NCBI GenBank assembly: GCA_016180645.1
Contig: JACPAV010000021.1
Coordinates: 1-64,000, forward strand
DNA length: 64,000 bases
Source: Nitrospirota bacterium
GTDB lineage: Bacteria > JACPQY01
Reading direction: 5' to 3'
Of the stretch, positions 1-64,000 are shown one piece after another. The position numbers were made by a program, and so were the translations under genes. The first letter of the stretch is position 1, and each line of letters opens with the position of its first letter. Under the pieces are notes generated by a model, which saw only the letters and a program-made list of their open reading frames with translations, searched no databases and was not told the DNA's origin.

Positions 1-555
1 CTTGAGGACGTTTTCCACATCCGCGCCGGTCATGGAAAGCGCCTCACGCAACTTCGCGAGAACGTCGCGGTAGGCGAGGGTCACCTTTGGGGTGCCCTCC
101 TTGCCACCAGGCCCTCCGCCCCCCTGCGGCTTCGAGGCCAGCGTCATCTTGATCATCATGTCCATCACCACGCCCACGCTCATGAACGGATTGTCGCTGG
201 TCTTGGCGCTGATTTGTTCGACGGTTTTCTTGAGGCGGTTGACGAGGGACTTGAGGAGGACGGCGAGGATCTTGGGCGACTTGTCCAGCATGTTGGTGAA
301 GCCGTCCTTGTCGAGGACGAACAATTCCACGGGTTCGCTCGCAATCGCGGAGGCCGCCCGATCCTGATCCAGAATCAGGGCCATTTCGCCGAAAAGGGAA
401 CCGGGCCCGAGGTTCTCGAGCACGAGTTTCTTGCCGTCTATCAGCTTGGAGATTTCAACCTTGCCGGTTTTTATGAGGTAGCCGGCATCGCCCTTCGCGC
501 CCTCGCGAAAGATGATCTGATCTTTCGGAATAACTTTTATGGGTACCGTCGACAT
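1..555 (-). CDS. cyclic nucleotide-binding (Crp/Fnr-like) protein, 3' end runs off the window
   Basis: Not in the ORF track. Manual translation from ATG 555: MSTVPIKVIPKDQIIFREGAKGDAGYLIKTGKVEISK...LGPGSLFGEMALILDQDRAASAIA, the cNMP-binding pattern (IFREG, G-x-V, FGEMAL, R-x-A-S). Frame is open to base 1. Confidence 0.85.
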   Translation of the reverse strand, partial: MSTVPIKVIPKDQIIFREGAKGDAGYLIKTGKVEISKLIDGKKLVLENLGPGSLFGEMALILDQDRAASAIASEPVELFVLDKDGFTNMLDKSPKILAVLLKSLVNRLKKTVEQISAKTSDNPFMSVGVVMDMMIKMTLASKPQGGGGPGGKEGTPKVTLAYRDVLAKLREALSMTGADVENVLK

Positions 556-697
556 TTTCTCCGTCCTTTCAGAGGGTTCTATTAGACCAATTTAGAGGGG
601 GTTGTCAAATCGCGGGGGGCGGTTTTCAGGCCTCGTGGATTGCCAGTCGGGTTCGGATCGATGGCCACCTTTCGGTGAGGTTGGTGCGCCCTCGCCG

Positions 698-3600
698 TCA
701 AGGCAGGCCGGTCACTTGGACGGCCGTCGGACGGTTGGCCGTGCCTCCATCCCCGAGTTGGCCGGAGCCTCCGGCGCCCCAGCATCGGGCGGTCCCATCG
801 GAGACGGCGGCGCACGTATGACTGGCGCCTCCAGTCACCGCGACCGCGCCAGTGAGGGTTGAGACCGCCACCGAGGTGGGCTTGTCCGCCGTGCTCCCAT
901 CGCCCAACTGCCCGAAAATGTTGTACCCCCAGCATCGGACCGTGCCGTTGGCCAGAAGCGCGCAGGCGTGGTTGCTGCCCGCGGTGACCGCGAAGGCGTT
1001 CGTGAGCGTCGATGCGGCCACGGGTGTCCACCGATCCGAGCCGCTTCCATCCCCGATCTGGCCGAAGGCGTTGTATCCCCAACATTTGACTCCGCCGTCC
1101 GCCGAGAGGGCGCAAGTGTGGTAGTCGCCCACCGCAACAGCGACCGCTCCGGTAAGCGTGGAGACGGATACAGGAGTGGATTTGTTCACGGTTGTTCCAT
1201 CGCCGAGTTGGCCGCTTGTGCCTCTTCCCCAGCAGCGGACGGTGCCATCGGCGAGCAGCGCGCAGGAATGTGCGAATCCCGATGTCACGGCGATGGCTCC
1301 GGTGAGAGTCGAGACCGTGACGGGAGTGGATTTGTTCGCCGTCGTTCCATCCCCCAGTTGGCCCACGTCGTTTTTCCCCCAACACCTGATCGCACCGTCG
1401 GAGTGAAGCGAGCAGGTGTGTGAGGTCCCTCCTGTGAGGGCAACGGCCCCCGTCAGCGTTGAGATGGCCACGGGAGAAGTTTTCTGCGCGGAACTTCCAT
1501 CTCCGAGTTGGCCGAAATCATTCCGCCCCCAACAGCGGGCCGATCCATCCGAGATCAGCGAGCAGGTGTAGTAGTCTCCGGCCGTCAGGGAGGTTGCTCC
1601 GGTCAACGCAGGGACAATCGTCGGGGTCGATTTGTTCGTCGTGCTCCCATCGCCGAGCTGGCCGTTGCCGTTCCCTCCCCAGCATTTGACGGTTCCGTCC
1701 GAGAGCAGGGCGCATGAATGAATGTAGCCCGCGACGATGCCCTCGCGCCACGGTCTCGCCGGTGCGCCGGCCGCGGTGGCTTCATGCAGCCGGGCCAGTT
1801 TCACTCCCAGGGAGCCGGTGAGGCCGCCGACCGCAACCGGGATCGGGCGGTTGACCGTGGTTCCATCTCCGATCTGGCCGTAGAGATTGTATCCCCAGCA
1901 CCGAACCGATCCGTCCGAGACTGAAGCGCAGGTGTGGTAGGCTCCGCCCGTGATCGCCGCCGTGCCCGCGATCGTCGAAGCGGCCACGGGAGTGGATTTG
2001 TTCGCGGTTGTGCCATCCCCGATTTGTCCGTAGCTGTTTCCTCCCCAGCACCTGGCCGACCCATCCGAGATCAGGGCGCAGGTGTGACCGAGTCCGCCGG
2101 TCATGGCCGTCACGCCCGCGAGGGTGGAAACGGCCACCGGCGTGGGGCGATTGGTCGGCGTGCCATCGCCGATCTGGCCGCTGAAGTTGTTTCCCCAGCA
2201 CCGGACTGTTCCATCGGACACGAGAGCGCACACATGCTGGTCGCCCGCGGCCACGGCCACGGCGCCGGTAAGGGTGGAAACGGCCACGGGCGTGGTTTTT
2301 TGCGCCGTTGTCCCGTCTCCAACCTCGCCGCTGCTGTTGAGCCCCCAGCATCTGACGGTTCCGTCCGAGAGCAGGGCGCAACTCTGGCCCAATCCGGCCG
2401 TGATGGCCACCGCTCCGGTGAGGGTGGAAACGGCCACCGGCGTCGTTTTCTGGTTCGCCGATGTTCCATCTCCGAGTTGGCCGTTTGTATCGTTGCCCCA
2501 GCATCGGACCGTTCCGTCGAAAAGGAGGGCGCAAGTGTGCTCCTTCCCCCCCGCGAGCGTCACCACGCCGGTGAGAGTCGAGACGCCGACCGGTGTCGTT
2601 TTCTGAACGAGTGTTCCATCGCCGATCTGGCCATAATTGTTGAGCCCCCAACACCTGGCGGTTCCGTCCGCCGTGAGCGAGCAGGAATGGGCGTTGCCTC
2701 CGTTCAGCAGGATCGTGCTCGAAAGAGCGGGTACGGTGTTGGGGGTAAGACGATTTGCCGTCGTTCCATCGCCGAGTTGGCCGTAGGAATTGTACCCCCA
2801 GCACTTGGAGGTTCCGTCCGACGCGAGCGCGCAGGTGTGATATCCCCCTGCGGTGATTGCCTGAACGTTTCCGCCGGCTGGAGGCGGGCCGCCGAGGGTG
2901 GTGGCGGATTTTTCGACGGAGTTCGTGTCGCGGTTTCCGAGTTCGTCCTTGGCCCTCGCCACGAAAAAGTAGGTGGCCGAGGCGCTGAGGCCGGTGACGC
3001 TCTGGGAAGTGGCCCCTGCGACGGTGGTGTAGGTGGCGGTGAATGTGGTTGTGCAGGTGCCGGACGTGGTGGACTGGCAGATCTCGTAGACGAGGGTGCT
3101 GGAGGGGCTTACGTTGTCCGTGGCGGCGGCCCACGCGAGATCGATCTGGGAAGTGGAGACGGCGGCGGCGGAGGCGAGCCCGGCGAACGTGGGGGGCGAT
3201 ACATCCACCGTAAAGGTGAACGCTGCCGGTGAAGGGTCGGAGTTCCCTGATGAGTCTTTCGCCCGCACCTTGAATGTATGCGATCCGGACGTCAGCCCGG
3301 CGTAGGTTTTCGGCGAGGCACACGATGAAAACCCGCCTCCGTCCAAATCGCACTCGAAGGTGGCGGATGAATTCGAGCTGGTGAACGCGAAAGTGGCCGA
3401 CGGCTGACCGATGATCGCTGCGGGCTGATTCGTGATCGTTGTATCGAGGACGGTGAGATCGACCGTCCAGGTGTAGGAGGCGGGTGTGGGATCGCGGCTT
3501 CCGGAGGAGTCGACGGCGCGGACGCGGAAAGTGTGGCTTCCTTGAGTGAGGGGAGAGAGCGTGAGGGGAGAGGTGCAGGGAGCAAACGGAGCGGAATCCA

Positions 3601-5254
3601 GCGAACACTCGAAAGCGGCGGTAGCCAACGTGGAGGTGAACGAGAACGTGGCGGAGGTAAACCCGCTGGTGGCGGAAGGCTGGCCGGTGATTGTGGTGTC
3701 GAAGGCGCCCGGGGAGACGGGGGCGCTGGGATCGATCGTCCAGGTGACTGTGGCCGGAGATGCGTCGACCTGCCCCGCGGCGTCGATGGCACGGACTCGG
3801 AATATGTGACTGCCTTGAGTGAGAAGGGAGAGCGTGAGGGGAGAGGTGCAAGAGGTAAAGGGCGCGGAGTCGAGTGCGCACTCGAAAGTGGAGTTGGATT
3901 CGGAGGACGTGAAGGTGAACGTGGCCGAGGCGGAGGACGTGGCCGAGGGCGGCTTTTCCAAGATGAGGGTGTTGGGAGGGAGATCGAACTGTTTCACGGC
4001 TTCGGGATCGGCCGCCTGATCCGGGGTGATGACGTTGACGATGAGATCCACGGGGCTGGTATCGGTGTTTCCGATGTTGTCGGCCGACTTGATTTTGACG
4101 AGGTGCTCTCCCGGCGAATCGAACTTCCACGTGAAAGGCGATGTGCAGCCGAAGTAGGGGCCGCCGTCGATGGAGCAGGCGAACTTGCAAGCGGACGTTC
4201 CGGTGCAAGAGAAGGTGAAGGTGATGGGGATGCCGGTGATCGTCACCCCGGCCGGGAGCGCGGCGGCGGGCGTGCCGGGCTCGGCGGGGATGGAGGTGGC
4301 GGCCGTTTCCGGCGGCGTGAGCGTAATCCCCTGGGGATCGATGGAAACCTCCACGGTGATTCCCTGCTCCGTCTGGAGGGTTTGGCCGAGGTTCTTGCCG
4401 AGGAGGACCATCATGCCTCGAGTGAGATCCACGGAAGGTTTCTTTTGGGGGTCCCTGGCGTACTCCGGGCCGGCGGTGATCGTTTCGATGAGGGTGGAGA
4501 CGCCGTCCTCGTCGCCGTCGGGGAGTTGGACGATTTCGGGCGGGATCTCCTGCTCATCGATAACCAGCCCGCGCTTGTCTTTGGAGACGATGAGAGGCAT
4601 CTGAACGTCTACGAGGCTCAAGTCCGGTTCTTCCGGTGGGCTGATGACGATTCGCAGTCGGCGTTCGCCCGGCGCGAGAGATTTTTCTGGAATGGGAGCC
4701 GTGAATTGAAAGGCGAAGGCCGGGTCGTCGCTCGTGGCTCGTTTCTCGTGGCTCGCTTGAATTCGTGATCCCGTGACCCCGTAAGCCTGTGATCCCGAAG
4801 GATCCGCCTGGTTCACGGGTTCACGGGACGCGGGGTCACGATCTGGCGCTCCGCGTCGCCCACTTCCCGACGTGGCCGCGCGGATTCCTCCACGGACGCC
4901 GCTGACCACCTGTCCGCGAATCCCTTCGGCGGCGGACTGATCGTCGAGCCGGATTCCGGCCACGGCCCCTCGGAGGGCCTCGTCGGCGGTCGAAACGTCC
5001 TCCACGGCGGCAACACCTTCGGCGCGGCTCAGTTCATCCGCCCACTGCGGATCTTCCGCGCGCCGGCCTCCTCGCACGCCTGCCCGAATGCCTTCCAACG
5101 CCGCCGCCTGTTCCGCCGTGAGCGGGATCGCGAATTCCAGCTCGACCGCGCGCTCGCGCTTTTTGTCGGAGCATCCCGAGCAACCGGACAGATGAAGTAA
5201 ACAAAGGATCGCCGCCGGCGCCCACCATCCGCGCCGGAGGAACCCGAAATCCAT
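698..5254 (-). CDS. giant lipoprotein with Ig-like repeats, an FN3 domain and 14 RCC1/BLIP-II-type repeats
   Basis: Lipobox-like LSGC after a hydrophobic stretch; repeated DTTITxxP...FECxLD...GSHTFxVRAxD Ig-like units; one FN3 unit; 14 copies of HxCAL-x-x-DG-x-x-x-CWG-x-N-x-x-GQLGDG in two blocks of 7. Confidence 0.9.
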   Translation of the reverse strand: MDFGFLRRGWWAPAAILCLLHLSGCSGCSDKKRERAVELEFAIPLTAEQAAALEGIRAGVRGGRRAEDPQWADELSRAEGVAAVEDVSTADEALRGAVAGIRLDDQSAAEGIRGQVVSGVRGGIRAATSGSGRRGAPDRDPASREPVNQADPSGSQAYGVTGSRIQASHEKRATSDDPAFAFQFTAPIPEKSLAPGERRLRIVISPPEEPDLSLVDVQMPLIVSKDKRGLVIDEQEIPPEIVQLPDGDEDGVSTLIETITAGPEYARDPQKKPSVDLTRGMMVLLGKNLGQTLQTEQGITVEVSIDPQGITLTPPETAATSIPAEPGTPAAALPAGVTITGIPITFTFSCTGTSACKFACSIDGGPYFGCTSPFTWKFDSPGEHLVKIKSADNIGNTDTSPVDLIVNVITPDQAADPEAVKQFDLPPNTLILEKPPSATSSASATFTFTSSESNSTFECALDSAPFTSCTSPLTLSLLTQGSHIFRVRAIDAAGQVDASPATVTWTIDPSAPVSPGAFDTTITGQPSATSGFTSATFSFTSTLATAAFECSLDSAPFAPCTSPLTLSPLTQGSHTFRVRAVDSSGSRDPTPASYTWTVDLTVLDTTITNQPAAIIGQPSATFAFTSSNSSATFECDLDGGGFSSCASPKTYAGLTSGSHTFKVRAKDSSGNSDPSPAAFTFTVDVSPPTFAGLASAAAVSTSQIDLAWAAATDNVSPSSTLVYEICQSTTSGTCTTTFTATYTTVAGATSQSVTGLSASATYFFVARAKDELGNRDTNSVEKSATTLGGPPPAGGNVQAITAGGYHTCALASDGTSKCWGYNSYGQLGDGTTANRLTPNTVPALSSTILLNGGNAHSCSLTADGTARCWGLNNYGQIGDGTLVQKTTPVGVSTLTGVVTLAGGKEHTCALLFDGTVRCWGNDTNGQLGDGTSANQKTTPVAVSTLTGAVAITAGLGQSCALLSDGTVRCWGLNSSGEVGDGTTAQKTTPVAVSTLTGAVAVAAGDQHVCALVSDGTVRCWGNNFSGQIGDGTPTNRPTPVAVSTLAGVTAMTGGLGHTCALISDGSARCWGGNSYGQIGDGTTANKSTPVAASTIAGTAAITGGAYHTCASVSDGSVRCWGYNLYGQIGDGTTVNRPIPVAVGGLTGSLGVKLARLHEATAAGAPARPWREGIVAGYIHSCALLSDGTVKCWGGNGNGQLGDGSTTNKSTPTIVPALTGATSLTAGDYYTCSLISDGSARCWGRNDFGQLGDGSSAQKTSPVAISTLTGAVALTGGTSHTCSLHSDGAIRCWGKNDVGQLGDGTTANKSTPVTVSTLTGAIAVTSGFAHSCALLADGTVRCWGRGTSGQLGDGTTVNKSTPVSVSTLTGAVAVAVGDYHTCALSADGGVKCWGYNAFGQIGDGSGSDRWTPVAASTLTNAFAVTAGSNHACALLANGTVRCWGYNIFGQLGDGSTADKPTSVAVSTLTGAVAVTGGASHTCAAVSDGTARCWGAGGSGQLGDGGTANRPTAVQVTGLP

Positions 5255-5323
5255 GCGGGCAATACTAGAGCCTGTTCCGGCCCAAATCCATCGCCAAAAG
5301 CGAAGTCGGAGCGGGGTGAACTC

Positions 5324-7672
5324 TCAGTCCAGGGCCGTGAGTTCCGAGGGAGGAGGCGGGGGAGCCTTCGGGCCGTGCTTCTTGCGCGCGAAAGGGTTTC
5401 GAAATCTCTTCGGCTTCCTTGCGTCGGCCTCCGGCGTGTAGCCCCGGTATTGGTAGCGATACAAGTAGCGCGGGTAGAAATAGGGGCCGTGGTAGTCGAT
5501 GTCGTTCAGGACGAGCCCGAGGACGTTGGCGCCCGCCCCCTTCATCGATTCCACCGCGCGGAGCAGCATCTCCCGCGGCGTCCGACCGATGCGGTACACC
5601 AGGACCAACCCGTCCACGTGCGGCGCGATGACGGAGGCATCGGCCACCGGAAGGATCGGCGGGCAATCGACGATCACGATCTCGAATTCTTTTTTCAGCG
5701 TCTCGATCAAACCTCCTCGCATCAACTGTTCGAGCGTTTCGGAGGGGTGGACGGGCGTGGGGCCGGCGGGGAGGATGCGGAGTTTATCCAATCCCGGCGT
5801 GGTCTGAAGCGTTTTCGGGTCCAGCCCTTCGAGGAAGAAATCGTAGACGGTGCGGACAAGGGATTTCCACGGCGCGCCGTCGAGCACGATGTTGGTCAAC
5901 CCGCGCTCCGGTTTCATGGGAAAAATTTTGTGCATGGTCGGACGGCGGGTGTTCGCCTCCACGAGGAGCGTCGGGTACCCGGCCTGTGCGAAGGTAATGG
6001 CGAGATTCGAGGTGATGAAGGACTTTCCTTCCTGGGGCGTGGCGCTCGTCAGGAGGAACGCCCGATGTTTGACCGCCCCGCGGCGCATGCCCATCCGAAG
6101 GATCCTGAAGCTCTCGCCGACCGGATCCTTGGGCCAGAAATGGGCCACCATCTTGTCCTGATAATAAGGACGCGGGTTCGCGCCCTCCTCCTTCCGCTTC
6201 CTTCCCACGCGCCGGGCCTCGGCGCCCTCCGGATCGAAATGCGGAATGACCGACAGGACCGGGTGCCCGACCAAGGCCTCCACTTCCGCGACGTTGTCGA
6301 GGGAGAAATCGAACGACTCGCGCAGAAAGGCCAGTCCGATTCCCAGGATGAATCCGAAGGCGAGGAACGACAGCATGGGGGTGAGTTGCAGCCGCTTCGA
6401 GGCCGCGGCCGGCACGAGAGCGAGCTCGACGACGCGCACAAGGTCGCTCGTGTAACTTTGCTCGTACTGCGCGGTCTGCCAGGCCTTCTCCATTTCGTCC
6501 AGCATGCTTTGCCGTCGTTCCACGTTCCGCTCCAGCCGCACGAGCTGGATCTGATCTTCCAGGACCGTCAGTTTGGATGCTTCGAGCCGGCCGCGCGCGT
6601 CGGCGATTTCCCCTTCCTCGCGCCCCACGTCATCCAGCGTTCGCCGGAGCACGAGGACCAATTGTTCCTGGTCCTGGCGAAGTCGATCCCCGAGGCTGTG
6701 CACCTGGGGGTGAGCGGTGGTGAATGAGCTTTCGAGTTCTCTTTTCTCGGAAAGCGTCCGCACGAAATCGGCGCGATGCTGTTCGTAGTCCTCCGGCGCG
6801 CCGGCAAAAACGAGGGTGGGCACCGTTCCCCCGCGGGCGTAGTCCTCTTGAAGCAAGGTGTCGAGGATCCTGGCGACGGCCTTTCTCCTTTCGACCAGGG
6901 CCTCCTCCCGTTCTTCCAGATCGATCAGACGCCTGAGTTGGAGGTTCAGCGAGGCTTCCGCTTCCATCATGCGGTGCGACATCTTGAAATCGGCGAGCTC
7001 CCTTTCGGCTTGATCGAGTTGGCCATCCAGCCGCTTGCGCTGATCGGCCGACGAGGAGTGGGCTTGGTCGGCTCTCTCCCTCGTCCGCCTGTTCCGGTGG
7101 TCCCTGTAGGCTTCGGCGGTGAAATTGGCGATATCGCGGGCCTCCTTCGCATCGGCGGCCGTCACCTCGATATCCATGATCATCGTCCCCGGCCGCTCGA
7201 TCACGCGGATCTTGGACTGAATCTCCTTCACGGCGCGAAGGTGCTCCTGGTGGGCGGAGATCGACTCCTCCGTGGAATCGGGTGGAATCCGCCCGAGGCG
7301 TCGGGCCACCTCCATGACGACGGGCACACTGGTGACGATGTAGCCTTCCGTCTTCGTGTCGGTCCAGGAATACCCCCGTCCTCCGGGAGCCATGGTGAAG
7401 AATTGGTCGAGTTCCACGCTGGACCGGGTGCGGAAAACGGGTTCCTGGCTTCGGATGAAGGCGAGAGACACGATGAAGGAGACGGTTACGGTGAGGATGA
7501 CGATGTGTTTCCGCTTCAGAATGATCTTCAGGACATCCGGAAGGGAGGCGTGGTGTTCGTGTGGGCGGGGCGTCGGCGGGACGGGGGGGGCGGGGGGATT
7601 CACGGGCGGCGCGTAGAGGGATCGCTCAGGCCATGCGGTGTGAGGGTCCTTCGTGGCCGGCGACCGAGGCAT
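5324..7672 (-). CDS. Wzc/GumC-like polysaccharide co-polymerase with BY-kinase domain (copy 1)
   Basis: N-terminal TM, coiled-coil periplasmic region, second TM, ESFRILR, Walker A SATPQEGKS, Walker B IVIVDCPP, C-terminal Tyr cluster YHGPYFYPRYLYRYQYRGY. Confidence 0.9.
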   Translation of the reverse strand: MPRSPATKDPHTAWPERSLYAPPVNPPAPPVPPTPRPHEHHASLPDVLKIILKRKHIVILTVTVSFIVSLAFIRSQEPVFRTRSSVELDQFFTMAPGGRGYSWTDTKTEGYIVTSVPVVMEVARRLGRIPPDSTEESISAHQEHLRAVKEIQSKIRVIERPGTMIMDIEVTAADAKEARDIANFTAEAYRDHRNRRTRERADQAHSSSADQRKRLDGQLDQAERELADFKMSHRMMEAEASLNLQLRRLIDLEEREEALVERRKAVARILDTLLQEDYARGGTVPTLVFAGAPEDYEQHRADFVRTLSEKRELESSFTTAHPQVHSLGDRLRQDQEQLVLVLRRTLDDVGREEGEIADARGRLEASKLTVLEDQIQLVRLERNVERRQSMLDEMEKAWQTAQYEQSYTSDLVRVVELALVPAAASKRLQLTPMLSFLAFGFILGIGLAFLRESFDFSLDNVAEVEALVGHPVLSVIPHFDPEGAEARRVGRKRKEEGANPRPYYQDKMVAHFWPKDPVGESFRILRMGMRRGAVKHRAFLLTSATPQEGKSFITSNLAITFAQAGYPTLLVEANTRRPTMHKIFPMKPERGLTNIVLDGAPWKSLVRTVYDFFLEGLDPKTLQTTPGLDKLRILPAGPTPVHPSETLEQLMRGGLIETLKKEFEIVIVDCPPILPVADASVIAPHVDGLVLVYRIGRTPREMLLRAVESMKGAGANVLGLVLNDIDYHGPYFYPRYLYRYQYRGYTPEADARKPKRFRNPFARKKHGPKAPPPPPSELTALD

Positions 7673-8564
7673 CCTTAATGGTGATCATCGGATGGAGTCG
7701 AAGGTCGAGGATCTCGCCGGTGGGTCCATCGGGACCGTCCTCCAAGAGTTCCACCACGGGGTTCATTGGCGTATCGGGATTCGGCGACCGAACACGCGCC
7801 ATACGCCCCGTGGAAAGCCGCACGAGCGAGCCCGGAGGGTAGGGAGTGACCGTGCGAAGCGCGGCCATCAAGACGCGTTTTGGGAAATGCTCGCGCGAGT
7901 CCTTGACGAGGAGCGAAAACCCGTCGAGAAAAGACTTCGGCTTGCGATAGGGCCGGTAGTGCGTGAGGCTTTCGATCGTGTCGCAGAAGCCGACGATTTT
8001 CGCAAAATATTCGATTTCGTCGCCGTGCAGCCCGTGCGGATAGCCGGTCCCGTTCTGGCGCTCCTGTTCGTGAAGCGCGATGCGCGAGAAGACGGCCCTC
8101 AGACCCGACTCGCTGAGAATGCGGAAACCGATCTCGGGATGTGTTTCCACGATTTTGCGCTCCCGTTCGGTCAGGGGCCGCTGCATGTGGACGATTTCCC
8201 TGGGGAGGTCGAACATTCCCACGTCATGCAACAGCCCGCCCGCTCCGAGGATGAGAAGGTCTTGCCCGCCGATCTCCAGTTCGTGGCCCATGGCCATCGC
8301 CAGGATGCTGACATTGATGGAATGGTCATAGAGAAAATCGGATTCATAGTCCCGAGACGAAGGCGCGAAGATCTGGGCCAGCCACAAGAGTTCATGGCTC
8401 CGCAGGCTGGAGAGCACTTCCGCAAGAGTCAGGAAGATTCGATGATCCCTGACGTCAGTTCCATTCCGGACGTGATCGACAAAATGGTGGAGGTCATCAC
8501 GGAGCGTGGAGGTCAACCGATCGACCTCTGGCTCCCCCTCCCTCAGCCCATTTCCGTTATGCAT
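7626..8564 (-). CDS. HD-GYP domain protein, degenerate metal ligands (copy 1)
   Basis: HSINV, LLHDVG, HPEIG, GTGYPHGLHGDEI, RPYRK motifs; canonical HHE reads EQE. Overlaps the start of the Wzc-like gene by 47 bp. Confidence 0.88.
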   Translation of the reverse strand: MHNGNGLREGEPEVDRLTSTLRDDLHHFVDHVRNGTDVRDHRIFLTLAEVLSSLRSHELLWLAQIFAPSSRDYESDFLYDHSINVSILAMAMGHELEIGGQDLLILGAGGLLHDVGMFDLPREIVHMQRPLTERERKIVETHPEIGFRILSESGLRAVFSRIALHEQERQNGTGYPHGLHGDEIEYFAKIVGFCDTIESLTHYRPYRKPKSFLDGFSLLVKDSREHFPKRVLMAALRTVTPYPPGSLVRLSTGRMARVRSPNPDTPMNPVVELLEDGPDGPTGEILDLRLHPMITIKDASVAGHEGPSHRMA

Positions 8565-8607
8565 GGCCTCTGATAAACAATGGCCGGATTTTGTTCTCCC
8601 TTGTTTT

Positions 8608-8641
8608 TTGACATGTTAGCAGAGTACCTGTAGAATGTCAA
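8608..8641. promoter_or_regulatory. overlapping divergent sigma70-type promoters
   Basis: Plus strand: TTGACA(8608-13)-17 bp-TAGAAT(8631-36). Minus strand: TTGACA(8641-36)-17 bp-TAACAT(8618-13). Lies between divergent genes. Confidence 0.6.
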
Positions 8642-8642
8642 C

Positions 8643-9920
8643 ATGTTGCACATGTGCGCGGACGGATACGGCATCGGCGGGAGGATCAAGATAGATCACG
8701 TGTGCTTTCTAATGGTTGGAGTGCTTGCGTTCGCATGTGGAGAAAACAATAGTCCGATCGAATTGCAATCGGCTTCGGACCGCTCGTGTCGCGCGATCCA
8801 GCCTCTGGAGAGCGGAGCGCCGCGTGGGCCTCTGGCCGGGGGTTTCCAAGCGATCGACCGGCAGTCGGGCAGCGAGTGGAACGTTTTTGGAGAGGCTGTC
8901 GCCGGTTCGATGGCGGAGGGCGGGCGCCGGCTGGAAACGATCGGTGAGGCTTTCACGGCCTACTGGTTTGCATGGAGCGCCATCTGGCCTGGAGCCGAAG
9001 TGTGGGGTCGTGAGGCGCGACCCAACGCCGCCGTCAAGATGCCGGAAACGTTGGCCGACGGTTCGTTGAAGCCCTCGTGCAGCGCGGGGCGCGACTGTAT
9101 TCCGGCTCTAAGGCCGACGTGGGTCGGCGCGGGCAATCCAGCCGCCTTTGCCTATCTGACGGATGAGGACGAAGTCGTTGGGATTCGTCTCGGCGGGAGC
9201 GCGCGCGCCTACCCCCACAAAATTTTGTGGCGGCATGAGGCGATCAACGACGTGCTGGCGGGCGCGCCGATGGCCGTCACCCACAGCGCGCTCACGCGTT
9301 CGACCGTCGTTTTCGACACCTACAGAGAGGGCGAGTCTCCCTTGGATCTGGGAGTGACGGGCAGTCTCTACAACTCCAACACCGTTTTCTATGACCGGGA
9401 GACGGACAGCTTCTGGAGCCAGATGCGGATGCAGATCATTCGGGGACCCCTCGCGCAGTCGCGATGGGGCGAGGCGAAAACCTGTCCGTTCGTGGAGACG
9501 ACATGGAAAACCTGGCGGACCCTTTTCCCTGAAACCGAAGTCATCTCCGAGAAAACGGGATTTGACATCGACTACCGGAAGTATCCCTACACAACGCCCC
9601 GGGCGGGAGAGGAATCCGACGTGGACTACAGGACCGACGATGCGGATACGTTCCGCCCCACCGTTCCGCCCGTGGACCATTTGGCGGACCCCGGCCAGGC
9701 CGGGTACGTGGGGTCGAAGGACCTTGCGTTCGGAGTCATCCAAAAAGATGCGGCCAAGTTCTATCTCTGGAAGGACCTGAGCGCGCTCGGCGAGCGCGCC
9801 GCCGTTAACGACACGGTGGGCGGCGTTCCGATCGTCGTTTTCTGGGACGCTGGAAACAGGTGGATCTCCGCCTATCATCGCGATGTGGAGGATCGAACGC
9901 TGGAGTTCGAGAGCCGATAG
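8643..9920 (+). CDS. DUF3179-family lipoprotein, apparently circularly permuted
   Basis: Lipobox LAFAC; family-type motifs DCIPAL, ARAYPHKILWRHEAIND, GSLYNSNTVFYDRETDSFWSQ, TTWKTWRTLFPET, YWFAWSAIWP. Confidence 0.8.
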   Translation: MLHMCADGYGIGGRIKIDHVCFLMVGVLAFACGENNSPIELQSASDRSCRAIQPLESGAPRGPLAGGFQAIDRQSGSEWNVFGEAVAGSMAEGGRRLETIGEAFTAYWFAWSAIWPGAEVWGREARPNAAVKMPETLADGSLKPSCSAGRDCIPALRPTWVGAGNPAAFAYLTDEDEVVGIRLGGSARAYPHKILWRHEAINDVLAGAPMAVTHSALTRSTVVFDTYREGESPLDLGVTGSLYNSNTVFYDRETDSFWSQMRMQIIRGPLAQSRWGEAKTCPFVETTWKTWRTLFPETEVISEKTGFDIDYRKYPYTTPRAGEESDVDYRTDDADTFRPTVPPVDHLADPGQAGYVGSKDLAFGVIQKDAAKFYLWKDLSALGERAAVNDTVGGVPIVVFWDAGNRWISAYHRDVEDRTLEFESR

Positions 9921-9926
9921 GTCCGT

Positions 9927-9974
9927 TTCGAGGCCGAACCCCATGCCGAGGACGGTATGGGGTTCGGCCTCGAA
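9927..9974. terminator. 22-bp stem hairpin between convergent genes
   Basis: TTCGAGGCCGAACCCCATGCCG-AGGA-CGGTATGGGGTTCGGCCTCGAA (one G:T pair), just after the DUF3179 stop; no clear U-tract. Confidence 0.5.
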
Positions 9975-10116
9975 GAGCGTCTAACAGAATGCGTAGGGGA
10001 GGGTCTTCAGACCCTCCCGACAAGAGGGAGCAAGTAGGGGAGGGTCTTCAGACCCTCCCGGCAAGAGGGAGCATCTGAAGATGCTCCCCTACGAATCGGC
10101 ATTCTGTTAGACGCTC
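9975..10116. mobile_element. MITE carrying GTAG-type REP palindromes (copy 1)
   Basis: Perfect 18-bp terminal inverted repeat GAGCGTCTAACAGAATGC/GCATTCTGTTAGACGCTC, flanked by GAA on both sides; interior has GTAG-GGGAGGGTCTTCAGACCCTCCC twice and GGGAGCATCTGAAGATGCTCCC-CTAC. Confidence 0.8.
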
Positions 10117-10135
10117 GAAGACCATCTCGTGTGGA

Positions 10136-10300
10136 TCAGGAGTCTCTGTTCGACGCGGCGCACGCCCCTTGTCCGGGCCTCTTGCCGCACGACACGAGCG
10201 CGGACTCTTCGAAAATCTTCTCGGACTCGATCCGGGGCGGCTCGTACTTCGCCTTGGCGCCATCTTTCTCCTGTTCGGGTTTTCCCGGTTTGCCGTCCAC
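10136..10300 (-). CDS. 54-aa RiPP-precursor-like peptide
   Basis: GTG start overlaps the TAG stop of the upstream giant gene (TAGTG). MDGKPGKPEQEKDGAKAKYEPPRIESEKIFEESALVSCGKRPGQGACAASNRDS: YxxPxI leader-like motif followed by a short two-Cys small-residue core. Confidence 0.7.
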   Translation of the reverse strand: MDGKPGKPEQEKDGAKAKYEPPRIESEKIFEESALVSCGKRPGQGACAASNRDS

Positions 10301-13300
10301 TATGGCGTGGGATCCACAATCCACATCGGGAGGTACCACACGTTGCCGCCCACGCCGCCGAGAACGAGGTAGGTGTAGTTGAGGTCCGGCACGAGGCTGC
10401 CGGCCAGACTGACGCCGAGGTTGAACGGGTAGCCGTTCGATGTGAGCTGGACGGGGCTCTTGAGCGTGCAGCAGTTGGTGGTGATGTCGTAGGCGAAGAC
10501 CTTGCCCACCGTGTTCGAAAAGTAGAGGACGCCCTTGTACACGACCGGTTGGGACCGGATGGGGTTCGTTCCATCGGGCTGGACGGGGAAGCCCGTGCAG
10601 GCGGCCCCGGTCGATTCGACGACGCAGTGGAGCTTGCCCGTGTCGTCCCCGAAGAAGATCCCGCCGTGCGCGAGCCACGGTTGGAGCGCCTTGGAAGGTC
10701 CCACGCCCCCGCCGCCGGTGTACCCGCCGGTGAAGTTGGTGTAATCGGTGAAGTCGCTCTTGTTGAATACGCGGAGCGCCCCCGCCGATCCGGACGCCGT
10801 CGGGACGTAAAACCGGCCCTGGGTGATGTGCATCCAGGGCAAGCCGTAGACCGCGTAGCCGCCGCCGATGTTCTTGGTCAATGTGGCCGGTGCGGTGTCC
10901 GGCGTGAGGAGGCCGTCCGCCGCGGTAGTGGCCTGGAATTCGGTGACGCCCCTCGCGCCCGTGCCTGCCACGTACACGCGCAGGTTGGTGGCGCTCGCGT
11001 TGTACTGCATGGCCGTGCTGTCCTCCGTAGGCGGATTGGCGTCGACATCGACGCACTTGTAGATGTACGGGGCCGTCGAGCCGGTGCAGTTTGTCGTGTT
11101 GCAGTAGGTGTTGGAGGCGTTGTTGTTCCAGCAGACCGAGCAGACGTAATCAACGGCCGCCCCGGTCTGCGCGCCGAAATAGATCATTTCGTTGTCGCCC
11201 TGCACACCTGTGGTGATTTTGTTGAAAGTGACGGCCGATCCCTTGCAGGCCGTGCCGCCTCCGGTGTATCCACCCGTGTAGCCTGTTTCGATGCCGATGG
11301 CCGAGCCGGTAAACGTGGCGCCGACCATTTTCCCCGTGGTCGTGCCGAACCAGATCCATTCCTTTTCCGTTCCGGCGCAGGTATTGGCGCCCCAGTTCTG
11401 CGTGTAGGCCCACACGGTGCCCACGCCGTCCCCGCAGGCGCCCCCACACAGCGTGTCCACGGCGGCGGAGGCGCGCAGGTCGGTTCCCGCCGAGTTGACG
11501 ACGTAGATTGAATCTCCGCTTCCGGCCGCCCCTTCGCGCGAGAGGACGAACGTGCCCAGGAACGTATCGCCCGCCGTGCCCGCGAGGTCTGAGTCGTAGT
11601 CCGACTGCGCCTGTGTACACTGTGTCCATATGTTGGCGCCGAACGCTTGGAGGGTGCCGCGGATGACGGACAGACTTCGGACTCCCGCGTCGAAGGTCCC
11701 CGAGATTCCCGGGGGGGAACCGAGGGCGACATTGGAGTTCCCGCTGTCGCAGATCGACGAGCCGCAACCGGCGTTCTGGATGGTGATCGTATCGCCGGCG
11801 GCCACCGTGGCGCCCGAACCGGGCGTGATGGTCAGCTTCTGATTGGTATCCCAGGAGCAACTGGGCCCGGACCCCCAACCGTGTGAACTGCTGAGCAGGA
11901 GATACGTCAGAACGCCCGGGCACGTCGCCTGGTTTGTCGCGGAAGAGAATTCGAGGATGACGCGATCGCCGGCGGAAAGGCCGGCCGTCGGCGTCCCCGC
12001 CGTGTCCGTGGCGGTAGCCAGGATCAAATCGGGCGCCGAGCCGTTCGTGGTGAAGTCGGTGTCGTTGGGATCCGTATTGGCCCCGTAGGCGGTCCATGCG
12101 ACGGATGATGAACCGAGGCTGTCCATGGTCCGCGCCTGCCAGTGGTAGGAGCCGTTCGACAGGCTCAGGGATACCGTTTGGCTCGACCCGCTCGCCACAT
12201 ACGTCGTGGCGGAAACGGTGGGCACGCCGGTGAAGGCGATGCCGACCGCCTTGACTTCAACTTGCAGCTTGACTGTGTCGGAATCGGGGTCGGTCATCGT
12301 GGCCGTGAACTTGACCGTATTGGAAGTGATGGAACCGCCTTGGGCGATGGGCGTGTCGTTTCCGTCGGCTTGAGATGGGGAAGTCGGTGCGTTGGGCGCG
12401 GTGGTGGTCGGCGTGGCGCAGCGTTCCACGGTGTTGGTATCCTGGTTCCCCATGGCGTCGCGGGCCCGCGCGACGAAACAGTACTGTGTGCCCGCCGTCA
12501 GGCCGGTATCGGTGTAGCTGGTGCCGGTGAACCCGCCGGGGGGCACCGCGTTCGACGGCCCGGGCGTGAAGCCGGTGGATCCCCTGTAGATGTTGTACGT
12601 CACCGGTTCGGAGGCATCGCTCCCGGCGGCCCAGGAGACCGTTACGCAGCCGCTGCCGCAGGTGGTGACTGCCGAGGTGGCGCCCGCGAACGTCGGCGGC
12701 GTCGTGTCGGTGGAAACGCCTCCGATATCGAATTCATCGATGTTCCATCCGGACAGCGCCACCGCGTTGTCCGTCGTCAAGTTGAACCGGATTTGGAGGG
12801 ACGTCTGTCCGTCCCAGGCGTTGGCCGGGCTCGGCGCCACCTCGTGCAGGAACCACGCGGCGTCCCGCACGCTTCCGCTCCCCGCTGTCGCGCCGGCGGT
12901 CCACACGTCGGTGAAGCTGCATCCCCCTCCCGCGCACGCTTGAATGCGCGCGATGTCGTAGCCGTTGCCCTCGTGGTTCAGCCACCGCCGGTAACGGATT
13001 TTGATGTTGGAGCGATTGGCGCAGTTGAAGGCGACGGAGGTGAGGTTGATCGTCTGATTGTTCGGATAGTCGCCCGACAGGTTGTTTCCCCACACCTTCC
13101 CGTTCCCGCTCGTGGCCCCGTATCCGCTCGGAGGGTCCGGGTTGCCCGCCGCGCTTCCACCCGAGCCGGTGGGCGTGCCCCAGGCCACATTCGCGCTGCT
13201 GGGCGTCCAGCCGCCGTTGTTCGACTCGAAATCGTGCGGAGGTTGGTTGGTGGGGCTGTAGCAAGAGATGAAATTGGCGCTGGGCGCGGCCGACTTCTCC

Positions 13301-15135
13301 ACCGTATTCGTGTCCTCTTGGGCCAGATTGTCCTTCGCGCGGACGACGAAGTAGTAGGTGGTGCCGTTCGTGAGGCCCGATGCGCGGTAGGAGGTGTTGG
13401 TCGTGCTGAACGTAGGCGAGCTGTAGTTCTGGCCGCCGGACGTGGTGGAGTAATAGATGTTGTAGGTGATGGGCGGTGAGGCGTCGTTCGCGGCCGCCCA
13501 TTGGAGGTCCACGAAGCCGCCCTTCCCCGGATCGCTTGCCGCCTCGAGACCCATGAAATCGGGCGGCGCGGTATCCACCGTGTTCACATAGCCTGATGCC
13601 GAACTGTAGGATCCCTCGTTTCCGGCGCCGTCCTTCGCCGCCACATGGAGGTAGTAAAACTTGTCCAGGGCAATGCCGTTCTGCCCGGAGGTGAGCGTGG
13701 TGCTCGTGGCGCTGCTGCCGATCAAGCCGTTGTATCGCAGGGTGCAGGTGCCGAAGTTCGGCGTGGCGGGGGAGGGATACTCGCAGACCTGAAGCCTGTA
13801 GTCCGCGATCCCGGACGGGTCGGTCGGCGCCGTCCACGTGGCCGTGATGTTGAGGTCCGAACTGGTGGAGCCATCCGACCAAGAAGGGCTTGTGGGGGCG
13901 CCCGGAGGAGTCGAGTCGCCCTGGATCTGGGCGGAGAGGCTGTAGGTGGTCGTCCCGTTGGCGTAGTCGTTGACCCAGATAGCGTAGGTGCCGGGGGAAA
14001 GCGAGACCGTGATCGACTCGTTGGCCGTGCCGGTATTGATGCTGGACCCCAATTGAGTCTGAAAGGTCTCGTCGTACACGTAGAGGTCGCAATCCACCGA
14101 GAGTCCGGTGAGATCAACCTTGACGCTGACCGAACCCGAGGAGCCGAGGACCATTTTCCAGAAGTCGTCCTCCTTGTCCGTGCTGCTGTTGAAGGCGCCG
14201 GACTGGACGCCGCCCGTCGTGGGGAGAGGGCAGATGGAGCTTCCGAAGGGACCGTTGTTGCGGTCGTTGGCGCTGCTGTCCGGTTCGGAGCAGTAGAAGG
14301 TTTTGAGAGTGTAGGTGGTGGAAGCGGAACCGATGGCGCGGGCCCGCACGTAGTAGGTGCGCGCCGAGAGGGCGGTCGAACCGCCGTCCACCCATTCGTC
14401 CGTGCTGCCCGTTCCCGCCGAGGAGTCCAGAAGCGTGCTCGGCCCGGAATCGTAGAGGTCCAAGTCCACGTTGGCGGAGAGTCCCGTCAGCCGGACGGTG
14501 AACTTTCCGGTGGAACTGGTCGCCGCGCTCCACCAGTCGGCGGTGTCCACGCTCGCGTTGATGTTTCCCGCGTACGTGCCGGTGGTGGGGAGGTGGCAGA
14601 CCTTGGATTCGTTGTAGGCGTTGTTCAGATCTCCGCTGGTGGCGGCCTCGTCGCACAGCTTCGTCACCGTGGCCCACACCCTGTAGTTTGAATCGGCCGT
14701 CCCGTACATGTTGACGAGCACGTAATACGTGCCTGGCGTGAGGCCGGACGCCGTGAGCTGCTCCGCGGTCGTGCCGGAATTCGCCGAGGAGGCGATTTCG
14801 TTCAGATCGCCGTTGTAGAGATGGAGGTCCACGTCCGAACCTAGCGTGTCCATATCGACGGTCAGGTTGGCCCAATCCGAGAGGACAAACTTCCAGTAGT
14901 CCCGACACAGCGCGCTCGGAGTCACGCCGTTGCACCTGCTGCCCCCGCTCACGTAGTCCGAGATGCCGTTGTTGGAGCCGGGCTGGGTTGTGGGAAGCGT
15001 GCATATGTCCGTGTTGTTGATGTAGTTATTGTTGTCGCTCAGGAGGAGCGGCTCGAGGCAGGCATGGGCGGAACCGCTTCGCAACATGAACCACAACGCC
15101 GCCGATACCGCCGTCGCCCAGACCCGCTTTCTCAT
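10300..15135 (-). CDS. giant secreted multidomain protein (3 PPC-like, 3 FN3, jelly-roll-like, C-terminal beta-propeller-like region)
   Basis: Signal peptide ending AHA; three DxW...DVDLxLY...GTYYV PPC-like units; FN3 units (W...Y...GL...YxF.VRAxD); DFES...GWNIDEF module; C-terminal SQPVVYKGVLYFSNTVGKVFAYD propeller-type blades; Ser/Thr/Gly/Cys rich. Confidence 0.85.
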   Translation of the reverse strand: MRKRVWATAVSAALWFMLRSGSAHACLEPLLLSDNNNYINNTDICTLPTTQPGSNNGISDYVSGGSRCNGVTPSALCRDYWKFVLSDWANLTVDMDTLGSDVDLHLYNGDLNEIASSANSGTTAEQLTASGLTPGTYYVLVNMYGTADSNYRVWATVTKLCDEAATSGDLNNAYNESKVCHLPTTGTYAGNINASVDTADWWSAATSSTGKFTVRLTGLSANVDLDLYDSGPSTLLDSSAGTGSTDEWVDGGSTALSARTYYVRARAIGSASTTYTLKTFYCSEPDSSANDRNNGPFGSSICPLPTTGGVQSGAFNSSTDKEDDFWKMVLGSSGSVSVKVDLTGLSVDCDLYVYDETFQTQLGSSINTGTANESITVSLSPGTYAIWVNDYANGTTTYSLSAQIQGDSTPPGAPTSPSWSDGSTSSDLNITATWTAPTDPSGIADYRLQVCEYPSPATPNFGTCTLRYNGLIGSSATSTTLTSGQNGIALDKFYYLHVAAKDGAGNEGSYSSASGYVNTVDTAPPDFMGLEAASDPGKGGFVDLQWAAANDASPPITYNIYYSTTSGGQNYSSPTFSTTNTSYRASGLTNGTTYYFVVRAKDNLAQEDTNTVEKSAAPSANFISCYSPTNQPPHDFESNNGGWTPSSANVAWGTPTGSGGSAAGNPDPPSGYGATSGNGKVWGNNLSGDYPNNQTINLTSVAFNCANRSNIKIRYRRWLNHEGNGYDIARIQACAGGGCSFTDVWTAGATAGSGSVRDAAWFLHEVAPSPANAWDGQTSLQIRFNLTTDNAVALSGWNIDEFDIGGVSTDTTPPTFAGATSAVTTCGSGCVTVSWAAGSDASEPVTYNIYRGSTGFTPGPSNAVPPGGFTGTSYTDTGLTAGTQYCFVARARDAMGNQDTNTVERCATPTTTAPNAPTSPSQADGNDTPIAQGGSITSNTVKFTATMTDPDSDTVKLQVEVKAVGIAFTGVPTVSATTYVASGSSQTVSLSLSNGSYHWQARTMDSLGSSSVAWTAYGANTDPNDTDFTTNGSAPDLILATATDTAGTPTAGLSAGDRVILEFSSATNQATCPGVLTYLLLSSSHGWGSGPSCSWDTNQKLTITPGSGATVAAGDTITIQNAGCGSSICDSGNSNVALGSPPGISGTFDAGVRSLSVIRGTLQAFGANIWTQCTQAQSDYDSDLAGTAGDTFLGTFVLSREGAAGSGDSIYVVNSAGTDLRASAAVDTLCGGACGDGVGTVWAYTQNWGANTCAGTEKEWIWFGTTTGKMVGATFTGSAIGIETGYTGGYTGGGTACKGSAVTFNKITTGVQGDNEMIYFGAQTGAAVDYVCSVCWNNNASNTYCNTTNCTGSTAPYIYKCVDVDANPPTEDSTAMQYNASATNLRVYVAGTGARGVTEFQATTAADGLLTPDTAPATLTKNIGGGYAVYGLPWMHITQGRFYVPTASGSAGALRVFNKSDFTDYTNFTGGYTGGGGVGPSKALQPWLAHGGIFFGDDTGKLHCVVESTGAACTGFPVQPDGTNPIRSQPVVYKGVLYFSNTVGKVFAYDITTNCCTLKSPVQLTSNGYPFNLGVSLAGSLVPDLNYTYLVLGGVGGNVWYLPMWIVDPTP

Positions 15136-15515
15136 GGTCGTCCGGACCTCGGCGGGATCTTGACTGCGGAGCCGGGCACCTCATGCGCCTTTTCGAGAAC
15201 CCCTCGATCAAAAAGGCCGAGCTTGTCCTGCTGTTCCTTGGTCACTGCCGGAGCGTCCACACCGGCAAGATCCTCGGGAACGACGTCCGGCGCGGGGCCC
15301 TCCCCGGGGAGATCCACCTCAGTCCCAAACCTGCCGTCGGCTTCACCCGGAAGTCGCTCGTATCGCCCGCCCCGTTGATATACGCCGGCGCCTCCGTGGC
15401 CAACCGCGCTCTTGTCGCGCTTGGAACAACCTTGAAGAGTTGAAACTGCGGACAAAATGAGTAGAAGGGATAGACCCCACGCGAGTGATAACTGCCGTGA
15501 CCGGCTTTTTGGCAT
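15132..15515 (-). CDS. small lipoprotein, unknown function
   Basis: Basic N-terminus, hydrophobic core, lipobox LQGC; stop overlaps the ATG of the giant protein (ATGA). Confidence 0.7.
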   Translation of the reverse strand: MPKSRSRQLSLAWGLSLLLILSAVSTLQGCSKRDKSAVGHGGAGVYQRGGRYERLPGEADGRFGTEVDLPGEGPAPDVVPEDLAGVDAPAVTKEQQDKLGLFDRGVLEKAHEVPGSAVKIPPRSGRP

Positions 15516-15728
15516 GCTCCCGTCCCTGATTCACGTGTACAAGAATTCATGTGGTTTGTCAATATCAAATTGGCGGCAATAGTGACTCTTATTGATGGCT
15601 TTTGAATTTAGACGTCACGGGTCACCTTGGCCGTCCGTCAGGGTCGTGAACGTCGAACATCTGAATCATGAACGTGGAACGGCGAACGTCGCACGTGGGA
15701 GGAGGAATTCCGGCGTTCACGTCGGCGT

Positions 15729-15885
15729 AGTGCGGTCGAGCGTGATGCGAGCCGGTATTCGAGGTAGGCGCACCCTTCAGGGTGCGTCATTAGACGCGGG
15801 CTAAAGCCCGCGGCTACCACTACTGCTGTACGCCGACCATGGAGGGTTGGCATGACGAAGGAAGTGCGGTCGAGCGTGATGCGAG
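15729..15885. repeat. REP doublet bracketed by a 23-bp direct repeat
   Basis: AGTGCGGTCGAGCGTGATGCGAG at 15729-15751 and 15863-15885; between them GTAGGCGCACCCTTCAGGGTGCG...CGCGGGCTAAAGCCCGCGGCTAC (15764-15817). Confidence 0.7.
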
Positions 15886-16014
15886 TGCGATCCGGCGTGA
15901 TGCCGGCCGCACTTTCGACGCCGAGATCCCACGTTGAGTCCCTTCGTCGTCCCCGAAGCGGAGCGGAGGGGGCAACCTATTTGGCCGGCAGGAAGCCGGC
16001 GATAGGGTAGAAAG

Positions 16015-16087
16015 TGCGCCTGGAGGGAGTCGAACCCCCAACCCTCAGATCCGAAGTCTGATGCTCTATCCATTGAGCTACAGGCGC
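16015..16087 (-). tRNA. tRNA-Arg (anticodon UCG), CCA not encoded
   Basis: GCGCCTGTAGCTCAATGGATAGAGCATCAGACTTCGGATCTGAGGGTTGGGGGTTCGACTCCCTCCAGGCGCA folds as a cloverleaf; anticodon arm TCAGA-CTTCGGA-TCTGA; T-loop GTTCGAC. Confidence 0.95.
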
Positions 16088-16106
16088 AACTAGTGATTTC
16101 AGAGGC

Positions 16107-16574
16107 TTACGAAGCCAGGGCTTCCTGAGCTTTGGCAACTCCAAAATTACTCCAAATTTTCGACCCGGAATAGGCGTCCAGGCGCTTGATCGCCTCCGCC
16201 TTGTGTTCGTCGGCCACGTGCGCGTAGATCTCTACCATCTCCAAGCTACTCCATCCTCCAAGTTCCATCAAGGTCTTGAGCAGGTACACGTCCTGCACGT
16301 ATGCCTTTAAGTGAATCCGCGAGTAGTTCAGCCAATCATCGGCCAGCATGTTGAACGTGGTCACCGCTTCCGGGGCCACCCTTTCCCACGGCCTTGCACC
16401 CGTCTGGACCTTCGCCCTCAACCCGTCCAACATCCCGATGGCATTCTCAAGCGTTTCCGCCTCATGCCTCTCAAGAATCCGCTCATGGTATTTCCGCGCC
16501 AGCTCCGGGTAGCGAACGAGAAAACGCCCATCCGGTAGCTGCCTCACGCCCTTGTATCGTTTGATTTTCGGCAT
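16107..16574 (-). pseudogene. tyrosine integrase with in-frame internal deletion
   Basis: N-terminal arm-binding-like region and TTFNMLADDWL joined directly to the C-terminal TLMELGGWSSLEMVEIYAHVADEHKAEAI (catalytic Tyr segment). Box I Arg and HxxR are missing; only 155 aa. Confidence 0.8.
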
Positions 16575-16575
16575 C

Positions 16576-16773
16576 TCACTTGCCCCCTTTCTTTGCCCTT
16601 ATCCTCTGCCTGCACATGGGGCAGACTTGTTGCCCAATCTCCTTCTTCAAGAGTTCGATCACCATCCGGTTGAACGCGATCCCACGGCGGGCGCAGTAAG
16701 CCTCAACCTCGGCCTTGAAATCAAGCGGCAGCCGAACGGCCCTGACCGTCGATGTCTTGTGCCTATCCTTCAT
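16576..16773 (-). CDS. ribbon-helix-helix (Arc/CopG-like) regulator
   Basis: VRAVRLPLDFKAEVEAYCARRGIAFNRMVIELLKKEI fits the RHH strand-helix-helix pattern; C-terminal CPMC; directly upstream of the integrase. Confidence 0.65.
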   Translation of the reverse strand: MKDRHKTSTVRAVRLPLDFKAEVEAYCARRGIAFNRMVIELLKKEIGQQVCPMCRQRIRAKKGGK

Positions 16774-16811
16774 GGTAATACCAATGTATTACCACATGGC
16801 TGTTTTGTCAA
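16773..16811 (-). promoter_or_regulatory. sigma70-type promoter with overlapping palindromic operator
   Basis: TTGACA(16811-06)-17 bp-TACATT(16788-83); inverted repeat TGGTAATAC-CAAT-GTATTACCA (16773-16794) covers the -10 box. Confidence 0.65.
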
Positions 16812-16840
16812 GCCCCCTTGATGCTACTGACTGCGGAGCC

Positions 16841-17575
16841 TCACGGTGCCGACCACGTGCGCTTGCCATTTGTGTCTGAAAACTCCAGCCAGGGGCCAGA
16901 TGGTGGCAAGAGCAGCTCCACGCGAGGGGTACCTTTGTCGTCAACGAGTGTCAGCTTTGACCCTTCCTTGAGTGTGCCCAGCGCCGCGCGGGGGGTGCCT
17001 TTCCCATCGTTCAAGCTCAGCACCGGCCCGTCATCATTCAATTCCAACTTGGCGCGATGGGTACCCTTCCCGTCCCAGAGGGCAAGCGCCGGCCCAGTCT
17101 CTGTGACGTTCAGGCCGCCGCGGTGAGTGCCCTTCTCGTCGGACAGGACGAGCCCCGATCCCTTATCGGCCTCAATTCTGAGGACAACTCGATTGGTACC
17201 CTTCTCGTCAAACAGGCCCAGTCCTAGTCCTTTCTCGTCCACTCTCAACGCAGCACGGTTGGCTCCTTTCTCATCGAACAGCAACAGGGACGACCCTGCT
17301 TAAGACCCGATCAACTGTGCGCGAGGGGTGCCCTTCTCGTCCCAGAAGGCCAGCACCGGCCCCGCCTCCGTGACGCCCAGGGCGCCGAGATCGTGCCCCC
17401 ATTTGTCCTCCAACACGAATTTACTTGCCCGAATGACCTTCCCGGCTTTCTCAGACGGCCAAGCCAGCGCGCAACCCACGATGACCGGGAACAGTGCAAA
17501 CCACAGCCAGCGGTTGCGCCGCTTCGTAAGGTCCAGCTCATGCTCCAGTTTGCTCAGGCGTTCTTCAATGGTCAT
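16841..17575 (-). pseudogene. membrane-anchored ~22-aa repeat protein split by one in-frame TAA
   Basis: ORFs 17300-17575 and 16841-17284 are in the same frame, separated only by TAA at 17302-17300; the repeat LxLxDEKGTxRxxLxVxxxG continues across the stop. Confidence 0.75.
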
Positions 17576-17729
17576 CTCGACCCCCTTTCGGTGTTAGGAT
17601 TCTTTCTCAATTTGCATCCATCCTAGTCCGCGTCTATCCCAGTGTCCAAGGAAGCCGGAGGCGGGGTAGGTGGTCCTTGCGATAGCTCATGCGTTGCCGG
17701 TCCTCGCAGGGCATGGTAGAGAAGCGGCC

Positions 17730-17933
17730 ATGACAAAAGGCACCGTCCGGCGAATTGAGAAAATCGTAGAGATTGCAACACAACTAGGCATGGCCGCCGT
17801 CATCGGTGGAACGGCGGATGCCGTGGTGGACGGTACGCGCAAGGGGCTGGACCTGTTCGGGATCATCATGGGTGCCCTATCTCTCGCCGTTGCAGTCTGG
17901 TTGACGGGACGGGTGAACGGAGATAAGCTATGA
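17730..17933 (+). CDS. small two-TM membrane protein
   Basis: MTKGTVRRIEKIVEIATQLGMAAVIGG...LFGIIMGALSLAVAVWLTGR; stop overlaps the next ATG (ATGA). Confidence 0.55.
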   Translation: MTKGTVRRIEKIVEIATQLGMAAVIGGTADAVVDGTRKGLDLFGIIMGALSLAVAVWLTGRVNGDKL

Positions 17934-18052
17934 ACATGGATGCAGCCAGTACGGTTCTTTTTGTCGCCTTCGCGGGGGTAGGCTTGTTCGCCATGGGTGC
18001 CGCCCTCTACGGCTTTCTAGCCACCCGTTCCAAGACCCCCGCCCATAATTAG
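17930..18052 (+). CDS. 40-aa single-TM peptide
   Basis: Manual translation MNMDAASTVLFVAFAGVGLFAMGAALYGFLATRSKTPAHN; coupled to the preceding ORF. Confidence 0.5.
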   Translation: MNMDAASTVLFVAFAGVGLFAMGAALYGFLATRSKTPAHN

Positions 18053-18139
18053 CTTTTCCCCTCCGGCCATCCTCCCCCCTTCACTGCATCTCCGGCGATA
18101 GAAAAACGCTTTTTTCAACATCGGGACCCTTGCGGTAGC

Positions 18140-18848
18140 TCACTGTCTCGGTCCGATCACCCGCCGGACAAGTTCAGGGACCGCCAGGGGATGACAGTTA
18201 GCGCACACAGTAACCCCGTGGATGCTCACCCAGAAGGTAGACCCCCCGCAACCCCAACACGGACGAGAAGAATCCTCCTTTCCGCCAAGGGGTAGCGGAA
18301 TTTGGGGACTTGGCGGAAGCATCTACCATGACGGAAAGGGCTGATTTGAGCCGGTCCAAGTAGGCAAGGGAACGGTCACAAGGCTTCCCTTCCCGGCGCG
18401 AGCGCCCAGAATGATGGAGAACGAGTCCTGCCGCACCCGTTCGCCGGAGGACGTTTTCCCACGCGACAGAAATTGCCGTTCCTTCCGCGTTGTCGTTTTC
18501 CCTCGCCATCCTCCAAGTCTTATTAAGCGTGTCCAGGACGACGAGAACGACACCTTCACCGTGGATGATACTCGTCAGTTCGGTGGCATCGCGCATAAGA
18601 TCGAGTTCGGAAAGAAAAAAAAGATTGTCCGGCCAGCCGCCCATGTTGTCCAGTTTCTCTTTCAAGTTCCAGGTTGGATTTTCCGTAGCGACGAACAATA
18701 CCGGGCCGGATTTCGACGGGGTGATTCCCACAAGATCACCGCCCCCAGCGATTGCACGCGCCACCGCAAGTGCGAACGTAGTCTTGCCCTCGCCCGTGGG
18801 CGCATTGAGAATTGTCGAGAGGGTAGGGAAAAGGTACTCGCCCCACAA
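18140..18848 (-). pseudogene. RepA/AAA_25-type helicase fragment plus out-of-frame Zn-finger tail
   Basis: Walker A APTGEGKT, VLFVATE, Walker B VVLDTL, LVLHHSGR; no good N-terminus; a different frame carries CWGCGGSTFW...CANCHP. Confidence 0.65.
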
Positions 18849-19082
18849 CCCCGTGATGCGCTGTTCACTCTCCGCGTGAAAGCAATCGCGCCACGGGCAA
18901 GCAGTCGCGGTTTCCGCATGGCGCGAAGATCCAGAGCGGAAATTCTCACTCCAAATTTACTCCAAATTTCGTACCCTAATTCCATGTAACGGCTTGTCAT
19001 CGGTTTTCACGTCGATTGGAAATCGGACGATCTTTCAAGGGTGAATGACAGTCAGTGAGGATAGATGACGGTAGCCTTTGAA

Positions 19083-19123
19083 ATCCGAAGTCTGATGCTC
19101 TATCCATTGAGCTACAGGCGCAA
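19083..19123 (-). repeat. att site: 5' half of tRNA-Arg
   Basis: Identical to 16049-16089, running from just before the tRNA 5' end through the anticodon loop, then diverging. Confidence 0.9.
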
Positions 19124-19214
19124 GGACGCGCAGTCCCTGCCGTACGCCGAGCCACGAAGGTGAGGCCCGGCCAATCGGCAGGGGCAGGCGTACTATCTTC
19201 ATCGTCGCGGGCAT

Positions 19215-19285
19215 CCCCATCGCCACGAGGGCATGGGGCCATGATATGTCGCCGTGCCACGGATGGCACGGCATTGAACATGGCC
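19215..19285 (-). repeat. double-hairpin dispersed repeat (partner at 37211-37281)
   Basis: GGCCATGTTCAATGCCGTGCCATCCGTGGCACGGCGACATATCATGGCCCCATGCCCTCGTGGCGATGGGG aligns with 37211-37281. Confidence 0.7.
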
Positions 19286-19473
19286 TGCCCGCCGTCAAAG
19301 GATGATAGTGCGGCCGACCTCACGTCGGGCCACGTTGAATGGGGTCGATTGTACAGAAAATCAAACCGGCCACCAGTTGAAGGATCAGGACTTCGACTGC
19401 CGACAACGGAAGCAGTTCGGCTCAATCGAACCCCGCCTTGGGCGTGATCGCCCGTGGGGTTTGGCTCTCTTCG

Positions 19474-21759
19474 TTACTCGAGAAAGTTGAGGGGTGGTAC
19501 GCCGCCTGTGGTCTGGGGCGGGGTTGGCGAGGGAGGTGCAGCGCGACGCCACGGCCACTTCCGTCCTCGGAGCGTCGGCCGCGGGCGGGCATCGGCCTCG
19601 GGGGTGTAGCCCTTGCGCTGATAGCGGTAAAGATAGCGAGGATAGAGATAGGGGCCTTGGTAGTCGATGTCGTTCAAGACCATCCCGATCAGATTCGCTC
19701 CTACGCCTTTCATCGTATCGACGGCGCGAAGGAGCATGTCCCTGGGCGTACGCCCGACCCGGTAGACCAGGACGACGCCGTCCACGTGGGGCCCGATCAC
19801 GGCGGCGTCCGCCACCGGAAGGATGGGAGGGCAGTCGATGATGACCACCTCGAAATCTTTCTTCACCTCCTCCAGGAAATGCCGGTTCATGAGCTGCTCG
19901 ATCGTCTCGGAGGGATGAACCGGTGCTGGACCGGCCGGAAGAATTTTCAAGTTCTCCAATCCTGGAAACCTTTGAACCGACTTGGGATCCAGCCCGTCGA
20001 GGATCAAGTCGTAGATCGAACGGACCACCTCTTTGTAACCGACGCCGTCGGTGGTGATGCTGGTCAGGCCTCGATCGAGCCGGAGCGGGAAAATCTTGTG
20101 CAGGGTGGGACGCCGGGTATTCGCTTCGATGAGCAGCGTGGAATAGTTCGATTGGGCAAACGCAATCGCGAGATTGGAGGTGACAAACGACTTGCCTTCC
20201 TGCGGCGTGGCGCTCGTGACCAGGAACACCTGGCGGTCGCTCCGCCCCCTTCGCATCCCCATCCGCAGGATTCGGAAAGCCTCGCTGGTAGGGTGCTTGG
20301 GGTAGTAGTGGGCCACCATGGCGGTGTCGGGCGGGATCTTGGAACCCGCTGGATCGGACGACGGGGAGGAGCGGCCGTTCCCGCTTTCGCGGAGATCGAA
20401 ATGGGGGATGACGGAAAAGACCGGAAGTTTCACCAAGGCCTCGATTTCGGAAACGTTCTCCAGAGAAAAATCGAAAGCTTCCCGGAGGAACGCCAGTCCC
20501 AATCCCACGATGAGGCCCATGAGCAGGATGGGAATAACCGGGGCCAGGCCGAACTGGGATTTGTCCGGATGCGCGGGCAGGAGCGCGTATTCGATGACCC
20601 GGACGAAGTCATCCCGATTTCGCGATTCGAATTCGGCGGTTTGCCACGCCTTCTGCATCTCATCCAGCATCTCCTGGTCGTGCTCGACTTTCCGCTGGAG
20701 CCGTACGAGCTGGATCTCATCCTCCAGGTAGCTTGTTTTGGCCGCTTCAATCCGGTTCTTTTGCATGGCGATGTCGTTTTCCCGGCGGAGGATTTGCAAT
20801 TCGAGTTGTTCGATCGTTCGTATGAGATCCAATCGCAGGCTCTTGAGCCGGGAATCCAATTCCAGGATGACAGGATGTTGCGGGGTCAGTTCGGACGTCT
20901 TCTCCTGTTTTTCCGAAAGAACGCGGATGAAATTCTGCCGGAGCTGCTCATAGTTGGGCGGCGCGTTGGGGATGTCGAGCGAAGGCAGGCTGGGCTGGCG
21001 CTCCAGGTACGGTGCCTGTAGCGCCTGCAGGGTTTCCCCCAAAGCCGATTTCTGATTCTCGAGGTCCTCCTGTATCTCCTCAAGTTCGATCAGCTTGGAA
21101 AGGTGGAGCTTCAACGAGGATTCGACCTCCAGGAGTCGGTGCGAGATCTTGAACTCCCCGAGCGCGCGCTCGTCCGCTTCCAACGCGGCTTCCAGCCGCA
21201 TCCTCTGCTTTCGGGCCGCTTCCTGGGCGGTGGCGGACTGCTCCCGGCTGTTGAGCCCTCGGTACCATTTGTAGGCCTCGGCCGTGAGGTTGGCGATGTC
21301 GCGCGACTCCTTCGCATTCGACGACGTGACCTCGATATCGACGATGGAGGTTCTCTGTCGTTGCCGAGGGCGGATCATCCCCTGGATGGATTTGACGATG
21401 GGAAAGTACTGGTCGTTCTGGAGGATCTCCTCGTGCTTGAGGTCCGCCGGAATGCGGCCGAGCTTCCGGGCCACTTGGATGACCACCGGGAGGCTGTTGA
21501 CCACATGCACTTCCGTGCTCAGGTCCGTCCACGCGAAGCTTGTGCCCCCAGGGGCGGCGTAGGAGACCTGCTGAATTTCGACACTCGCCTGGGTGCGGTA
21601 AGACGTCCCCCGGGTCCGCGTGAACACGACCGACAGCACGATGGAGACGGACAAACATAGGAGGATGATCCACTTTCTCTTGAGGATGACCCGCGAGATG
21701 TCGAGGATCGAAGGCTTCGGCCCGGCAGATCCTTGGGCCGACGGACGGCTCTCGGGCAT
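19474..21759 (-). CDS. Wzc/GumC-like co-polymerase with BY-kinase domain (copy 2)
   Basis: Same architecture as 5324-7672; SATPQEGKS, VVIIDCPP, YQGPYLYPRYLYRYQRKGY. Confidence 0.9.
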   Translation of the reverse strand: MPESRPSAQGSAGPKPSILDISRVILKRKWIILLCLSVSIVLSVVFTRTRGTSYRTQASVEIQQVSYAAPGGTSFAWTDLSTEVHVVNSLPVVIQVARKLGRIPADLKHEEILQNDQYFPIVKSIQGMIRPRQRQRTSIVDIEVTSSNAKESRDIANLTAEAYKWYRGLNSREQSATAQEAARKQRMRLEAALEADERALGEFKISHRLLEVESSLKLHLSKLIELEEIQEDLENQKSALGETLQALQAPYLERQPSLPSLDIPNAPPNYEQLRQNFIRVLSEKQEKTSELTPQHPVILELDSRLKSLRLDLIRTIEQLELQILRRENDIAMQKNRIEAAKTSYLEDEIQLVRLQRKVEHDQEMLDEMQKAWQTAEFESRNRDDFVRVIEYALLPAHPDKSQFGLAPVIPILLMGLIVGLGLAFLREAFDFSLENVSEIEALVKLPVFSVIPHFDLRESGNGRSSPSSDPAGSKIPPDTAMVAHYYPKHPTSEAFRILRMGMRRGRSDRQVFLVTSATPQEGKSFVTSNLAIAFAQSNYSTLLIEANTRRPTLHKIFPLRLDRGLTSITTDGVGYKEVVRSIYDLILDGLDPKSVQRFPGLENLKILPAGPAPVHPSETIEQLMNRHFLEEVKKDFEVVIIDCPPILPVADAAVIGPHVDGVVLVYRVGRTPRDMLLRAVDTMKGVGANLIGMVLNDIDYQGPYLYPRYLYRYQRKGYTPEADARPRPTLRGRKWPWRRAAPPSPTPPQTTGGVPPLNFLE

Positions 21760-22680
21760 TTAGGCGAGCGCCTCTCCGATGGTGATCATGGGATATCGGC
21801 GAAGGTCCAGGAGCTGTTCGGTGCCCGCTCCGTTCTCATGCTCAAGGATCTCCACCACGGGTTTCATGGGAGTCTCGGGATTGGGCTTGTGCACCCGCGC
21901 CAGTTTTCCGCTGGAGAGCTTCACCAGGGAACCGGGTGGATAGGGGGTGATGCGCCGGAGGGCGGCCAGCCAAAGATGGCGCGGGAATTGATCCCGAGAC
22001 TGTCCGAGGAGAAGTGAAAATCCGTCGAAGAATGATTGAGGCGCGCGGTGGGGCCGGAAGTGGGTGACACTCTCGACCGAATCGCAAAAGCCCACGATCT
22101 TGGCCAGGTGCTCAATCTCCTCTCCCCTCAAGCGATGCGGGTAGCCGCTCCCGTCCTCGCGTTCCTGTTCCTGAAGCGACAGCCTGGAGAAAGCTTTCTT
22201 GAGCCGGGAGTCTTGGAGGAGCCGGGCGCCTCGCTCCGGATGTGTCTGAACCACCTTGCGCTCCTCCTCGGTGAACTTCCTTCCCACCTTGAGGAGATCC
22301 TCCGGAAGATCGAACATGCCGACGTCGTGCAGGAGTCCGCCAGCGCCGAGGATGAGAAGATCCTTGCCCTCCACGGACATCTCCCGGCCCAAGGAGAGGC
22401 TCAGAATGGCCACGTTGATGGAGTGGTCATAAAGGAAGTGGGATCGATACTCGCCTTCGTTGGGATGGAAGACGGATTTCAGCCATCCGTCGGGATGAAG
22501 GGCAAGGTCGGAAGCCATTTCGGTCAGGATGGAGAACAAACGGTGCTCCTCGGTGTCCCGCCCGTTTCGCAGGCGATCGACAAAACGCATCAATTCCTCG
22601 CGCGCGGTGCGCACCAGCGAATCAATGCGTTCCCGTTCGCGGGCGGCCACCCTTGATTCATCACGACCCGTGCTGCTCAT
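21760..22680 (-). CDS. HD-GYP domain protein, degenerate (copy 2)
   Basis: HSINV, LLHDVG, QEQEREDGSGYP, RPHR; the stop codon abuts the ATG of Wzc copy 2. Confidence 0.88.
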   Translation of the reverse strand: MSSTGRDESRVAARERERIDSLVRTAREELMRFVDRLRNGRDTEEHRLFSILTEMASDLALHPDGWLKSVFHPNEGEYRSHFLYDHSINVAILSLSLGREMSVEGKDLLILGAGGLLHDVGMFDLPEDLLKVGRKFTEEERKVVQTHPERGARLLQDSRLKKAFSRLSLQEQEREDGSGYPHRLRGEEIEHLAKIVGFCDSVESVTHFRPHRAPQSFFDGFSLLLGQSRDQFPRHLWLAALRRITPYPPGSLVKLSSGKLARVHKPNPETPMKPVVEILEHENGAGTEQLLDLRRYPMITIGEALA

Positions 22681-22822
22681 GGCCCTCCTGTAGGTAAATC
22701 ACATGCTAGCACAGTGGACCGGACAAGGAAAGTGGGGATCCTCTCCCGCCGAAGGACGGAGGAGGAGAACCCTGTCGGGTGGGCCTCGGCCGGCTCGTCG
22801 AGCGGTACGGGGGCGAATGCGC

Positions 22823-22851
22823 TTGACACCTCCAGGTCGAGTTGCTATGAA
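22823..22851 (+). promoter_or_regulatory. sigma70-type promoter of lrp-gltBD
   Basis: TTGACA-17 bp-TATGAA with an extended TGn, upstream of ATG 22877. Confidence 0.55.
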
Positions 22852-22876
22852 AAAGACCTGTGAATCAAAGGCAACA

Positions 22877-23413
22877 ATGGAAAAAAACCTTACAAAATTA
22901 GGCAAAGATCCCCATTCGCTTGACGAGATAGACATCGGGATCCTCGCCCTCCTTCAGGAGAACTGCAAACTCCCGCTCGCCCGGATCGGCCGGAAGGTCG
23001 GTCTCAGCGCGCCGTCGGTCATCGATCGGATCAAGAGGATGGAGGAGGAAGGGCTCATCCAAGGCTACCATGCGCGTCTGGATGCCCGAAAGCTGGGGAA
23101 GGACGTCACCGGCTTTGTGGGCGTGTCGATCGCCCACCCGAGGCAGATCGACCCTTTCGTAACCGCCGTCCGGTCCATGCGGGAGATTCTGGAGTGCCAC
23201 CACGTCACCGGCGGGTATACGCTTCTGCTCAAGGTGAAGCTGGAAAACACGACCGCCTTGGAGGACCTCATCCGCAGAATCCGTTCGCAGGCGGGCGTTG
23301 AACGTACCGAAACCATGATCGCCCTGTCCACCCCCACCGAACGAGTCCAGATCGATCTGGGGTCCGCGTCTGAAAACGGCCACAACGGTGGCAAGCGCCG
23401 GAGAAAACCATGA
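22877..23413 (+). CDS. Lrp/AsnC family transcriptional regulator
   Basis: [50 protein letters not shown]...ECHHVTG; start moved downstream of the promoter; stop overlaps the gltB ATG. Confidence 0.92.
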
Positions 23414-26400
23414 CCGGTCAGTCGCTCCGGCCCCAAGGGCTTTATCATCCCGACCACGAGCACGATTCGTGCGGCGTCGGGTTCGTCGTCGACATGAAAG
23501 GGGTCCCTTCAAACGACATTCTTCGGAAAGGCATCGAAGTCCTGAACAACCTCACGCATCGGGGAGCGTGCGGCTGCGACCCGCTCACGGGCGACGGCGC
23601 GGGCATCCTGTTCCAAATCCCACACGCGTTTTTCGAAAAGGAGTGCGCCAAGCTGGATCTTCTGCTCCCGGCGCCGGGGGAATATGCCGTCGGAATGGTC
23701 TTTCTTCCCAGGGAAGTCTCCCAGCGCGATTCGTGCGAGCAGGCCTTCGAGAAAATTGTTCGTCGCGAGGGACAGCGACTTCTAGGCTGGCGCGAAGTTC
23801 CCGTCGATCCCTCCCAGTGCGGTCCTCAGGCGCGGGAGATCCGCCCCGAGATCCGTCAGATCTTCATCGCGCCGGGGCGGAACGTTTTTGGGCAGGACGC
23901 CTTCGAGCGGAAACTTCTCGTCATCCGCAAGCAGATCGAGAACTGGGTGCGCGGATCGGGCCTCCGGGACGCCGACGCGTTCCACATCCCGAGCCTGTCC
24001 AGCCGGACGATTGTGTACAAGGGCCTTCTCATTTCTCACCAGATTCCCCGGTTCTATCTCGATCTTCAGAATCCGATGCTGGCGAGCGCCATCGCCATGG
24101 TCCACCAACGCTTCAGCACGAACACGCTTCCCTCATGGGACCGCGCGCATCCTTACCGCTTCCTCTGCCACAACGGCGAAATCAACACGCTGCGCGGAAA
24201 CATCAATTGGATGCATGCGCGGCAGGCGCTGTTCCAGTCCCCGTTGTTCAAGGACGACATCAGGAAGATCATGCCGGTCATTTCACCCGGCGGGAGCGAC
24301 TCCGCCATGTTCGACAACGCCCTTGAGCTGCTTGTCCACACCGGTCGTTCGCTTCCCCACGCCATGATGATGATGATCCCGGAGGCGTGGCAGAAACATC
24401 AGCTCATGGATGAAACCAAGAAGGCCTTTTATGAGTACCATGCGTGCATCGTGGAGCCGTGGGATGGTCCGGCCTCCATCGCCTTCACGGACGGGCGTGT
24501 GGTCGGCGCGGTGCTGGACCGGAACGGACTGCGCCCCTCGCGCTACGTGGTCACCAAGGACGGTCTGGTGGTCATGGCGTCCGAAGTGGGCGTGCTGGAC
24601 ATTCCGGCCGAGAACATCCTCCTGAAGGGTCGGCTGCAACCCGGCAGGATGTTTCTCGTGGATCTGGCCAAGGGACGGATCGTGGCGGACGAGGAGATCA
24701 AAGCCGAGATCGCCGCGCGCAAGCCGTACCGCCGCTGGCTCGACGACCAGTTGGTGAAACTGGAAGACCTGCCTTCCCACAAGATGCTGCCCGAATCGCT
24801 CAAGCCGGCCGATCTCCTGCGGCGTCAGCTTGCCCACGGGTACACGCTGGAGGATCTCCGCCTCCTGATGGTTCCGATGGCGCTCAACGGGCAGGATGCC
24901 GTGGGCTCGATGGGTGTGGACACGCCGCTCGCGGTCTTGTCGGAACGGCCCCAGCTCCTGTTCAGCTATTTCAAACAGCTCTTCGCCCAGGTCACGAATC
25001 CTCCGATCGATCCCCTGCGGGAAGATCTCGTCATGTCCATTGAAACCACCCTCGGGCCCGAAAGGAATCTTTTTGAAGAGACGCCGGACCACGCCCGAAA
25101 GATCAGGCTGACGTCACCCACGCTAACGAACGAAGAACTGGCCCGGCTCAAGGAATTGAATCAGCCCGGCCTCGTCTCCCACACGATTCCCGCGCTGTTC
25201 GAGGCGCGGAGGGGTCCGGACGGACTCCGCTCGGCGCTGGACGAACTGTGTCGGCGGTCTGCGGAGGCGATCGACGGGGGAGCGACGATCCTCATCCTGT
25301 CCGATCGAGGCATGGACCAGACCCATGCGGCGATCCCGAGCCTCCTCGCCGTCTCCGCCGTGCATCACCACCTCATCCGGGAAGGAAAACGTGTGCGGGC
25401 GGGCCTCGTGATCGAAACGGGCGAACCGCGAGAGGTGATGCACTTCTGCCTGCTGATGGGATATGGCGCGGGGGCGGTCAATCCTTACCTGGCGTATGAA
25501 TCGGTCCGACAGCTCGTGCGCGAGGGCATCATCAAGGAGGTGGACGACGACGAGGCGGTCACGCGCTACCGAAAAGCCGTGGACAAGGGACTGCTCAAAG
25601 TCGCCACCAAGATGGGGATCTCTACGTTGCAGAGCTATCGAGGCGCGCAGATCTTCGAAGCCATCGGCATCAACAAGGAGGTCATCGACAAGTATTTCAC
25701 GTGGACCGCTTCCCGCATCGAGGGCATCGGGATGGACACGATTGCCCGCGAGACGTTGATCCGGCATGAGAAATCTGTTGCGGAGTCTGCCGGCGCGGGC
25801 GCCGACCTTGAGGCCGGCGGGCAATATCAGTGGCGCCGGCGGGGAGAGTTTCACCTCCTGAACCCGGACACCATCGGGAAGCTCCAGCACGCGGTGCGGA
25901 GCAAGAACCCGGCGACGTACAAGGAGTTCGCCGAGATGGTCAACAATCAGAACCAGCGGTTGGCGACGATCCGCGGGCTCCTCCGTTTCAAACCGGGGAA
26001 ACCGGTTCCGTTGGATGAGGTGGAGCCGGCCGCGGAGATTGTGAAGCGGTTTGCCACGGGCGCCATGTCGCTCGGGTCCATCAGCCGCGAGGCGCACGAG
26101 ACCCTTGCCGTGGCCATGAACCGGATCGGCGGGAAGAGCAATACGGGCGAAGGGGGCGAGGATCCTGAACGCTACCTTCCGGATCCGAACGGAGATTCCC
26201 GGCGAAGCGCCATCAAGCAGGTGGCGTCGGCCCGATTCGGGGTGACCATCGGTTACCTCATCAACAGCGACGACCTCCAGATCAAGATCGCCCAGGGCGC
26301 GAAGCCCGGCGAGGGGGGTCAGTTGCCGGGGCACAAGGTGAGCGAGTACATCGCAAAGGTCCGGTACTCGGTTCCCGGCGTGGGGCTGATCTCCCCCCCC

Positions 26401-27945
26401 CCGCACCACGACATCTATTCGATCGAGGACATCGCCCAGCTCATCCACGACCTGAAAAACGCGAATCCCCAGGCGAGAGTCCACGTCAAACTGGTGGCGG
26501 AGGTGGGCGTAGGCACGGTGGCGGCGGGCGTCGCCAAGGCGAAGGCGGATGTGGTGCTCATCAGCGGCTACGAGGGCGGCACGGGGGCCTCGCCGCTCAC
26601 CTCCATCCAGCACGCCGGCATCCCCTGGGAATTGGGATTGGCCGAGACGCAGCAGGTCCTCGTGATGAACGGCCTTCGCGGACGGATCATTGTCCAGACG
26701 GACGGCAAGATGCAGACCGGGAGGGACGTTGCCATCGCGGCCCTTCTGGGCGCGGAGGAGTTCGGCTTCTCCACGCTTCCCCTCGTGGCCCTCGGTTGCA
26801 TCATGATGCGGGTCTGCCACCTCAACACCTGTCCGGTCGGAATCGCCACGCAGGATCCGCTCCTTCGGAAGAAATTTGCCGGCGAGCCCGAGCACGTCAT
26901 CAATTATTTCTTCTTTGTTGCGGAGGAGCTCAGGCAGATCATGGCGGAACTCGGGTTCCGAAAAGTGGCCGACATGGTGGGTCGAACGGACAAGCTTGAG
27001 ATGCGCGACGCCATCGACCACTGGAAGGCCAAAGGCCTCGATTTCACCCCGCTCCTCCACAAGGTGGAGTCTTCGTCTACAGCGGCGATCCGGTGCGTGG
27101 AGGCGCAGGACCACGGGCTTGAAAACGCACTCGATCACGTCCTGATCCAACTTTCCCGCGAGGCCATCGAGCAGAAAAAGCCGGTCGAAATTCGGATGCC
27201 GATCCGGAACTCCAACCGGTGCGTCGGCACGATGCTCAGCGGCGAGATTGCGAAGAAGTACGGGGATGAGGGGCTCCCCCCAGAGACGATCCAGATTTAC
27301 TTCGAGGGATCCGCGGGCCAGAGTTTCGGTGCATTCCTTGCGCATGGCGTCTCGCTGACGTTGGAAGGCGATGCGAACGACTACACGGCCAAGGGCCTTT
27401 CCGGGGGGCGCGTGGTGGTTCATCCACCGTCGGCCTCCACGTTTGTGGCGGAGGAGAACATTCTGGTGGGAAACGTCGTCCTCTACGGAGCCACCGGCGG
27501 AGAGGCGTATTTCAGGGGGATCGCGGGCGAACGATTCGCCGTCCGGAACAGCGGGGCAACCGCGGTGGTGGAAGGCGTGGGCGACCACGGGTGCGAATAC
27601 ATGACTCGGGGAACCGTGCTCGTTCTTGGAAGGACGGGTCGCAATTTCGCGGCCGGCATGAGCGGCGGGGTGGCCTACGTGCTCGATGTGGACCGCGATT
27701 TCAAGAAGAAGTGCAATACGGGCATGGTCGAACTTCAGGAACTCATGGACCCATCGGATGTCTCCACGGTCCGCCGTCTCCTCCAACGGCATTTGCAATT
27801 CACGAAGAGTGCGGTGGCGGATCGCATTCTCAAGCGTTGGGATGACTACCGGACTCTGTTCGTGAAAGTCCTCCCCGTCGAATACAAGAAGGTCCTTGCC
27901 CATCAGCACCTGAGCGAGGAAGCGCTCAAGCTCGCGGCGGTCTAG
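23410..27945 (+). CDS. gltB: glutamate synthase large subunit
   Basis: [10 protein letters not shown] (Ntn Cys), [51 protein letters not shown] (3Fe-4S), C-terminal GXGXG domain; 1511 aa. Confidence 0.98.
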
Positions 27946-27970
27946 GGCAATGGGATCAAGGTTTCAACCT

Positions 27971-27993
27971 GTAGCGGAGCCTTCAGGCTCCGC
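27971..27993 (+). repeat. single GTAG-type REP between gltB and gltD
   Basis: GTAGCGGAGCCTTCAGGCTCCGC, perfect 9-bp stem. Confidence 0.65.
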
Positions 27994-28004
27994 GCTGTGA
28001 CTCG

Positions 28005-29462
28005 ATGGGCAAGATCACCGGATTCCTGGAAAAGCAGCGCGAGCTGCCCCCGGATCGGCCGGTCGGCGATCGCCTCAAAGATTGGAAAGATGTCCATAAG
28101 GAGTTTCCGGAGGAGCTTCTGCGCTCTCAGGCCGGCCGGTGTATGGACTGCGGCGTGCCCTTCTGTCACAAGGGGTGTCCGCTGGGAAATATCATCCCCG
28201 ATTGGAACGATCTGATTTACCGGAACCGCTGGCGGGAGGCGCTGGACCGGTTGCTCTCCACCAACAACTTTCCTGAGTTCACGGGCCGAATCTGTCCGGC
28301 CCCCTGCGAGGACGCGTGTGTGCTCAGTATCAACGACCGACCGGTGACCATCGAGCGGATCGAGCAGGCGATCGTGGAGAACGGCTACCGGCAGGGATGG
28401 ATGACGCCGTCCTCCCCCGCCCGCCGCACGGGCAAGAAGGTGGCGGTGATCGGTTCCGGTCCCTCCGGCCTGGCCTGCGCCGATCAACTCAACAAGGCAG
28501 GACACAAAGTCACGGTGTTCGAACGGGCCGACCGGCCGGGCGGCCTCCTGATGTACGGGATTCCGGATTTCAAATTGGAGAAGCATGTGGTTCGCCGTCG
28601 CCTCGACCTCATGCAGGAGGAGGGAGTCGAATTCAAGACGGGCGCCCACGTGGGCGTCAACGTCCCCGCCGACGATCTTCGCAAGCGATTCGACGCGCTC
28701 GTCCTGGCCGGCGGGGCGACGCAGCCCCGGGACCTGCCGATTCCGGGGCGTGATCTCCAGGGCATCCATTTCGCCATGAACTATCTTCCTCTGCAAAACA
28801 AGCGAAACCAAGGCGATCCGATTGCAGACGCGGATTTTATATCGGCGAAGGACAAGCGGGTGGTCGTTCTCGGGGGGGGGGACACGGGATCGGATTGCCA
28901 CGGGACGGCGCTCCGCCAGGGCTGCCGATCTCTTCTGTCGTTGGAACTCCTGCCCAAACCGCCCGAGCAGCGGATGTCGAACAACCCCTGGCCCGAGTGG
29001 GGACGCGTGTTCCGGACCTCCAGTTCACACGAGGAAGGAGGAAATCGAGATTGGGGCATTCTGACCAAGGAGTTTTGCGGCCGCGAAGGCCGGCTCGCGA
29101 AGATTCGCGTGGTGCGGGTCGATTGGCAGGCCTCGGCGAACGGCGGCCCGCCCAAGATGGTGGAAATCCCCGGATCGGAGTTTGAGATCGAAACCGATCT
29201 CGTCCTGTTGGCGCTTGGATTCCTGGGCCCGGAGAAGGGAACTCTCCTGAAGCAGCTTGGCGTCAACGTGACGGACCTCGGGAGCGTGGCCGTGGATGGA
29301 AGCTACATGACCAACCAGGAGGGAGTGTTCTCGTGCGGGGACATGCGGCGGGGGCAGTCGCTTGTCGTGTGGGCGATCTGGGAGGGCCGTGAGGCTGCGC
29401 GCGGTGTGGACAAGTACCTGATGGGGGAGACCGGCCTCCCCAGCAGTCCGTTCCATTACTAA
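28005..29462 (+). CDS. gltD: glutamate synthase small subunit
   Basis: [69 protein letters not shown]. Confidence 0.97.
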
Positions 29463-29598
29463 GAGCCTCTGACAGAACGCCGATTCGTAGGGGAGCATCT
29501 TCAGATGCTCCCTCTTGTCCTTGCCTCCTCGTAGGGGAGCACCTACAGGTGCTCCCTCTTGGTTGCTCCCTCTTGTCTACGCATTCTGCTAGACGCTC
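29463..29598. mobile_element. REP-carrying MITE (copy 2)
   Basis: Ends GAGCCTCTGACAGAACGC / GCATTCTGCTAGACGCTC with TAA on both flanks (the left TAA is the gltD stop); interior GTAG-GGGAGCATCTTCAGATGCTCCC and GTAG-GGGAGCACCTACAGGTGCTCCC. Confidence 0.8.
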
Positions 29599-29650
29599 TA
29601 AGAACTGCGACACCTTGACTTCACGGGTCAAGATATGCGATAGGGCGATC

Positions 29651-30142
29651 ATGAAAAAGTCGTTCCTTACCCTCCCGCTTTCACTTCTGTGCCTGGCGAA
29701 TCTGTCCTGCGGGAGTGCCTACGATGACGCGTCCTCATCGCCCAACACGACGGTCCAGGAGCCGTCGACGAGTGCACCGGCCACTTCTGATCAGGGCTCT
29801 ACACCTGCAACACCGGCGGCTCCGGCGGAGGGGACGCTCAGTGGGTCGGTGCAGCCGATACTCACGGCCAATTGCTCGTGCCATTTGGGTGCACTGGCTC
29901 CAGCCGGAATGAATCTCGAATCGGGAAAAGCCTTCGCGAGCACCGTGGGGGTTCAGTCGACGGTTGGCTCCTGCACGAAACTCAAGCGGATCGAGGCGGG
30001 CAAGGCGGATGACAGTGTTCTAATCAAGCGCGTGGAAGGGAGTTCCTGCGGAGCCCAGATGCCGAAAGGGCGGACGCCGCTTTCGGCGGACCATGTCTCC
30101 ACGATCCGGAAATGGATCGAGGCGGGGGCTCCCAATAATTAG
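29651..30142 (+). CDS. lipoprotein with cytochrome c-like domain (CxCH motif)
   Basis: Signal ending LSC, Pro/Thr/Ala linker, VQPILTANCSCH...SVLIKRV...QMP...IRKWIEAGA, resembling Planctomycete-type monoheme domains. Confidence 0.75.
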   Translation: MKKSFLTLPLSLLCLANLSCGSAYDDASSSPNTTVQEPSTSAPATSDQGSTPATPAAPAEGTLSGSVQPILTANCSCHLGALAPAGMNLESGKAFASTVGVQSTVGSCTKLKRIEAGKADDSVLIKRVEGSSCGAQMPKGRTPLSADHVSTIRKWIEAGAPNN

Positions 30143-30162
30143 TGATGAGTGAAGCGTGATGA

Positions 30163-31329
30163 GTGATGAGAGAAAGAGCAACGGCGGCAAAGACTCATTC
30201 TAGGTTTCTTCCGGTTCTTTTCCTTCTCATCACTACTTACTCTTCACTCATCACGCGCTCCGCGTACGGCGAGCCGTATCTGGCTGTTCGCTCCGGAGAG
30301 AAGTGTCTCGTCTGTCACGTGAACATGACGGGGGGGGGGAAGCGGACGGACCACGGCGCCAAGTACGGCCAGAAGTACCTGCCCATCATCGAATCGGAGC
30401 CCGTTTCGTTTCGATTTTCCAATGTTTTGGCCATAGGCTCCGATGTGCGAGTGGACGAATCGAATCGGCGCTACCGCAAGCCCGAGTCCCTGCGTTCGAG
30501 TCTCGCGCCCGGGGTGGCACCCACCAAGAACGGAAACGGCGTGGAAGCCGGCCAAGCGAGCTTCTACGTCGAGGCGAACATGCTCGACAGTGCCGTGAAT
30601 TTTTATCTCGACGAATCGTTCGCGCCGGCCGCAACCACCCGGGAGGTGTTTATGAGGGCCGAACATCTGGATTCACGCTCGTACGTGAAGGTGGGACACT
30701 TCTTCATGCCGTACGGCCTACGGGTCGTGAACAACGAAACGTTCATTCGCGAGCAGACCGGCTACACGATGACCCAGGGAGGCGACGGGATTGAATTAGG
30801 CCTGGAGCCGGATCCCATCGACCTCACGTCTGTTCGAATCGCGGTGGTGGACGATGCGGCCACCGGGCCGGATGCGTCCGGCGTGGTCGAGGCTGTGCAC
30901 GATCTATTCCGGATCGGCGCTTCAGGCGGCTATCAATCGGGGGACGGCTCCGATCGCAGCGCACTCGGAGAGTATCTCGGCATTCGGCTCACCCGGTACG
31001 CCCAGATCCTTCAGGAACTCGACTTCCTTTCTGAAATCCGCCCCGGCAAGGATGAAACGGCCCTCATCCACTACCTGGAGGCCAATGTCACCCCGCACAA
31101 GGGGGTCAACCTGAAGGGCTTTTACGAACGTTGGTCGCCAAGCAAAGGCGCCGCGTCCTTGTGCAGGGCCGGACTCGATCGATTCGGCGGCGGCGTGGAA
31201 ACTTTTCCTGTCCCGTTCGTGCGATTGGGCGTTTCGAGTTCATTCACCATTGTGGGAGACGACTACGCCCCTGTCCTTGGCCACGACCGCGCCTTCTCCT
31301 TCCTCGCCCAGGCCCACCTGTTTTTCTGA
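30163..31329 (+). CDS. monoheme cytochrome c fused to an outer-membrane beta-barrel
   Basis: Signal ending AYG, EPYLAVRSGEKCLVCHVNMTGGG, amphipathic strands, KVGHFFMPYG, C-terminal AQAHLFF beta-signal. Confidence 0.75.
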   Translation: MMRERATAAKTHSRFLPVLFLLITTYSSLITRSAYGEPYLAVRSGEKCLVCHVNMTGGGKRTDHGAKYGQKYLPIIESEPVSFRFSNVLAIGSDVRVDESNRRYRKPESLRSSLAPGVAPTKNGNGVEAGQASFYVEANMLDSAVNFYLDESFAPAATTREVFMRAEHLDSRSYVKVGHFFMPYGLRVVNNETFIREQTGYTMTQGGDGIELGLEPDPIDLTSVRIAVVDDAATGPDASGVVEAVHDLFRIGASGGYQSGDGSDRSALGEYLGIRLTRYAQILQELDFLSEIRPGKDETALIHYLEANVTPHKGVNLKGFYERWSPSKGAASLCRAGLDRFGGGVETFPVPFVRLGVSSSFTIVGDDYAPVLGHDRAFSFLAQAHLFF

Positions 31330-31418
31330 GAAGTAACGGCCCGACGCCTGAGGGATAGGGAATGGGGGACGTTGCATGGAATAGTACTTATTCAAGCCAT
31401 GTGTTGGGAGAGAACAAA

Positions 31419-31536
31419 GGGGTCAAGTCTTGACTTGATACTTCTGAGGATCGCCGATGGAGCAAGTTGTGCCAAGTCAAGACCAACCCGTCCGCCCGCG
31501 CTGTCCCCAAGTAGTATCAAATCAAGACTTGACCCC
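31419..31536. mobile_element. MITE-like element with 24-bp terminal inverted repeats
   Basis: GGGGTCAAGTCTTGACTTGATACT ... AGTATCAAATCAAGACTTGACCCC (1 mismatch), non-coding interior. Confidence 0.6.
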
Positions 31537-31545
31537 ATGCCTCAA

Positions 31546-31632
31546 GAGCTTCTGACAGAATGCCGATTCGTAGGGGAGCATCTTCAGATGCTCCCCCTTG
31601 TCGGGAGGGTCTGAAGACCCTCCCCTACGCAT
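31546..31632. mobile_element. REP-carrying MITE (copy 3, right end lost)
   Basis: Left end GAGCTTCTGACAGAATGC, then both REP types as an inverted doublet; only GCAT of the right end remains. Confidence 0.7.
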
Positions 31633-31791
31633 CATGACCAACATAAACCTTTCAAAAAATGGCAAAAGTCGAGCTAAGCCTTGTGAGAAGACAAAGGTTA
31701 CATCTGTGATCTGTTTTTCTGAGAGGCATTCAGAGTCAGGCATTCGGGGTCCATGCTGAAAGCCGATGGCCGATCGCCGAAAGCTTGATTC

Positions 31792-34497
31792 CTACCGGTT
31801 GAACTTGGAGAGGGCGTTGATTTCGGGATCGGTGTTGGGGTCGCCGCGGTTGAAGGCGGGCATGTTGTCCTTGGTGTAGTAGTTGCCGTACTTGCCGTTC
31901 CACAGGAGGCCATGGCCCATGTTGTAGAGGATGACGCCGGTGCGCGGGCCGAGCGATACGGTTTCCTCGTACACGTTCGGATGGGTGCCCAGATTGTGCC
32001 CTCCGCCCTGTTCGTGGCGGCGGGGCCTTCTTGACCCCCGGACGGCAATCGAAGATCCGTCTCCCCAGTGCCGGAGGGGCATGCCCGGGGGCCCGGAGTA
32101 GTTCGTGATCACGTCCGAATAGCGGCCCTTCACGTCCGCCAGCAGCGATTTGAAAGTGAAGTTTTCGTCGTTCTCCGACAGGTGGAAGATTTTCCGCGCG
32201 CCGCCGCTCTCCTTCAAAATGAGGTCGATCGCGTCGACGTTCTTGAACACCTCGTCCAGGAAGCCTTCGTATGCCTCCATGAATTCCGAGTAAGGGGGCT
32301 GGTAGCCGAGAGAGGACTGCGTCTGTGCCGTGATAAAGAATCCGTCGTATCGTTCGCCCTCCGGCAGATCCTTCATGGCCACCTCGCGAAGCCCTTTGAT
32401 CGCCATGTAGTGTTGGGGATTGATTTCCGTCGTGAAGAGGTCCCGCGGGAAACCCGGATCGAGCCCCGTTCGGGCCATCTCATCGAGGTCCTGCTTCCTG
32501 TCCTTGTCGGCGCCCGTCGGATCCTTGAATTTGTACTCGTATTCCACCTCGGCCCGCCCCACGAGCCATTCGGGAAAGACCTCTCCGGGGTTTGTGAGCC
32601 ATCCCGCTTTCTTCACGGTTCCATCGGGGGCCACGGTTTTCAGCGTGAGGAGGTCCATGGCCACCCGGATGCAGATGGCCGGACCGCAGGAGCGATTGAC
32701 CAGGCCGCTCCCGGTGTTGTTTGAGGGCAGTTCGTCGGCGTAGACCAACTCGGTGAGTTTGGAGTAGTCCATCCCTTTCCGAAGGACGAGGGAGAAGCCG
32801 CTGAGAATCTCCAGCTTCCCGCCCAAGTAGAAATAGGGATTGTCCATCGGAAGCAGCGCATACTGTGCGCGGACGTCGAAGTCCTTCACCTCCATCGGGG
32901 CTTGGTCTTGGACGGATGCCAGGCTCGTTTTCGCGAGTTGCCGTCCGAGACTTTGCATCCGGCCGAGGTTGGTTCCCCCCTGACGGTCCGGCCCGAAATT
33001 CGGCACGAGGGCAATGCTTCTTCCCCCCTCCAGCAAGGGGATGGGGCTGTCCGACGATTCGGATCCTTCGATGGAATTCCCGTCGCAATCCACGTACCGT
33101 CCCTGTGCGTCGATCTTGGGAATCGGATTGCCGAGCGGTCCCGTGAGCCCTCCCTGGGGGCCGATCTGGAAGAGGCAGGTCCCGCCGATTTTGGATTCGA
33201 CGAAGTTGCAGACGTTTTCGGCATAGTCGCCGGTAAGTTTGGTGTTGGATCCCGGGCCGGCCTCGACGTGGGCGCCCCACACCACGAATGTGGCCAGGAC
33301 TTCGCTCGGATGGTCCGCGGAGACGAACTGCCACGTGTATACGTTGAAATCGAGGACCGTAGGCATGCGGGAATCGCCGTTCAGGAACCGCACCGGCTTT
33401 TCCTGAAGGTCTTTCGGGGTCATGCACTCCACTCCGGCGTCGACCATGCCGTTGTCGAGAATGCCCCGGTCCTCATCGGTGTTGGGCACGCCGTCTTCGT
33501 TGCAATCGATCTCCGCCTCCACGATGCCGTCCCCGTCGGCGTCCCTGAAATCGTCCGTATGCTGGAAGCTCTTCCTGAAACAGCCGACTTCCTTGTGGGG
33601 CTGGTCCCGCTCGGCGAAGCGCATCTTGGCCGGCTTCATCCCGGCGAGCGCCTCTCGGAGCGCATCGGCGGTCCGGTCTTCCACCCAGAGCCAGTAGGGG
33701 TAGTTGTGAAAATTCATCGCGCCCACCGGGAAGGCGAGCTCCAGCACGCCTTCGATCTTCAGGAGATCTCCGATGCGAACGCCGCCGGGACCCTTGATGT
33801 CGAAGTTCTTCAAAAGGTTCGGACCCCAGAGGCCTTGCGGGTCCGGGAGGGAATGGTTGTGATGGACATACAGGATGATGTTTTCTTTGCGGATACGGCC
33901 GTTCGTTTCACCCGCGAGCCTCTCGCGCAATCCCGCGAGTTGGAGCGTCGGGAAGCCGACGAAGGGGAGACCGATCACCGCGGTCACCTCGTCGTTCTGC
34001 TGGAGCACCATAGCTTTGGCATAGATGCTTGCTTCGGTGTCGATGCTCGTGGCGGGACGGCCTTCGTCGTAACCGCCCATCCAGAGCGCCTCGAATTGGC
34101 CGTTCCTGTTGGCGTCTACGAAACCTTCCCGGCAGGTTGCAGGGTCCGGATCCGGCTTGTCCAAGTAGCCTTCATAGATCTCGGAGGAGTTGCGTTGGCG
34201 GTGGCCGGGCTCGCGCCATTCCCAGCATCCATCCGAGACTCCGTCGGCCGGCTTCGCGGGGTAGGGCAGGCTCGGGGAATCGAGTTCGTCGCTGTAGTGG
34301 ATCGGCAGCTCGAAGCAGAATTTGCCGCTCGGGCAGGACCCGTCCGAGTTGTAGGGAACGGGCATGATGTCCACTTTCGACGCGCCCGCTCGGAACCGGC
34401 CGTCTTTCGGCAGTTCGACCTGGAATTGAGGTTCGAGCGACTTGCTGCACGAGACCGCGAGCGCGAGGGAGATGAGGATCGGGATGGGCTTCCGCAT
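31792..34497 (-). CDS. neutral ceramidase-like metallo-hydrolase lipoprotein
   Basis: Lipobox LAVSC; RAGASKVDIMP, WMGGYDEGRPA, HHNHSLPD, WGAHVE, PGEVFPE, YEETVSLGP; DxDxDG-type acidic loops. Confidence 0.65.
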   Translation of the reverse strand: MRKPIPILISLALAVSCSKSLEPQFQVELPKDGRFRAGASKVDIMPVPYNSDGSCPSGKFCFELPIHYSDELDSPSLPYPAKPADGVSDGCWEWREPGHRQRNSSEIYEGYLDKPDPDPATCREGFVDANRNGQFEALWMGGYDEGRPATSIDTEASIYAKAMVLQQNDEVTAVIGLPFVGFPTLQLAGLRERLAGETNGRIRKENIILYVHHNHSLPDPQGLWGPNLLKNFDIKGPGGVRIGDLLKIEGVLELAFPVGAMNFHNYPYWLWVEDRTADALREALAGMKPAKMRFAERDQPHKEVGCFRKSFQHTDDFRDADGDGIVEAEIDCNEDGVPNTDEDRGILDNGMVDAGVECMTPKDLQEKPVRFLNGDSRMPTVLDFNVYTWQFVSADHPSEVLATFVVWGAHVEAGPGSNTKLTGDYAENVCNFVESKIGGTCLFQIGPQGGLTGPLGNPIPKIDAQGRYVDCDGNSIEGSESSDSPIPLLEGGRSIALVPNFGPDRQGGTNLGRMQSLGRQLAKTSLASVQDQAPMEVKDFDVRAQYALLPMDNPYFYLGGKLEILSGFSLVLRKGMDYSKLTELVYADELPSNNTGSGLVNRSCGPAICIRVAMDLLTLKTVAPDGTVKKAGWLTNPGEVFPEWLVGRAEVEYEYKFKDPTGADKDRKQDLDEMARTGLDPGFPRDLFTTEINPQHYMAIKGLREVAMKDLPEGERYDGFFITAQTQSSLGYQPPYSEFMEAYEGFLDEVFKNVDAIDLILKESGGARKIFHLSENDENFTFKSLLADVKGRYSDVITNYSGPPGMPLRHWGDGSSIAVRGSRRPRRHEQGGGHNLGTHPNVYEETVSLGPRTGVILYNMGHGLLWNGKYGNYYTKDNMPAFNRGDPNTDPEINALSKFNR

Positions 34498-35951
34498 TAT
34501 GGCAGCGGTCCTTCCGGTTGAAGGGTTGGGGCGGATTCCGAAGCAGGTGCTTCTTCGGGGTCCACGGCACGTCCGAATCGATAGATGATGCCAACGTTCA
34601 GGAAACTTACGGCATTGGTATATTTTCCCGGCGCCGCCGGTTTCTGGAGTGATTCGTTGAGATCGACGGTTCGGTCACCATACAGGACTTGGACGAAGGC
34701 CGCCTTGACGCTCAAGTCCTCGGCGACTTTCACGTCCGCCCCGAGAGTAGCCGCCATTTTGTTCGAATCGAACGTGGCGGGCGTGAGCCATGAGTCCGGG
34801 ATGGCGTTGGAATCGAAACTGCCGCCGAGAAAGGGAGAGACACGATCCGTGTAGGCGTACTTGAATCCCAGGCGGACTCCGAACGCGTCCTGAAACTGCT
34901 GCTCGCTCACTTGCCGTTCGGGGATCAGGTTGTGCCTCCGGTCAAAGGTTTCCAGCCGGATTGCGTCGAAGGAAGACCAATCCACCCACTCCATGTAGAG
35001 CCTCGTCCGGAGTTTTGAGGTGGGATAGTAGTCGAAGGACGATTTGAGCGAAGCCGGCAGCGTATATTTGGCCGTGACGCCCGCGAGCAAGGGCTGAATT
35101 CGATCGGCCTCCGAAGGGGTGGGATCGAGGATGATGCCTCCGTCGCCCGTTCGGCAACCAACGCGCCGGCACAGGAAGGAGCCATCGGGCGTGAGCGAGA
35201 ACACTCCTTTGGACTCCACGGATGTAGGCGTGGTGAAACTTGCCCCGAATCTCCAGGAGTCATAGTTGAAAAAGACGCCGAGAATTCCGCTGAAGGCATT
35301 GCCGGCCAGGTTGTCCAAGTGCCGGATGGCATCCACGTCCTGGGATTCCGGCTTGCCCCCAGTGAGCGTTGCCGCGATGTCCGCATGCGCGGTGCTGTCC
35401 AGGAAGGCTCGCACATAGCTGAATCCGAAACCGACAAAGGCGTGTTCCGTCAGAGGATGGGCGTAGGCCGGCGTCACATAGTAATGGGTGAGAGTGCTTT
35501 CGGTGGAAAAATATTTCTGAGCTCCGTTCGGGTCGTCCCATTCGGAGGAGGAGCCAAAGGGAGCATAGGCGCCGATGCCGAAAACTCCTTCTCCGGCGGG
35601 GTGGGAGAATCCGGCGAATGGGAAGGGGAAGCGATTGCTGAGACTGGCCTTCCGGGAGGTGGCCGAATCGCGGAGCAGCCACTCGCCGGTATTCTGGTCT
35701 TGGAAGTACTCGTGGCTGCGCGTGTAGCTGCTGGTTCGGAAGAAGTAGCTCGCGTCGAGCATTGCCGCCGGGGTGGGGTCACCTCCCAAGGCGGCGGGGT
35801 TCCAGAAAACGGCGGAGGGGTTGGCCTCCGTGGGACCGCTGTCGGGTCCGCCGACCTGCGTGATGTAGAAGCCGCTCGCGCGGGCGAATTTCATCCCATG
35901 CAAGGCAGTCGTGAACAGGAGGGTGAGGGCGATCAGCGCGGTAGGACGCAT
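34497..35951 (-). CDS. FadL/OmpP1-family outer-membrane lipid transporter
   Basis: ASGFYI...SAVFWNPAAL, GIGAYAPFG, WVDWSSFD, barrel ending IIYRF plus a Pro-rich tail; start set at MRPTALIAL; 1-bp overlap with the downstream gene. Confidence 0.85.
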   Translation of the reverse strand: MRPTALIALTLLFTTALHGMKFARASGFYITQVGGPDSGPTEANPSAVFWNPAALGGDPTPAAMLDASYFFRTSSYTRSHEYFQDQNTGEWLLRDSATSRKASLSNRFPFPFAGFSHPAGEGVFGIGAYAPFGSSSEWDDPNGAQKYFSTESTLTHYYVTPAYAHPLTEHAFVGFGFSYVRAFLDSTAHADIAATLTGGKPESQDVDAIRHLDNLAGNAFSGILGVFFNYDSWRFGASFTTPTSVESKGVFSLTPDGSFLCRRVGCRTGDGGIILDPTPSEADRIQPLLAGVTAKYTLPASLKSSFDYYPTSKLRTRLYMEWVDWSSFDAIRLETFDRRHNLIPERQVSEQQFQDAFGVRLGFKYAYTDRVSPFLGGSFDSNAIPDSWLTPATFDSNKMAATLGADVKVAEDLSVKAAFVQVLYGDRTVDLNESLQKPAAPGKYTNAVSFLNVGIIYRFGRAVDPEEAPASESAPTLQPEGPLP

Positions 35952-36053
35952 CGCCGCGGATTGTACCAATGGGCCGGTCAAAGGCAAGCCCTCTGCGTTG
36001 ACTTTGTGTGATTCCAAGAGTAAAATACCGCTCTTGAAAGGATAAGGATATCC

Positions 36054-37205
36054 ATGAGAGTCAGTGTCGCAAGGAAGATTTCCATCGTTCTGCTCGCTTC
36101 CGCCTTCATCGGCTGTGAGAATGACAAGGGGGGCAGCGGGTCAACTTCCGCGGGTCCGGCGGGAAACCAAATTGAGAAGATGGGACCGGCTAAGATTTCC
36201 ACCCCAAGCGATGTCCAGGCCTCGCTCGATTCGTATGGCAACGGAACGAGTGGGTATGTTTCCCTGGTGAATCGACTTCTGGCGACCAGCAAGCATTTCA
36301 TCTCTTCGGTTCAGGGTCTGAATCTTTCGAACGACAGCGCGCAGTTGCCGTTCTCGACCGCGCCGCTCAGACCTCAGGCCACGGCCACGCCTTGCCCCAA
36401 GATCGGAAGCAATGGGAGTTTCAAGACGGTCGATGGTTCACTGGAAGGGAACCTGAGCCTGACCGTCGATTTCGGGGTTACCGGCTGCACGCCGAAGGAA
36501 GTCAAGGAAGGCATCCTGTTCGGAAAGATCGACGTCGATCTCAACGCGGAGAAGGCCGCGGGCGACTGGACGTTCCGATACGAAGGGTTCAAGGTCATCA
36601 ACAAGGGCGCCCAGATCGTAGTCGGCGCCGACGGCTCCATCAAAGTCGCCTGGATTGGAAAGGCTATCCCGATGATGGCCGGATCCACGGGCGCGCCGTC
36701 CGACATGACCACCACTCTCGATCTCAAGGGGGTGGACTCCGGACGTGAAGTGTCGGTCAAGGGCGAGAGCGTGTTCAAACAGAAAACGAGCACCATTTTC
36801 GATACGACCGAGGACATGGAGGTGGCGGTCAGCGGCATCACCCATCTCCTGAAGGGCAGTTCGCTCCAGGAGATTCAGTCCGGAAAACTTGTCTCGATCA
36901 CTCCGCTTGGAACGCCGGAGGTTCAGGAGGGCGAGGAGGCGAAGCTGAAACTGGATCAACGCGTGGATTACGGCAACTCCGTTTTCGGCCGCCTGGTGAT
37001 TGAGAGTAATCGCGCGGTCTTGTCCTCCAGCTGTTCCAAGAACCCCGTTTCCGGCGAGACCACGCTTTCGAACGAGCTGGGCGCGGCGAAACTGACCTAT
37101 CGGGACGCTTGCGAGGGGAAGGCACTGGCCACGATCAACGGGCAATCAGCGGGAGACTTGAATACGGTGACGCTTCAGCCGGTCGCCACCGTTCCTCAGC
37201 GGTAG
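36054..37205 (+). CDS. lipoprotein of unknown function
   Basis: Signal ending FIGC; beta-rich; C-terminal CSKNPVSG...CEG...NG. Confidence 0.75.
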   Translation: MRVSVARKISIVLLASAFIGCENDKGGSGSTSAGPAGNQIEKMGPAKISTPSDVQASLDSYGNGTSGYVSLVNRLLATSKHFISSVQGLNLSNDSAQLPFSTAPLRPQATATPCPKIGSNGSFKTVDGSLEGNLSLTVDFGVTGCTPKEVKEGILFGKIDVDLNAEKAAGDWTFRYEGFKVINKGAQIVVGADGSIKVAWIGKAIPMMAGSTGAPSDMTTTLDLKGVDSGREVSVKGESVFKQKTSTIFDTTEDMEVAVSGITHLLKGSSLQEIQSGKLVSITPLGTPEVQEGEEAKLKLDQRVDYGNSVFGRLVIESNRAVLSSSCSKNPVSGETTLSNELGAAKLTYRDACEGKALATINGQSAGDLNTVTLQPVATVPQR

Positions 37206-37210
37206 GCGCG

Positions 37211-37323
37211 GGCCATGGTCCATGCCGCACCATCCGTGGTGCGGCGACATATCATGGTCCCATACCCTCCGTGGCATGGGGCTTTAGCCCGCGTCTTGTG
37301 CGCAGGCTGAAGCCTGCGGCTAC
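37211..37323. repeat. double-hairpin repeat fused to a REP doublet, overlapping the bioB stop
   Basis: GCCGCACCA-TCCG-TGGTGCGGC hairpin, then GGGCTTTAGCCC and CGCAGGCTGAAGCCTGCGGCTAC; between convergent genes. Confidence 0.7.
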
Positions 37324-38348
37324 CCGGCCTCGAGCTGGTCCACCCGCGCGAACCCAACTACCGGCTGCCCGTTCCCCTCGGGCAACAGCACCTCGAACCC
37401 CATGTCCCGGATCATCCGGATATCCGCATTTTCATCGTTGCCCGGAGTGGTGAGGTATCCGTTCGTGAAAATCGAGTTGGCGGCGTAGAGCGCGAGGGGC
37501 TGGAGCGAACGGAGGTTGACTTCCCGTCCACCCGCCGCGCGGATGTCACGCGAGGGGTTGACGAACCTGAACATGGCCAGCGTCTTCAGGCAGTAGGTCG
37601 GGGTGAGTCGCCCCTGGCTTTGCATGGGCGTTCCGGGACGCGGATCCAGGAAATTGACGGGGATGGATTCGACGCCGAGTTCGCGTAGGGCGAAGGCGAG
37701 ATCCACCACGTCTTCATCGGACTCGCCCATTCCGATGATGCCGCCGCAGCAGGCCTCCATGCCGGCTTGCTTGGCGATCTTGACGGTGCTCACGCGGTCT
37801 TGGTAGGTGTGCGTCCCGACCACATCGGGGAAGTGGCGCTCCGCGGTTTCCAGATTGTGATTGAATTTGTCCACTCCGGCCTCCTTGAGGCGGCGGGCCT
37901 TGTCGGGCGTGAGCGTTCCGAGCGAAGTGCAGACGTTGATCTTCAAGGTGCGTTTGATCTCCTCGACGGCCCCGCAGATGACCTCCAGATCCTTGTCCGA
38001 CGGCCCGCGCGTGGCCGTGACGATGCAGAACTTCCAGGCTCCCGAATCGGCCGCGGCGCGAGCCTGTTCGAGGATCTCTTCGCGAGTCATGAGTTTGTGG
38101 CGATCAACGGGCGTTTCGTAGTGGGCCGATTGCGAGCAGAATCCGCAATCCTCCGGACAGCCGCCCATTTTCGCGTTGAGCAGAATGTGAACTTTCACTT
38201 TGTTCCCGTGGTGATGACGCCGGATCCGGTAGGCGGCGTCCAGGATGCTCGGAACGTCGCTCTCCGGCGAGCGCAGCACGGCTAGCGCCTCCTCACGCGA
38301 AGGCGCGTTTCCATTCAAAACTCTCTCCGCCAGTTCCAGCCAGTTCAT
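37320..38348 (-). CDS. bioB: biotin synthase
   Basis: CPEDCGFCSQS radical SAM motif, FNHNLET, CCGGIIGMGE, SIPVNFL, RAAGGRE, ANSIFTNGYLTT. Confidence 0.96.
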   Translation of the reverse strand: MNWLELAERVLNGNAPSREEALAVLRSPESDVPSILDAAYRIRRHHHGNKVKVHILLNAKMGGCPEDCGFCSQSAHYETPVDRHKLMTREEILEQARAAADSGAWKFCIVTATRGPSDKDLEVICGAVEEIKRTLKINVCTSLGTLTPDKARRLKEAGVDKFNHNLETAERHFPDVVGTHTYQDRVSTVKIAKQAGMEACCGGIIGMGESDEDVVDLAFALRELGVESIPVNFLDPRPGTPMQSQGRLTPTYCLKTLAMFRFVNPSRDIRAAGGREVNLRSLQPLALYAANSIFTNGYLTTPGNDENADIRMIRDMGFEVLLPEGNGQPVVGFARVDQLEAG

Positions 38349-38545
38349 TTGGGAGCGCGATCATACCAAATCGCCCGCACAAAACGAAGGTTGACGATCC
38401 GGTTGAGCCCCAAGGGCCGGTTTGCTACGCTTCCCCCGGTGACTGATCAGGCTCCGCCCGTTCCCGCGATGGATCCAAATAGGAAGTCGTCTGCAAGGGT
38501 TGGCCCCTCGGCTCCACCGGGGGAAATCCGGAGAACTGTAATGTC

Positions 38546-40336
38546 ATGAACGTCCCCCGGCAGCCACCCGGGCGGGCCGCGGGCCGGCGCTTCCACGGGT
38601 GGGATCAACCGTACTTTATTTCATCCCTACGTCACTTCTTGCGTCAAAGAACCGGTGGAATCCTTGCGGCTCTGGTTTTGCTTTACGCCATTTCGTTGGT
38701 TTTGTCGTTGCTGACCAATTACAGCTTCGTCTGGACGCAGCCGGAGGAGTTCAATTATCGTGAGTACATCTTGGCCGACGGCCTTCAACTCGGATGGCGC
38801 GACATCCTCAAGGTCTTCGACTGGCAGACCTTCGAATTTACCCCGCGGACCACCCGCCCTCTTTCGTCGCTGATCGAGATTGTCGACACCAAGCTTCGCG
38901 TTTGGCTGTGGCAGTTTGTTCTCCCCCACCCGAGCTTCTCGATCACGTGGGGCCTGCTGCTTTTCGTGAACCCCTTCCTCTTGTACAAACTGCTGCGGGG
39001 TCTTGGAATCGGGAAAGCCTTGTCGGTCATGGTCGCCTCCCTCTACCTCACCCATCCTGCGACCCTTTCCTTGCTGGCTGTGAACTTTCGGCCGGCCAAG
39101 CCCGTCGCCAACTCAGCCATCCTCCTGTGCCTGGTCTTGGCCTCCTCCTGCAATCAGCTTTCCCGGAGCGCGCGGAGTTCGAACGTTGGATCGAGCAGGC
39201 AAGCCGTCCTTTTTGGTTCGCTGTGTCTCATCCTGCTCACCTCCCTGTTCTTCGACGAAACGGCTTTCCTCTCTTTCATTGCCGTGCCCCTGCTGTTCCC
39301 TCGCATCTTTTTTCCCCGAATAGGACGAACATTGCTATATGGCTCAATCCCTCTGGTTGCTTTCGCGTGCTATTTGAAACTCTTTCCCATTCTTGCCCAA
39401 CGGGCTGGATACTCCGGTGAGGGCCTAGACCGCTATGCCGAAATCACCCGGATCACCGGCGACCCTGTCGTCACCGGCCTGACCCAGCTATCGGAAGGAA
39501 ATCATCATTCACTCGCCGACCTTGCCGCTCCCATCAGCCGGTTTGTGTCGACCCTATGGAGGAACGTGGGGGGCGATTTTCCAACTAACGTTGTGATCTT
39601 CTTCTCGGACACACTGGGTCTGGTCAGCCCGTACCTGCCGAAATCATGGCTCTACCTTCCCTTATGGAGTGGGACCCTTCTTCTAGCCCTGTGGGCTGTC
39701 ATCACCATGATGGTCCAACGGCGGAGAGGCGAGTGGGGCAGCGGATCGTTGATGGCATCGGATGTCTACTCGGTTGAGACCGCCTCGGCCGTCCTACTGG
39801 TGGTTGTGACGCTGTGCGCAAACGTCCTGCTCCATGTCGTGGGCAACCACGTCTGGGGGTTGCACTGGCTCAGCACGTTCTGGGCAATCTTCTTCTATCT
39901 GTTTGCCGCTCTGTGGCTGAACAGGGCCAAAATGAGGCTCCCGATCGTGGGCCTCCTCTCCATCTTTATCATGAGCGCATCCTTCTACAACTTCATCCAC
40001 GTGAACAACGCATTCAAGATGTTCTTCTACTATCGCACCGTTGAGATGAGCGAGGTATGGAATCACAAGACGAATCGGTTTACGGTTCCTTTCAGCAGCG
40101 CGGCGACGAACTATCGTTTGACCCGATTGATCTGGGAAAGTCATGAGAACCGGGATTCGATTCAAGGCATTCCAGCAGAACTATATTACCTTGTCCACGA
40201 TCTGAGGCTTGTTCCGCCGGGAACGACGTATCCGAAGACGTACGGGAACTTCTCCGATGGCCACATCGCAACTTTCACCCTGGAACGGTCCACGGGGATC
40301 GCGCGGAAGTACTTTGGCACGATCCCCGAGAATTAG
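38546..40336 (+). CDS. multi-pass membrane protein, possibly GT-C fold glycosyltransferase
   Basis: Many hydrophobic segments; acidic EE and RPL after TM1, FFDET later; T-richer composition than the flanks. Confidence 0.55.
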   Translation: MNVPRQPPGRAAGRRFHGWDQPYFISSLRHFLRQRTGGILAALVLLYAISLVLSLLTNYSFVWTQPEEFNYREYILADGLQLGWRDILKVFDWQTFEFTPRTTRPLSSLIEIVDTKLRVWLWQFVLPHPSFSITWGLLLFVNPFLLYKLLRGLGIGKALSVMVASLYLTHPATLSLLAVNFRPAKPVANSAILLCLVLASSCNQLSRSARSSNVGSSRQAVLFGSLCLILLTSLFFDETAFLSFIAVPLLFPRIFFPRIGRTLLYGSIPLVAFACYLKLFPILAQRAGYSGEGLDRYAEITRITGDPVVTGLTQLSEGNHHSLADLAAPISRFVSTLWRNVGGDFPTNVVIFFSDTLGLVSPYLPKSWLYLPLWSGTLLLALWAVITMMVQRRRGEWGSGSLMASDVYSVETASAVLLVVVTLCANVLLHVVGNHVWGLHWLSTFWAIFFYLFAALWLNRAKMRLPIVGLLSIFIMSASFYNFIHVNNAFKMFFYYRTVEMSEVWNHKTNRFTVPFSSAATNYRLTRLIWESHENRDSIQGIPAELYYLVHDLRLVPPGTTYPKTYGNFSDGHIATFTLERSTGIARKYFGTIPEN

Positions 40337-40522
40337 ATGAGGGGACGCAGTCGCGAGCGACTCGAAAGGTGAGGTCCTCCGGGCCAAGAGCGCTTGTTCA
40401 CGGCCATTCCCGGTTCTCGCCATATCGAAGCATCATGCGCAATGCGTTGCGGTCTCCCGATCTGCGACTCGGAGGAAGGGCGCCGGGTGGGGAGCTGTCG
40501 GTTCTGAGAGGAGGATCACAAG

Positions 40523-43006
40523 TCAGTCGTGCGGACTCGATGGACTTGCGGGTGGTTTGCGGAGAAGGAACTTGATTTGGCCGGTCTTGCCTTCGCCGGT
40601 GAAGGTTGGGCCGGGGGAGCCTGGGAGGGCTTGTGACGGAAAAGGATCCTCCAGTGGGTCAAGGGAGAGATCGGAAACGCGATAGCCTTCGATCCCATAT
40701 CCGGAAAAATCGCCGAGGTGAAATTGAACGTCGAGTCTCCGCTTCGATGTGAAATCGAGCGTGGCCGTAATGTCATCCTTCGCCGTCAGTAGAACGATTC
40801 CTCCCCCCACGAACTGGAATTCCGTCGAGCTGTTTCGCTTCGGGTAGAGATGGATTCGCCACGGTTGCGTCGCTCGTTCGAGCGTGGTTACGGTGGTGTC
40901 CTTGGTGTCGGCCAGCGTGTCGACGTCAGCCGGCGCGAGGGGAAGGATGGCGGGAAGCCGCACGAAGAGACCGATCCTGTCCAACGGTATCGGATACGAG
41001 GCGAGGTTCGCCGGTCCCGTGAAGTATTCCTCGGTCCAGAAATCGATCCAAGAGTCCTTCGGGAGATAGATATCTCTTGAAGTCGCCTCTTCCACGACCG
41101 GGGCGACCAGCAGCGATCCGCCGAAAAGGTATTCGTGGGGGGCCTCGTAGGAACGTGGATCGGCAGGGAAGTCGAGGGGGAGCGCCCGCATGATCGGGGT
41201 GCCCGTCTCATGGGCCACGGCGGCATGCGCGTAAAGGTAGGGAAAGAGCGAAATGTGGAGCCGGGCGTAATCCCGCAGGATCCGGAGCGTTTCCTCATCA
41301 TGGGGCTTGGCCCAGGGGCGATGTTCACCGCCCCCCCCCAACTGCATGATGGGCGAGAAGGCTCCGAACTCGGCCCATCGGATGAGGGTGTTCTTGGCCG
41401 GGGTGCCACCTCGGAATCCGCCCACGTCGGAGCCGTAGAAAGGGAAACCTGACAGGCCGAGGTTGATCCCGCCCCAGACGGCGGCGGGGAGTCCGCCGAT
41501 GATGCCTGGGGAATCCACCCCCACGGTGTGGTCCGAAAAATCATTGGCGAGGTCGCCCGGCCAGATGCAGGAGTAGAGGCTCTGAGATCCATACGTCCCC
41601 GCCCTCGAGATGGAGAACCAGTCGTCGCCATGGATCTTCTTCGTGACATCGTAGAACGCCTGGTGGTAGAGAAACTTGTAGAGGGCGTGCATGCGGTTGG
41701 CGTCCAGCCCGTTGAAGAACGTGTAGAGTCCGCCAACGTCCTCCCCGGCGAGAGCGGGAAGGATCTCTTCGCCGAAATCGAGTTTCCAGCCTTGTATGCC
41801 GAGGCTCAGGAGCTTTTTCGCAAGGTCCTGGTACCAGCGGCGCGCCTCCGGGTTGGTGAAATCCACCATGGCCCCCGGACCGCGGCTCCATGGGGAGATA
41901 AACGGAGAGCCGTCGGATGTTCGCACGAGGTAGTTCTTTGATTTGGCCTCGTCGAAATAGTCTTTCATGTCCGGTTCCGCGGCCAGGTCCGGGTGGTTGA
42001 CATGCTGGGTGATCCACGCGATGACGCGAAAGCCCTTCCGGTTAAGGAACTTGATCAGTCCCTCCGGATCGGGAAATCGGTGGGTCTTGTCGAAGTCGAA
42101 GCTGTTGTGGCCCGTCTCGTAGGGGGCGTCGATCCAGAACACGCTCGAGGGAAAATCGAGCGAGCGGAGCGTTTCCGCGTCTTCCATCGCATCCTTCTGC
42201 GCCTGTCCCGGCGGGTCGCGGTCGTACTCGTTCCGCCAGAAGTGGACACCGAACGCCCATCGCGGAGGCATCGGAGGAGTGCCGGTTTCCACTGCATACC
42301 GCTGAAGGAGTTCAAGGGGCGAAGCGCCTTGATACACATGGACCGTGAGGGATTGGGTGTAGAACTCGGACCGGATCCGGTCGGCGGTGGTCTGCCCGAC
42401 GTCCACATATCCGCGCTCGCGGTTGGCCACCCAGACGGAGTAGCCGTAATTCGACAAATAGAAGGGGATAGGCAAATGGGCTTCATTGTTCCCGCTTTCG
42501 CTGTTTGCGAGTTCGATCTGCATGGCGCGCCGGCGCCCGTTGTTCAAAAGGGAATCGAAGTTTTCGCCCAGGCCGAGGATTCTTTCATCCGGGCGAAGTT
42601 CATGGGAGAAGACGAGGAACATGGCCTCCGGGGCCGGTCCGAGGCTGAGCCTCCATTTTCGATCGTCCAGCTTCTCCATCTTGAACGGGAGAGCCGTCCC
42701 GCCTGAAAAAGTCACCGTTCCCTCACATAGGACGGTGGTGCAGGGGCCAGCCTGCGCATCGATGGCATCCAGCGCCCGGTGCGCCTTGATGAGCGAGAAG
42801 TTTCCATTGCGAAGCAGCGATTCGCCGTCCGTTCCCCACCGGATTCCGAAGGGGGACAGCGTTACACGTGCTTCGACGGGGGTGGAGATCAGGGTTTGTG
42901 GCGCGTCCGGCTTTTTCTCGCCGGAACATGCCGCAGCCAAGGCGCAGAGGCTCAGCCATGAGCCGAGGGACGTGGGAGAGTTCCGACCGTCAAGACGGAA
43001 GAGCAT
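40523..43006 (-). CDS. GH31 glycoside hydrolase lipoprotein
   Basis: GLGE, IPFYLS, PPRWAFG, WIDAPY, DFTNPEARRWY, nucleophile WKLDFGE, acid/base WPGD, GSDVGGF, LLVAPV; lipobox LAAAC with start 43006. Confidence 0.9.
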   Translation of the reverse strand: MLFRLDGRNSPTSLGSWLSLCALAAACSGEKKPDAPQTLISTPVEARVTLSPFGIRWGTDGESLLRNGNFSLIKAHRALDAIDAQAGPCTTVLCEGTVTFSGGTALPFKMEKLDDRKWRLSLGPAPEAMFLVFSHELRPDERILGLGENFDSLLNNGRRRAMQIELANSESGNNEAHLPIPFYLSNYGYSVWVANRERGYVDVGQTTADRIRSEFYTQSLTVHVYQGASPLELLQRYAVETGTPPMPPRWAFGVHFWRNEYDRDPPGQAQKDAMEDAETLRSLDFPSSVFWIDAPYETGHNSFDFDKTHRFPDPEGLIKFLNRKGFRVIAWITQHVNHPDLAAEPDMKDYFDEAKSKNYLVRTSDGSPFISPWSRGPGAMVDFTNPEARRWYQDLAKKLLSLGIQGWKLDFGEEILPALAGEDVGGLYTFFNGLDANRMHALYKFLYHQAFYDVTKKIHGDDWFSISRAGTYGSQSLYSCIWPGDLANDFSDHTVGVDSPGIIGGLPAAVWGGINLGLSGFPFYGSDVGGFRGGTPAKNTLIRWAEFGAFSPIMQLGGGGEHRPWAKPHDEETLRILRDYARLHISLFPYLYAHAAVAHETGTPIMRALPLDFPADPRSYEAPHEYLFGGSLLVAPVVEEATSRDIYLPKDSWIDFWTEEYFTGPANLASYPIPLDRIGLFVRLPAILPLAPADVDTLADTKDTTVTTLERATQPWRIHLYPKRNSSTEFQFVGGGIVLLTAKDDITATLDFTSKRRLDVQFHLGDFSGYGIEGYRVSDLSLDPLEDPFPSQALPGSPGPTFTGEGKTGQIKFLLRKPPASPSSPHD

Positions 43007-43092
43007 GCGTGGTGCGATTGTCGCCCAAGCCAACCCCACCCGCAAGGGAAGACGGGATTGTTCATGGGCGGGCGAAATCCGATACAATACAG

Positions 43093-43108
43093 ATCGGAAA
43101 TTTCCGAT
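43093..43108. promoter_or_regulatory. perfect 16-bp palindrome, putative operator
   Basis: ATCGGAAATTTCCGAT between the divergent GH31 and OmpA starts. Confidence 0.5.
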
Positions 43109-43114
43109 TTCGTA

Positions 43115-44812
43115 ATGTTCCACTCGAATCGAAAAGGCCGATTCAGGCTGGTCGCCGTGCTCGGGGGTTGGACGCTCTGCACGCTTTCAGCCTCCGCTGA
43201 GGCCTATTCGCGGGGTACCACTCAAACGGGAGGCGGCGGGTTCCTGAGGGCGTATTCCACACAAAGGACCGAGGAGGGGGTAGGGATGCTCAAGTTCCAA
43301 ACGGGGTTCTTCGTGGCCGAGGATTTCATGATGGAAGGGGATCGGCACAAGAGCGTGGATGGGTCGATTTCCTATACATACAGCCCGGGCTATCTGCTCC
43401 CTTTCAATCGTCTGGAATTCTCCTTTGCGAGCGACGGCAAGTATCAGCCGATGACTCTCCCCGAGGAGGGACAACGGAACGACGGCTATTTCGGGAACCT
43501 GACCGCGGGGCTCAAAGTTCTGGCTGTGGACAGCCGGTATGTGGATGTGGGCCTGGCCGCCATCGCGAAACTTTTCAATCAAGAGGAGACGGCGGGACTC
43601 GCCCCGGCATCCCTCAGCCCCACCTTCCTGATCCTTGGCACGGTGGATCTCCAGGACATCCGATTTCACCTGAACGCCGGCCTTTACAACGACCACTCGC
43701 AAAAGGCGCTGCTCACCCGCCTTGATGAATTGAGCCGCCCGCTGCGGTTTGCGCAAGGAGTCTACATCGAGGACAGTTGGGTTCTCGGCGTGGTGATGGA
43801 AGTTCCGGTCGGCAACGCCTCCGCCTTCATCGAGGGTTTCACCTATCAGGACCGCGACGGCAAGGCCCTGAGCAGCGAGACGTCCGGCTCGCGTTCAACG
43901 GCGATGGAGCGAAGGGATATTTCTTTTCTGCAGAACCCGGTGTGGCTGACACCGGGCCTGAAGGCCCGCGTCTCGCCGCGGTGGGTGGTGGACGGCGCGA
44001 TGGACGTGGGACTGCTCACAGGGGATTTCCCGGGATTCCTCGACACGGGAATCCTGCCGCCGTGGCGATTTGTGTTCGGACTGTCCTACCTGACCGGTGT
44101 TCCAGAGTCTCCACGAAGAGGGCGTGAGGACTCCACCGCGGCGGGGGGGGGGAGATTGGTGGGGCGCGTGATGGAAGCCGGCAGCGACGAACCCCTTGAG
44201 AATGTGACGATCGCCTTCTCCGATCCACAGCTCGTTCCGAGGGTGACCATTCCGGGGGGGCACTTCGAGGTGGAGCACTTCCCCTCGGGGGATTATGCCG
44301 TTGTGGCCAGCTTGGGGGGGTATGAAACTCTCACGCAGAAGTTTCAGATTCGGGAGGGCGAGGTGTTCAATCTATCGCTCCCGCTGGTGAAAGGATCGGC
44401 GGCGGCGGCGAAACGAACGGTGGCCAAGGCGAAAAGCGAGGGAGTGCACGAGAAGCGGATCGTCTTCGAGTTTGGCAAGGTGGATCTGCCGTCCGAATCG
44501 TATCCGGTCCTCGACCGGCTGGCGGAACTCCTGCGGTCGCGTCCGGAGGTGCTTCTCCGAATCGAAGGTCACACGGACGGGATTGGGGAGTTCGCCGTGA
44601 ACCAGATCCTCAGTCGGGGTCGGGCCATCGTGGTGGCCGACTACCTGGCCGCGAAAGGGATCAATCGAAAGCGTCTGGTCCCCATCGGCCTTGGACCGAG
44701 GTATCCTTCAGGAACGAATGCCACGGAGGAGGGGCGCCAGAAGAACCGTCGGGTGGAGTTCGAGCTGATCCCGCTTCCGCTCCAGAACGGTCAGGGGGAG
44801 GTGAGCAAATAG
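43115..44812 (+). CDS. OmpA-family protein (barrel, carboxypeptidase-regulatory-like domain, OmpA C-terminal domain)
   Basis: Signal ending AEA; GRLVGRVMEAGSDEPL...GDYAVVASLGGY; IEGHTDGIG...NQILSRGRA...NRRVEF. Confidence 0.88.
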   Translation: MFHSNRKGRFRLVAVLGGWTLCTLSASAEAYSRGTTQTGGGGFLRAYSTQRTEEGVGMLKFQTGFFVAEDFMMEGDRHKSVDGSISYTYSPGYLLPFNRLEFSFASDGKYQPMTLPEEGQRNDGYFGNLTAGLKVLAVDSRYVDVGLAAIAKLFNQEETAGLAPASLSPTFLILGTVDLQDIRFHLNAGLYNDHSQKALLTRLDELSRPLRFAQGVYIEDSWVLGVVMEVPVGNASAFIEGFTYQDRDGKALSSETSGSRSTAMERRDISFLQNPVWLTPGLKARVSPRWVVDGAMDVGLLTGDFPGFLDTGILPPWRFVFGLSYLTGVPESPRRGREDSTAAGGGRLVGRVMEAGSDEPLENVTIAFSDPQLVPRVTIPGGHFEVEHFPSGDYAVVASLGGYETLTQKFQIREGEVFNLSLPLVKGSAAAAKRTVAKAKSEGVHEKRIVFEFGKVDLPSESYPVLDRLAELLRSRPEVLLRIEGHTDGIGEFAVNQILSRGRAIVVADYLAAKGINRKRLVPIGLGPRYPSGTNATEEGRQKNRRVEFELIPLPLQNGQGEVSK

Positions 44813-46800
44813 AGTCGGCCCTCGCGGGGTCCGAGCTCCACCCGGTGGGTTTTCGAGGCGACCATTCTCTCGCCGCTGAAGATCTCTTCAATTCTGTCGT
44901 ACTGGCGTACGTCCAGATCGATCGACCGAGGGGAGTCCTCCCCATTAAGCACGGCGACCACACTCGACTTGCCCGTTTCGCGGATCCAAAGAGGCGGGAT
45001 GGGAAAGCTCCCCGGAACGAGGTACGGTTCGAGATTGGTCTTTGGGATGATTCGCGCTGGGTATTGGAATAGGTCGGGGATGGTGAAGTATTCCTCTTCG
45101 GGCTTGCCGCCATACAGCAATGGAATCAATGGCGCGATGCGTCGATAGAGAGCCAGCCGATCGGGTGGAAGGGCGGGGAGGTGATCGCCGATGGCGAAGA
45201 TCCCGGGCGCCATGAGCGCCGCCGAGAGAAAGAATCGCGCTTCGTTTTCCGGAAGATCGCGGACGAGGGCGGCATCCGGGTCCGGCGCGATGGCCGGCCA
45301 TGGAAAATGGCGCGTGGCGAGGTTCAGCACCTCCGCCTTGACGTATCGCCATTCCAGCGGGAGATTGAAGAAGGCCACGTCCGGCCCGATCCGGATTCCG
45401 TGGGCGACACCGACGGAGGGGAGAAGCGGAGCGCCGCACGCCAGGATGTAGGCCTCGGGACCGGCGGCTTCCCCAATCCCCAGCATCGCGCCGCGATACG
45501 CTTCGAGCGCGGTCTTGTTGGAGTCGTATCGCTTTCCCTCGATGGCGCCGCCGAATAGAAAGTCCAGCTTGAGATAGCGGTATCCCCAGCCGACGATCTT
45601 CCGGATCTGGCCGAGCATCCAGGCGTTTGCCTCGGGGTGAGTCGTATCGAGGATGAGTTTCGTCGCTCCCCCGCCGAAATTGGCCACGCCGTATTTGACG
45701 AGTTCGCCGTCGGAGCCGCGCAAGAACCAGTCGGGATGCTGCTTGGCCACCGACGAAGTTACATCGACCAGGAACGGTGCGAACCAGATGCCGGGAATGA
45801 ATCCCATTTCCCGTATCTTTTGCGCGGTCCCGTCCATTCCGTCCGGGAATTTCTCATTGGCTTCCCACTCGCCCCAGTTCTTCTCCCATCCGTCATCCAC
45901 CTGAATGTTGTTGATCCCCAACTCCGGCAGGTTTTCCTTGATGAACTGCGCATTGGCCAGCACGTCCGCTTCCGTCACCTTGTCGAACAGCGTATTCCAC
46001 GAGTTCCAGCCAACGGGAACGAAGGGTGGTTTGATGGGTGATGGCTGGAAAGTCACCGAAGGAGGCCTGATCGAGAGACGGCGAGGAGGAGCCGGGGAGA
46101 CGGCGCCGTTCAAAATGAGGTCTTCGAAGGAAACCTCTGATCCCGGTCGAAGCGGAACCGAATCCCCTGTCGCTCCTTGGACGGCGTAGAGACCGCCTTT
46201 CTGGAGCAGGAACCTTGTCTTCCAAACCCGCGCCGTGGCGACGACGGAGATGACGGATGGGGGGTATTCCCAGTTTCCGGGACCGGCGTACCACCAAGAG
46301 GTTGAAGCCTCAAGAGACACGACATCCGTGTTGAAGGCTTGGACTCGATCCCGGTCGGCGGGCGCTGCGTTTCTCACCATCCCCTCATCCAAGAGCGGAG
46401 AGATCGACCAGGACTGATAGCCGTTGGCCAACCACGTGCCATTTGAACTGCGCTGAATCGGACCTAGGCTGAACCCCTGTAGGCGCACGGGGGTTGACCC
46501 CCCATTCGATACACGGATGTCGATGAAGTTCTGGCCTGCCTTGAACGAAAGGGTCAGATCCTCCACGGTGGAGGACACAAGGCCACTGTCGTCTTGGAAA
46601 CGTTCGAATGCCAACCATCGATCGTCCACTTTCAAATGCACTTGGTAGGGAATGGTTCCGTCCTCCGCGACGATAGAGCCGCCGTAGGACGGAGGATTGC
46701 ATGGGCCGCCGTTGCAGAGAGTCCTTTCCTCGCAGCCGGGCACAAGGGCGAGACACAAGACCACCGGGAGCATGAGTCCAGCGACTCGTCGGATGCTCAA
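44791..46800 (-). CDS. GH36 alpha-galactosidase-like lipoprotein
   Basis: GWNSWNT, QVDDGWE, KFPDGM, GIWFAPF, LDTTHPEA, YLKLDF, LACGAP, RIGPDV; lipobox VPGC; TTG start overlaps the PIN stop. Confidence 0.88.
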   Translation of the reverse strand: MSIRRVAGLMLPVVLCLALVPGCEERTLCNGGPCNPPSYGGSIVAEDGTIPYQVHLKVDDRWLAFERFQDDSGLVSSTVEDLTLSFKAGQNFIDIRVSNGGSTPVRLQGFSLGPIQRSSNGTWLANGYQSWSISPLLDEGMVRNAAPADRDRVQAFNTDVVSLEASTSWWYAGPGNWEYPPSVISVVATARVWKTRFLLQKGGLYAVQGATGDSVPLRPGSEVSFEDLILNGAVSPAPPRRLSIRPPSVTFQPSPIKPPFVPVGWNSWNTLFDKVTEADVLANAQFIKENLPELGINNIQVDDGWEKNWGEWEANEKFPDGMDGTAQKIREMGFIPGIWFAPFLVDVTSSVAKQHPDWFLRGSDGELVKYGVANFGGGATKLILDTTHPEANAWMLGQIRKIVGWGYRYLKLDFLFGGAIEGKRYDSNKTALEAYRGAMLGIGEAAGPEAYILACGAPLLPSVGVAHGIRIGPDVAFFNLPLEWRYVKAEVLNLATRHFPWPAIAPDPDAALVRDLPENEARFFLSAALMAPGIFAIGDHLPALPPDRLALYRRIAPLIPLLYGGKPEEEYFTIPDLFQYPARIIPKTNLEPYLVPGSFPIPPLWIRETGKSSVVAVLNGEDSPRSIDLDVRQYDRIEEIFSGERMVASKTHRVELGPREGRLYLLTSP

Positions 46801-47189
46801 TACGGTTTCCTCGCGTCTACGCCTGGGAGGGGGCGGAAGTGCTTGAGATTGAGGGTGTAGAGAGGAAGGGCCAGACGCGCAGCCGTGGCCCCAATCAACG
46901 CGTCGATGATCTCGGTGCCGTGACTGAGTCTGAATCTCTCGAACAGCGCCAGCCCGAGGGCGGAGTCCTCGGCCGTGAGGTGAACAACCGGCAGGGGGTT
47001 AAGTTCCTTTTTCAGGCGCGCGACTTCGGCACCTGTCCGGCAGCCATCGACAAGCTCCATCCAGACGAGCACCGGGATACCGATAACCTGGTGTCGGATC
47101 GATTGGAACCATTCGAGGGATTGGCCCAGCTTTCTGCCGACATCGACCAGAACGGACGTATCGAGGAGCAGATCGGGACCGGCGATCAC
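46797..47189 (-). CDS. PIN-domain (VapC-like) toxin
   Basis: LLLDTSVLVD, WMELVDG, IIDALIGATA, LYTLNLKHF; GTG start overlaps the antitoxin TGA (GTGA). Confidence 0.88.
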   Translation of the reverse strand: MIAGPDLLLDTSVLVDVGRKLGQSLEWFQSIRHQVIGIPVLVWMELVDGCRTGAEVARLKKELNPLPVVHLTAEDSALGLALFERFRLSHGTEIIDALIGATAARLALPLYTLNLKHFRPLPGVDARKPY

Positions 47190-47566
47190 CTGGACGGTTG
47201 GCAGGCGCGACGGCTCGCCCTTTTCCGGAGCTGACGGGCAAACTCTGCGCTGCTCCGTATGTCTTTCCGATCGGCCCACATGCCGACGAAGCCAGAGTTG
47301 AGCAGGTCGAAGGCCGTGCCCTTCCGAACGTCGGGGATCTCAATCGTTCCCAGGCGGTAGGCTTGTCGGCGGCCGTCGTTGACCAGCAGGATGGACTGGC
47401 CCTGCTGCCGGAGATCGCGTATGAGGCGCAAGACAGTTCGACCAGATACTCCGAGGACCGCGGCGAGGGCGGTGAGCGTGACGGACTCGCTACGGAGAGT
47501 ATCCAACAGCCGGCTCTCCAAGAAGGACCGGCGGACTTCACGTAGCCCCTTTCTTGTCGTAGCCAT
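47186..47566 (-). CDS. putative antitoxin: winged HTH plus VapB-like tail
   Basis: TLTALAAVLGVSGRTVLRLIRDLRQQG HTH; C-terminal FVGMWADRKDIRSSAEFARQLR; directly upstream of the PIN gene. Confidence 0.7.
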   Translation of the reverse strand: MATTRKGLREVRRSFLESRLLDTLRSESVTLTALAAVLGVSGRTVLRLIRDLRQQGQSILLVNDGRRQAYRLGTIEIPDVRKGTAFDLLNSGFVGMWADRKDIRSSAEFARQLRKRASRRACQPSR

Positions 47567-47646
47567 GACAATTGGCACTGTAGCGACAAATGGGCCGGAC
47601 GTCCACTCGCTTGCAAGCCGCGCGGACTCTGGGATAATCCGGCGCC

Positions 47647-48072
47647 GTGAGGGAGAAGCCGTACACCATTCCGAAAGACTTTGATCCCGGTGAGGATGGC
47701 CATCCCTATGCCGACCTCCACGGGATGCGGTGGACGAGGGATAAGCGGGGGACTTGGTGGATCACGCTCAAAACCACCCCGAAGCTGCTCAATCCGAACC
47801 GTGTCCTTCACGGCGGCGTCCTTTTCACGTTGGCGGACACGGCCATGGGCCGCACGGTGACGAGCCTTCTGGGCCCCGGTGAGGAGTGTGCCTCGATCGA
47901 AGTCCGGATCCATCACCTTCGGATGGTGAGGAGCGGCACGCTGAAGTCGCGGGCCTGGGTGGTGCATCGGGGTCGGCGCATCATCGTGCTCGAAGCGGAA
48001 GTAGTCGACGCTCAGGATCGTCTCGTCTCGAAGGCTTCGGGGACGATGTACGTGATGCGAAAACCTTCGTAG
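47647..48072 (+). CDS. PaaI-family thioesterase
   Basis: LLNPNRVLHGGVLFTLADTAMG hot-dog fold motif. Confidence 0.88.
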   Translation: MREKPYTIPKDFDPGEDGHPYADLHGMRWTRDKRGTWWITLKTTPKLLNPNRVLHGGVLFTLADTAMGRTVTSLLGPGEECASIEVRIHHLRMVRSGTLKSRAWVVHRGRRIIVLEAEVVDAQDRLVSKASGTMYVMRKPS

Positions 48073-48137
48073 TCGCCGACGCGCCCAGCGAAGCCGGCGT
48101 CGTTTCCACGGGCGGTTTCCCGGGATTCCCGGGGGAC

Positions 48138-48189
48138 TTGACAACACAGCCATAAACTGAATATAGTTCATCACATGAATGATATTCAT
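48138..48189 (+). promoter_or_regulatory. sigma70-type promoter with tandem palindromic operators
   Basis: TTGACA(48138-43)-18 bp-TATAGT(48162-67); TGAATATAGTTCA (48158-70) and ATGAATGATATTCAT (48175-89). Confidence 0.7.
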
Positions 48190-49215
48190 TTCATGGCGGC
48201 GCGGTTCCACGGGGCCGGAAAGCCGCTGACCCTTGACGAGACCCCGCTCGTCGGGGGAGATGGGGTTCTCGTCAAGGTGGAGGCCGCGGGCCTCTGCGGA
48301 ACGGACCTGCATATCGCCGTGGAAGGCACATTCCCCACGGCCTTCGTGCCCATCACGCTCGGTCACGAAATGGCAGGAACCGTGGAGAGTGGGGCGGGTC
48401 GGTTCCCCAAAGGCGAGCGAGTGTGCGTCTATCCCCACGTCCCCTGTTTCACCTGCGAATACTGCCGCCGCGGCCGGGAGGCGTTGTGCCGGGGATCGAA
48501 AATCTTCGGCGTGCACGCCGACGGAGGCTTTGCCCAGTACGTTCGTGCGCCCGAGTCGTGCCTCTTCCGATTGCCGGCGGGCGTTCCGTTCGAAATCGGC
48601 GCGGCGTTGACGGACGCCGTAGCCACGGCGTTCCACGCCGTCCGCCGCCGCGCGGAGGTCAAACCGGGCGAACGCGCCGCGGTCTTCGGATGCGGCGCGT
48701 TGGGCACGTTTGCGGTCAAGATTCTGAAGGCGCTGGGCGTCTCGAGTGTGATCGGAGTGGACGTTTCGCCGCATGCTCTCGAACGCGCGCGCAAGGCAGG
48801 CGCCACGGCTGCGATCAATGTTCGCGATGAGGATGCCGCGAAGGAGATCAAGAAAATGACGGATGGGGGCGTGGACGCCGCGTTCGAATTCGTGGGCCGA
48901 TCATCGAGCGTCCGTGAAGCCGTCCGCTCCGTGAGGCCGGGCGGGAGGGTTGTCGTCGTGGGAATCGGCCCGGAGCCGGTCGAGTTGGTCCCGCTCCGCA
49001 CGTTTGTAGGGAATGAAATAACGGTGATGGGATCGATGGGTCTGGACCGGATGGACCTCGAAGAGGTCATCCGGTGGGCCTCGGACGGGGGGCTCGATTT
49101 GAGGGGCGACATTGAGGTCCGTCCTCTCGGCGAGATCAACGACGTGCTGCGCGAGGCGGCATCGGGAGATCGCCGCGCCGCCAAGTTCGTTCTGAGGCCG
49201 TGGCCATGGGAGTGA
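48175..49215 (+). CDS. zinc-dependent (MDR) alcohol dehydrogenase
   Basis: CGTDLH, GHEMAG, CFTCEYC-x7-C, GCGALG. Confidence 0.92.
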   Translation: MNDIHFMAARFHGAGKPLTLDETPLVGGDGVLVKVEAAGLCGTDLHIAVEGTFPTAFVPITLGHEMAGTVESGAGRFPKGERVCVYPHVPCFTCEYCRRGREALCRGSKIFGVHADGGFAQYVRAPESCLFRLPAGVPFEIGAALTDAVATAFHAVRRRAEVKPGERAAVFGCGALGTFAVKILKALGVSSVIGVDVSPHALERARKAGATAAINVRDEDAAKEIKKMTDGGVDAAFEFVGRSSSVREAVRSVRPGGRVVVVGIGPEPVELVPLRTFVGNEITVMGSMGLDRMDLEEVIRWASDGGLDLRGDIEVRPLGEINDVLREAASGDRRAAKFVLRPWPWE

Positions 49216-49844
49216 GGGAGCGGAAAGACCGCGAGAAGGAGGCGCGGCGAAAGGTGATCCTGGAGGCCGCGACCCGCATCTTTTCGCAGAAGGGGTTTGC
49301 GGCGACCACGATGGAAGACGTCGCCGATCGGGCCGAACTCTCGGTCGGCACTCTCTATCTGTATTTCCGGAGCAAGGAGGAGATCTATCTTTCCATGATT
49401 CTCGACGCGATGGATGTGTTTCACGAAGGACTCGTCCGAATTGCGGAGTCGCGCCGGGGTCCGGCGGAGAAACGGCGCGCCGTGTGGGAGCTTTTCATTC
49501 GATTCCGGGAGGAGCACCCGATGTACTACAAGGCCCTGCTCTACCTGCACGACGCGGACTTTACACGGTACCTGTCTCCGGCCGTAAGGAGCGCCGTCCT
49601 GGATCGCTCCGGCAGGAATTTTTCTCTCGGCGCCCGGATCCTCTCACCCCGTGGGAAGGAGTCGAGGCCGTCGAAGAGGGCCATCGACCTCATGTGGGCG
49701 GCCTTCCTGGGTCTCGTCTATATACAAGACTCCCGCGCAAACCTCTCCGAATCCTTCGACCCGGCGAGAAGTCGGTCGTTCCTGTTGGGCGCGTTTGAGT
49801 TCCTGGAGAATGGTCTGGCGGCGCGTTCGGGCGGGGCAGGTTGA
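49206..49844 (+). CDS. TetR/AcrR family regulator
   Basis: ILEAATRIFSQKGFAATTMEDVADRAELSVGTLYLYFRSKEEI. Confidence 0.93.
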   Translation: MGVRERKDREKEARRKVILEAATRIFSQKGFAATTMEDVADRAELSVGTLYLYFRSKEEIYLSMILDAMDVFHEGLVRIAESRRGPAEKRRAVWELFIRFREEHPMYYKALLYLHDADFTRYLSPAVRSAVLDRSGRNFSLGARILSPRGKESRPSKRAIDLMWAAFLGLVYIQDSRANLSESFDPARSRSFLLGAFEFLENGLAARSGGAG

Positions 49845-50989
49845 TGTTTGTTGCGGGGGTCGGCCGGACGGCTTACGGGCGCGACGAGCGCTCCATGGCC
49901 GAGATGGTCTATGCGGCGGTCGGCACCGCGCTGGCCGACGCCGGGATGGATCGGGACGACATCGACACCATCGTTACCGCCTCGATCGACCTGTTCGACG
50001 GCAAGGTGGCTTCGAGCGTGTCGATCACGGAATCGGTCGGGGCCGTAATGAAGGAAGAGGCGCGGATCTCGGACGACGGAGCCGCGGCCCTTTTCCACGC
50101 CGCGACCATGATCCTCTCCGGCCGCAAGAGAAACGTGCTGGTCGTGGCGCACTGCAAGAACTCGGAGTCGGATGCGGATGAGATCACGAAGTGGACCTTC
50201 GACCCCAACTTCCAGCAGCCGCTCGGCTTGAACGACTCCCAGGCCGCGGCTCTCCAGGCTTCGGTGTGGATAGCGGCGGGGGGAAGCGAAGAGGAGATGG
50301 ACCGCGTTGCGGCTGTGCGCGGAGGAGTGGCCGTGGACCATGTTCGGAAATCTCCGTGGCTGGTTGAACCCCTCCGAGCGGCACATCGGGCTCCGATCGT
50401 GGACGGCTCCTGCGCCGTCGTCCTTACGAGCCACGACTCACGACCTCCAGGATGGGGGAAGTGCCGCGAGAGGACAGGAGTCCGGAGCAGCCGAGCCACG
50501 AGTCACGTTCGCGTTGCCGGCCTTGGCCTGTGTGTTGAACCACACTACCTGGGAGACCGGGATCTGGTCGGATGTCCCGCGGCAAAGAAGGCTGCTGAGC
50601 GGGCGTTCCGGATGGCGGGGTGGAAACCGGCGGACGTTGAGCGGGCCGAGATTTCCGCGCCCTTCGCGCATCAGGAGATCCTTTGGGCTGCGGCGTTCGG
50701 ACTGGCGCTGGATCCACCCCCACCTCAATCCTCCCCCGTCAAGGGGAAGGATAAGGAAGCTTTTCGCTCCCCCCTGGAGGGGGAGGGTGCGGGTGGGGGG
50801 GGGCGTGCGGTCGTGAACCCAACCGGCGGCTGGTTCGCGGGCAATCCCTACGTCGTCTCCGGTTTGGAGCGTGTGATCTGTGCCGTAGAGTCTGTTCGAC
50901 TCGGCCGGGCGAAAAAGGCCCTCGCCCATGGCTGCTGGGGTCCCGCGGGCCAGGGCCAGTGCGTGGTATTGCTGGAGGCCTCGCCATGA
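49844..50989 (+). CDS. SCP2-thiolase-like protein (Ltp4-like), no catalytic Cys, with repeat-derived segments
   Basis: VAGVGRT, ALADAG, DDGAAAL at the Cys position, APIVDGSCAVVL, VNPTGG, ALAHG. Confidence 0.8.
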   Translation: MFVAGVGRTAYGRDERSMAEMVYAAVGTALADAGMDRDDIDTIVTASIDLFDGKVASSVSITESVGAVMKEEARISDDGAAALFHAATMILSGRKRNVLVVAHCKNSESDADEITKWTFDPNFQQPLGLNDSQAAALQASVWIAAGGSEEEMDRVAAVRGGVAVDHVRKSPWLVEPLRAAHRAPIVDGSCAVVLTSHDSRPPGWGKCRERTGVRSSRATSHVRVAGLGLCVEPHYLGDRDLVGCPAAKKAAERAFRMAGWKPADVERAEISAPFAHQEILWAAAFGLALDPPPPQSSPVKGKDKEAFRSPLEGEGAGGGGRAVVNPTGGWFAGNPYVVSGLERVICAVESVRLGRAKKALAHGCWGPAGQGQCVVLLEASP

Positions 50990-51038
50990 GCCGGGTGGCC
51001 CTCTACGCTACGCTCCAAGGACGGCGAGTGGAATTGCT

Positions 51039-52202
51039 ATGGTGACCCGCGCCGCGATTGTGGCCACCGGCCAGACGGACCACGCGAAGGCAAGGGATGA
51101 CGTGAGCCAGCCCGAGCTGATCTACGAGGCCGTCACGCGGGCGCTGACAGACGGGGAGCTTCGGCCTGCCGACATCGAGGCGGTCATTCTCGCCAACATG
51201 GAGATGTTCGAGGGAAGGATGCTGCCGGATCTGTGGTGCGCGGAGGCGGCGACGGCCGCGCTCAAACCGTGCGTCAAGATTGCGACCGGCGGCACATCGG
51301 GAACGTCCGCCGTCATCGCCGGCTTCCACCAGGTCGCCTCGGGTCTTTTTGACACGGTCCTGGTCGTTGGCTGGGAGAAACATTCCGAAGGCCACACGCA
51401 GGCCGGTATGTCCATGACGGACCCCTTGTGGGACCGGTACGTGGCCGGAGGAGCGCTCAACAACTTTGCCCTTTCGATCTCCCAATACATGCGAACGCGC
51501 GGCGTCACGCGGGAGGCGGCTGCGCGGGTGGCCGTGAAGGCCCGACATAACGCAGCGCTCAACCCCCACGCGCATCTCAAGATGCCCGACCTCACGTTCG
51601 AGCAGGTCATGGAATCGAGAGTTCTCGCGGAGCCGGTTCGGCTGCTCGACATGTGTCCACAGTCGGACGGCGCCTGTGCGGTCGTCTTCGCGGCCGAAGG
51701 CCGGGCGGAAACAATCTGTCCGAGACCCGCCTGGGTTCACGCCGTGGCGACCCGGCACGACAAGCCGTATCTCGGCGATCACGGCGACCGCCTTTCCACC
51801 ATGCGCACCCTTCGCGCCGCGGCGCGCGAAGTCTACCAAGAGCTGGATATCCGCGAACCCCTCAAGGAATTCGACGTTGCCGAAATCTACGAACCGGTCA
51901 CTTATGCCGAACTCGCGTGGTACGAGGCCCTGGGTTTCTGCCGTGAGGGTGAGGCGTCCCGCCTGATCGAAGACGGCGTGACCGAAATGGGCGGAGAGTT
52001 GCCCGTGAATCCTTCCGGCGGCGTGCTCTCCACGAATCCTGTGGGCGCCTCCGGCGTGATCCGGGCGGCGGAGGCGGCTCTGCAAATCCACGGCAAAGGC
52101 GGCAAGCGCCAAGTTCCCGACGTTCACCTCGCGCTCGTGACGGGCTATGGAGTCTATTCGTGGTCCGATGTCATGGTCCTAGGATCGGATAGGCCCCACT
52201 AA
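51039..52202 (+). CDS. SCP2-thiolase-like protein (Ltp3-like), no catalytic Cys
   Basis: AAIVATGQT, ATGGTSG at the usual CASG position, NAALNPHAH, CPQSDGACAVV, EIYEP, LPVNPSGG. Confidence 0.85.
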   Translation: MVTRAAIVATGQTDHAKARDDVSQPELIYEAVTRALTDGELRPADIEAVILANMEMFEGRMLPDLWCAEAATAALKPCVKIATGGTSGTSAVIAGFHQVASGLFDTVLVVGWEKHSEGHTQAGMSMTDPLWDRYVAGGALNNFALSISQYMRTRGVTREAAARVAVKARHNAALNPHAHLKMPDLTFEQVMESRVLAEPVRLLDMCPQSDGACAVVFAAEGRAETICPRPAWVHAVATRHDKPYLGDHGDRLSTMRTLRAAAREVYQELDIREPLKEFDVAEIYEPVTYAELAWYEALGFCREGEASRLIEDGVTEMGGELPVNPSGGVLSTNPVGASGVIRAAEAALQIHGKGGKRQVPDVHLALVTGYGVYSWSDVMVLGSDRPH

Positions 52203-52206
52203 GCCT

Positions 52207-53091
52207 ATGAGGATTCAGCACACGATGGACCTGGCTTGGGAGATCGCGCCCGGGGAAATCTTCGCCGCCTTTCACGCTTACCTAGCCGAAGGCAAGATCG
52301 CGGCGACCCGATGTCCATCCTGCAACCAGGTTTACCTCCCGCCGCGCGCCGTTTGCGGGGATTGCTACCTCCCGCTTCGGGATTGGGTGGAAGTGGGCGG
52401 CTCCGGGATCGTCGAGGCCCTGACGATTTCGCACCATCCGATTCTGGACACGGTGACCGGGAAAATGAGGGCCACGCCGTATGTCAGCCTTCTTGTCAAG
52501 CTGGACGGAGCATCAACATCCGTGAACCACTACCTGGACGCCGATTCCCGCGCCGCCGTCATCGGTGCGCGCGTGGACGCGGTCTGGCGGGAACCCCGGC
52601 GGACAATGGCGGATCTCATCGGCTTCGGGATAGCACGTGGAGTTGCCGTAGAAGTGTTTCCGCGTCCGCTTCCTCCAAGGAGCGTCGCGCCTCCTCCCCG
52701 TGCGCCGGTCAGGCTCGACATCCCTTTCTCCTACGCGGCCGGAAGGGGCGCCTCGTGGTTCTTTGAAGGTTTCAAGCGTGGGGAGATCCTCGGAAGCCGG
52801 TGCCCATCTTGCGATCGGATACGCGTGCCGTCCCGCTCCTTTTGCCCGGCCTGTTTTTACACGTTGGGAGAGTCGGATCTGCGGCCGGTCGGCCCCCACG
52901 GAACCATTGTGGCGACAGCCGGCCCTCCCTCGCAGAGGCTCGGCCTCATCCGAATGGATGGAGCGGACAACGACTTGCTCCACAAGGTGGAGGCCGCACG
53001 GGGCGACCGCGTGAAGGCGCGCTTCCTTCCCGCGGACCGGTGCCGAGGAGATATCCGGGACATCGAATGCTTCGAACGGACGGGGCCATGA
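52207..53091 (+). CDS. tandem DUF35 (Zn-ribbon/OB-fold) protein
   Basis: Two CPSC-x10-CxxC ribbons, each followed by an OB-fold segment. Confidence 0.85.
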   Translation: MRIQHTMDLAWEIAPGEIFAAFHAYLAEGKIAATRCPSCNQVYLPPRAVCGDCYLPLRDWVEVGGSGIVEALTISHHPILDTVTGKMRATPYVSLLVKLDGASTSVNHYLDADSRAAVIGARVDAVWREPRRTMADLIGFGIARGVAVEVFPRPLPPRSVAPPPRAPVRLDIPFSYAAGRGASWFFEGFKRGEILGSRCPSCDRIRVPSRSFCPACFYTLGESDLRPVGPHGTIVATAGPPSQRLGLIRMDGADNDLLHKVEAARGDRVKARFLPADRCRGDIRDIECFERTGP

Positions 53092-53885
53092 GCGCGACGG
53101 TGCTCTTCGAGAGAAGGGATCATGCCGCAGTGTTGACTCTGAACCGGCCGGAAGCCATGAATGCCATGAATGTCGAGATGCGGGTTGAGCTGAACCGCCG
53201 TTGGGCCGAGTTTCGCGACGATCCTGAACTGTGGGTGGCTGTTGTTACGGGGGCGGGGGAGAAGGCTTTTTGCGCCGGCGCCGATCTGAAGGAGTTGGGC
53301 GGGTTCTACAAGTCTACGACACCGGCAGAACGCCGTGCGCGGTGGGAGGTGGAACCCGGCATCGGCGGCATCACGCATAATCTGGACATCTGGAAACCGA
53401 TCATCGCGGCGGTCAACGGTCACTGCCTGGCCGGGGGGATCGAGCTGGCCCTCGCCTGCGATATCCGCATCGCGTCTGAAAACGCCACCTTCGGCCTGAC
53501 TGAAGTGCAGTGGGGGATCATTCCCGGCGCCGGCGGCACGCAACGACTGCCGCGGCTCATTCCGTTCGGCCGGGCACTCGAAATGCTCATCACCGCGGAA
53601 AAGATCGACGCGGCCGAAGCCGGGCGGATCGGCCTCGTGAATCGCATCGTCCCGCAGGATGAACTCATGCCGACCGCCCTGGCGATGGCGGAGCGCATCT
53701 GCCGGAACGGGCCGCTCGCGGTGCGCTTGGTGAAGGAAGCCGCTTGCAGGGGCATGGACAGGCCGCTTGCCGAGGGCTTGCGGCTGGAGCAGCTCCTGGC
53801 CGAGTACGCAAGGCAGAGTGAGGATGCCCAGGAGGGGCCGAAGGCGTTTGCGGAGAAGAGGCAGCCTGCGTTCAAGGGAAGGTAA
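53088..53885 (+). CDS. enoyl-CoA hydratase/isomerase
   Basis: TLNRPEAMNA, FCAGADL, AAVNGHCLAGGIELALACD, FGLTEV (both catalytic Glu present). Confidence 0.92.
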   Translation: MSATVLFERRDHAAVLTLNRPEAMNAMNVEMRVELNRRWAEFRDDPELWVAVVTGAGEKAFCAGADLKELGGFYKSTTPAERRARWEVEPGIGGITHNLDIWKPIIAAVNGHCLAGGIELALACDIRIASENATFGLTEVQWGIIPGAGGTQRLPRLIPFGRALEMLITAEKIDAAEAGRIGLVNRIVPQDELMPTALAMAERICRNGPLAVRLVKEAACRGMDRPLAEGLRLEQLLAEYARQSEDAQEGPKAFAEKRQPAFKGR

Positions 53886-53886
53886 A

Positions 53887-54792
53887 GTGGACGAACGATT
53901 TAGAACTCAGGACCTTCCCGACAAAGTGGTGGTTGTCTGCGCGCTCACGGGGGCACAGCAGGGCAAGGAGGCCAATCCAAACCTGCCCGAGCAGCCGGAT
54001 GAAATTATTGCCCAGGCCCTGGATGCCTGGCGCGCAGGCGCATCGGTTGTCCACATCCACGCGCGGGGCACGAATGGAAAAGCGACGTCAGACCCGGGTA
54101 TCTTCCGTCGCATCGTCGATGGAATCCGCGGGAAATCCGACCTCGTGATTAATTGCACAACCGGCGGAGCCGTGGCGGGGCTGCCGCTGGAGGATCGCAT
54201 CAAGGTGGTGCCGGAACTGAAGCCGGAGATCGCTTCCTTTTCCGTGGGGGGCGGTTCGCTCCTCGGGCGTTATGATTCGAAGGCCGGACGGTGGACTCGG
54301 GATCAGCTGGTCACGCTGTTCCGCTCTTATTCGGAAATGGAGAGGGCCGCACTTCTGTTCCGGGAACACGGGACAAAGCCTGAACTCGAAGTGTACGACA
54401 GCGGTTTCCTCAACAACATCTGGACGCTTCGGGAGGCGGGATGGCTTGAAGAGCCGCTTCTCGTCAACTTCGTGATGGGCATCAGCGGCGAGTGCACGCC
54501 GTGGACGCCGCGCAACCTGATGTTTCTAGCGGACAACCTCCCGCCCGGGTCCCACTGGCTGGTTTCCGCCATCGGAGCGCGGGTGCATTTCAGGAGCGTT
54601 GCGTTCTGCGCGGCCCTCGGAGGACACGTCCGGGTGGGGATGGAAGACAACGTTTACATCGGGAGGGGTGAACCGGCGACGTCCAACGCGCAGATCGTGG
54701 AGAAGGCCGTCCGAATCTGCCGTGAGATCGGCCGCGAGCCGGCAACGCCGGCAGAGGCACGATCCCTCCTCGGCCTGAAAGGCGGCTTCTGA
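53887..54792 (+). CDS. beta-keto acid cleavage enzyme (BKACE/Kce, DUF849)
   Basis: CALTGA...NPNLP, AGASVVHIHAR, TTGG, KPELEVYD, GGHVRVGMEDN. Confidence 0.9.
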   Translation: MDERFRTQDLPDKVVVVCALTGAQQGKEANPNLPEQPDEIIAQALDAWRAGASVVHIHARGTNGKATSDPGIFRRIVDGIRGKSDLVINCTTGGAVAGLPLEDRIKVVPELKPEIASFSVGGGSLLGRYDSKAGRWTRDQLVTLFRSYSEMERAALLFREHGTKPELEVYDSGFLNNIWTLREAGWLEEPLLVNFVMGISGECTPWTPRNLMFLADNLPPGSHWLVSAIGARVHFRSVAFCAALGGHVRVGMEDNVYIGRGEPATSNAQIVEKAVRICREIGREPATPAEARSLLGLKGGF

Positions 54793-55976
54793 TGGCCGGC
54801 ACCTCGCCCTACTTCAACGAACAGCACGGGCAATTCCGCGCCGTCGTGCGCCGCTTTGTGGAGGAGGAAATGCGTCCCCACTGGCAAGAGTACGAAAAGC
54901 TGGAGACCCAGCCGGATGGACCGTACAGGCAAACGTTTCGGGACGTGTTTGCGCGCGCCGCCAAGCTGGGGCTCTTGGGAATTCGCGTCCCTCCGCCATA
55001 CGGGGGCACGGGACTCGATTTCCGGTACACCACGGTTCTTTGCGAAGAGTTGGTGCGCTCACTTGCGTTCGGCATGTGCGTCTCCATGCTGGCCCATGCG
55101 GAATTCGCCCTTTCGGCCATCGCGGGGGAAGGAACCCAGGCGCAGAAAGAGCGCTATCTGCCGGACGCCGTTCAAGGGAAAACAATATGGGGTCTGGGCA
55201 TTACGGAGCCCGACTTTGGATCCGACGTGGCCGGCATCCGGACGACGGCACGGAGAAAGGGAGACCGCTACATCATCAGCGGCTCCAAGACCTTTATCAC
55301 AAACGGTTCTATCGCGGACTACATCACGCTTGCGGTTCGAACGAGCGGCGCCGGAAAAGGCGGGCTGAGTCTCGTGATCGTCCCCACGAACACGAAAGGA
55401 TTCTCGGTCGGTAAGCGGTTGGAAAAAATCGGCGCGAAATCGTCCGACACCGCCCTCCTTTTCTTCGAGGACTGTGAAGTCCCGGTCGACAACCTCATCG
55501 GCGAAGAAGGGAAAGGTTTCTACTACATCATGGACCATTTCCAGGGGGAGCGCCTCGTCCTGGCATCCTTTGCCAACGGTCTGATGCAGGTTCTGTGGGA
55601 GGAAGCCCTCCGATATGGCGGAGAGAGAAAGGTGTTCGGGCGGCCGGTCCTGGACTTCCAAGTCTGGAAGCACCGGCTGGCCGATGTGCTGACAAAGATC
55701 GAAGCGTCCCGTCAACTCACCTATTGGGCTTGCGACCAACTGGTTCGGACGGGCCGCGCCCAGAAGGAAATCTCTATGGCCAAGCTGTTCGCCACGGAGA
55801 CCGTTAGGGATGTTGCCATGGAGGCGCTGCAAATCCACGGGGGCAACGCCGTCATGGCGGAGTACCCGGTGGGTCGCCTCATGACCGAATGCATGGGGAT
55901 GACAATTGGCGCGGGCACGAGCGAGATCATGCGAGAGATTATCTGGCGCGAGGTGACGCGCGAGGGACGGTTTTGA
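54792..55976 (+). CDS. acyl-CoA dehydrogenase (catalytic Glu at LCAD/IVD position)
   Basis: ITEPDFGSDVA, GSKTFITNG, FQGERL, QIHGG, IGAGTSEIMR. Confidence 0.93.
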   Translation: MAGTSPYFNEQHGQFRAVVRRFVEEEMRPHWQEYEKLETQPDGPYRQTFRDVFARAAKLGLLGIRVPPPYGGTGLDFRYTTVLCEELVRSLAFGMCVSMLAHAEFALSAIAGEGTQAQKERYLPDAVQGKTIWGLGITEPDFGSDVAGIRTTARRKGDRYIISGSKTFITNGSIADYITLAVRTSGAGKGGLSLVIVPTNTKGFSVGKRLEKIGAKSSDTALLFFEDCEVPVDNLIGEEGKGFYYIMDHFQGERLVLASFANGLMQVLWEEALRYGGERKVFGRPVLDFQVWKHRLADVLTKIEASRQLTYWACDQLVRTGRAQKEISMAKLFATETVRDVAMEALQIHGGNAVMAEYPVGRLMTECMGMTIGAGTSEIMREIIWREVTREGRF

Positions 55977-56641
55977 CCTCGGGCGCGTTTTTCGACGTGG
56001 ATGGCACCATCGTGCGGGGAAACCTCGCGTTGGCCGGTGCACTGGATTGGGTGAGACGAGGACGGATACGGCCCCTTGATTTCGCGCGCGGCGCCGCATG
56101 GTTCTGGGGCAACTATTTGGCCGGTCGCATGAACTATGGGGATCTTACGCGGGTCGGCTTCTATATCCTGGCAGGCCAGTCGGCCCAGTCGATACAAGAT
56201 GATGCAACGGACATTCTCGACCGGAGAATGCGGAAAAGGATCTACCCGCGAGCGCTTGAATGCATGCAGGAACATCGCAACGCGGGCCGACGGCTGGTGA
56301 TTGCCTCGTCCGCACCGGCTCCCATGGTACGCGCTCTTGCCGCGTGCGTAGGGATTGATGACACCCTGGTCACGGAGCTGGAAACCCTCGACGGGATTCT
56401 GACGGGGCAGGTGGTCGGCGACCTGTGCTACGGGGAGGGTAAGCGAAAGCGGGTCCAGGCTTTCGCCGAGCGTCATGGCCTGTCACTCTCCGACAGTTTC
56501 GCCTATGCGGACGGCTACACCGACATTCCATTCTTATCGTCCGTAGGCCACCCGGTGGCCGTAAATCCCGACCGGAGGCTCAAGCGTGAGGCGGTCAAAC
56601 GAGCGTGGCCTATCGTTCGATATGAGAAGGAGGGAGTATGA
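55973..56641 (+). CDS. HAD-IB (SerB-like) hydrolase
   Basis: AFFDVDGT, IASSA, GEGK, AYADGYTDIPFL, VAVNPD. Confidence 0.88.
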   Translation: MTSGAFFDVDGTIVRGNLALAGALDWVRRGRIRPLDFARGAAWFWGNYLAGRMNYGDLTRVGFYILAGQSAQSIQDDATDILDRRMRKRIYPRALECMQEHRNAGRRLVIASSAPAPMVRALAACVGIDDTLVTELETLDGILTGQVVGDLCYGEGKRKRVQAFAERHGLSLSDSFAYADGYTDIPFLSSVGHPVAVNPDRRLKREAVKRAWPIVRYEKEGV

Positions 56642-57426
56642 GCAAGACAACGGACGCGGTCCTACTGACGACCGATGGGGCGGTGGCCACGCTGACGCTA
56701 AACCGGCCGGATCGGATGAACTCGATCGATGTGGCCACGCTGGATCTCTTGTGCGAACGCTTGAGAGAGGCCGGGCGGTGCGGTGTCCGTGTGCTCGTCG
56801 TGACGGGGGCGGGAAATCTTTTCTCGGCGGGCGCCGATGGGTCTGAAATGGTGCCCCGCTCCTCCCGAGAGTGGGAGGCCCTCGTCGATCACTACCTCGA
56901 CCCGATCCGGCTCATTTCGGAACTTCCGATTCCCGTCGTGGCGAGAATCAACGGTGATTGCGTCGGCGGGGCCATGGGAATCGCCCTTTCGTGCGATTTC
57001 CGGATCGCGGTCGGCACGGCCCGTTTCGCCGCGCCGTTCGTGAAAATCGGCCTGGCGGGTTGCGACATGAGCTGCGGCTATTTTCTTCCTCGGATCATCG
57101 GATTGGGGCGGGCGACGGACCTGATGATGACGGGGCGCTATGTGGACGCGCCGGAGGCCGAGCGTATCGGCTTGATCCACCGAGCCGTCGAACCGAGGGA
57201 ACTCGATGCCGTGACGGATGAACTCGTCAAGAAACTGGCGTCCGGCCCTCCCATCGCATTGAACTTTACCAAGAAGGCGATCCGGCGTTCCCTCGACCGC
57301 AATATGGCCGCCGAGTTCGACTACGAAATCCTCGCGCAAGTCCAATGCCTCCAGACGGACGACCACCGTGAAGGGGTGCGGGCATTTTTCAAAGAGAAGC
57401 GCGCTCCGAAGTACGTCGGGACATAG
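56638..57426 (+). CDS. enoyl-CoA hydratase/isomerase (lacks both canonical Glu)
   Basis: LNRPDRMNS, FSAGAD, VGGAMGIALSCD, FVKIGLAGCDM. Confidence 0.88.
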   Translation: MSKTTDAVLLTTDGAVATLTLNRPDRMNSIDVATLDLLCERLREAGRCGVRVLVVTGAGNLFSAGADGSEMVPRSSREWEALVDHYLDPIRLISELPIPVVARINGDCVGGAMGIALSCDFRIAVGTARFAAPFVKIGLAGCDMSCGYFLPRIIGLGRATDLMMTGRYVDAPEAERIGLIHRAVEPRELDAVTDELVKKLASGPPIALNFTKKAIRRSLDRNMAAEFDYEILAQVQCLQTDDHREGVRAFFKEKRAPKYVGT

Positions 57427-57436
57427 GAGCGGGTGC

Positions 57437-58576
57437 GTGGATCTTGACCTGACCGAGGAACAAAGGATTTTCCGCGACCGCTTCCGGGAGTTCGCCCGTG
57501 GCGAGATCGAGGCCATCGCGAAGGAGTGCGATGAGAAGGGCGAGTTTCCGAAGGGACTCTTCCGAAAAATGGGGGCACTCGGCTATCTCGGCATTCCGTT
57601 CCCCCCTGACGTTGGGGGTGCGGGACTGGACCTCGTTACGTTCGCCCTTTCCGCCGAGGAACTGGGTCGCGCATCGGCCGGAATCGCCGTGGGGATCTAC
57701 GTCCACGTGGCCCTGGCGCTGAGCGCGGTCCACACCTTCGGCACGAAGGAGCAGAAAGAGAAATACCTCACGCCCGGTATTTGCGGCGAAAAAGTCGGGG
57801 CCTGGGGGTTTGCGGAGCCTGCCGGCGGGTCCGACCCCTCGTCTTTCAGCACGGTGGCTGAACGGGGTCCGAACGGTTGGCGATTGAACGGATCAAAAGT
57901 GTTTATCTCGAATGGAACCTTCGCCGATTTCGTGGTCGTCACCGCGAAAACAGCCCCGGAAAAGGCGCTTCAGGGAATGAGCCTTCTGATTCTCGAAAAG
58001 GGAACGCCGGGATTTACCGCCCGGCGCATTCCGGTCATGGGCGTACGGGCGACCGAATCGGCTGAGTTGAACTTTCAGGACTGCGTCTTGGGGGCCGATG
58101 CCCTCCTGGGAAAAGAGAACGAAGGCTTCCTGCAAGCGATGAAAACGCTGACGCTGGGCCGGATCATGGCCGCCGCGTTTGCCTGCGGCCTGGCAAGGGC
58201 CGCGCTGGAAGCAAGCCTGAAATTTGCCGGTGAACGGAAGGCGTTCGGACAAACGATCGGAGCGTTTCAAGGCAATCAGTGGACGCTGGCCGATATGGCG
58301 ACGCGTCTCGATGCCTCATGGCTGCTCACGCTTCGGGCCGCGCGGCTGGCCGACGCGGGGCGACCTCACATCAGGGAAGCGTCGATGGCCAAGCTCTACG
58401 CCTCGGAAACGGCCACGTGGATCTGCGAGCGGGCCGTCCAGATCCACGGGGCCTACGGAATGGCGATGGACTTTCCCGTCCAGCGCTACTACCGGGACTG
58501 CAAGCTTCTTGAGATCGGCGAGGGGACCAGTGAGATCCAGCGCAACACGATCGCGCGGCAGTTGGGATTCAAGTAG
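57437..58576 (+). CDS. acyl-CoA dehydrogenase
   Basis: FAEPAGGSD, GSKVFISNG, RKAFGQTIGAFQ, QIHGAYG, IGEGTSEIQR. Confidence 0.93.
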   Translation: MDLDLTEEQRIFRDRFREFARGEIEAIAKECDEKGEFPKGLFRKMGALGYLGIPFPPDVGGAGLDLVTFALSAEELGRASAGIAVGIYVHVALALSAVHTFGTKEQKEKYLTPGICGEKVGAWGFAEPAGGSDPSSFSTVAERGPNGWRLNGSKVFISNGTFADFVVVTAKTAPEKALQGMSLLILEKGTPGFTARRIPVMGVRATESAELNFQDCVLGADALLGKENEGFLQAMKTLTLGRIMAAAFACGLARAALEASLKFAGERKAFGQTIGAFQGNQWTLADMATRLDASWLLTLRAARLADAGRPHIREASMAKLYASETATWICERAVQIHGAYGMAMDFPVQRYYRDCKLLEIGEGTSEIQRNTIARQLGFK

Positions 58577-58590
58577 GGAGGAGAGGCACC

Positions 58591-59367
58591 ATGGCTTATG
58601 AAAAGATCACGCTCTCCATCGAACCGCCCAAGGCGACGATCGCGATGAACGACCCCGCCGTCATGAACGCGCACAGCACGCCGATGCTGATGGAGATTCA
58701 GGACGCGGTGCGGAAGATCGAGGCGGACGAGCGCGTCATCGTGGGCGTCATCGAGGGCGCGGGCGGCCATTTCTGCGCCGGGATCAACCTCAATGAAACG
58801 CACGACATGACCGCTCTCGAGGGGCGAAAGCTCGCGCGCCTTTTGCACGAGACGTTTTCGCTCGTCCGCACGACGGACAAGCTCTACATCGCCAAGATCC
58901 GAGGGAACTGTCTGGGAGCGGGACTTGAACTGGCCGTATCGTGCGATCTGTTGATCGGCACGGAGACGTCGAAATACGGCTTCCCGCACATGAAGATCGG
59001 GATTCCGTCCATCGTCGAGGCGGGCATCGTGCCGCAGATGATCGGAATCACCCGCGCGCGGGAACTCTACTATCTGGCGAAATCGTGGGACGGAAAGCGG
59101 GCGCACGAGGAGGGCCTCATCAACCGCGTCGTACCGGATCGGGATCTGGACGCCGCCGCGGACGAGTGGGTGGAAACCCTGAGCGGCTACAGTCCGGTGG
59201 CGATGGCCGTTCAGAAGGACATCTGTCACAAGTGGATGACGGCCGACCTCGAGACGGCCATCGATTTTTCCATCAACTCCGTCTGCATCAGTTTCACATC
59301 CGAGGACCAGAAAGAGGGAATGAGGGCGTTTCTTGAAAAAAGGAAGCCGGTTTTCAAAGGACGATGA
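58591..59367 (+). CDS. enoyl-CoA hydratase/isomerase
   Basis: FCAGINL, CLGAGLELAVSCD, EDQKEGMRAFLEKRKPVFKG. Confidence 0.9.
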   Translation: MAYEKITLSIEPPKATIAMNDPAVMNAHSTPMLMEIQDAVRKIEADERVIVGVIEGAGGHFCAGINLNETHDMTALEGRKLARLLHETFSLVRTTDKLYIAKIRGNCLGAGLELAVSCDLLIGTETSKYGFPHMKIGIPSIVEAGIVPQMIGITRARELYYLAKSWDGKRAHEEGLINRVVPDRDLDAAADEWVETLSGYSPVAMAVQKDICHKWMTADLETAIDFSINSVCISFTSEDQKEGMRAFLEKRKPVFKGR

Positions 59368-59377
59368 GGAGGAGATC

Positions 59378-60226
59378 ATGAGTCAAACCGTCGGCGCGAT
59401 CGACGCATGGGGATCGTGGATCGGTCCCGAAGGCGCAAAAAAGTGGCCGCAAGAATACGTCCACATTTTCAAGAAGTACCGCTCCCCGGAAGTCATTCTC
59501 AAAGGCATGACGACGGAGCAGATGATCGAGGACATGGACCGCGCGGGCGTGGATCGCTGTGTCCTGTCCGCTTTCTACCACAAGGACCTTGCGGTCGTGT
59601 CCAACGAAGAAGTCGCGGCCGCCGTGAAGAAACATCCCAAGCGGTTTGTGGGGTCAGGTACGGTCAATGTCTTGCGCAGGCCAATGGATGTTGCCCGCGA
59701 GGTCGAACGGCTTGTCCGGGAACTCGGCATGAAGGCGATCCGCCTTGAGCCGTACATGTACGGCGACGGCACGACGGGCCTCGCGCCGAACGACAAGCAC
59801 TACTGGCCCGTTTACGTGAAGTGCGTGGAACTCGACGTTCCGGTCTGCATTCAGGTCGGCCATACGGGTCCGCTTCTCCCTTCCGAGGCGGGCCGGCCGA
59901 TCTACCTGGATGAAGTGGCGCTGGCCTTTCCCGAACTCGTGATCCTGGGCTGCCACCTCGGCCAGCCGTGGCACGAGGAGATGATGATCCTGGCGTGGAA
60001 ACACCCGAACGTGTATGTGGAGACTTCAGCCCGTACCCCGAAACATTGGCCCAAGGAGTTCATCCAGTTCGCGGGCGGTTGGGGACAGGACAAGGTCATC
60101 TGGGCGACGGACTACCCACTGCTTCCCTTCGACCGCACCCTGCGCGAGGTGGATGAACTCGGCCTGACACCCGACGTGAAGCGGAAAATCGTACGCGAGA
60201 ACGCCCTCCGGGCCTTCAGGCTGTGA
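59378..60226 (+). CDS. amidohydrolase-2 family protein
   Basis: MDRAGVD, QVGHTGP, FPELVILGCHLGQPW, PNVYVETSA, ATDYP. Confidence 0.88.
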   Translation: MSQTVGAIDAWGSWIGPEGAKKWPQEYVHIFKKYRSPEVILKGMTTEQMIEDMDRAGVDRCVLSAFYHKDLAVVSNEEVAAAVKKHPKRFVGSGTVNVLRRPMDVAREVERLVRELGMKAIRLEPYMYGDGTTGLAPNDKHYWPVYVKCVELDVPVCIQVGHTGPLLPSEAGRPIYLDEVALAFPELVILGCHLGQPWHEEMMILAWKHPNVYVETSARTPKHWPKEFIQFAGGWGQDKVIWATDYPLLPFDRTLREVDELGLTPDVKRKIVRENALRAFRL

Positions 60227-60242
60227 GATTCGGGGGAGGGTC

Positions 60243-61295
60243 CTATTTTGACGCGCTCAAGAACGCGCCCAGGAACCCGCCGAGAAAGCCTGCGATCGTC
60301 TTTACCACCGTCACATCCTCTTCGCTGAAGTCCTGGATGGCCTTCGTTTGCACAACGACCACGCCGAGGGACGTGTTTTCATACAAGATGGGTACTCCGA
60401 GGTAGGAGCCGTACCGCTCCTCGCCGGTCTCGGGGAAATACTTGAATCGAGGGTGTTTGGCGGCATCACGCGCGCAAACGGTTGTCATCGTCTCGATCAC
60501 CAGTCCTGTCAGCCCCTCGCTCGTGGTCATTATGACTCTCCCGACGGAATCCGGATTGAGACCGGCCGTCGCACGCAACGTGAGCGCCCGATCCTCCAAC
60601 AGGTAAAGCGAACACACATCGATGGCGAGCCATTGCTGAATCGCCGCCGCGGTGTCCTGTAATTTTCGATCTCGATCCGAAGCTCTCGAGAAGAGGGCCG
60701 CCAGGTTTTCGAACAGCTTGAGTGGCTGACGGCGGCTTTCGGCTGAGTGCGGAGGCCCCTCCTGGAGGACCACTCGATTTCGGCCCAATCGCTTGGCCCG
60801 GTAGAGGGCGTAGTCCGCCCACGCCAGGAGATCGGTTTCAGCTTGGAGGGCCGGGTTCATCGCCGTCGCCCCGATGCTTGCCGTCAATTTCCCTTGGGGG
60901 AAGAGTTCTTCAAACAGTTCCTGCCCGGGATACTGGGCCGAACTCACGGACTTCAAGAGCTGGCGCGCGAACTCCGCACCGACGGACAAGTCGTGGGCGG
61001 GAAGGAGAATGACGAACTCATCGCCCCCCTGCCGACCCAGCGTGTCGATCGGCTTGAGGTTTCCTCCAAGAACTTCCGCGAACCGCCTCAAAAGGCGGTC
61101 GCCCCAATTCCGGCCGAGCGTGTCGTTGTAGATCTTGAAATAGTCGATGTCGACCAAAAGGACGGTCAAGGGGCTGTTGTCCCGCCGCGCTCGCCGCACC
61201 TCTTCCCGGAGCTTGGCCTCAACGTGACGCCGGTCGAAAACGCCCGTCGCCGAATCCGCGTAGTCAAAGGGTGAGGCGCCCGGATCGTCGGTCAT
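60243..61295 (-). CDS. diguanylate cyclase with C-terminal PtsP-like GAF domain
   Basis: DIDYFKIYNDTLG, RQGGDEF, ADYALYRAK; then DVCSLYL...LRATAGLNPDSVG...EGLTGLV...HPRFKYFPETGEERYGSYLGVPI. Confidence 0.88.
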   Translation of the reverse strand: MTDDPGASPFDYADSATGVFDRRHVEAKLREEVRRARRDNSPLTVLLVDIDYFKIYNDTLGRNWGDRLLRRFAEVLGGNLKPIDTLGRQGGDEFVILLPAHDLSVGAEFARQLLKSVSSAQYPGQELFEELFPQGKLTASIGATAMNPALQAETDLLAWADYALYRAKRLGRNRVVLQEGPPHSAESRRQPLKLFENLAALFSRASDRDRKLQDTAAAIQQWLAIDVCSLYLLEDRALTLRATAGLNPDSVGRVIMTTSEGLTGLVIETMTTVCARDAAKHPRFKYFPETGEERYGSYLGVPILYENTSLGVVVVQTKAIQDFSEEDVTVVKTIAGFLGGFLGAFLSASK

Positions 61296-61354
61296 GACGA
61301 GGCGATATTCTGGGTGCGGTCGACCGGGATTGCAAGGCCGGCGATGCGGCCGTT

Positions 61355-62773
61355 CTATCCTTCGGAATCGCGAGCCGAGCCCACGAGAAGAAAATCGCCG
61401 GTTTCGACCTTTCCTGCCTCTTTGCCGTTGACCTTGAGTCCCGCGGTTCCATCGCACTTTGCTCCACCGTCGAACGCCACTTCCACCGTTTGCGTGGGCG
61501 TAGTCAAGATCATCGTTCCGGACACCGGCTCCCGCTTGCATGACTCCGGATTCGCCGCCACCGATTCGGCTTTGAAAGAAAACTTTCCGTTCAAGGACGA
61601 GTCCCCGTCGCCCGTCTCATTGTGGGAGCGGCGTGCCTGAAGAAGCCGTGGGAATCGGTGGGCCGTAGCCGTGGACTTCCTGGAGGAATCGACACCGTAG
61701 GCTTCCTCCACGATCTTCTGAAGTTCATGGGATGGGCCCTCCACGCAGGTTTCCATTCCGTAATCGCCGAGTCGGCCGGTAGTATTCAGCGTCATGGCGG
61801 GGCCCTCTCGACCGATCGACCCGGCTATTTGGTTCAAGACCGATCCCGTAGAGGGTGATCCATCGGTCGCCTTGCCCTCGCACTCCTGCGAATAGTGCGC
61901 ATTGAACGTGAACTGCTCCTGCTTGGAGGCGACCTTCTGGCCCATCGATATCTTGAGCATGACATTTCCGCCCCCACTCTTCCCGTCCATTTCGTAGGCC
62001 AGTCCAAGCCCCACGCTGAGCCTTCCCTCGACCTCACCCGAGAAATCCAGGCTTTTCTCGATCCGCCCTCGAACCTGCCACTTGAATTCACCGTCTGCCG
62101 TGATGGTGTTCGTGAGCTTGATCGACTTGGGTGAGGGGTTTGTCGATGCCGTGGACGGTCCCCCAAAGGGAAGGGTGCGGTCGAATGCAATGCGGAAGCT
62201 CCGGTAGGTCACTTTCACATCCACGTTGCCCCCGGCCTCATCGAAGGTGCCCTCCGCGATGGATTCCCCTTGCACTTTGAAGCCATTCCCGCTTCTATCT
62301 CTCCCCTCGCAGTCCCCCTTCACCAGGTTTTTGAACGTGTTTCCGGAGGCACTACACTCCACGATCGGGCAAGTGAGACCGTATTTCGCGAGGTCGGCTT
62401 GCAGGTCCGCGCAGTCTTCGGCAGGCGTGCTCTCCGCTTCCGCATCGAGGTCTTTGGCGGCAGGAGATTCATCATCCGTCAACTGGTCGGTGAACTGCAT
62501 TCCAAGGAGGGCCATTTCCATCATCTCGTTCTGTCCGAACGATGCGTCTCCGGGGTCCAGAAGGGTTTGGAATCCCCCTTGGTCACCGAGAGCGGCCAGG
62601 GCGGCCTTGGCTTTCTCTGAAGTGGAGAGATCGGCATCCGGCATGGCGTCCAGCTTCGATGCCACGGACTGCTCCCCGTCAAGATTGCCGGTGTCAGCGG
62701 GACAGCTCGCGATAAAGGGAGTGGCGGCAAGGAGGGCTCCCCAGAAAATCCCATGTCGCATGCCGCGAATCAT
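61355..62773 (-). CDS. lipoprotein of unknown function
   Basis: Signal ending IASC; beta-rich; C-terminal CKREPVSG...CDG...VNG. Confidence 0.72.
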   Translation of the reverse strand: MIRGMRHGIFWGALLAATPFIASCPADTGNLDGEQSVASKLDAMPDADLSTSEKAKAALAALGDQGGFQTLLDPGDASFGQNEMMEMALLGMQFTDQLTDDESPAAKDLDAEAESTPAEDCADLQADLAKYGLTCPIVECSASGNTFKNLVKGDCEGRDRSGNGFKVQGESIAEGTFDEAGGNVDVKVTYRSFRIAFDRTLPFGGPSTASTNPSPKSIKLTNTITADGEFKWQVRGRIEKSLDFSGEVEGRLSVGLGLAYEMDGKSGGGNVMLKISMGQKVASKQEQFTFNAHYSQECEGKATDGSPSTGSVLNQIAGSIGREGPAMTLNTTGRLGDYGMETCVEGPSHELQKIVEEAYGVDSSRKSTATAHRFPRLLQARRSHNETGDGDSSLNGKFSFKAESVAANPESCKREPVSGTMILTTPTQTVEVAFDGGAKCDGTAGLKVNGKEAGKVETGDFLLVGSARDSEG

Positions 62774-62788
62774 ATCTGCCCCACGGAC

Positions 62789-64000
62789 CTATGGCAACAC
62801 CTTTCCGGGATTGAGAATCCCTCTGGGGTCGAATACGCGTTTGACCTGTCGCATGAGATCCAACGAGGACCCATGCTGCGCTCGCATGAACTTTCGTCCG
62901 CCTATCCCGATCCCGTGCTCGGCGCTGATGATTCCGCCTTTGGAGAGGGCGATTCGAATGATTTCGGCGTTGGCCTGACGCGCCTTCTTGAGTGCCGCGG
63001 CGTTTCCCTCATCAGCCGGGATGAGAACGTGCAGGATTCCGAATCCTGCGTGTCCGAAAGCGAAGAGCCGAAGCGATGTCCGGCGTTCGATCTCGCGGCA
63101 ACGCGCGATCATTTCCGGGAGGACTGAAACCGGAAACCCGACGTCGTTTCGTACAATAAAAGCTCCGGGATGGGCCGCCCGGATGGCGCGGGTGACGAAA
63201 TGACGGAACTCCCACGGATCGACCCCCCCGAGATTGACGGCCTCACCGCCGGCCTCGCGGCAGAGTTCCGTCGCCGGTCCTTCGGCCTGCGCGACGCCCG
63301 ACTGACTTCCCTGAAGTTCGAGGCAGAGCGTGGGACTTTCCTTTGCGTGCCATTCCTTAAAGCGATTGACGCAGGCAACCGATGCAGTATCCAGGAATTC
63401 CACGGCCGCCAGTTCGGGGAGGGACTGCTTGAGAGCTACGATCGCGCGGGCCGCTCCGGAGTCGTCGGCGAAACTGAAGGCGAGTTTCTTGAAGGATTCC
63501 GGTCGCGGCGCGAGCCGCAGGGTAACCTCTGCCACCACGCCCAGCGTGCCTTCGGCGCCCACGATAAGCTGCGCGAGATCCAACCCCGATGAACTTTTTG
63601 GAGAGGAAGTGCCGAGCTTGTGAACCTGCCCGCAGCCATCCACGATGGTCAGGGCCTTCACGTAGTCCCGCGTCCCTCCGAATTTCACCGAATAAATTCC
63701 GCTCGCATTGGTGGAGACCATGCCTCCAATGGTAGCCACGTCGGAACTTCCGCCCGGAGAGGGGGGGAAGAAAAGTCCGGACTCCTTGATCTGACGGTTC
63801 AGCTCATTGTAGACGATGCCCGGCTCCACGCGCACCAAGAAGTCTTCCGGCCGGAATTCCAGAACCTTCGTCATGCGGCTGACGTCCAGAACGACGCCTC
63901 CCTCGACGGGAATTGAATTGCCCTCCAAGCTGGAGCCCGCGCCGCGGGGCGTAATCGGAACGCCGAGAAAATGCGCCTTCCGGATGACTTTCTGAATGTC
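62789..64000 (-). CDS. FAD-linked oxidase (GlcD/D-2-hydroxyacid dehydrogenase family), 5' end outside the window
   Basis: PRGAGSSLEG, TIGGMVSTNASG, GAEGTLGVV, GHAG, ISAEHGIG, DPRGILNPGK; frame open to base 64000. Confidence 0.9.
   Translation of the reverse strand, partial: DIQKVIRKAHFLGVPITPRGAGSSLEGNSIPVEGGVVLDVSRMTKVLEFRPEDFLVRVEPGIVYNELNRQIKESGLFFPPSPGGSSDVATIGGMVSTNASGIYSVKFGGTRDYVKALTIVDGCGQVHKLGTSSPKSSSGLDLAQLIVGAEGTLGVVAEVTLRLAPRPESFKKLAFSFADDSGAARAIVALKQSLPELAAVEFLDTASVACVNRFKEWHAKESPTLCLELQGSQSGVAQAEGPATELCREAGGEAVNLGGVDPWEFRHFVTRAIRAAHPGAFIVRNDVGFPVSVLPEMIARCREIERRTSLRLFAFGHAGFGILHVLIPADEGNAAALKKARQANAEIIRIALSKGGIISAEHGIGIGGRKFMRAQHGSSLDLMRQVKRVFDPRGILNPGKVLP

Follow-up and report, generated by a model that had tools for sequence, protein, structure and literature searches.

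A recurrent pairing of an HD-GYP variant with a Wzc-like protein hints at an undescribed way to switch sugar-polymer export

Introduction

What keeps a gene for a stand-alone HD-GYP variant next to a gene for a Wzc-like protein, twice within 64 kb of DNA and apart from other polysaccharide genes? No literature pairing an HD-GYP with a BY-kinase was found, and none of the papers on HD-GYP and Wzc was about such a pairing, as far as their titles and the first parts of their abstracts tell. The pairing hints at an undescribed way to switch the export of a sugar polymer. The reading that we propose, with confidence that is about evenly balanced, is a module specific to this lineage: a c-di-GMP sensor would dock on the cytoplasmic domain of a PCP ring and act in trans on the export of a polymer. 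The grounds for this reading are the anatomy of the genes, their conserved pairing, their co-divergence and a complex prediction that passed its controls; what we infer beyond these is the ligand, which way control runs, whether the Wzc-like protein acts as a kinase, and which polymer is targeted.

Results

Two intact cassettes in the window

The window, by which we mean the whole 64-kb stretch that was analysed, holds two intact minus-strand cassettes (5324–8564 and 19474–22680), each consisting of a stand-alone HD-GYP variant gene followed by a gene for a Wzc-like PCP-2a protein (Table 1). The open reading frames lie exactly where a first-pass annotation of this DNA had reported two intact but diverged copies. 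The genes of pair 1 overlap by 47 nt when the longest open reading frame is taken, the start codon of Wzc A being uncertain because its first ~42 residues are not conserved, while those of pair 2 have zero gap, the start codon of Wzc B abutting the stop codon of HD-GYP B. The two copies share 384 of 714 residues (54%) in the Wzc-like proteins and 164 of 286 (57%) in the HD-GYP-like proteins. The dN/dS check that had been suggested, run by the Nei-Gojobori method, gave values of ~0.29 and ~0.21 for the two genes at a dS near saturation (1.45 and 1.77); these ratios of ~0.2–0.3 indicate that both copies are intact and under purifying selection. A sigma-70-like match precedes HD-GYP A, such sites numbering 2 in 9 kb against 1.2 expected, and no terminator-like site was found on the minus strand between HD-GYP A, Wzc A and the RCC1 gene, which lies 69 nt downstream of Wzc A.

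Table 1. Positions of the cassette genes and of other features in the window
Feature	Position	Strand	Remarks
cNMP-binding ORF	1..555	-	
Wzc-like PCP-2a protein A	5324..7672	-	782 aa
HD-GYP variant A	7626..8564	-	312 aa; cytoplasmic; no hydrophobic/TM segments found
Sigma-70-like promoter match	8613..8641	-	TTGACA-17-TAACAT, with TG; 49 nt upstream of HD-GYP A start; consensus match only
Intervening 10.9 kb, outside the module	8643..19425	.	DUF3179 gene, 1611-aa PPC/fn3 protein, AAA_25 ORF, integrase fragment, small ORFs
Integrase fragment	16107..16574		within the intervening 10.9 kb
AAA_25 ORF	18198..18848		within the intervening 10.9 kb
Wzc-like PCP-2a protein B	19474..21759	-	761 aa; motifs as Wzc A (ExNxR, Tyr-rich tail)
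HD-GYP variant B	21760..22680	-	306 aa; architecture as variant A; EQE

The statement that no polysaccharide genes lie nearby was borne out, since no member of the Poly_export, Wzx, Wzy, Bac_transf, LMWPc or glycosyltransferase families was present among the window ORFs scanned; the window starts at base 1 of its contig, and this absence applies rightward of that base. The named neighbours, a 1518-aa RCC1 protein, the PPC/fn3 protein and the cNMP-binding ORF, were also recovered. Between the cassettes the GC content falls as low as 0.58. Two cassettes of the related genome G001 are only 191 nt apart, so the window's 10.9 kb may have been inserted between two cassettes in tandem, with the trees leaving one-to-one orthology unsettled.

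The pairing is conserved in two genomes

The proposed gene-neighbourhood survey covered this genome (G000) and the one further genome that the set contains from this phylum (G001), so that the pairing was sampled in two metagenome-assembled genomes plus a few contigs. The host is a rare groundwater bacterium. Six cassettes were found in G000 and five in G001: an HD-GYP variant lies immediately upstream and on the same strand in 6/7 and 5/6 of the Wzc-family genes, respectively (11/13 in total), with a spacing that ranges over the 11 pairs from the 47-nt overlap to a 101-nt gap. The two genes therefore form a conserved unit. The earlier description of a duplicated cassette held for the two copies, but a mere duplication it is not, as the window pairs belong to a six-cassette family of the genome. 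Two further pairs of subfamily HD-GYP and Wzc, seen as co-occurrence only, came from contigs whose lengths agree within each pair (6092 bp and 18363 bp).

The HD-GYP and Wzc trees agree at supported nodes and share the supported groups {p4,q5}, {q1,q2} and {q3,q4} and an 11-member core clade. Over the 11 pairs the arrangement persists at identities down to ~30%, while all other neighbours have changed. Neighbouring genes that duplicate as one segment would in any case be expected to diverge together. In the two genomes no pair of the 11 lies inside an EPS cluster, and no Wzc-like neighbour was seen at the nearest 80 loci of outside HD-GYPs. Nothing was found of the three circumstances that the first-pass annotation had named as telling against it (pairs normally within complete EPS clusters, a cluster continuing left of base 1, an unconserved pairing), as far as these can be followed on a contig that starts at window base 1.

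Polysaccharide genes elsewhere in the genome

Outside the window, polysaccharide genes are scattered over G000 (3 OPX, 2 Bac_transf and 6 Wzx-like matches), and the suggested action in trans on an EPS machine is therefore plausible. No OPX, Wzx, Wzy or glycosyltransferase gene stands beside any pair. The family's nearest unpaired member, Wzc7, is surrounded by GT4, GT9-like, Wzy_C and methyltransferase genes, and the sole HD-GYP paralogue adjoining an OPX (C31) had no counterpart in G001 with the queries used. The putative link of the pairs to polysaccharide runs through family membership only. LMWPc gave two matches in the genome, both away from Wzc-like genes, and none of the nine Wzc-like genes has an LMW-PTP gene as a neighbour. 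GGDEF gave 24 genome matches, one of them in the window, and, judging from its genes, the organism makes c-di-GMP.

The HD-GYP variant keeps part of the metal site

Both HD-GYP copies match Pfam HD_5/HD (E 2e-22 and 2e-19). Variant A comprises an N-terminal helical region (~1–75), the HD-GYP core (77–227), helices and a five-strand C-terminal beta domain (~243–300). Its AF2 model has a mean pLDDT of 88.4, and the best fold matches to it are DvhD, Bd1817, PmGH and PA4781. As had been claimed, E-Q-E aligns with the H-H-E of PmGH (PDB 4mcw) in both window copies. KPG is lost, but "degenerate" proved too strong a term, as HD, H81, H142, D195, the GYP Tyr and RxxR (RPYR in variant A) are kept. Across the paralogues E[Q/H]E stands in place of HHE; neither KPG, lost across the core clade, nor the third-metal Glu is present. 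A Glu consistently replaces the first His in the subfamily, with a full HHE in paralogue p5, and the second His is kept (EHE) in four paralogues of the two genomes (p4, q1, q2 and q5). Paralogue p6 has GSP, and HD8 has AD replacing HD. In 20 sequences R204 and R207 of the RxY[K/R] motif never vary and the GYP Tyr hardly does; section 6 of bioRxiv 10.1101/2021.11.05.467447 assigns nucleotide-contact roles to RxxR and the GYP Tyr.

The Wzc-like protein and its kinase label

The two Wzc-like copies scored 134 and 128 bits against TIGR01007 (NCBIfam, BY-kinase domain; cut-off 108), and their Pfam GNVR match was just above the cut-off. In Wzc A, two hydrophobic segments (~50–76 and ~428–454) enclose a ~350-aa periplasmic region with GNVR, and the cytoplasmic P-loop domain after the second carries Walker A (ATPQEGKS), ExxRxxR, Walker A' (ExNxR), Walker B (VDCPP) and a C-terminal Tyr-rich tail. 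This domain matched CapB, Wzc, BceF, Etk and VpsO in the PDB (E 5e-28 to 4e-15). Wzc of E. coli and CapAB of S. aureus have the same topology, with two TM segments and a periplasmic GNVR/Wzz-type region, and have Walker A GKS, the ExxRxxR ring contacts, Walker B DxxP and the Tyr-rich tail in common with the module. In contrast, their Walker A' reads DxDxR; their genes differ from the module, which is without an OPX, Wzx, Wzy, glycosyltransferase or phosphatase neighbour, and here a family of 7 (G000) or 6 (G001) Wzc-family genes exists, six of which in G000 have a private HD-GYP partner.

DxDxR has been reported as 100% conserved in 796 BY-kinases, and its second Asp in CapB has been proposed as the base that deprotonates the tyrosine (PMC2422856). 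The corresponding residue is Asn in every Wzc-like paralogue, and in p4 the Tyr cluster is lost while the HD-GYP partner is retained. The label "kinase" needs qualifying because the catalytic DxD is ExN, and the suggested route from c-di-GMP to Tyr phosphorylation is weakened.

A complex model places the HD-GYP variant on the P-loop domain

The prediction of the HD-GYP variant with its Wzc-like partner, another check suggested at the outset, passed its controls: the ipSAE was 0.69 (median of 3 runs) against 0.17 for the best control. The ipSAE mark was reached by 116/157 solved complexes and 2/215 mismatched pairs, counts that are only rough because our own alignments were used. The runs had at least 81% of contacts in common, with a partner pLDDT of at least 80, and the model supports, but falls short of demonstrating, binding of the HD-GYP variant to the Wzc-like protein. 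The predicted interface comprises subfamily-specific C-terminal parts of the HD-GYP variant (213–241, 264–268 and 292–299) and residues 564–565 and 608–630 of the kinase domain. Interface residues vary by clade in both partners, a pattern confounded by shared ancestry. The interface loop also occurs in many related Wzc-like proteins for which there is no reason to assume an HD-GYP partner, so the loop alone fails to explain the pairing.

Discussion

In the proposed module, which would have multiplied as a two-gene cassette in this lineage, the upstream soluble HD-GYP-fold protein would be a sensor of c-di-GMP or a close dinucleotide and have weak phosphodiesterase activity at most. The downstream partner is a Wzc-type PCP-2a protein of the inner membrane; it keeps the ATP-binding and ring-forming residues and the Tyr-rich tail. 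Docking is predicted between the C-terminal helices and beta domain of the sensor and loop 608–630 of the P-loop domain; nucleotide binding may then alter the assembly or cycling of the Wzc-like ring, which would set how a Wzx/Wzy-type polymer, with its other genes elsewhere in the genome, is polymerised and exported. Separate channels might be provided by the six or seven pairs of paralogues.

Two alternatives concern what the HD-GYP variant does. Because HD, two further His and the Asp are kept and a Glu replacing the first His can still ligate metal, the variant could be an active enzyme and not a pure sensor: a phosphodiesterase, held at the Wzc-like protein, that would drain c-di-GMP locally, or a pGpG/cGAMP hydrolase beside the export machine. 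The kept GYP Tyr and RxxR, the full HHE of p5 and the EHE of four paralogues agree with this, binuclear HD-GYPs that have no third-metal Glu can be active (10.1101/2021.11.05.467447, section 6), and none of the interface residues listed for the docking model belongs to the active site. We nevertheless consider it unlikely: the double His is described as supplying metal ligands, and its loss went with loss of activity in DvhD, HnoD and ECA3548, KPG is lost in the core clade, and with GSP in p6 and AD in HD8 the constraint on catalysis is not uniform. A phosphatase usually accompanies a BY-kinase, and with no LMW-PTP gene beside the Wzc-like genes and few LMWPc matches, the HD-fold protein might, as a metal-dependent phosphotyrosine phosphatase, take the place of Wzb/CpsB and reset the Tyr-rich tail, each kinase having its own phosphatase. 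HD domains are described as phosphohydrolases of many kinds, and one-to-one pairing with co-duplication fits an enzyme and its substrate. This is distinctly improbable, however, as the kept GYP Tyr and RxY[K/R] are specific to dinucleotide binding and not generic to HD domains, the tail (~726–745) is absent from the confident contacts of the model, p4 keeps its partner after losing the Tyr cluster, and a Wzc-like protein that lacks the catalytic Asp may leave little phosphotyrosine to remove. To our knowledge, no HD-family phosphotyrosine phosphatase is known.

The other two bear on the pair as a whole. It may have left polysaccharide export, the Wzc-like ring serving another envelope process such as the handling of giant secreted repeat proteins, as would fit the position of all pairs outside EPS loci, the 7 family members against 3 OPX genes, the non-canonical DxD motif, the RCC1 gene next to Wzc A and the MopE and RCC1 proteins downstream of p4. 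The first-pass annotation had likewise raised surface-protein display from the giant neighbours, a suggestion that loses ground here: the genome has roughly 36 RCC1-type genes (counted from 115 matches) over 4.7 Mb, about 1/6 of cassettes would be expected near one and 2/6 were, which is close to chance (estimated P ~0.27). As G000 and G001 differ in the neighbours of the pairs, Wzc7 sits among polysaccharide genes and the periplasmic GNVR/Wzz features are kept, we regard a role outside polysaccharide export as very improbable. That the two genes are adjacent for no functional reason, and simply hitch-hike in a sparsely sampled lineage, is scarcely credible; the arrangement comes from only two genomes and a few contigs, and segment duplication copies neighbours whether or not they interact, but the pairs have outlived all other neighbours down to ~30% identity, the overlapping or abutting reading frames suggest co-translation, and the complex model passed its controls.

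A sensor docked on a co-polymerase would have relatives among known systems. DvhD of Desulfovibrio vulgaris, reported to be a receptor for c-di-GMP whose HD-GYP is non-catalytic (PMC13090378; PDB 9rbz, 9rc0), has the HD-GYP fold with an altered double His in a receptor and not an enzyme role. It is the top Foldseek match of the variant model (E 7e-9); however, DvhD is a membrane dCache-PAS-HD-GYP protein over a protease-adhesin (Lap-like) system with HD changed to SQ, whereas the protein here is soluble, single-domain and PCP-paired and keeps HD. HnoD and ECA3548 are described as inactive HD-GYPs that act by protein contacts, and together with RpfG as weak or inactive domains that regulate their partners by binding (10.1101/2021.11.05.467447); these proteins carry REC or PilZ domains, and their partners are GGDEF, EAL or PilZ proteins, no PCP or BY-kinase being reported among them.

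The proposed sensor-PCP module follows a logic that is also found in synthase-dependent pathways. BcsA-PilZ, Alg44-PilZ and PelD are c-di-GMP receptors built into polysaccharide secretion machines, where a receptor touching an inner-membrane export part gates polymer output post-translationally. Those receptors are PilZ or degenerate GGDEF domains, whereas the pair described here would join an HD-GYP fold to a Wzx/Wzy-type co-polymerase.

Two Copies of an HD-GYP/Wzc-like Gene Pair in the Window

The first-pass annotation had described a duplicated cassette of a degenerate HD-GYP gene and an orphan Wzc-like kinase gene, present as two intact copies at 5324–8564 and 19474–22680 with overlapping or abutting genes. 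Open reading frames were found exactly there, on the minus strand, and in both copies a stand-alone HD-GYP variant gene is followed by a Wzc-like gene. The longest reading frames of pair 1 (copy A) overlap by 47 nt, and in pair 2 (copy B) the stop codon of the HD-GYP gene abuts the start of the Wzc-like gene; the start codon of Wzc-like A is uncertain, because its first ~42 residues are unconserved. The short proteins A and B matched Pfam HD_5/HD with E values of 2e-22 and 2e-19, respectively. A sigma-70-like match, by consensus only, was located 49 nt upstream of the HD-GYP A start, and a consensus scan found no terminator-like site between the cassette genes. The two copies are 54% identical (384/714) in the Wzc-like protein and 57% identical (164/286) in the HD-GYP-like protein, and their dN/dS values (Nei-Gojobori) were about 0.29 and 0.21, respectively, which, with dS near saturation, are readable only as well below 1. 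Judging from sequence, each copy is intact, as initially described, and under constraint.

Contig C23, whose first 64 kb make up the window, belongs to a genome of 4.7 Mb (65 contigs, 97% complete); the window opens at base 1 of the contig, and the surroundings are known rightward only. The neighbours had been correctly described as giant secreted proteins and a cNMP-binding protein, with no polysaccharide genes: a Pfam scan of the whole window revealed no Poly_export, Wzx, Wzy, Bac_transf, LMW-phosphatase or glycosyltransferase match among the larger ORFs. Farther along the window are fatty-acid and glycoside-hydrolase genes. The stretch at 15800–19425, where GC falls to 0.58, contains an integrase fragment, an AAA_25 ORF and several small ORFs without a family match, and looks like a mobile-element remnant between the cassettes. 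The AsnC/Lrp-type ORF as listed encodes 236 aa and begins ~70 codons ahead of the HTH; its true start is probably later.

Coordinates of the cassettes, their neighbours and related loci (G000, source genome; G001, the other genome of the phylum; L, locus; C, contig)
Feature	Coordinates	Strand	Remarks
HD-GYP-like A, pair 1	window 7626–8564	-	312 aa ORF, followed by Wzc-like A
Wzc-like A, pair 1	window 5324–7672	-	782 aa ORF
HD-GYP-like B, pair 2	window 21760–22680	-	306 aa ORF, followed by Wzc-like B
Wzc-like B, pair 2	window 19474–21759	-	761 aa ORF
cNMP-binding ORF	window 1–555		cut by the contig end
RCC1-repeat protein	window 698–5254	-	1518 aa; 69 nt downstream of Wzc A
DUF3179 protein			among window neighbours of the cassettes
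PPC/fn3 protein			1611 aa; among window neighbours of the cassettes
Integrase C-terminal fragment	window 16107–16574		between the cassettes
AAA_25 ORF	window 18198–18848		between the cassettes
AsnC/Lrp-type regulator and glutamate synthase large and small subunits	window 22703–29462	+	regulator divergent from cassette 2
GGDEF-GAF protein	window 60243–61541	-	38 kb from the second cassette; the genome has 24 GGDEF matches in all
HD8 and 838-aa OPX	G000 C31:100490–104415 (L014:8490–12415)		
OPX/Wzc-like pairs	G000 C6, L015:7315–11371 and L016:1112–4735		back to back
Wzc7 neighbourhood	L013:8536–14064 (G000 C18); L023:5931–10149 (G001)		
Cassette flanked by asparagine-synthase-like genes	L009:5040–8746 (G000 C25); L021:48–4306 (G001)		

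The Pair Recurs across Two Genomes

The claim of a duplicated cassette was right as to duplication and understated its extent. A search of the whole source genome with both window proteins, with the reading frames then resolved, revealed six cassettes in the same order and strand, two in the window and one each on contigs C25, C58, C47 and C11, the genes of a pair overlapping by up to 47 nt or lying up to 101 nt apart. For two of them (p3 and p4), the HD-GYP coordinates derive from the whole-genome protein search and a start-codon listing, longer overlapping frames being present there. The phylum has just one more species-level genome in the set searched (G001, 84% complete), which carries five cassettes and one unpaired Wzc-family member. 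Across the two genomes, 11 of the 13 Wzc-family genes and 11 of the 12 HD-GYP-subfamily genes were paired. No recognisable polysaccharide gene was found beside any of the 11 pairs (six in G000, five in G001), OPX (Wza), Wzx/Wzy, glycosyltransferase and phosphatase genes being absent among the neighbours scanned. The evidence is from groundwater and comprises two metagenome-assembled genomes and a small number of contigs.

Two of the G001 cassettes are 191 nt apart, and those of the window are 10.9 kb apart. Because the intervening DNA holds an integrase fragment and has a lower GC content, and because of the short G001 spacing, an insertion between formerly tandem cassettes is a reasonable reading of the window sequence. 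One-to-one orthology between the cassettes of the two genomes was not resolved by trees. In each genome, one cassette is flanked by two asparagine-synthase-like genes in conserved synteny, followed in G000 (C25) by a radical-SAM/SPASM gene and an ABC transporter; genes of the asparagine-synthase-like type are found in peptide as well as polysaccharide loci.

The Wzc-like Proteins Deviate from BY-Kinases at Walker A'

Wzc-like A and B scored 134.1 and 127.8 bits, respectively, against the NCBIfam BY-kinase domain model TIGR01007 (cut-off 108.05); against the full-length equivalogs they reached about 105–114 bits, where the cut-offs are very much higher (1068 for Wzc and 1248 for Etk). GNVR was above the Pfam cut-off in the Wzc-like proteins, and Wzz was weak in B. 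Two hydrophobic segments (about 50–76 and 428–454 in A, about 24–50 and 400–429 in B) enclose some 350 aa containing GNVR, and the predicted topology is that of a PCP-2a protein, in which two TM helices flank a periplasmic chain-length-determinant region. The cytoplasmic domain aligned with the structures of CapB, Wzc, BceF, Etk and VpsO (E values from 5e-28 to 4e-15).

Walker A (GxxxxGK[ST]) reads ATPQEGKS in both window copies, with G549 and K550 invariant in 45 sequences, and Walker B (hhhhDxxP) reads VIVDCPP, with D669 and P672 invariant. The ring-forming ExxRxxR motif is present as E520-S-F-R523-I-L-R526, with E520 unchanged throughout both alignments and R523 nearly so in the 45 sequences; the corresponding ring contacts described for CapB are E23, R26 and R29 (PMC2422856). 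The C-terminal tyrosine cluster is also present (tail A, YHGPYFYPRYLYRYQYRGY; tail B similar), occurring in six of the seven paralogues and lost in p4. The exception is Walker A', described for CapB as D77-x-D79-x-R with D79 “positioned to deprotonate” the substrate tyrosine (PMC2422856), and reported as 100% conserved (DxDxR) in 796 BY-kinases in a study whose search rule included the motif (PMC4007543). All seven family paralogues of the source genome have ExNxR, and two more distant Wzc-like proteins on contig C6 have DxN and NxN, so that all nine Wzc-like proteins of this genome carry Asn at the catalytic Asp position.

Walker A' states were counted at a fixed distance from the P-loop. The 120 homologues listed comprised DxD (81), ExD (13), ExN (11, nine of them from the present clade), SxD (5), DxN (4), GxN (3), GxD (1), SxN (1) and CxN (1). 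On these counts, a minority of environmental Wzc-like proteins (20 of the 120 homologues listed, most with a Tyr-rich tail) recurrently carry Asn at the catalytic position, and the “tyrosine autokinase” annotation of such proteins is called into question. Because Walker A' is ExNxR and not DxDxR, the kinase label of the window proteins is only putative; they share the fold and the other motifs and fall outside full BY-kinase membership as defined by DxDxR.

The HD-GYP Protein Is a Conserved Variant

No hydrophobic segment was found in the HD-GYP protein. Its AlphaFold2 model (mean pLDDT 88.4, pTM 0.88) comprises an N-terminal helical part, an HD-GYP core and a C-terminal five-strand domain outside the solved HD-GYP structures, and the best Foldseek matches were DvhD, Bd1817 (TM 0.60), PmGH and PA4781 (E values from 7e-9 to 1e-7). 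The HD motif is retained (LLHDVGM), and H81, H113, D114, H142 and D195 show little or no variation across 20 subfamily sequences. The double His of HHExh(D/N)GxGYP, as the motif is defined in a survey of HD-GYP proteins (10.1101/2021.11.05.467447), is replaced by EQE in both window copies and p3. Other paralogues from the two genomes have EHE (p4, q1, q2 and q5) or HHE (p5), and single sequences have SQE (p6), AQE or IHE (HD8, a member without a Wzc partner); Glu occupies the first position in 15 of the 20 subfamily sequences. The GYP motif is present as GTGYP and GSGYP, with Y175 nearly invariant and GSP in p6. The RxY[K/R] pair reads RPYR in A and RPHR in B, with R204 and R207 invariant in the 20 sequences, and this pair, together with the GYP tyrosine, is given as the main determinant of c-di-GMP recognition (10.1101/2021.11.05.467447, section 6). 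The core clade also lacks KPG, the aligned residues being MQR (copy A) and VGR (copy B), and the third-metal Glu, E185 in PmGH, in whose place a Phe stands four residues before H81.

The fold and most other motifs are thus those of HD-GYP proteins, and the missing HHE places the protein outside full membership of the catalytic family as defined by that motif. “Variant” fits better than the earlier “degenerate”, as HD is kept and the change from His to Glu is consistent; variants with Glu for the first His form a conserved class and are not a product of random decay. The source genome has 24 GGDEF domains, and the messenger is therefore available.

The Two Genes Co-diverge and Are Predicted to Form a Complex

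Maximum-likelihood trees of both families have in common the supported groups {p4,q5}, {q1,q2} and {q3,q4} and an 11-member core clade. Because both trees agree at supported groups, the cassette has duplicated and diverged as a unit; such agreement is expected for neighbours copied together and is by itself no proof of interaction.

The complex of one cognate pair, the Wzc A cytoplasmic domain (452–760, 45-row alignment) and HD-GYP A (20-row alignment), was predicted with a score of 0.69, compared with 0.17 for the best control. Of 157 solved complexes, 116 attain this mark, as do 2 of 215 mismatched pairs; the counts apply only roughly here, our own alignments having been used. At least 81% of contacts agreed between runs, and partner pLDDT was at least 80. 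The prediction, which the first-pass annotation had put forward as a check, supports binding of HD-GYP A to the Wzc A cytoplasmic domain. As none of the entries listed in PDB searches has both folds, it seems unlikely that the pass came from a memorised structure.

On the HD-GYP side, the predicted interface (213–241, 264–268 and 292–299) lies in the subfamily-specific C-terminal part. On the Wzc side, it comprises 564–565 and 608–630. The 608–630 loop is absent from CapB and the C6 proteins, yet many related Wzc-like proteins that look unpaired have it. In both partners, the interface residues distinguish the two main clades: at Wzc 610, one clade has Tyr and the other Glu, Asp, Ala or Lys; at Wzc 619, one has Pro and the other Leu; and HD-GYP 217, 267 and 299 vary in parallel. 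These clade-specific residues would fit insulated pairs, a correspondence confounded by shared ancestry.

Proposed Role and Alternatives

Export genes do exist apart from the cassettes, as the suggestion of action in trans had implied: 3 OPX matches (two on C6, one on C31), 2 Bac_transf and 6 Wzx-like matches were found in the source genome, all elsewhere, and the polysaccharide genes of this organism are evidently dispersed. We propose that the HD-GYP-fold protein would sense c-di-GMP or a close relative while docked to its own Wzc-like partner at the cytoplasmic domain; binding of the nucleotide would alter the assembly or cycling of the Wzc-like ring, and this change would tune the polymerisation and export of a Wzx/Wzy-type polymer whose genes lie elsewhere in the genome. 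The two genes probably constitute a functional, physically interacting unit, and the whole chain, from a c-di-GMP sensor on the ring to polymer export in trans, has in our judgement an even prospect of being right. In a stricter form, which we hold only tentatively and with some doubt, the Wzc-like proteins would be ATP-binding pseudo-BY-kinase rings (ExN) and not kinases, their assembly gated directly by a private HD-GYP-fold c-di-GMP receptor in each of six or seven insulated pairs. If true, it would be the first example of post-translational control of a Wzx/Wzy-type co-polymerase by a second messenger, and through insulation a single cell could regulate several polymers or mixed rings separately.

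Alternatives concern first of all the activity of the HD-GYP variant. In DvhD, a c-di-GMP receptor, the double His is lost along with activity (PMC13090378), and double-His loss goes with activity loss also in HnoD and ECA3548 (10.1101/2021.11.05.467447), whereas the change here is milder and consistent (His to Glu, HD kept), so that residual or altered catalysis is possible; an active phosphodiesterase tethered to the Wzc-like protein is nevertheless unlikely. An HD-fold phosphatase replacing Wzb would accord with the lack of a phosphatase gene near any Wzc-like gene and with just two LMWPc matches in the genome, but conservation falls on the residues specific to dinucleotides, and we consider this reading improbable. 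The giant neighbours had suggested surface-protein display, a function outside polysaccharide export. An RCC1-type gene, however, lies near two of the six cassettes, close to chance (P about 0.27, own estimate), and such a function is quite improbable. That the adjacency is meaningless is hardly credible; the pairing outlasted divergence to about 30% identity, and all other neighbours changed.

The well-known c-di-GMP receptors PilZ and PelD act in synthase-dependent pathways, and post-translational c-di-GMP control of Wzx/Wzy-dependent polysaccharides is poorly understood. In its working, the proposed c-di-GMP-responsive unit would resemble the receptors built into synthase-dependent secretion machines, and like DvhD it would use a non-catalytic HD-GYP receptor. 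A conserved HD-GYP-fold sensor predicted to bind a Wzc-type co-polymerase would offer a direct, testable link of c-di-GMP to the Wzx/Wzy pathway, and the six to seven co-diverging pairs in one genome a natural set for studying insulation of paralogous signalling pairs.

Distribution of the Two Families

Among 5.8 billion clustered proteins, the HD-GYP subfamily has seven clusters besides the query, at least 45% identical, after which the scores fall off steeply to generic HD-GYP proteins (E values from 8e-66 to 5e-40). Counting the query, the Wzc-like clade comprises nine members, at least 52% identical over the cytoplasmic half, beyond which the match again weakens (E values from 2e-102 to 1e-61). 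In two HD-GYP/Wzc match pairs, the partners are on contigs of equal size (6092 bp and 18363 bp), which suggests that these contigs carry further cassettes. A genome-contig profile search with the Wzc-family alignment and a single peptide pattern returned only two loci (L017 and L018). The best 80 metagenome loci by HD-GYP alignment were all at most 38% identical and none belonged to the subfamily; no Wzc-like gene was found near them by tblastn with Wzc A and a classic Wzc (526,723 bases, up to 5 kb of flank on each side). Fused HD-GYP/Wzc forms were not found, 0 of the 22 longer protein matches having GNVR, Wzz or AAA_31, which is weak evidence. A full-text literature search returned no pairing of HD-GYP with a BY-kinase, and the titles and abstract openings retrieved for HD-GYP with Wzc describe no such pairing; an HD-GYP protein partnered with a PCP-2a protein, in six or seven co-diverging pairs, was not found in the literature searched.

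Unpaired Relatives and Other Genes

The seventh Wzc-family member of the source genome (Wzc7, on C18) has no HD-GYP neighbour. It is surrounded by GT4, a weak GT9-like ORF, Wzy_C and methyltransferase genes and an adjoining Ser/Thr kinase. A 368-aa ORF upstream of Wzc7 was considered as a decayed HD-GYP gene and rejected, as it gave no alignment and instead a weak Glyco_transf_9 match. The seventh HD-GYP-subfamily member (HD8, on C31), whose HD motif reads AD, is directly upstream of an OPX gene encoding an unusual 838-aa protein that combines FG-GAP, OmpA, Poly_export and SLBB domains; this is the sole link of the subfamily to an export protein. No HD8 counterpart was found, with the queries used, beside the OPX counterpart on C79 of G001 (84% complete). 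As G000 has seven members of each family, one may speculate that Wzc7 and HD8 are partners in trans.

On C6, each of the two more distant Wzc-like genes adjoins an ordinary Poly_export/SLBB gene, and one of the encoded proteins has CarboxypepD_reg inserts in its periplasmic part. The Wzc7 neighbourhood is syntenic between G000 and G001; in both, Wzc7 lies next to, and in divergent orientation from, a TPR Ser/Thr protein kinase gene, an AI-2E transporter gene and MacB-type permease genes. Giant RCC1-repeat (WD40_RLD) proteins are greatly expanded in G000, with 115 domain matches in about 36 genes by count; these genes encode roughly 450–2800 aa and occur on many contigs, several of them at contig ends.
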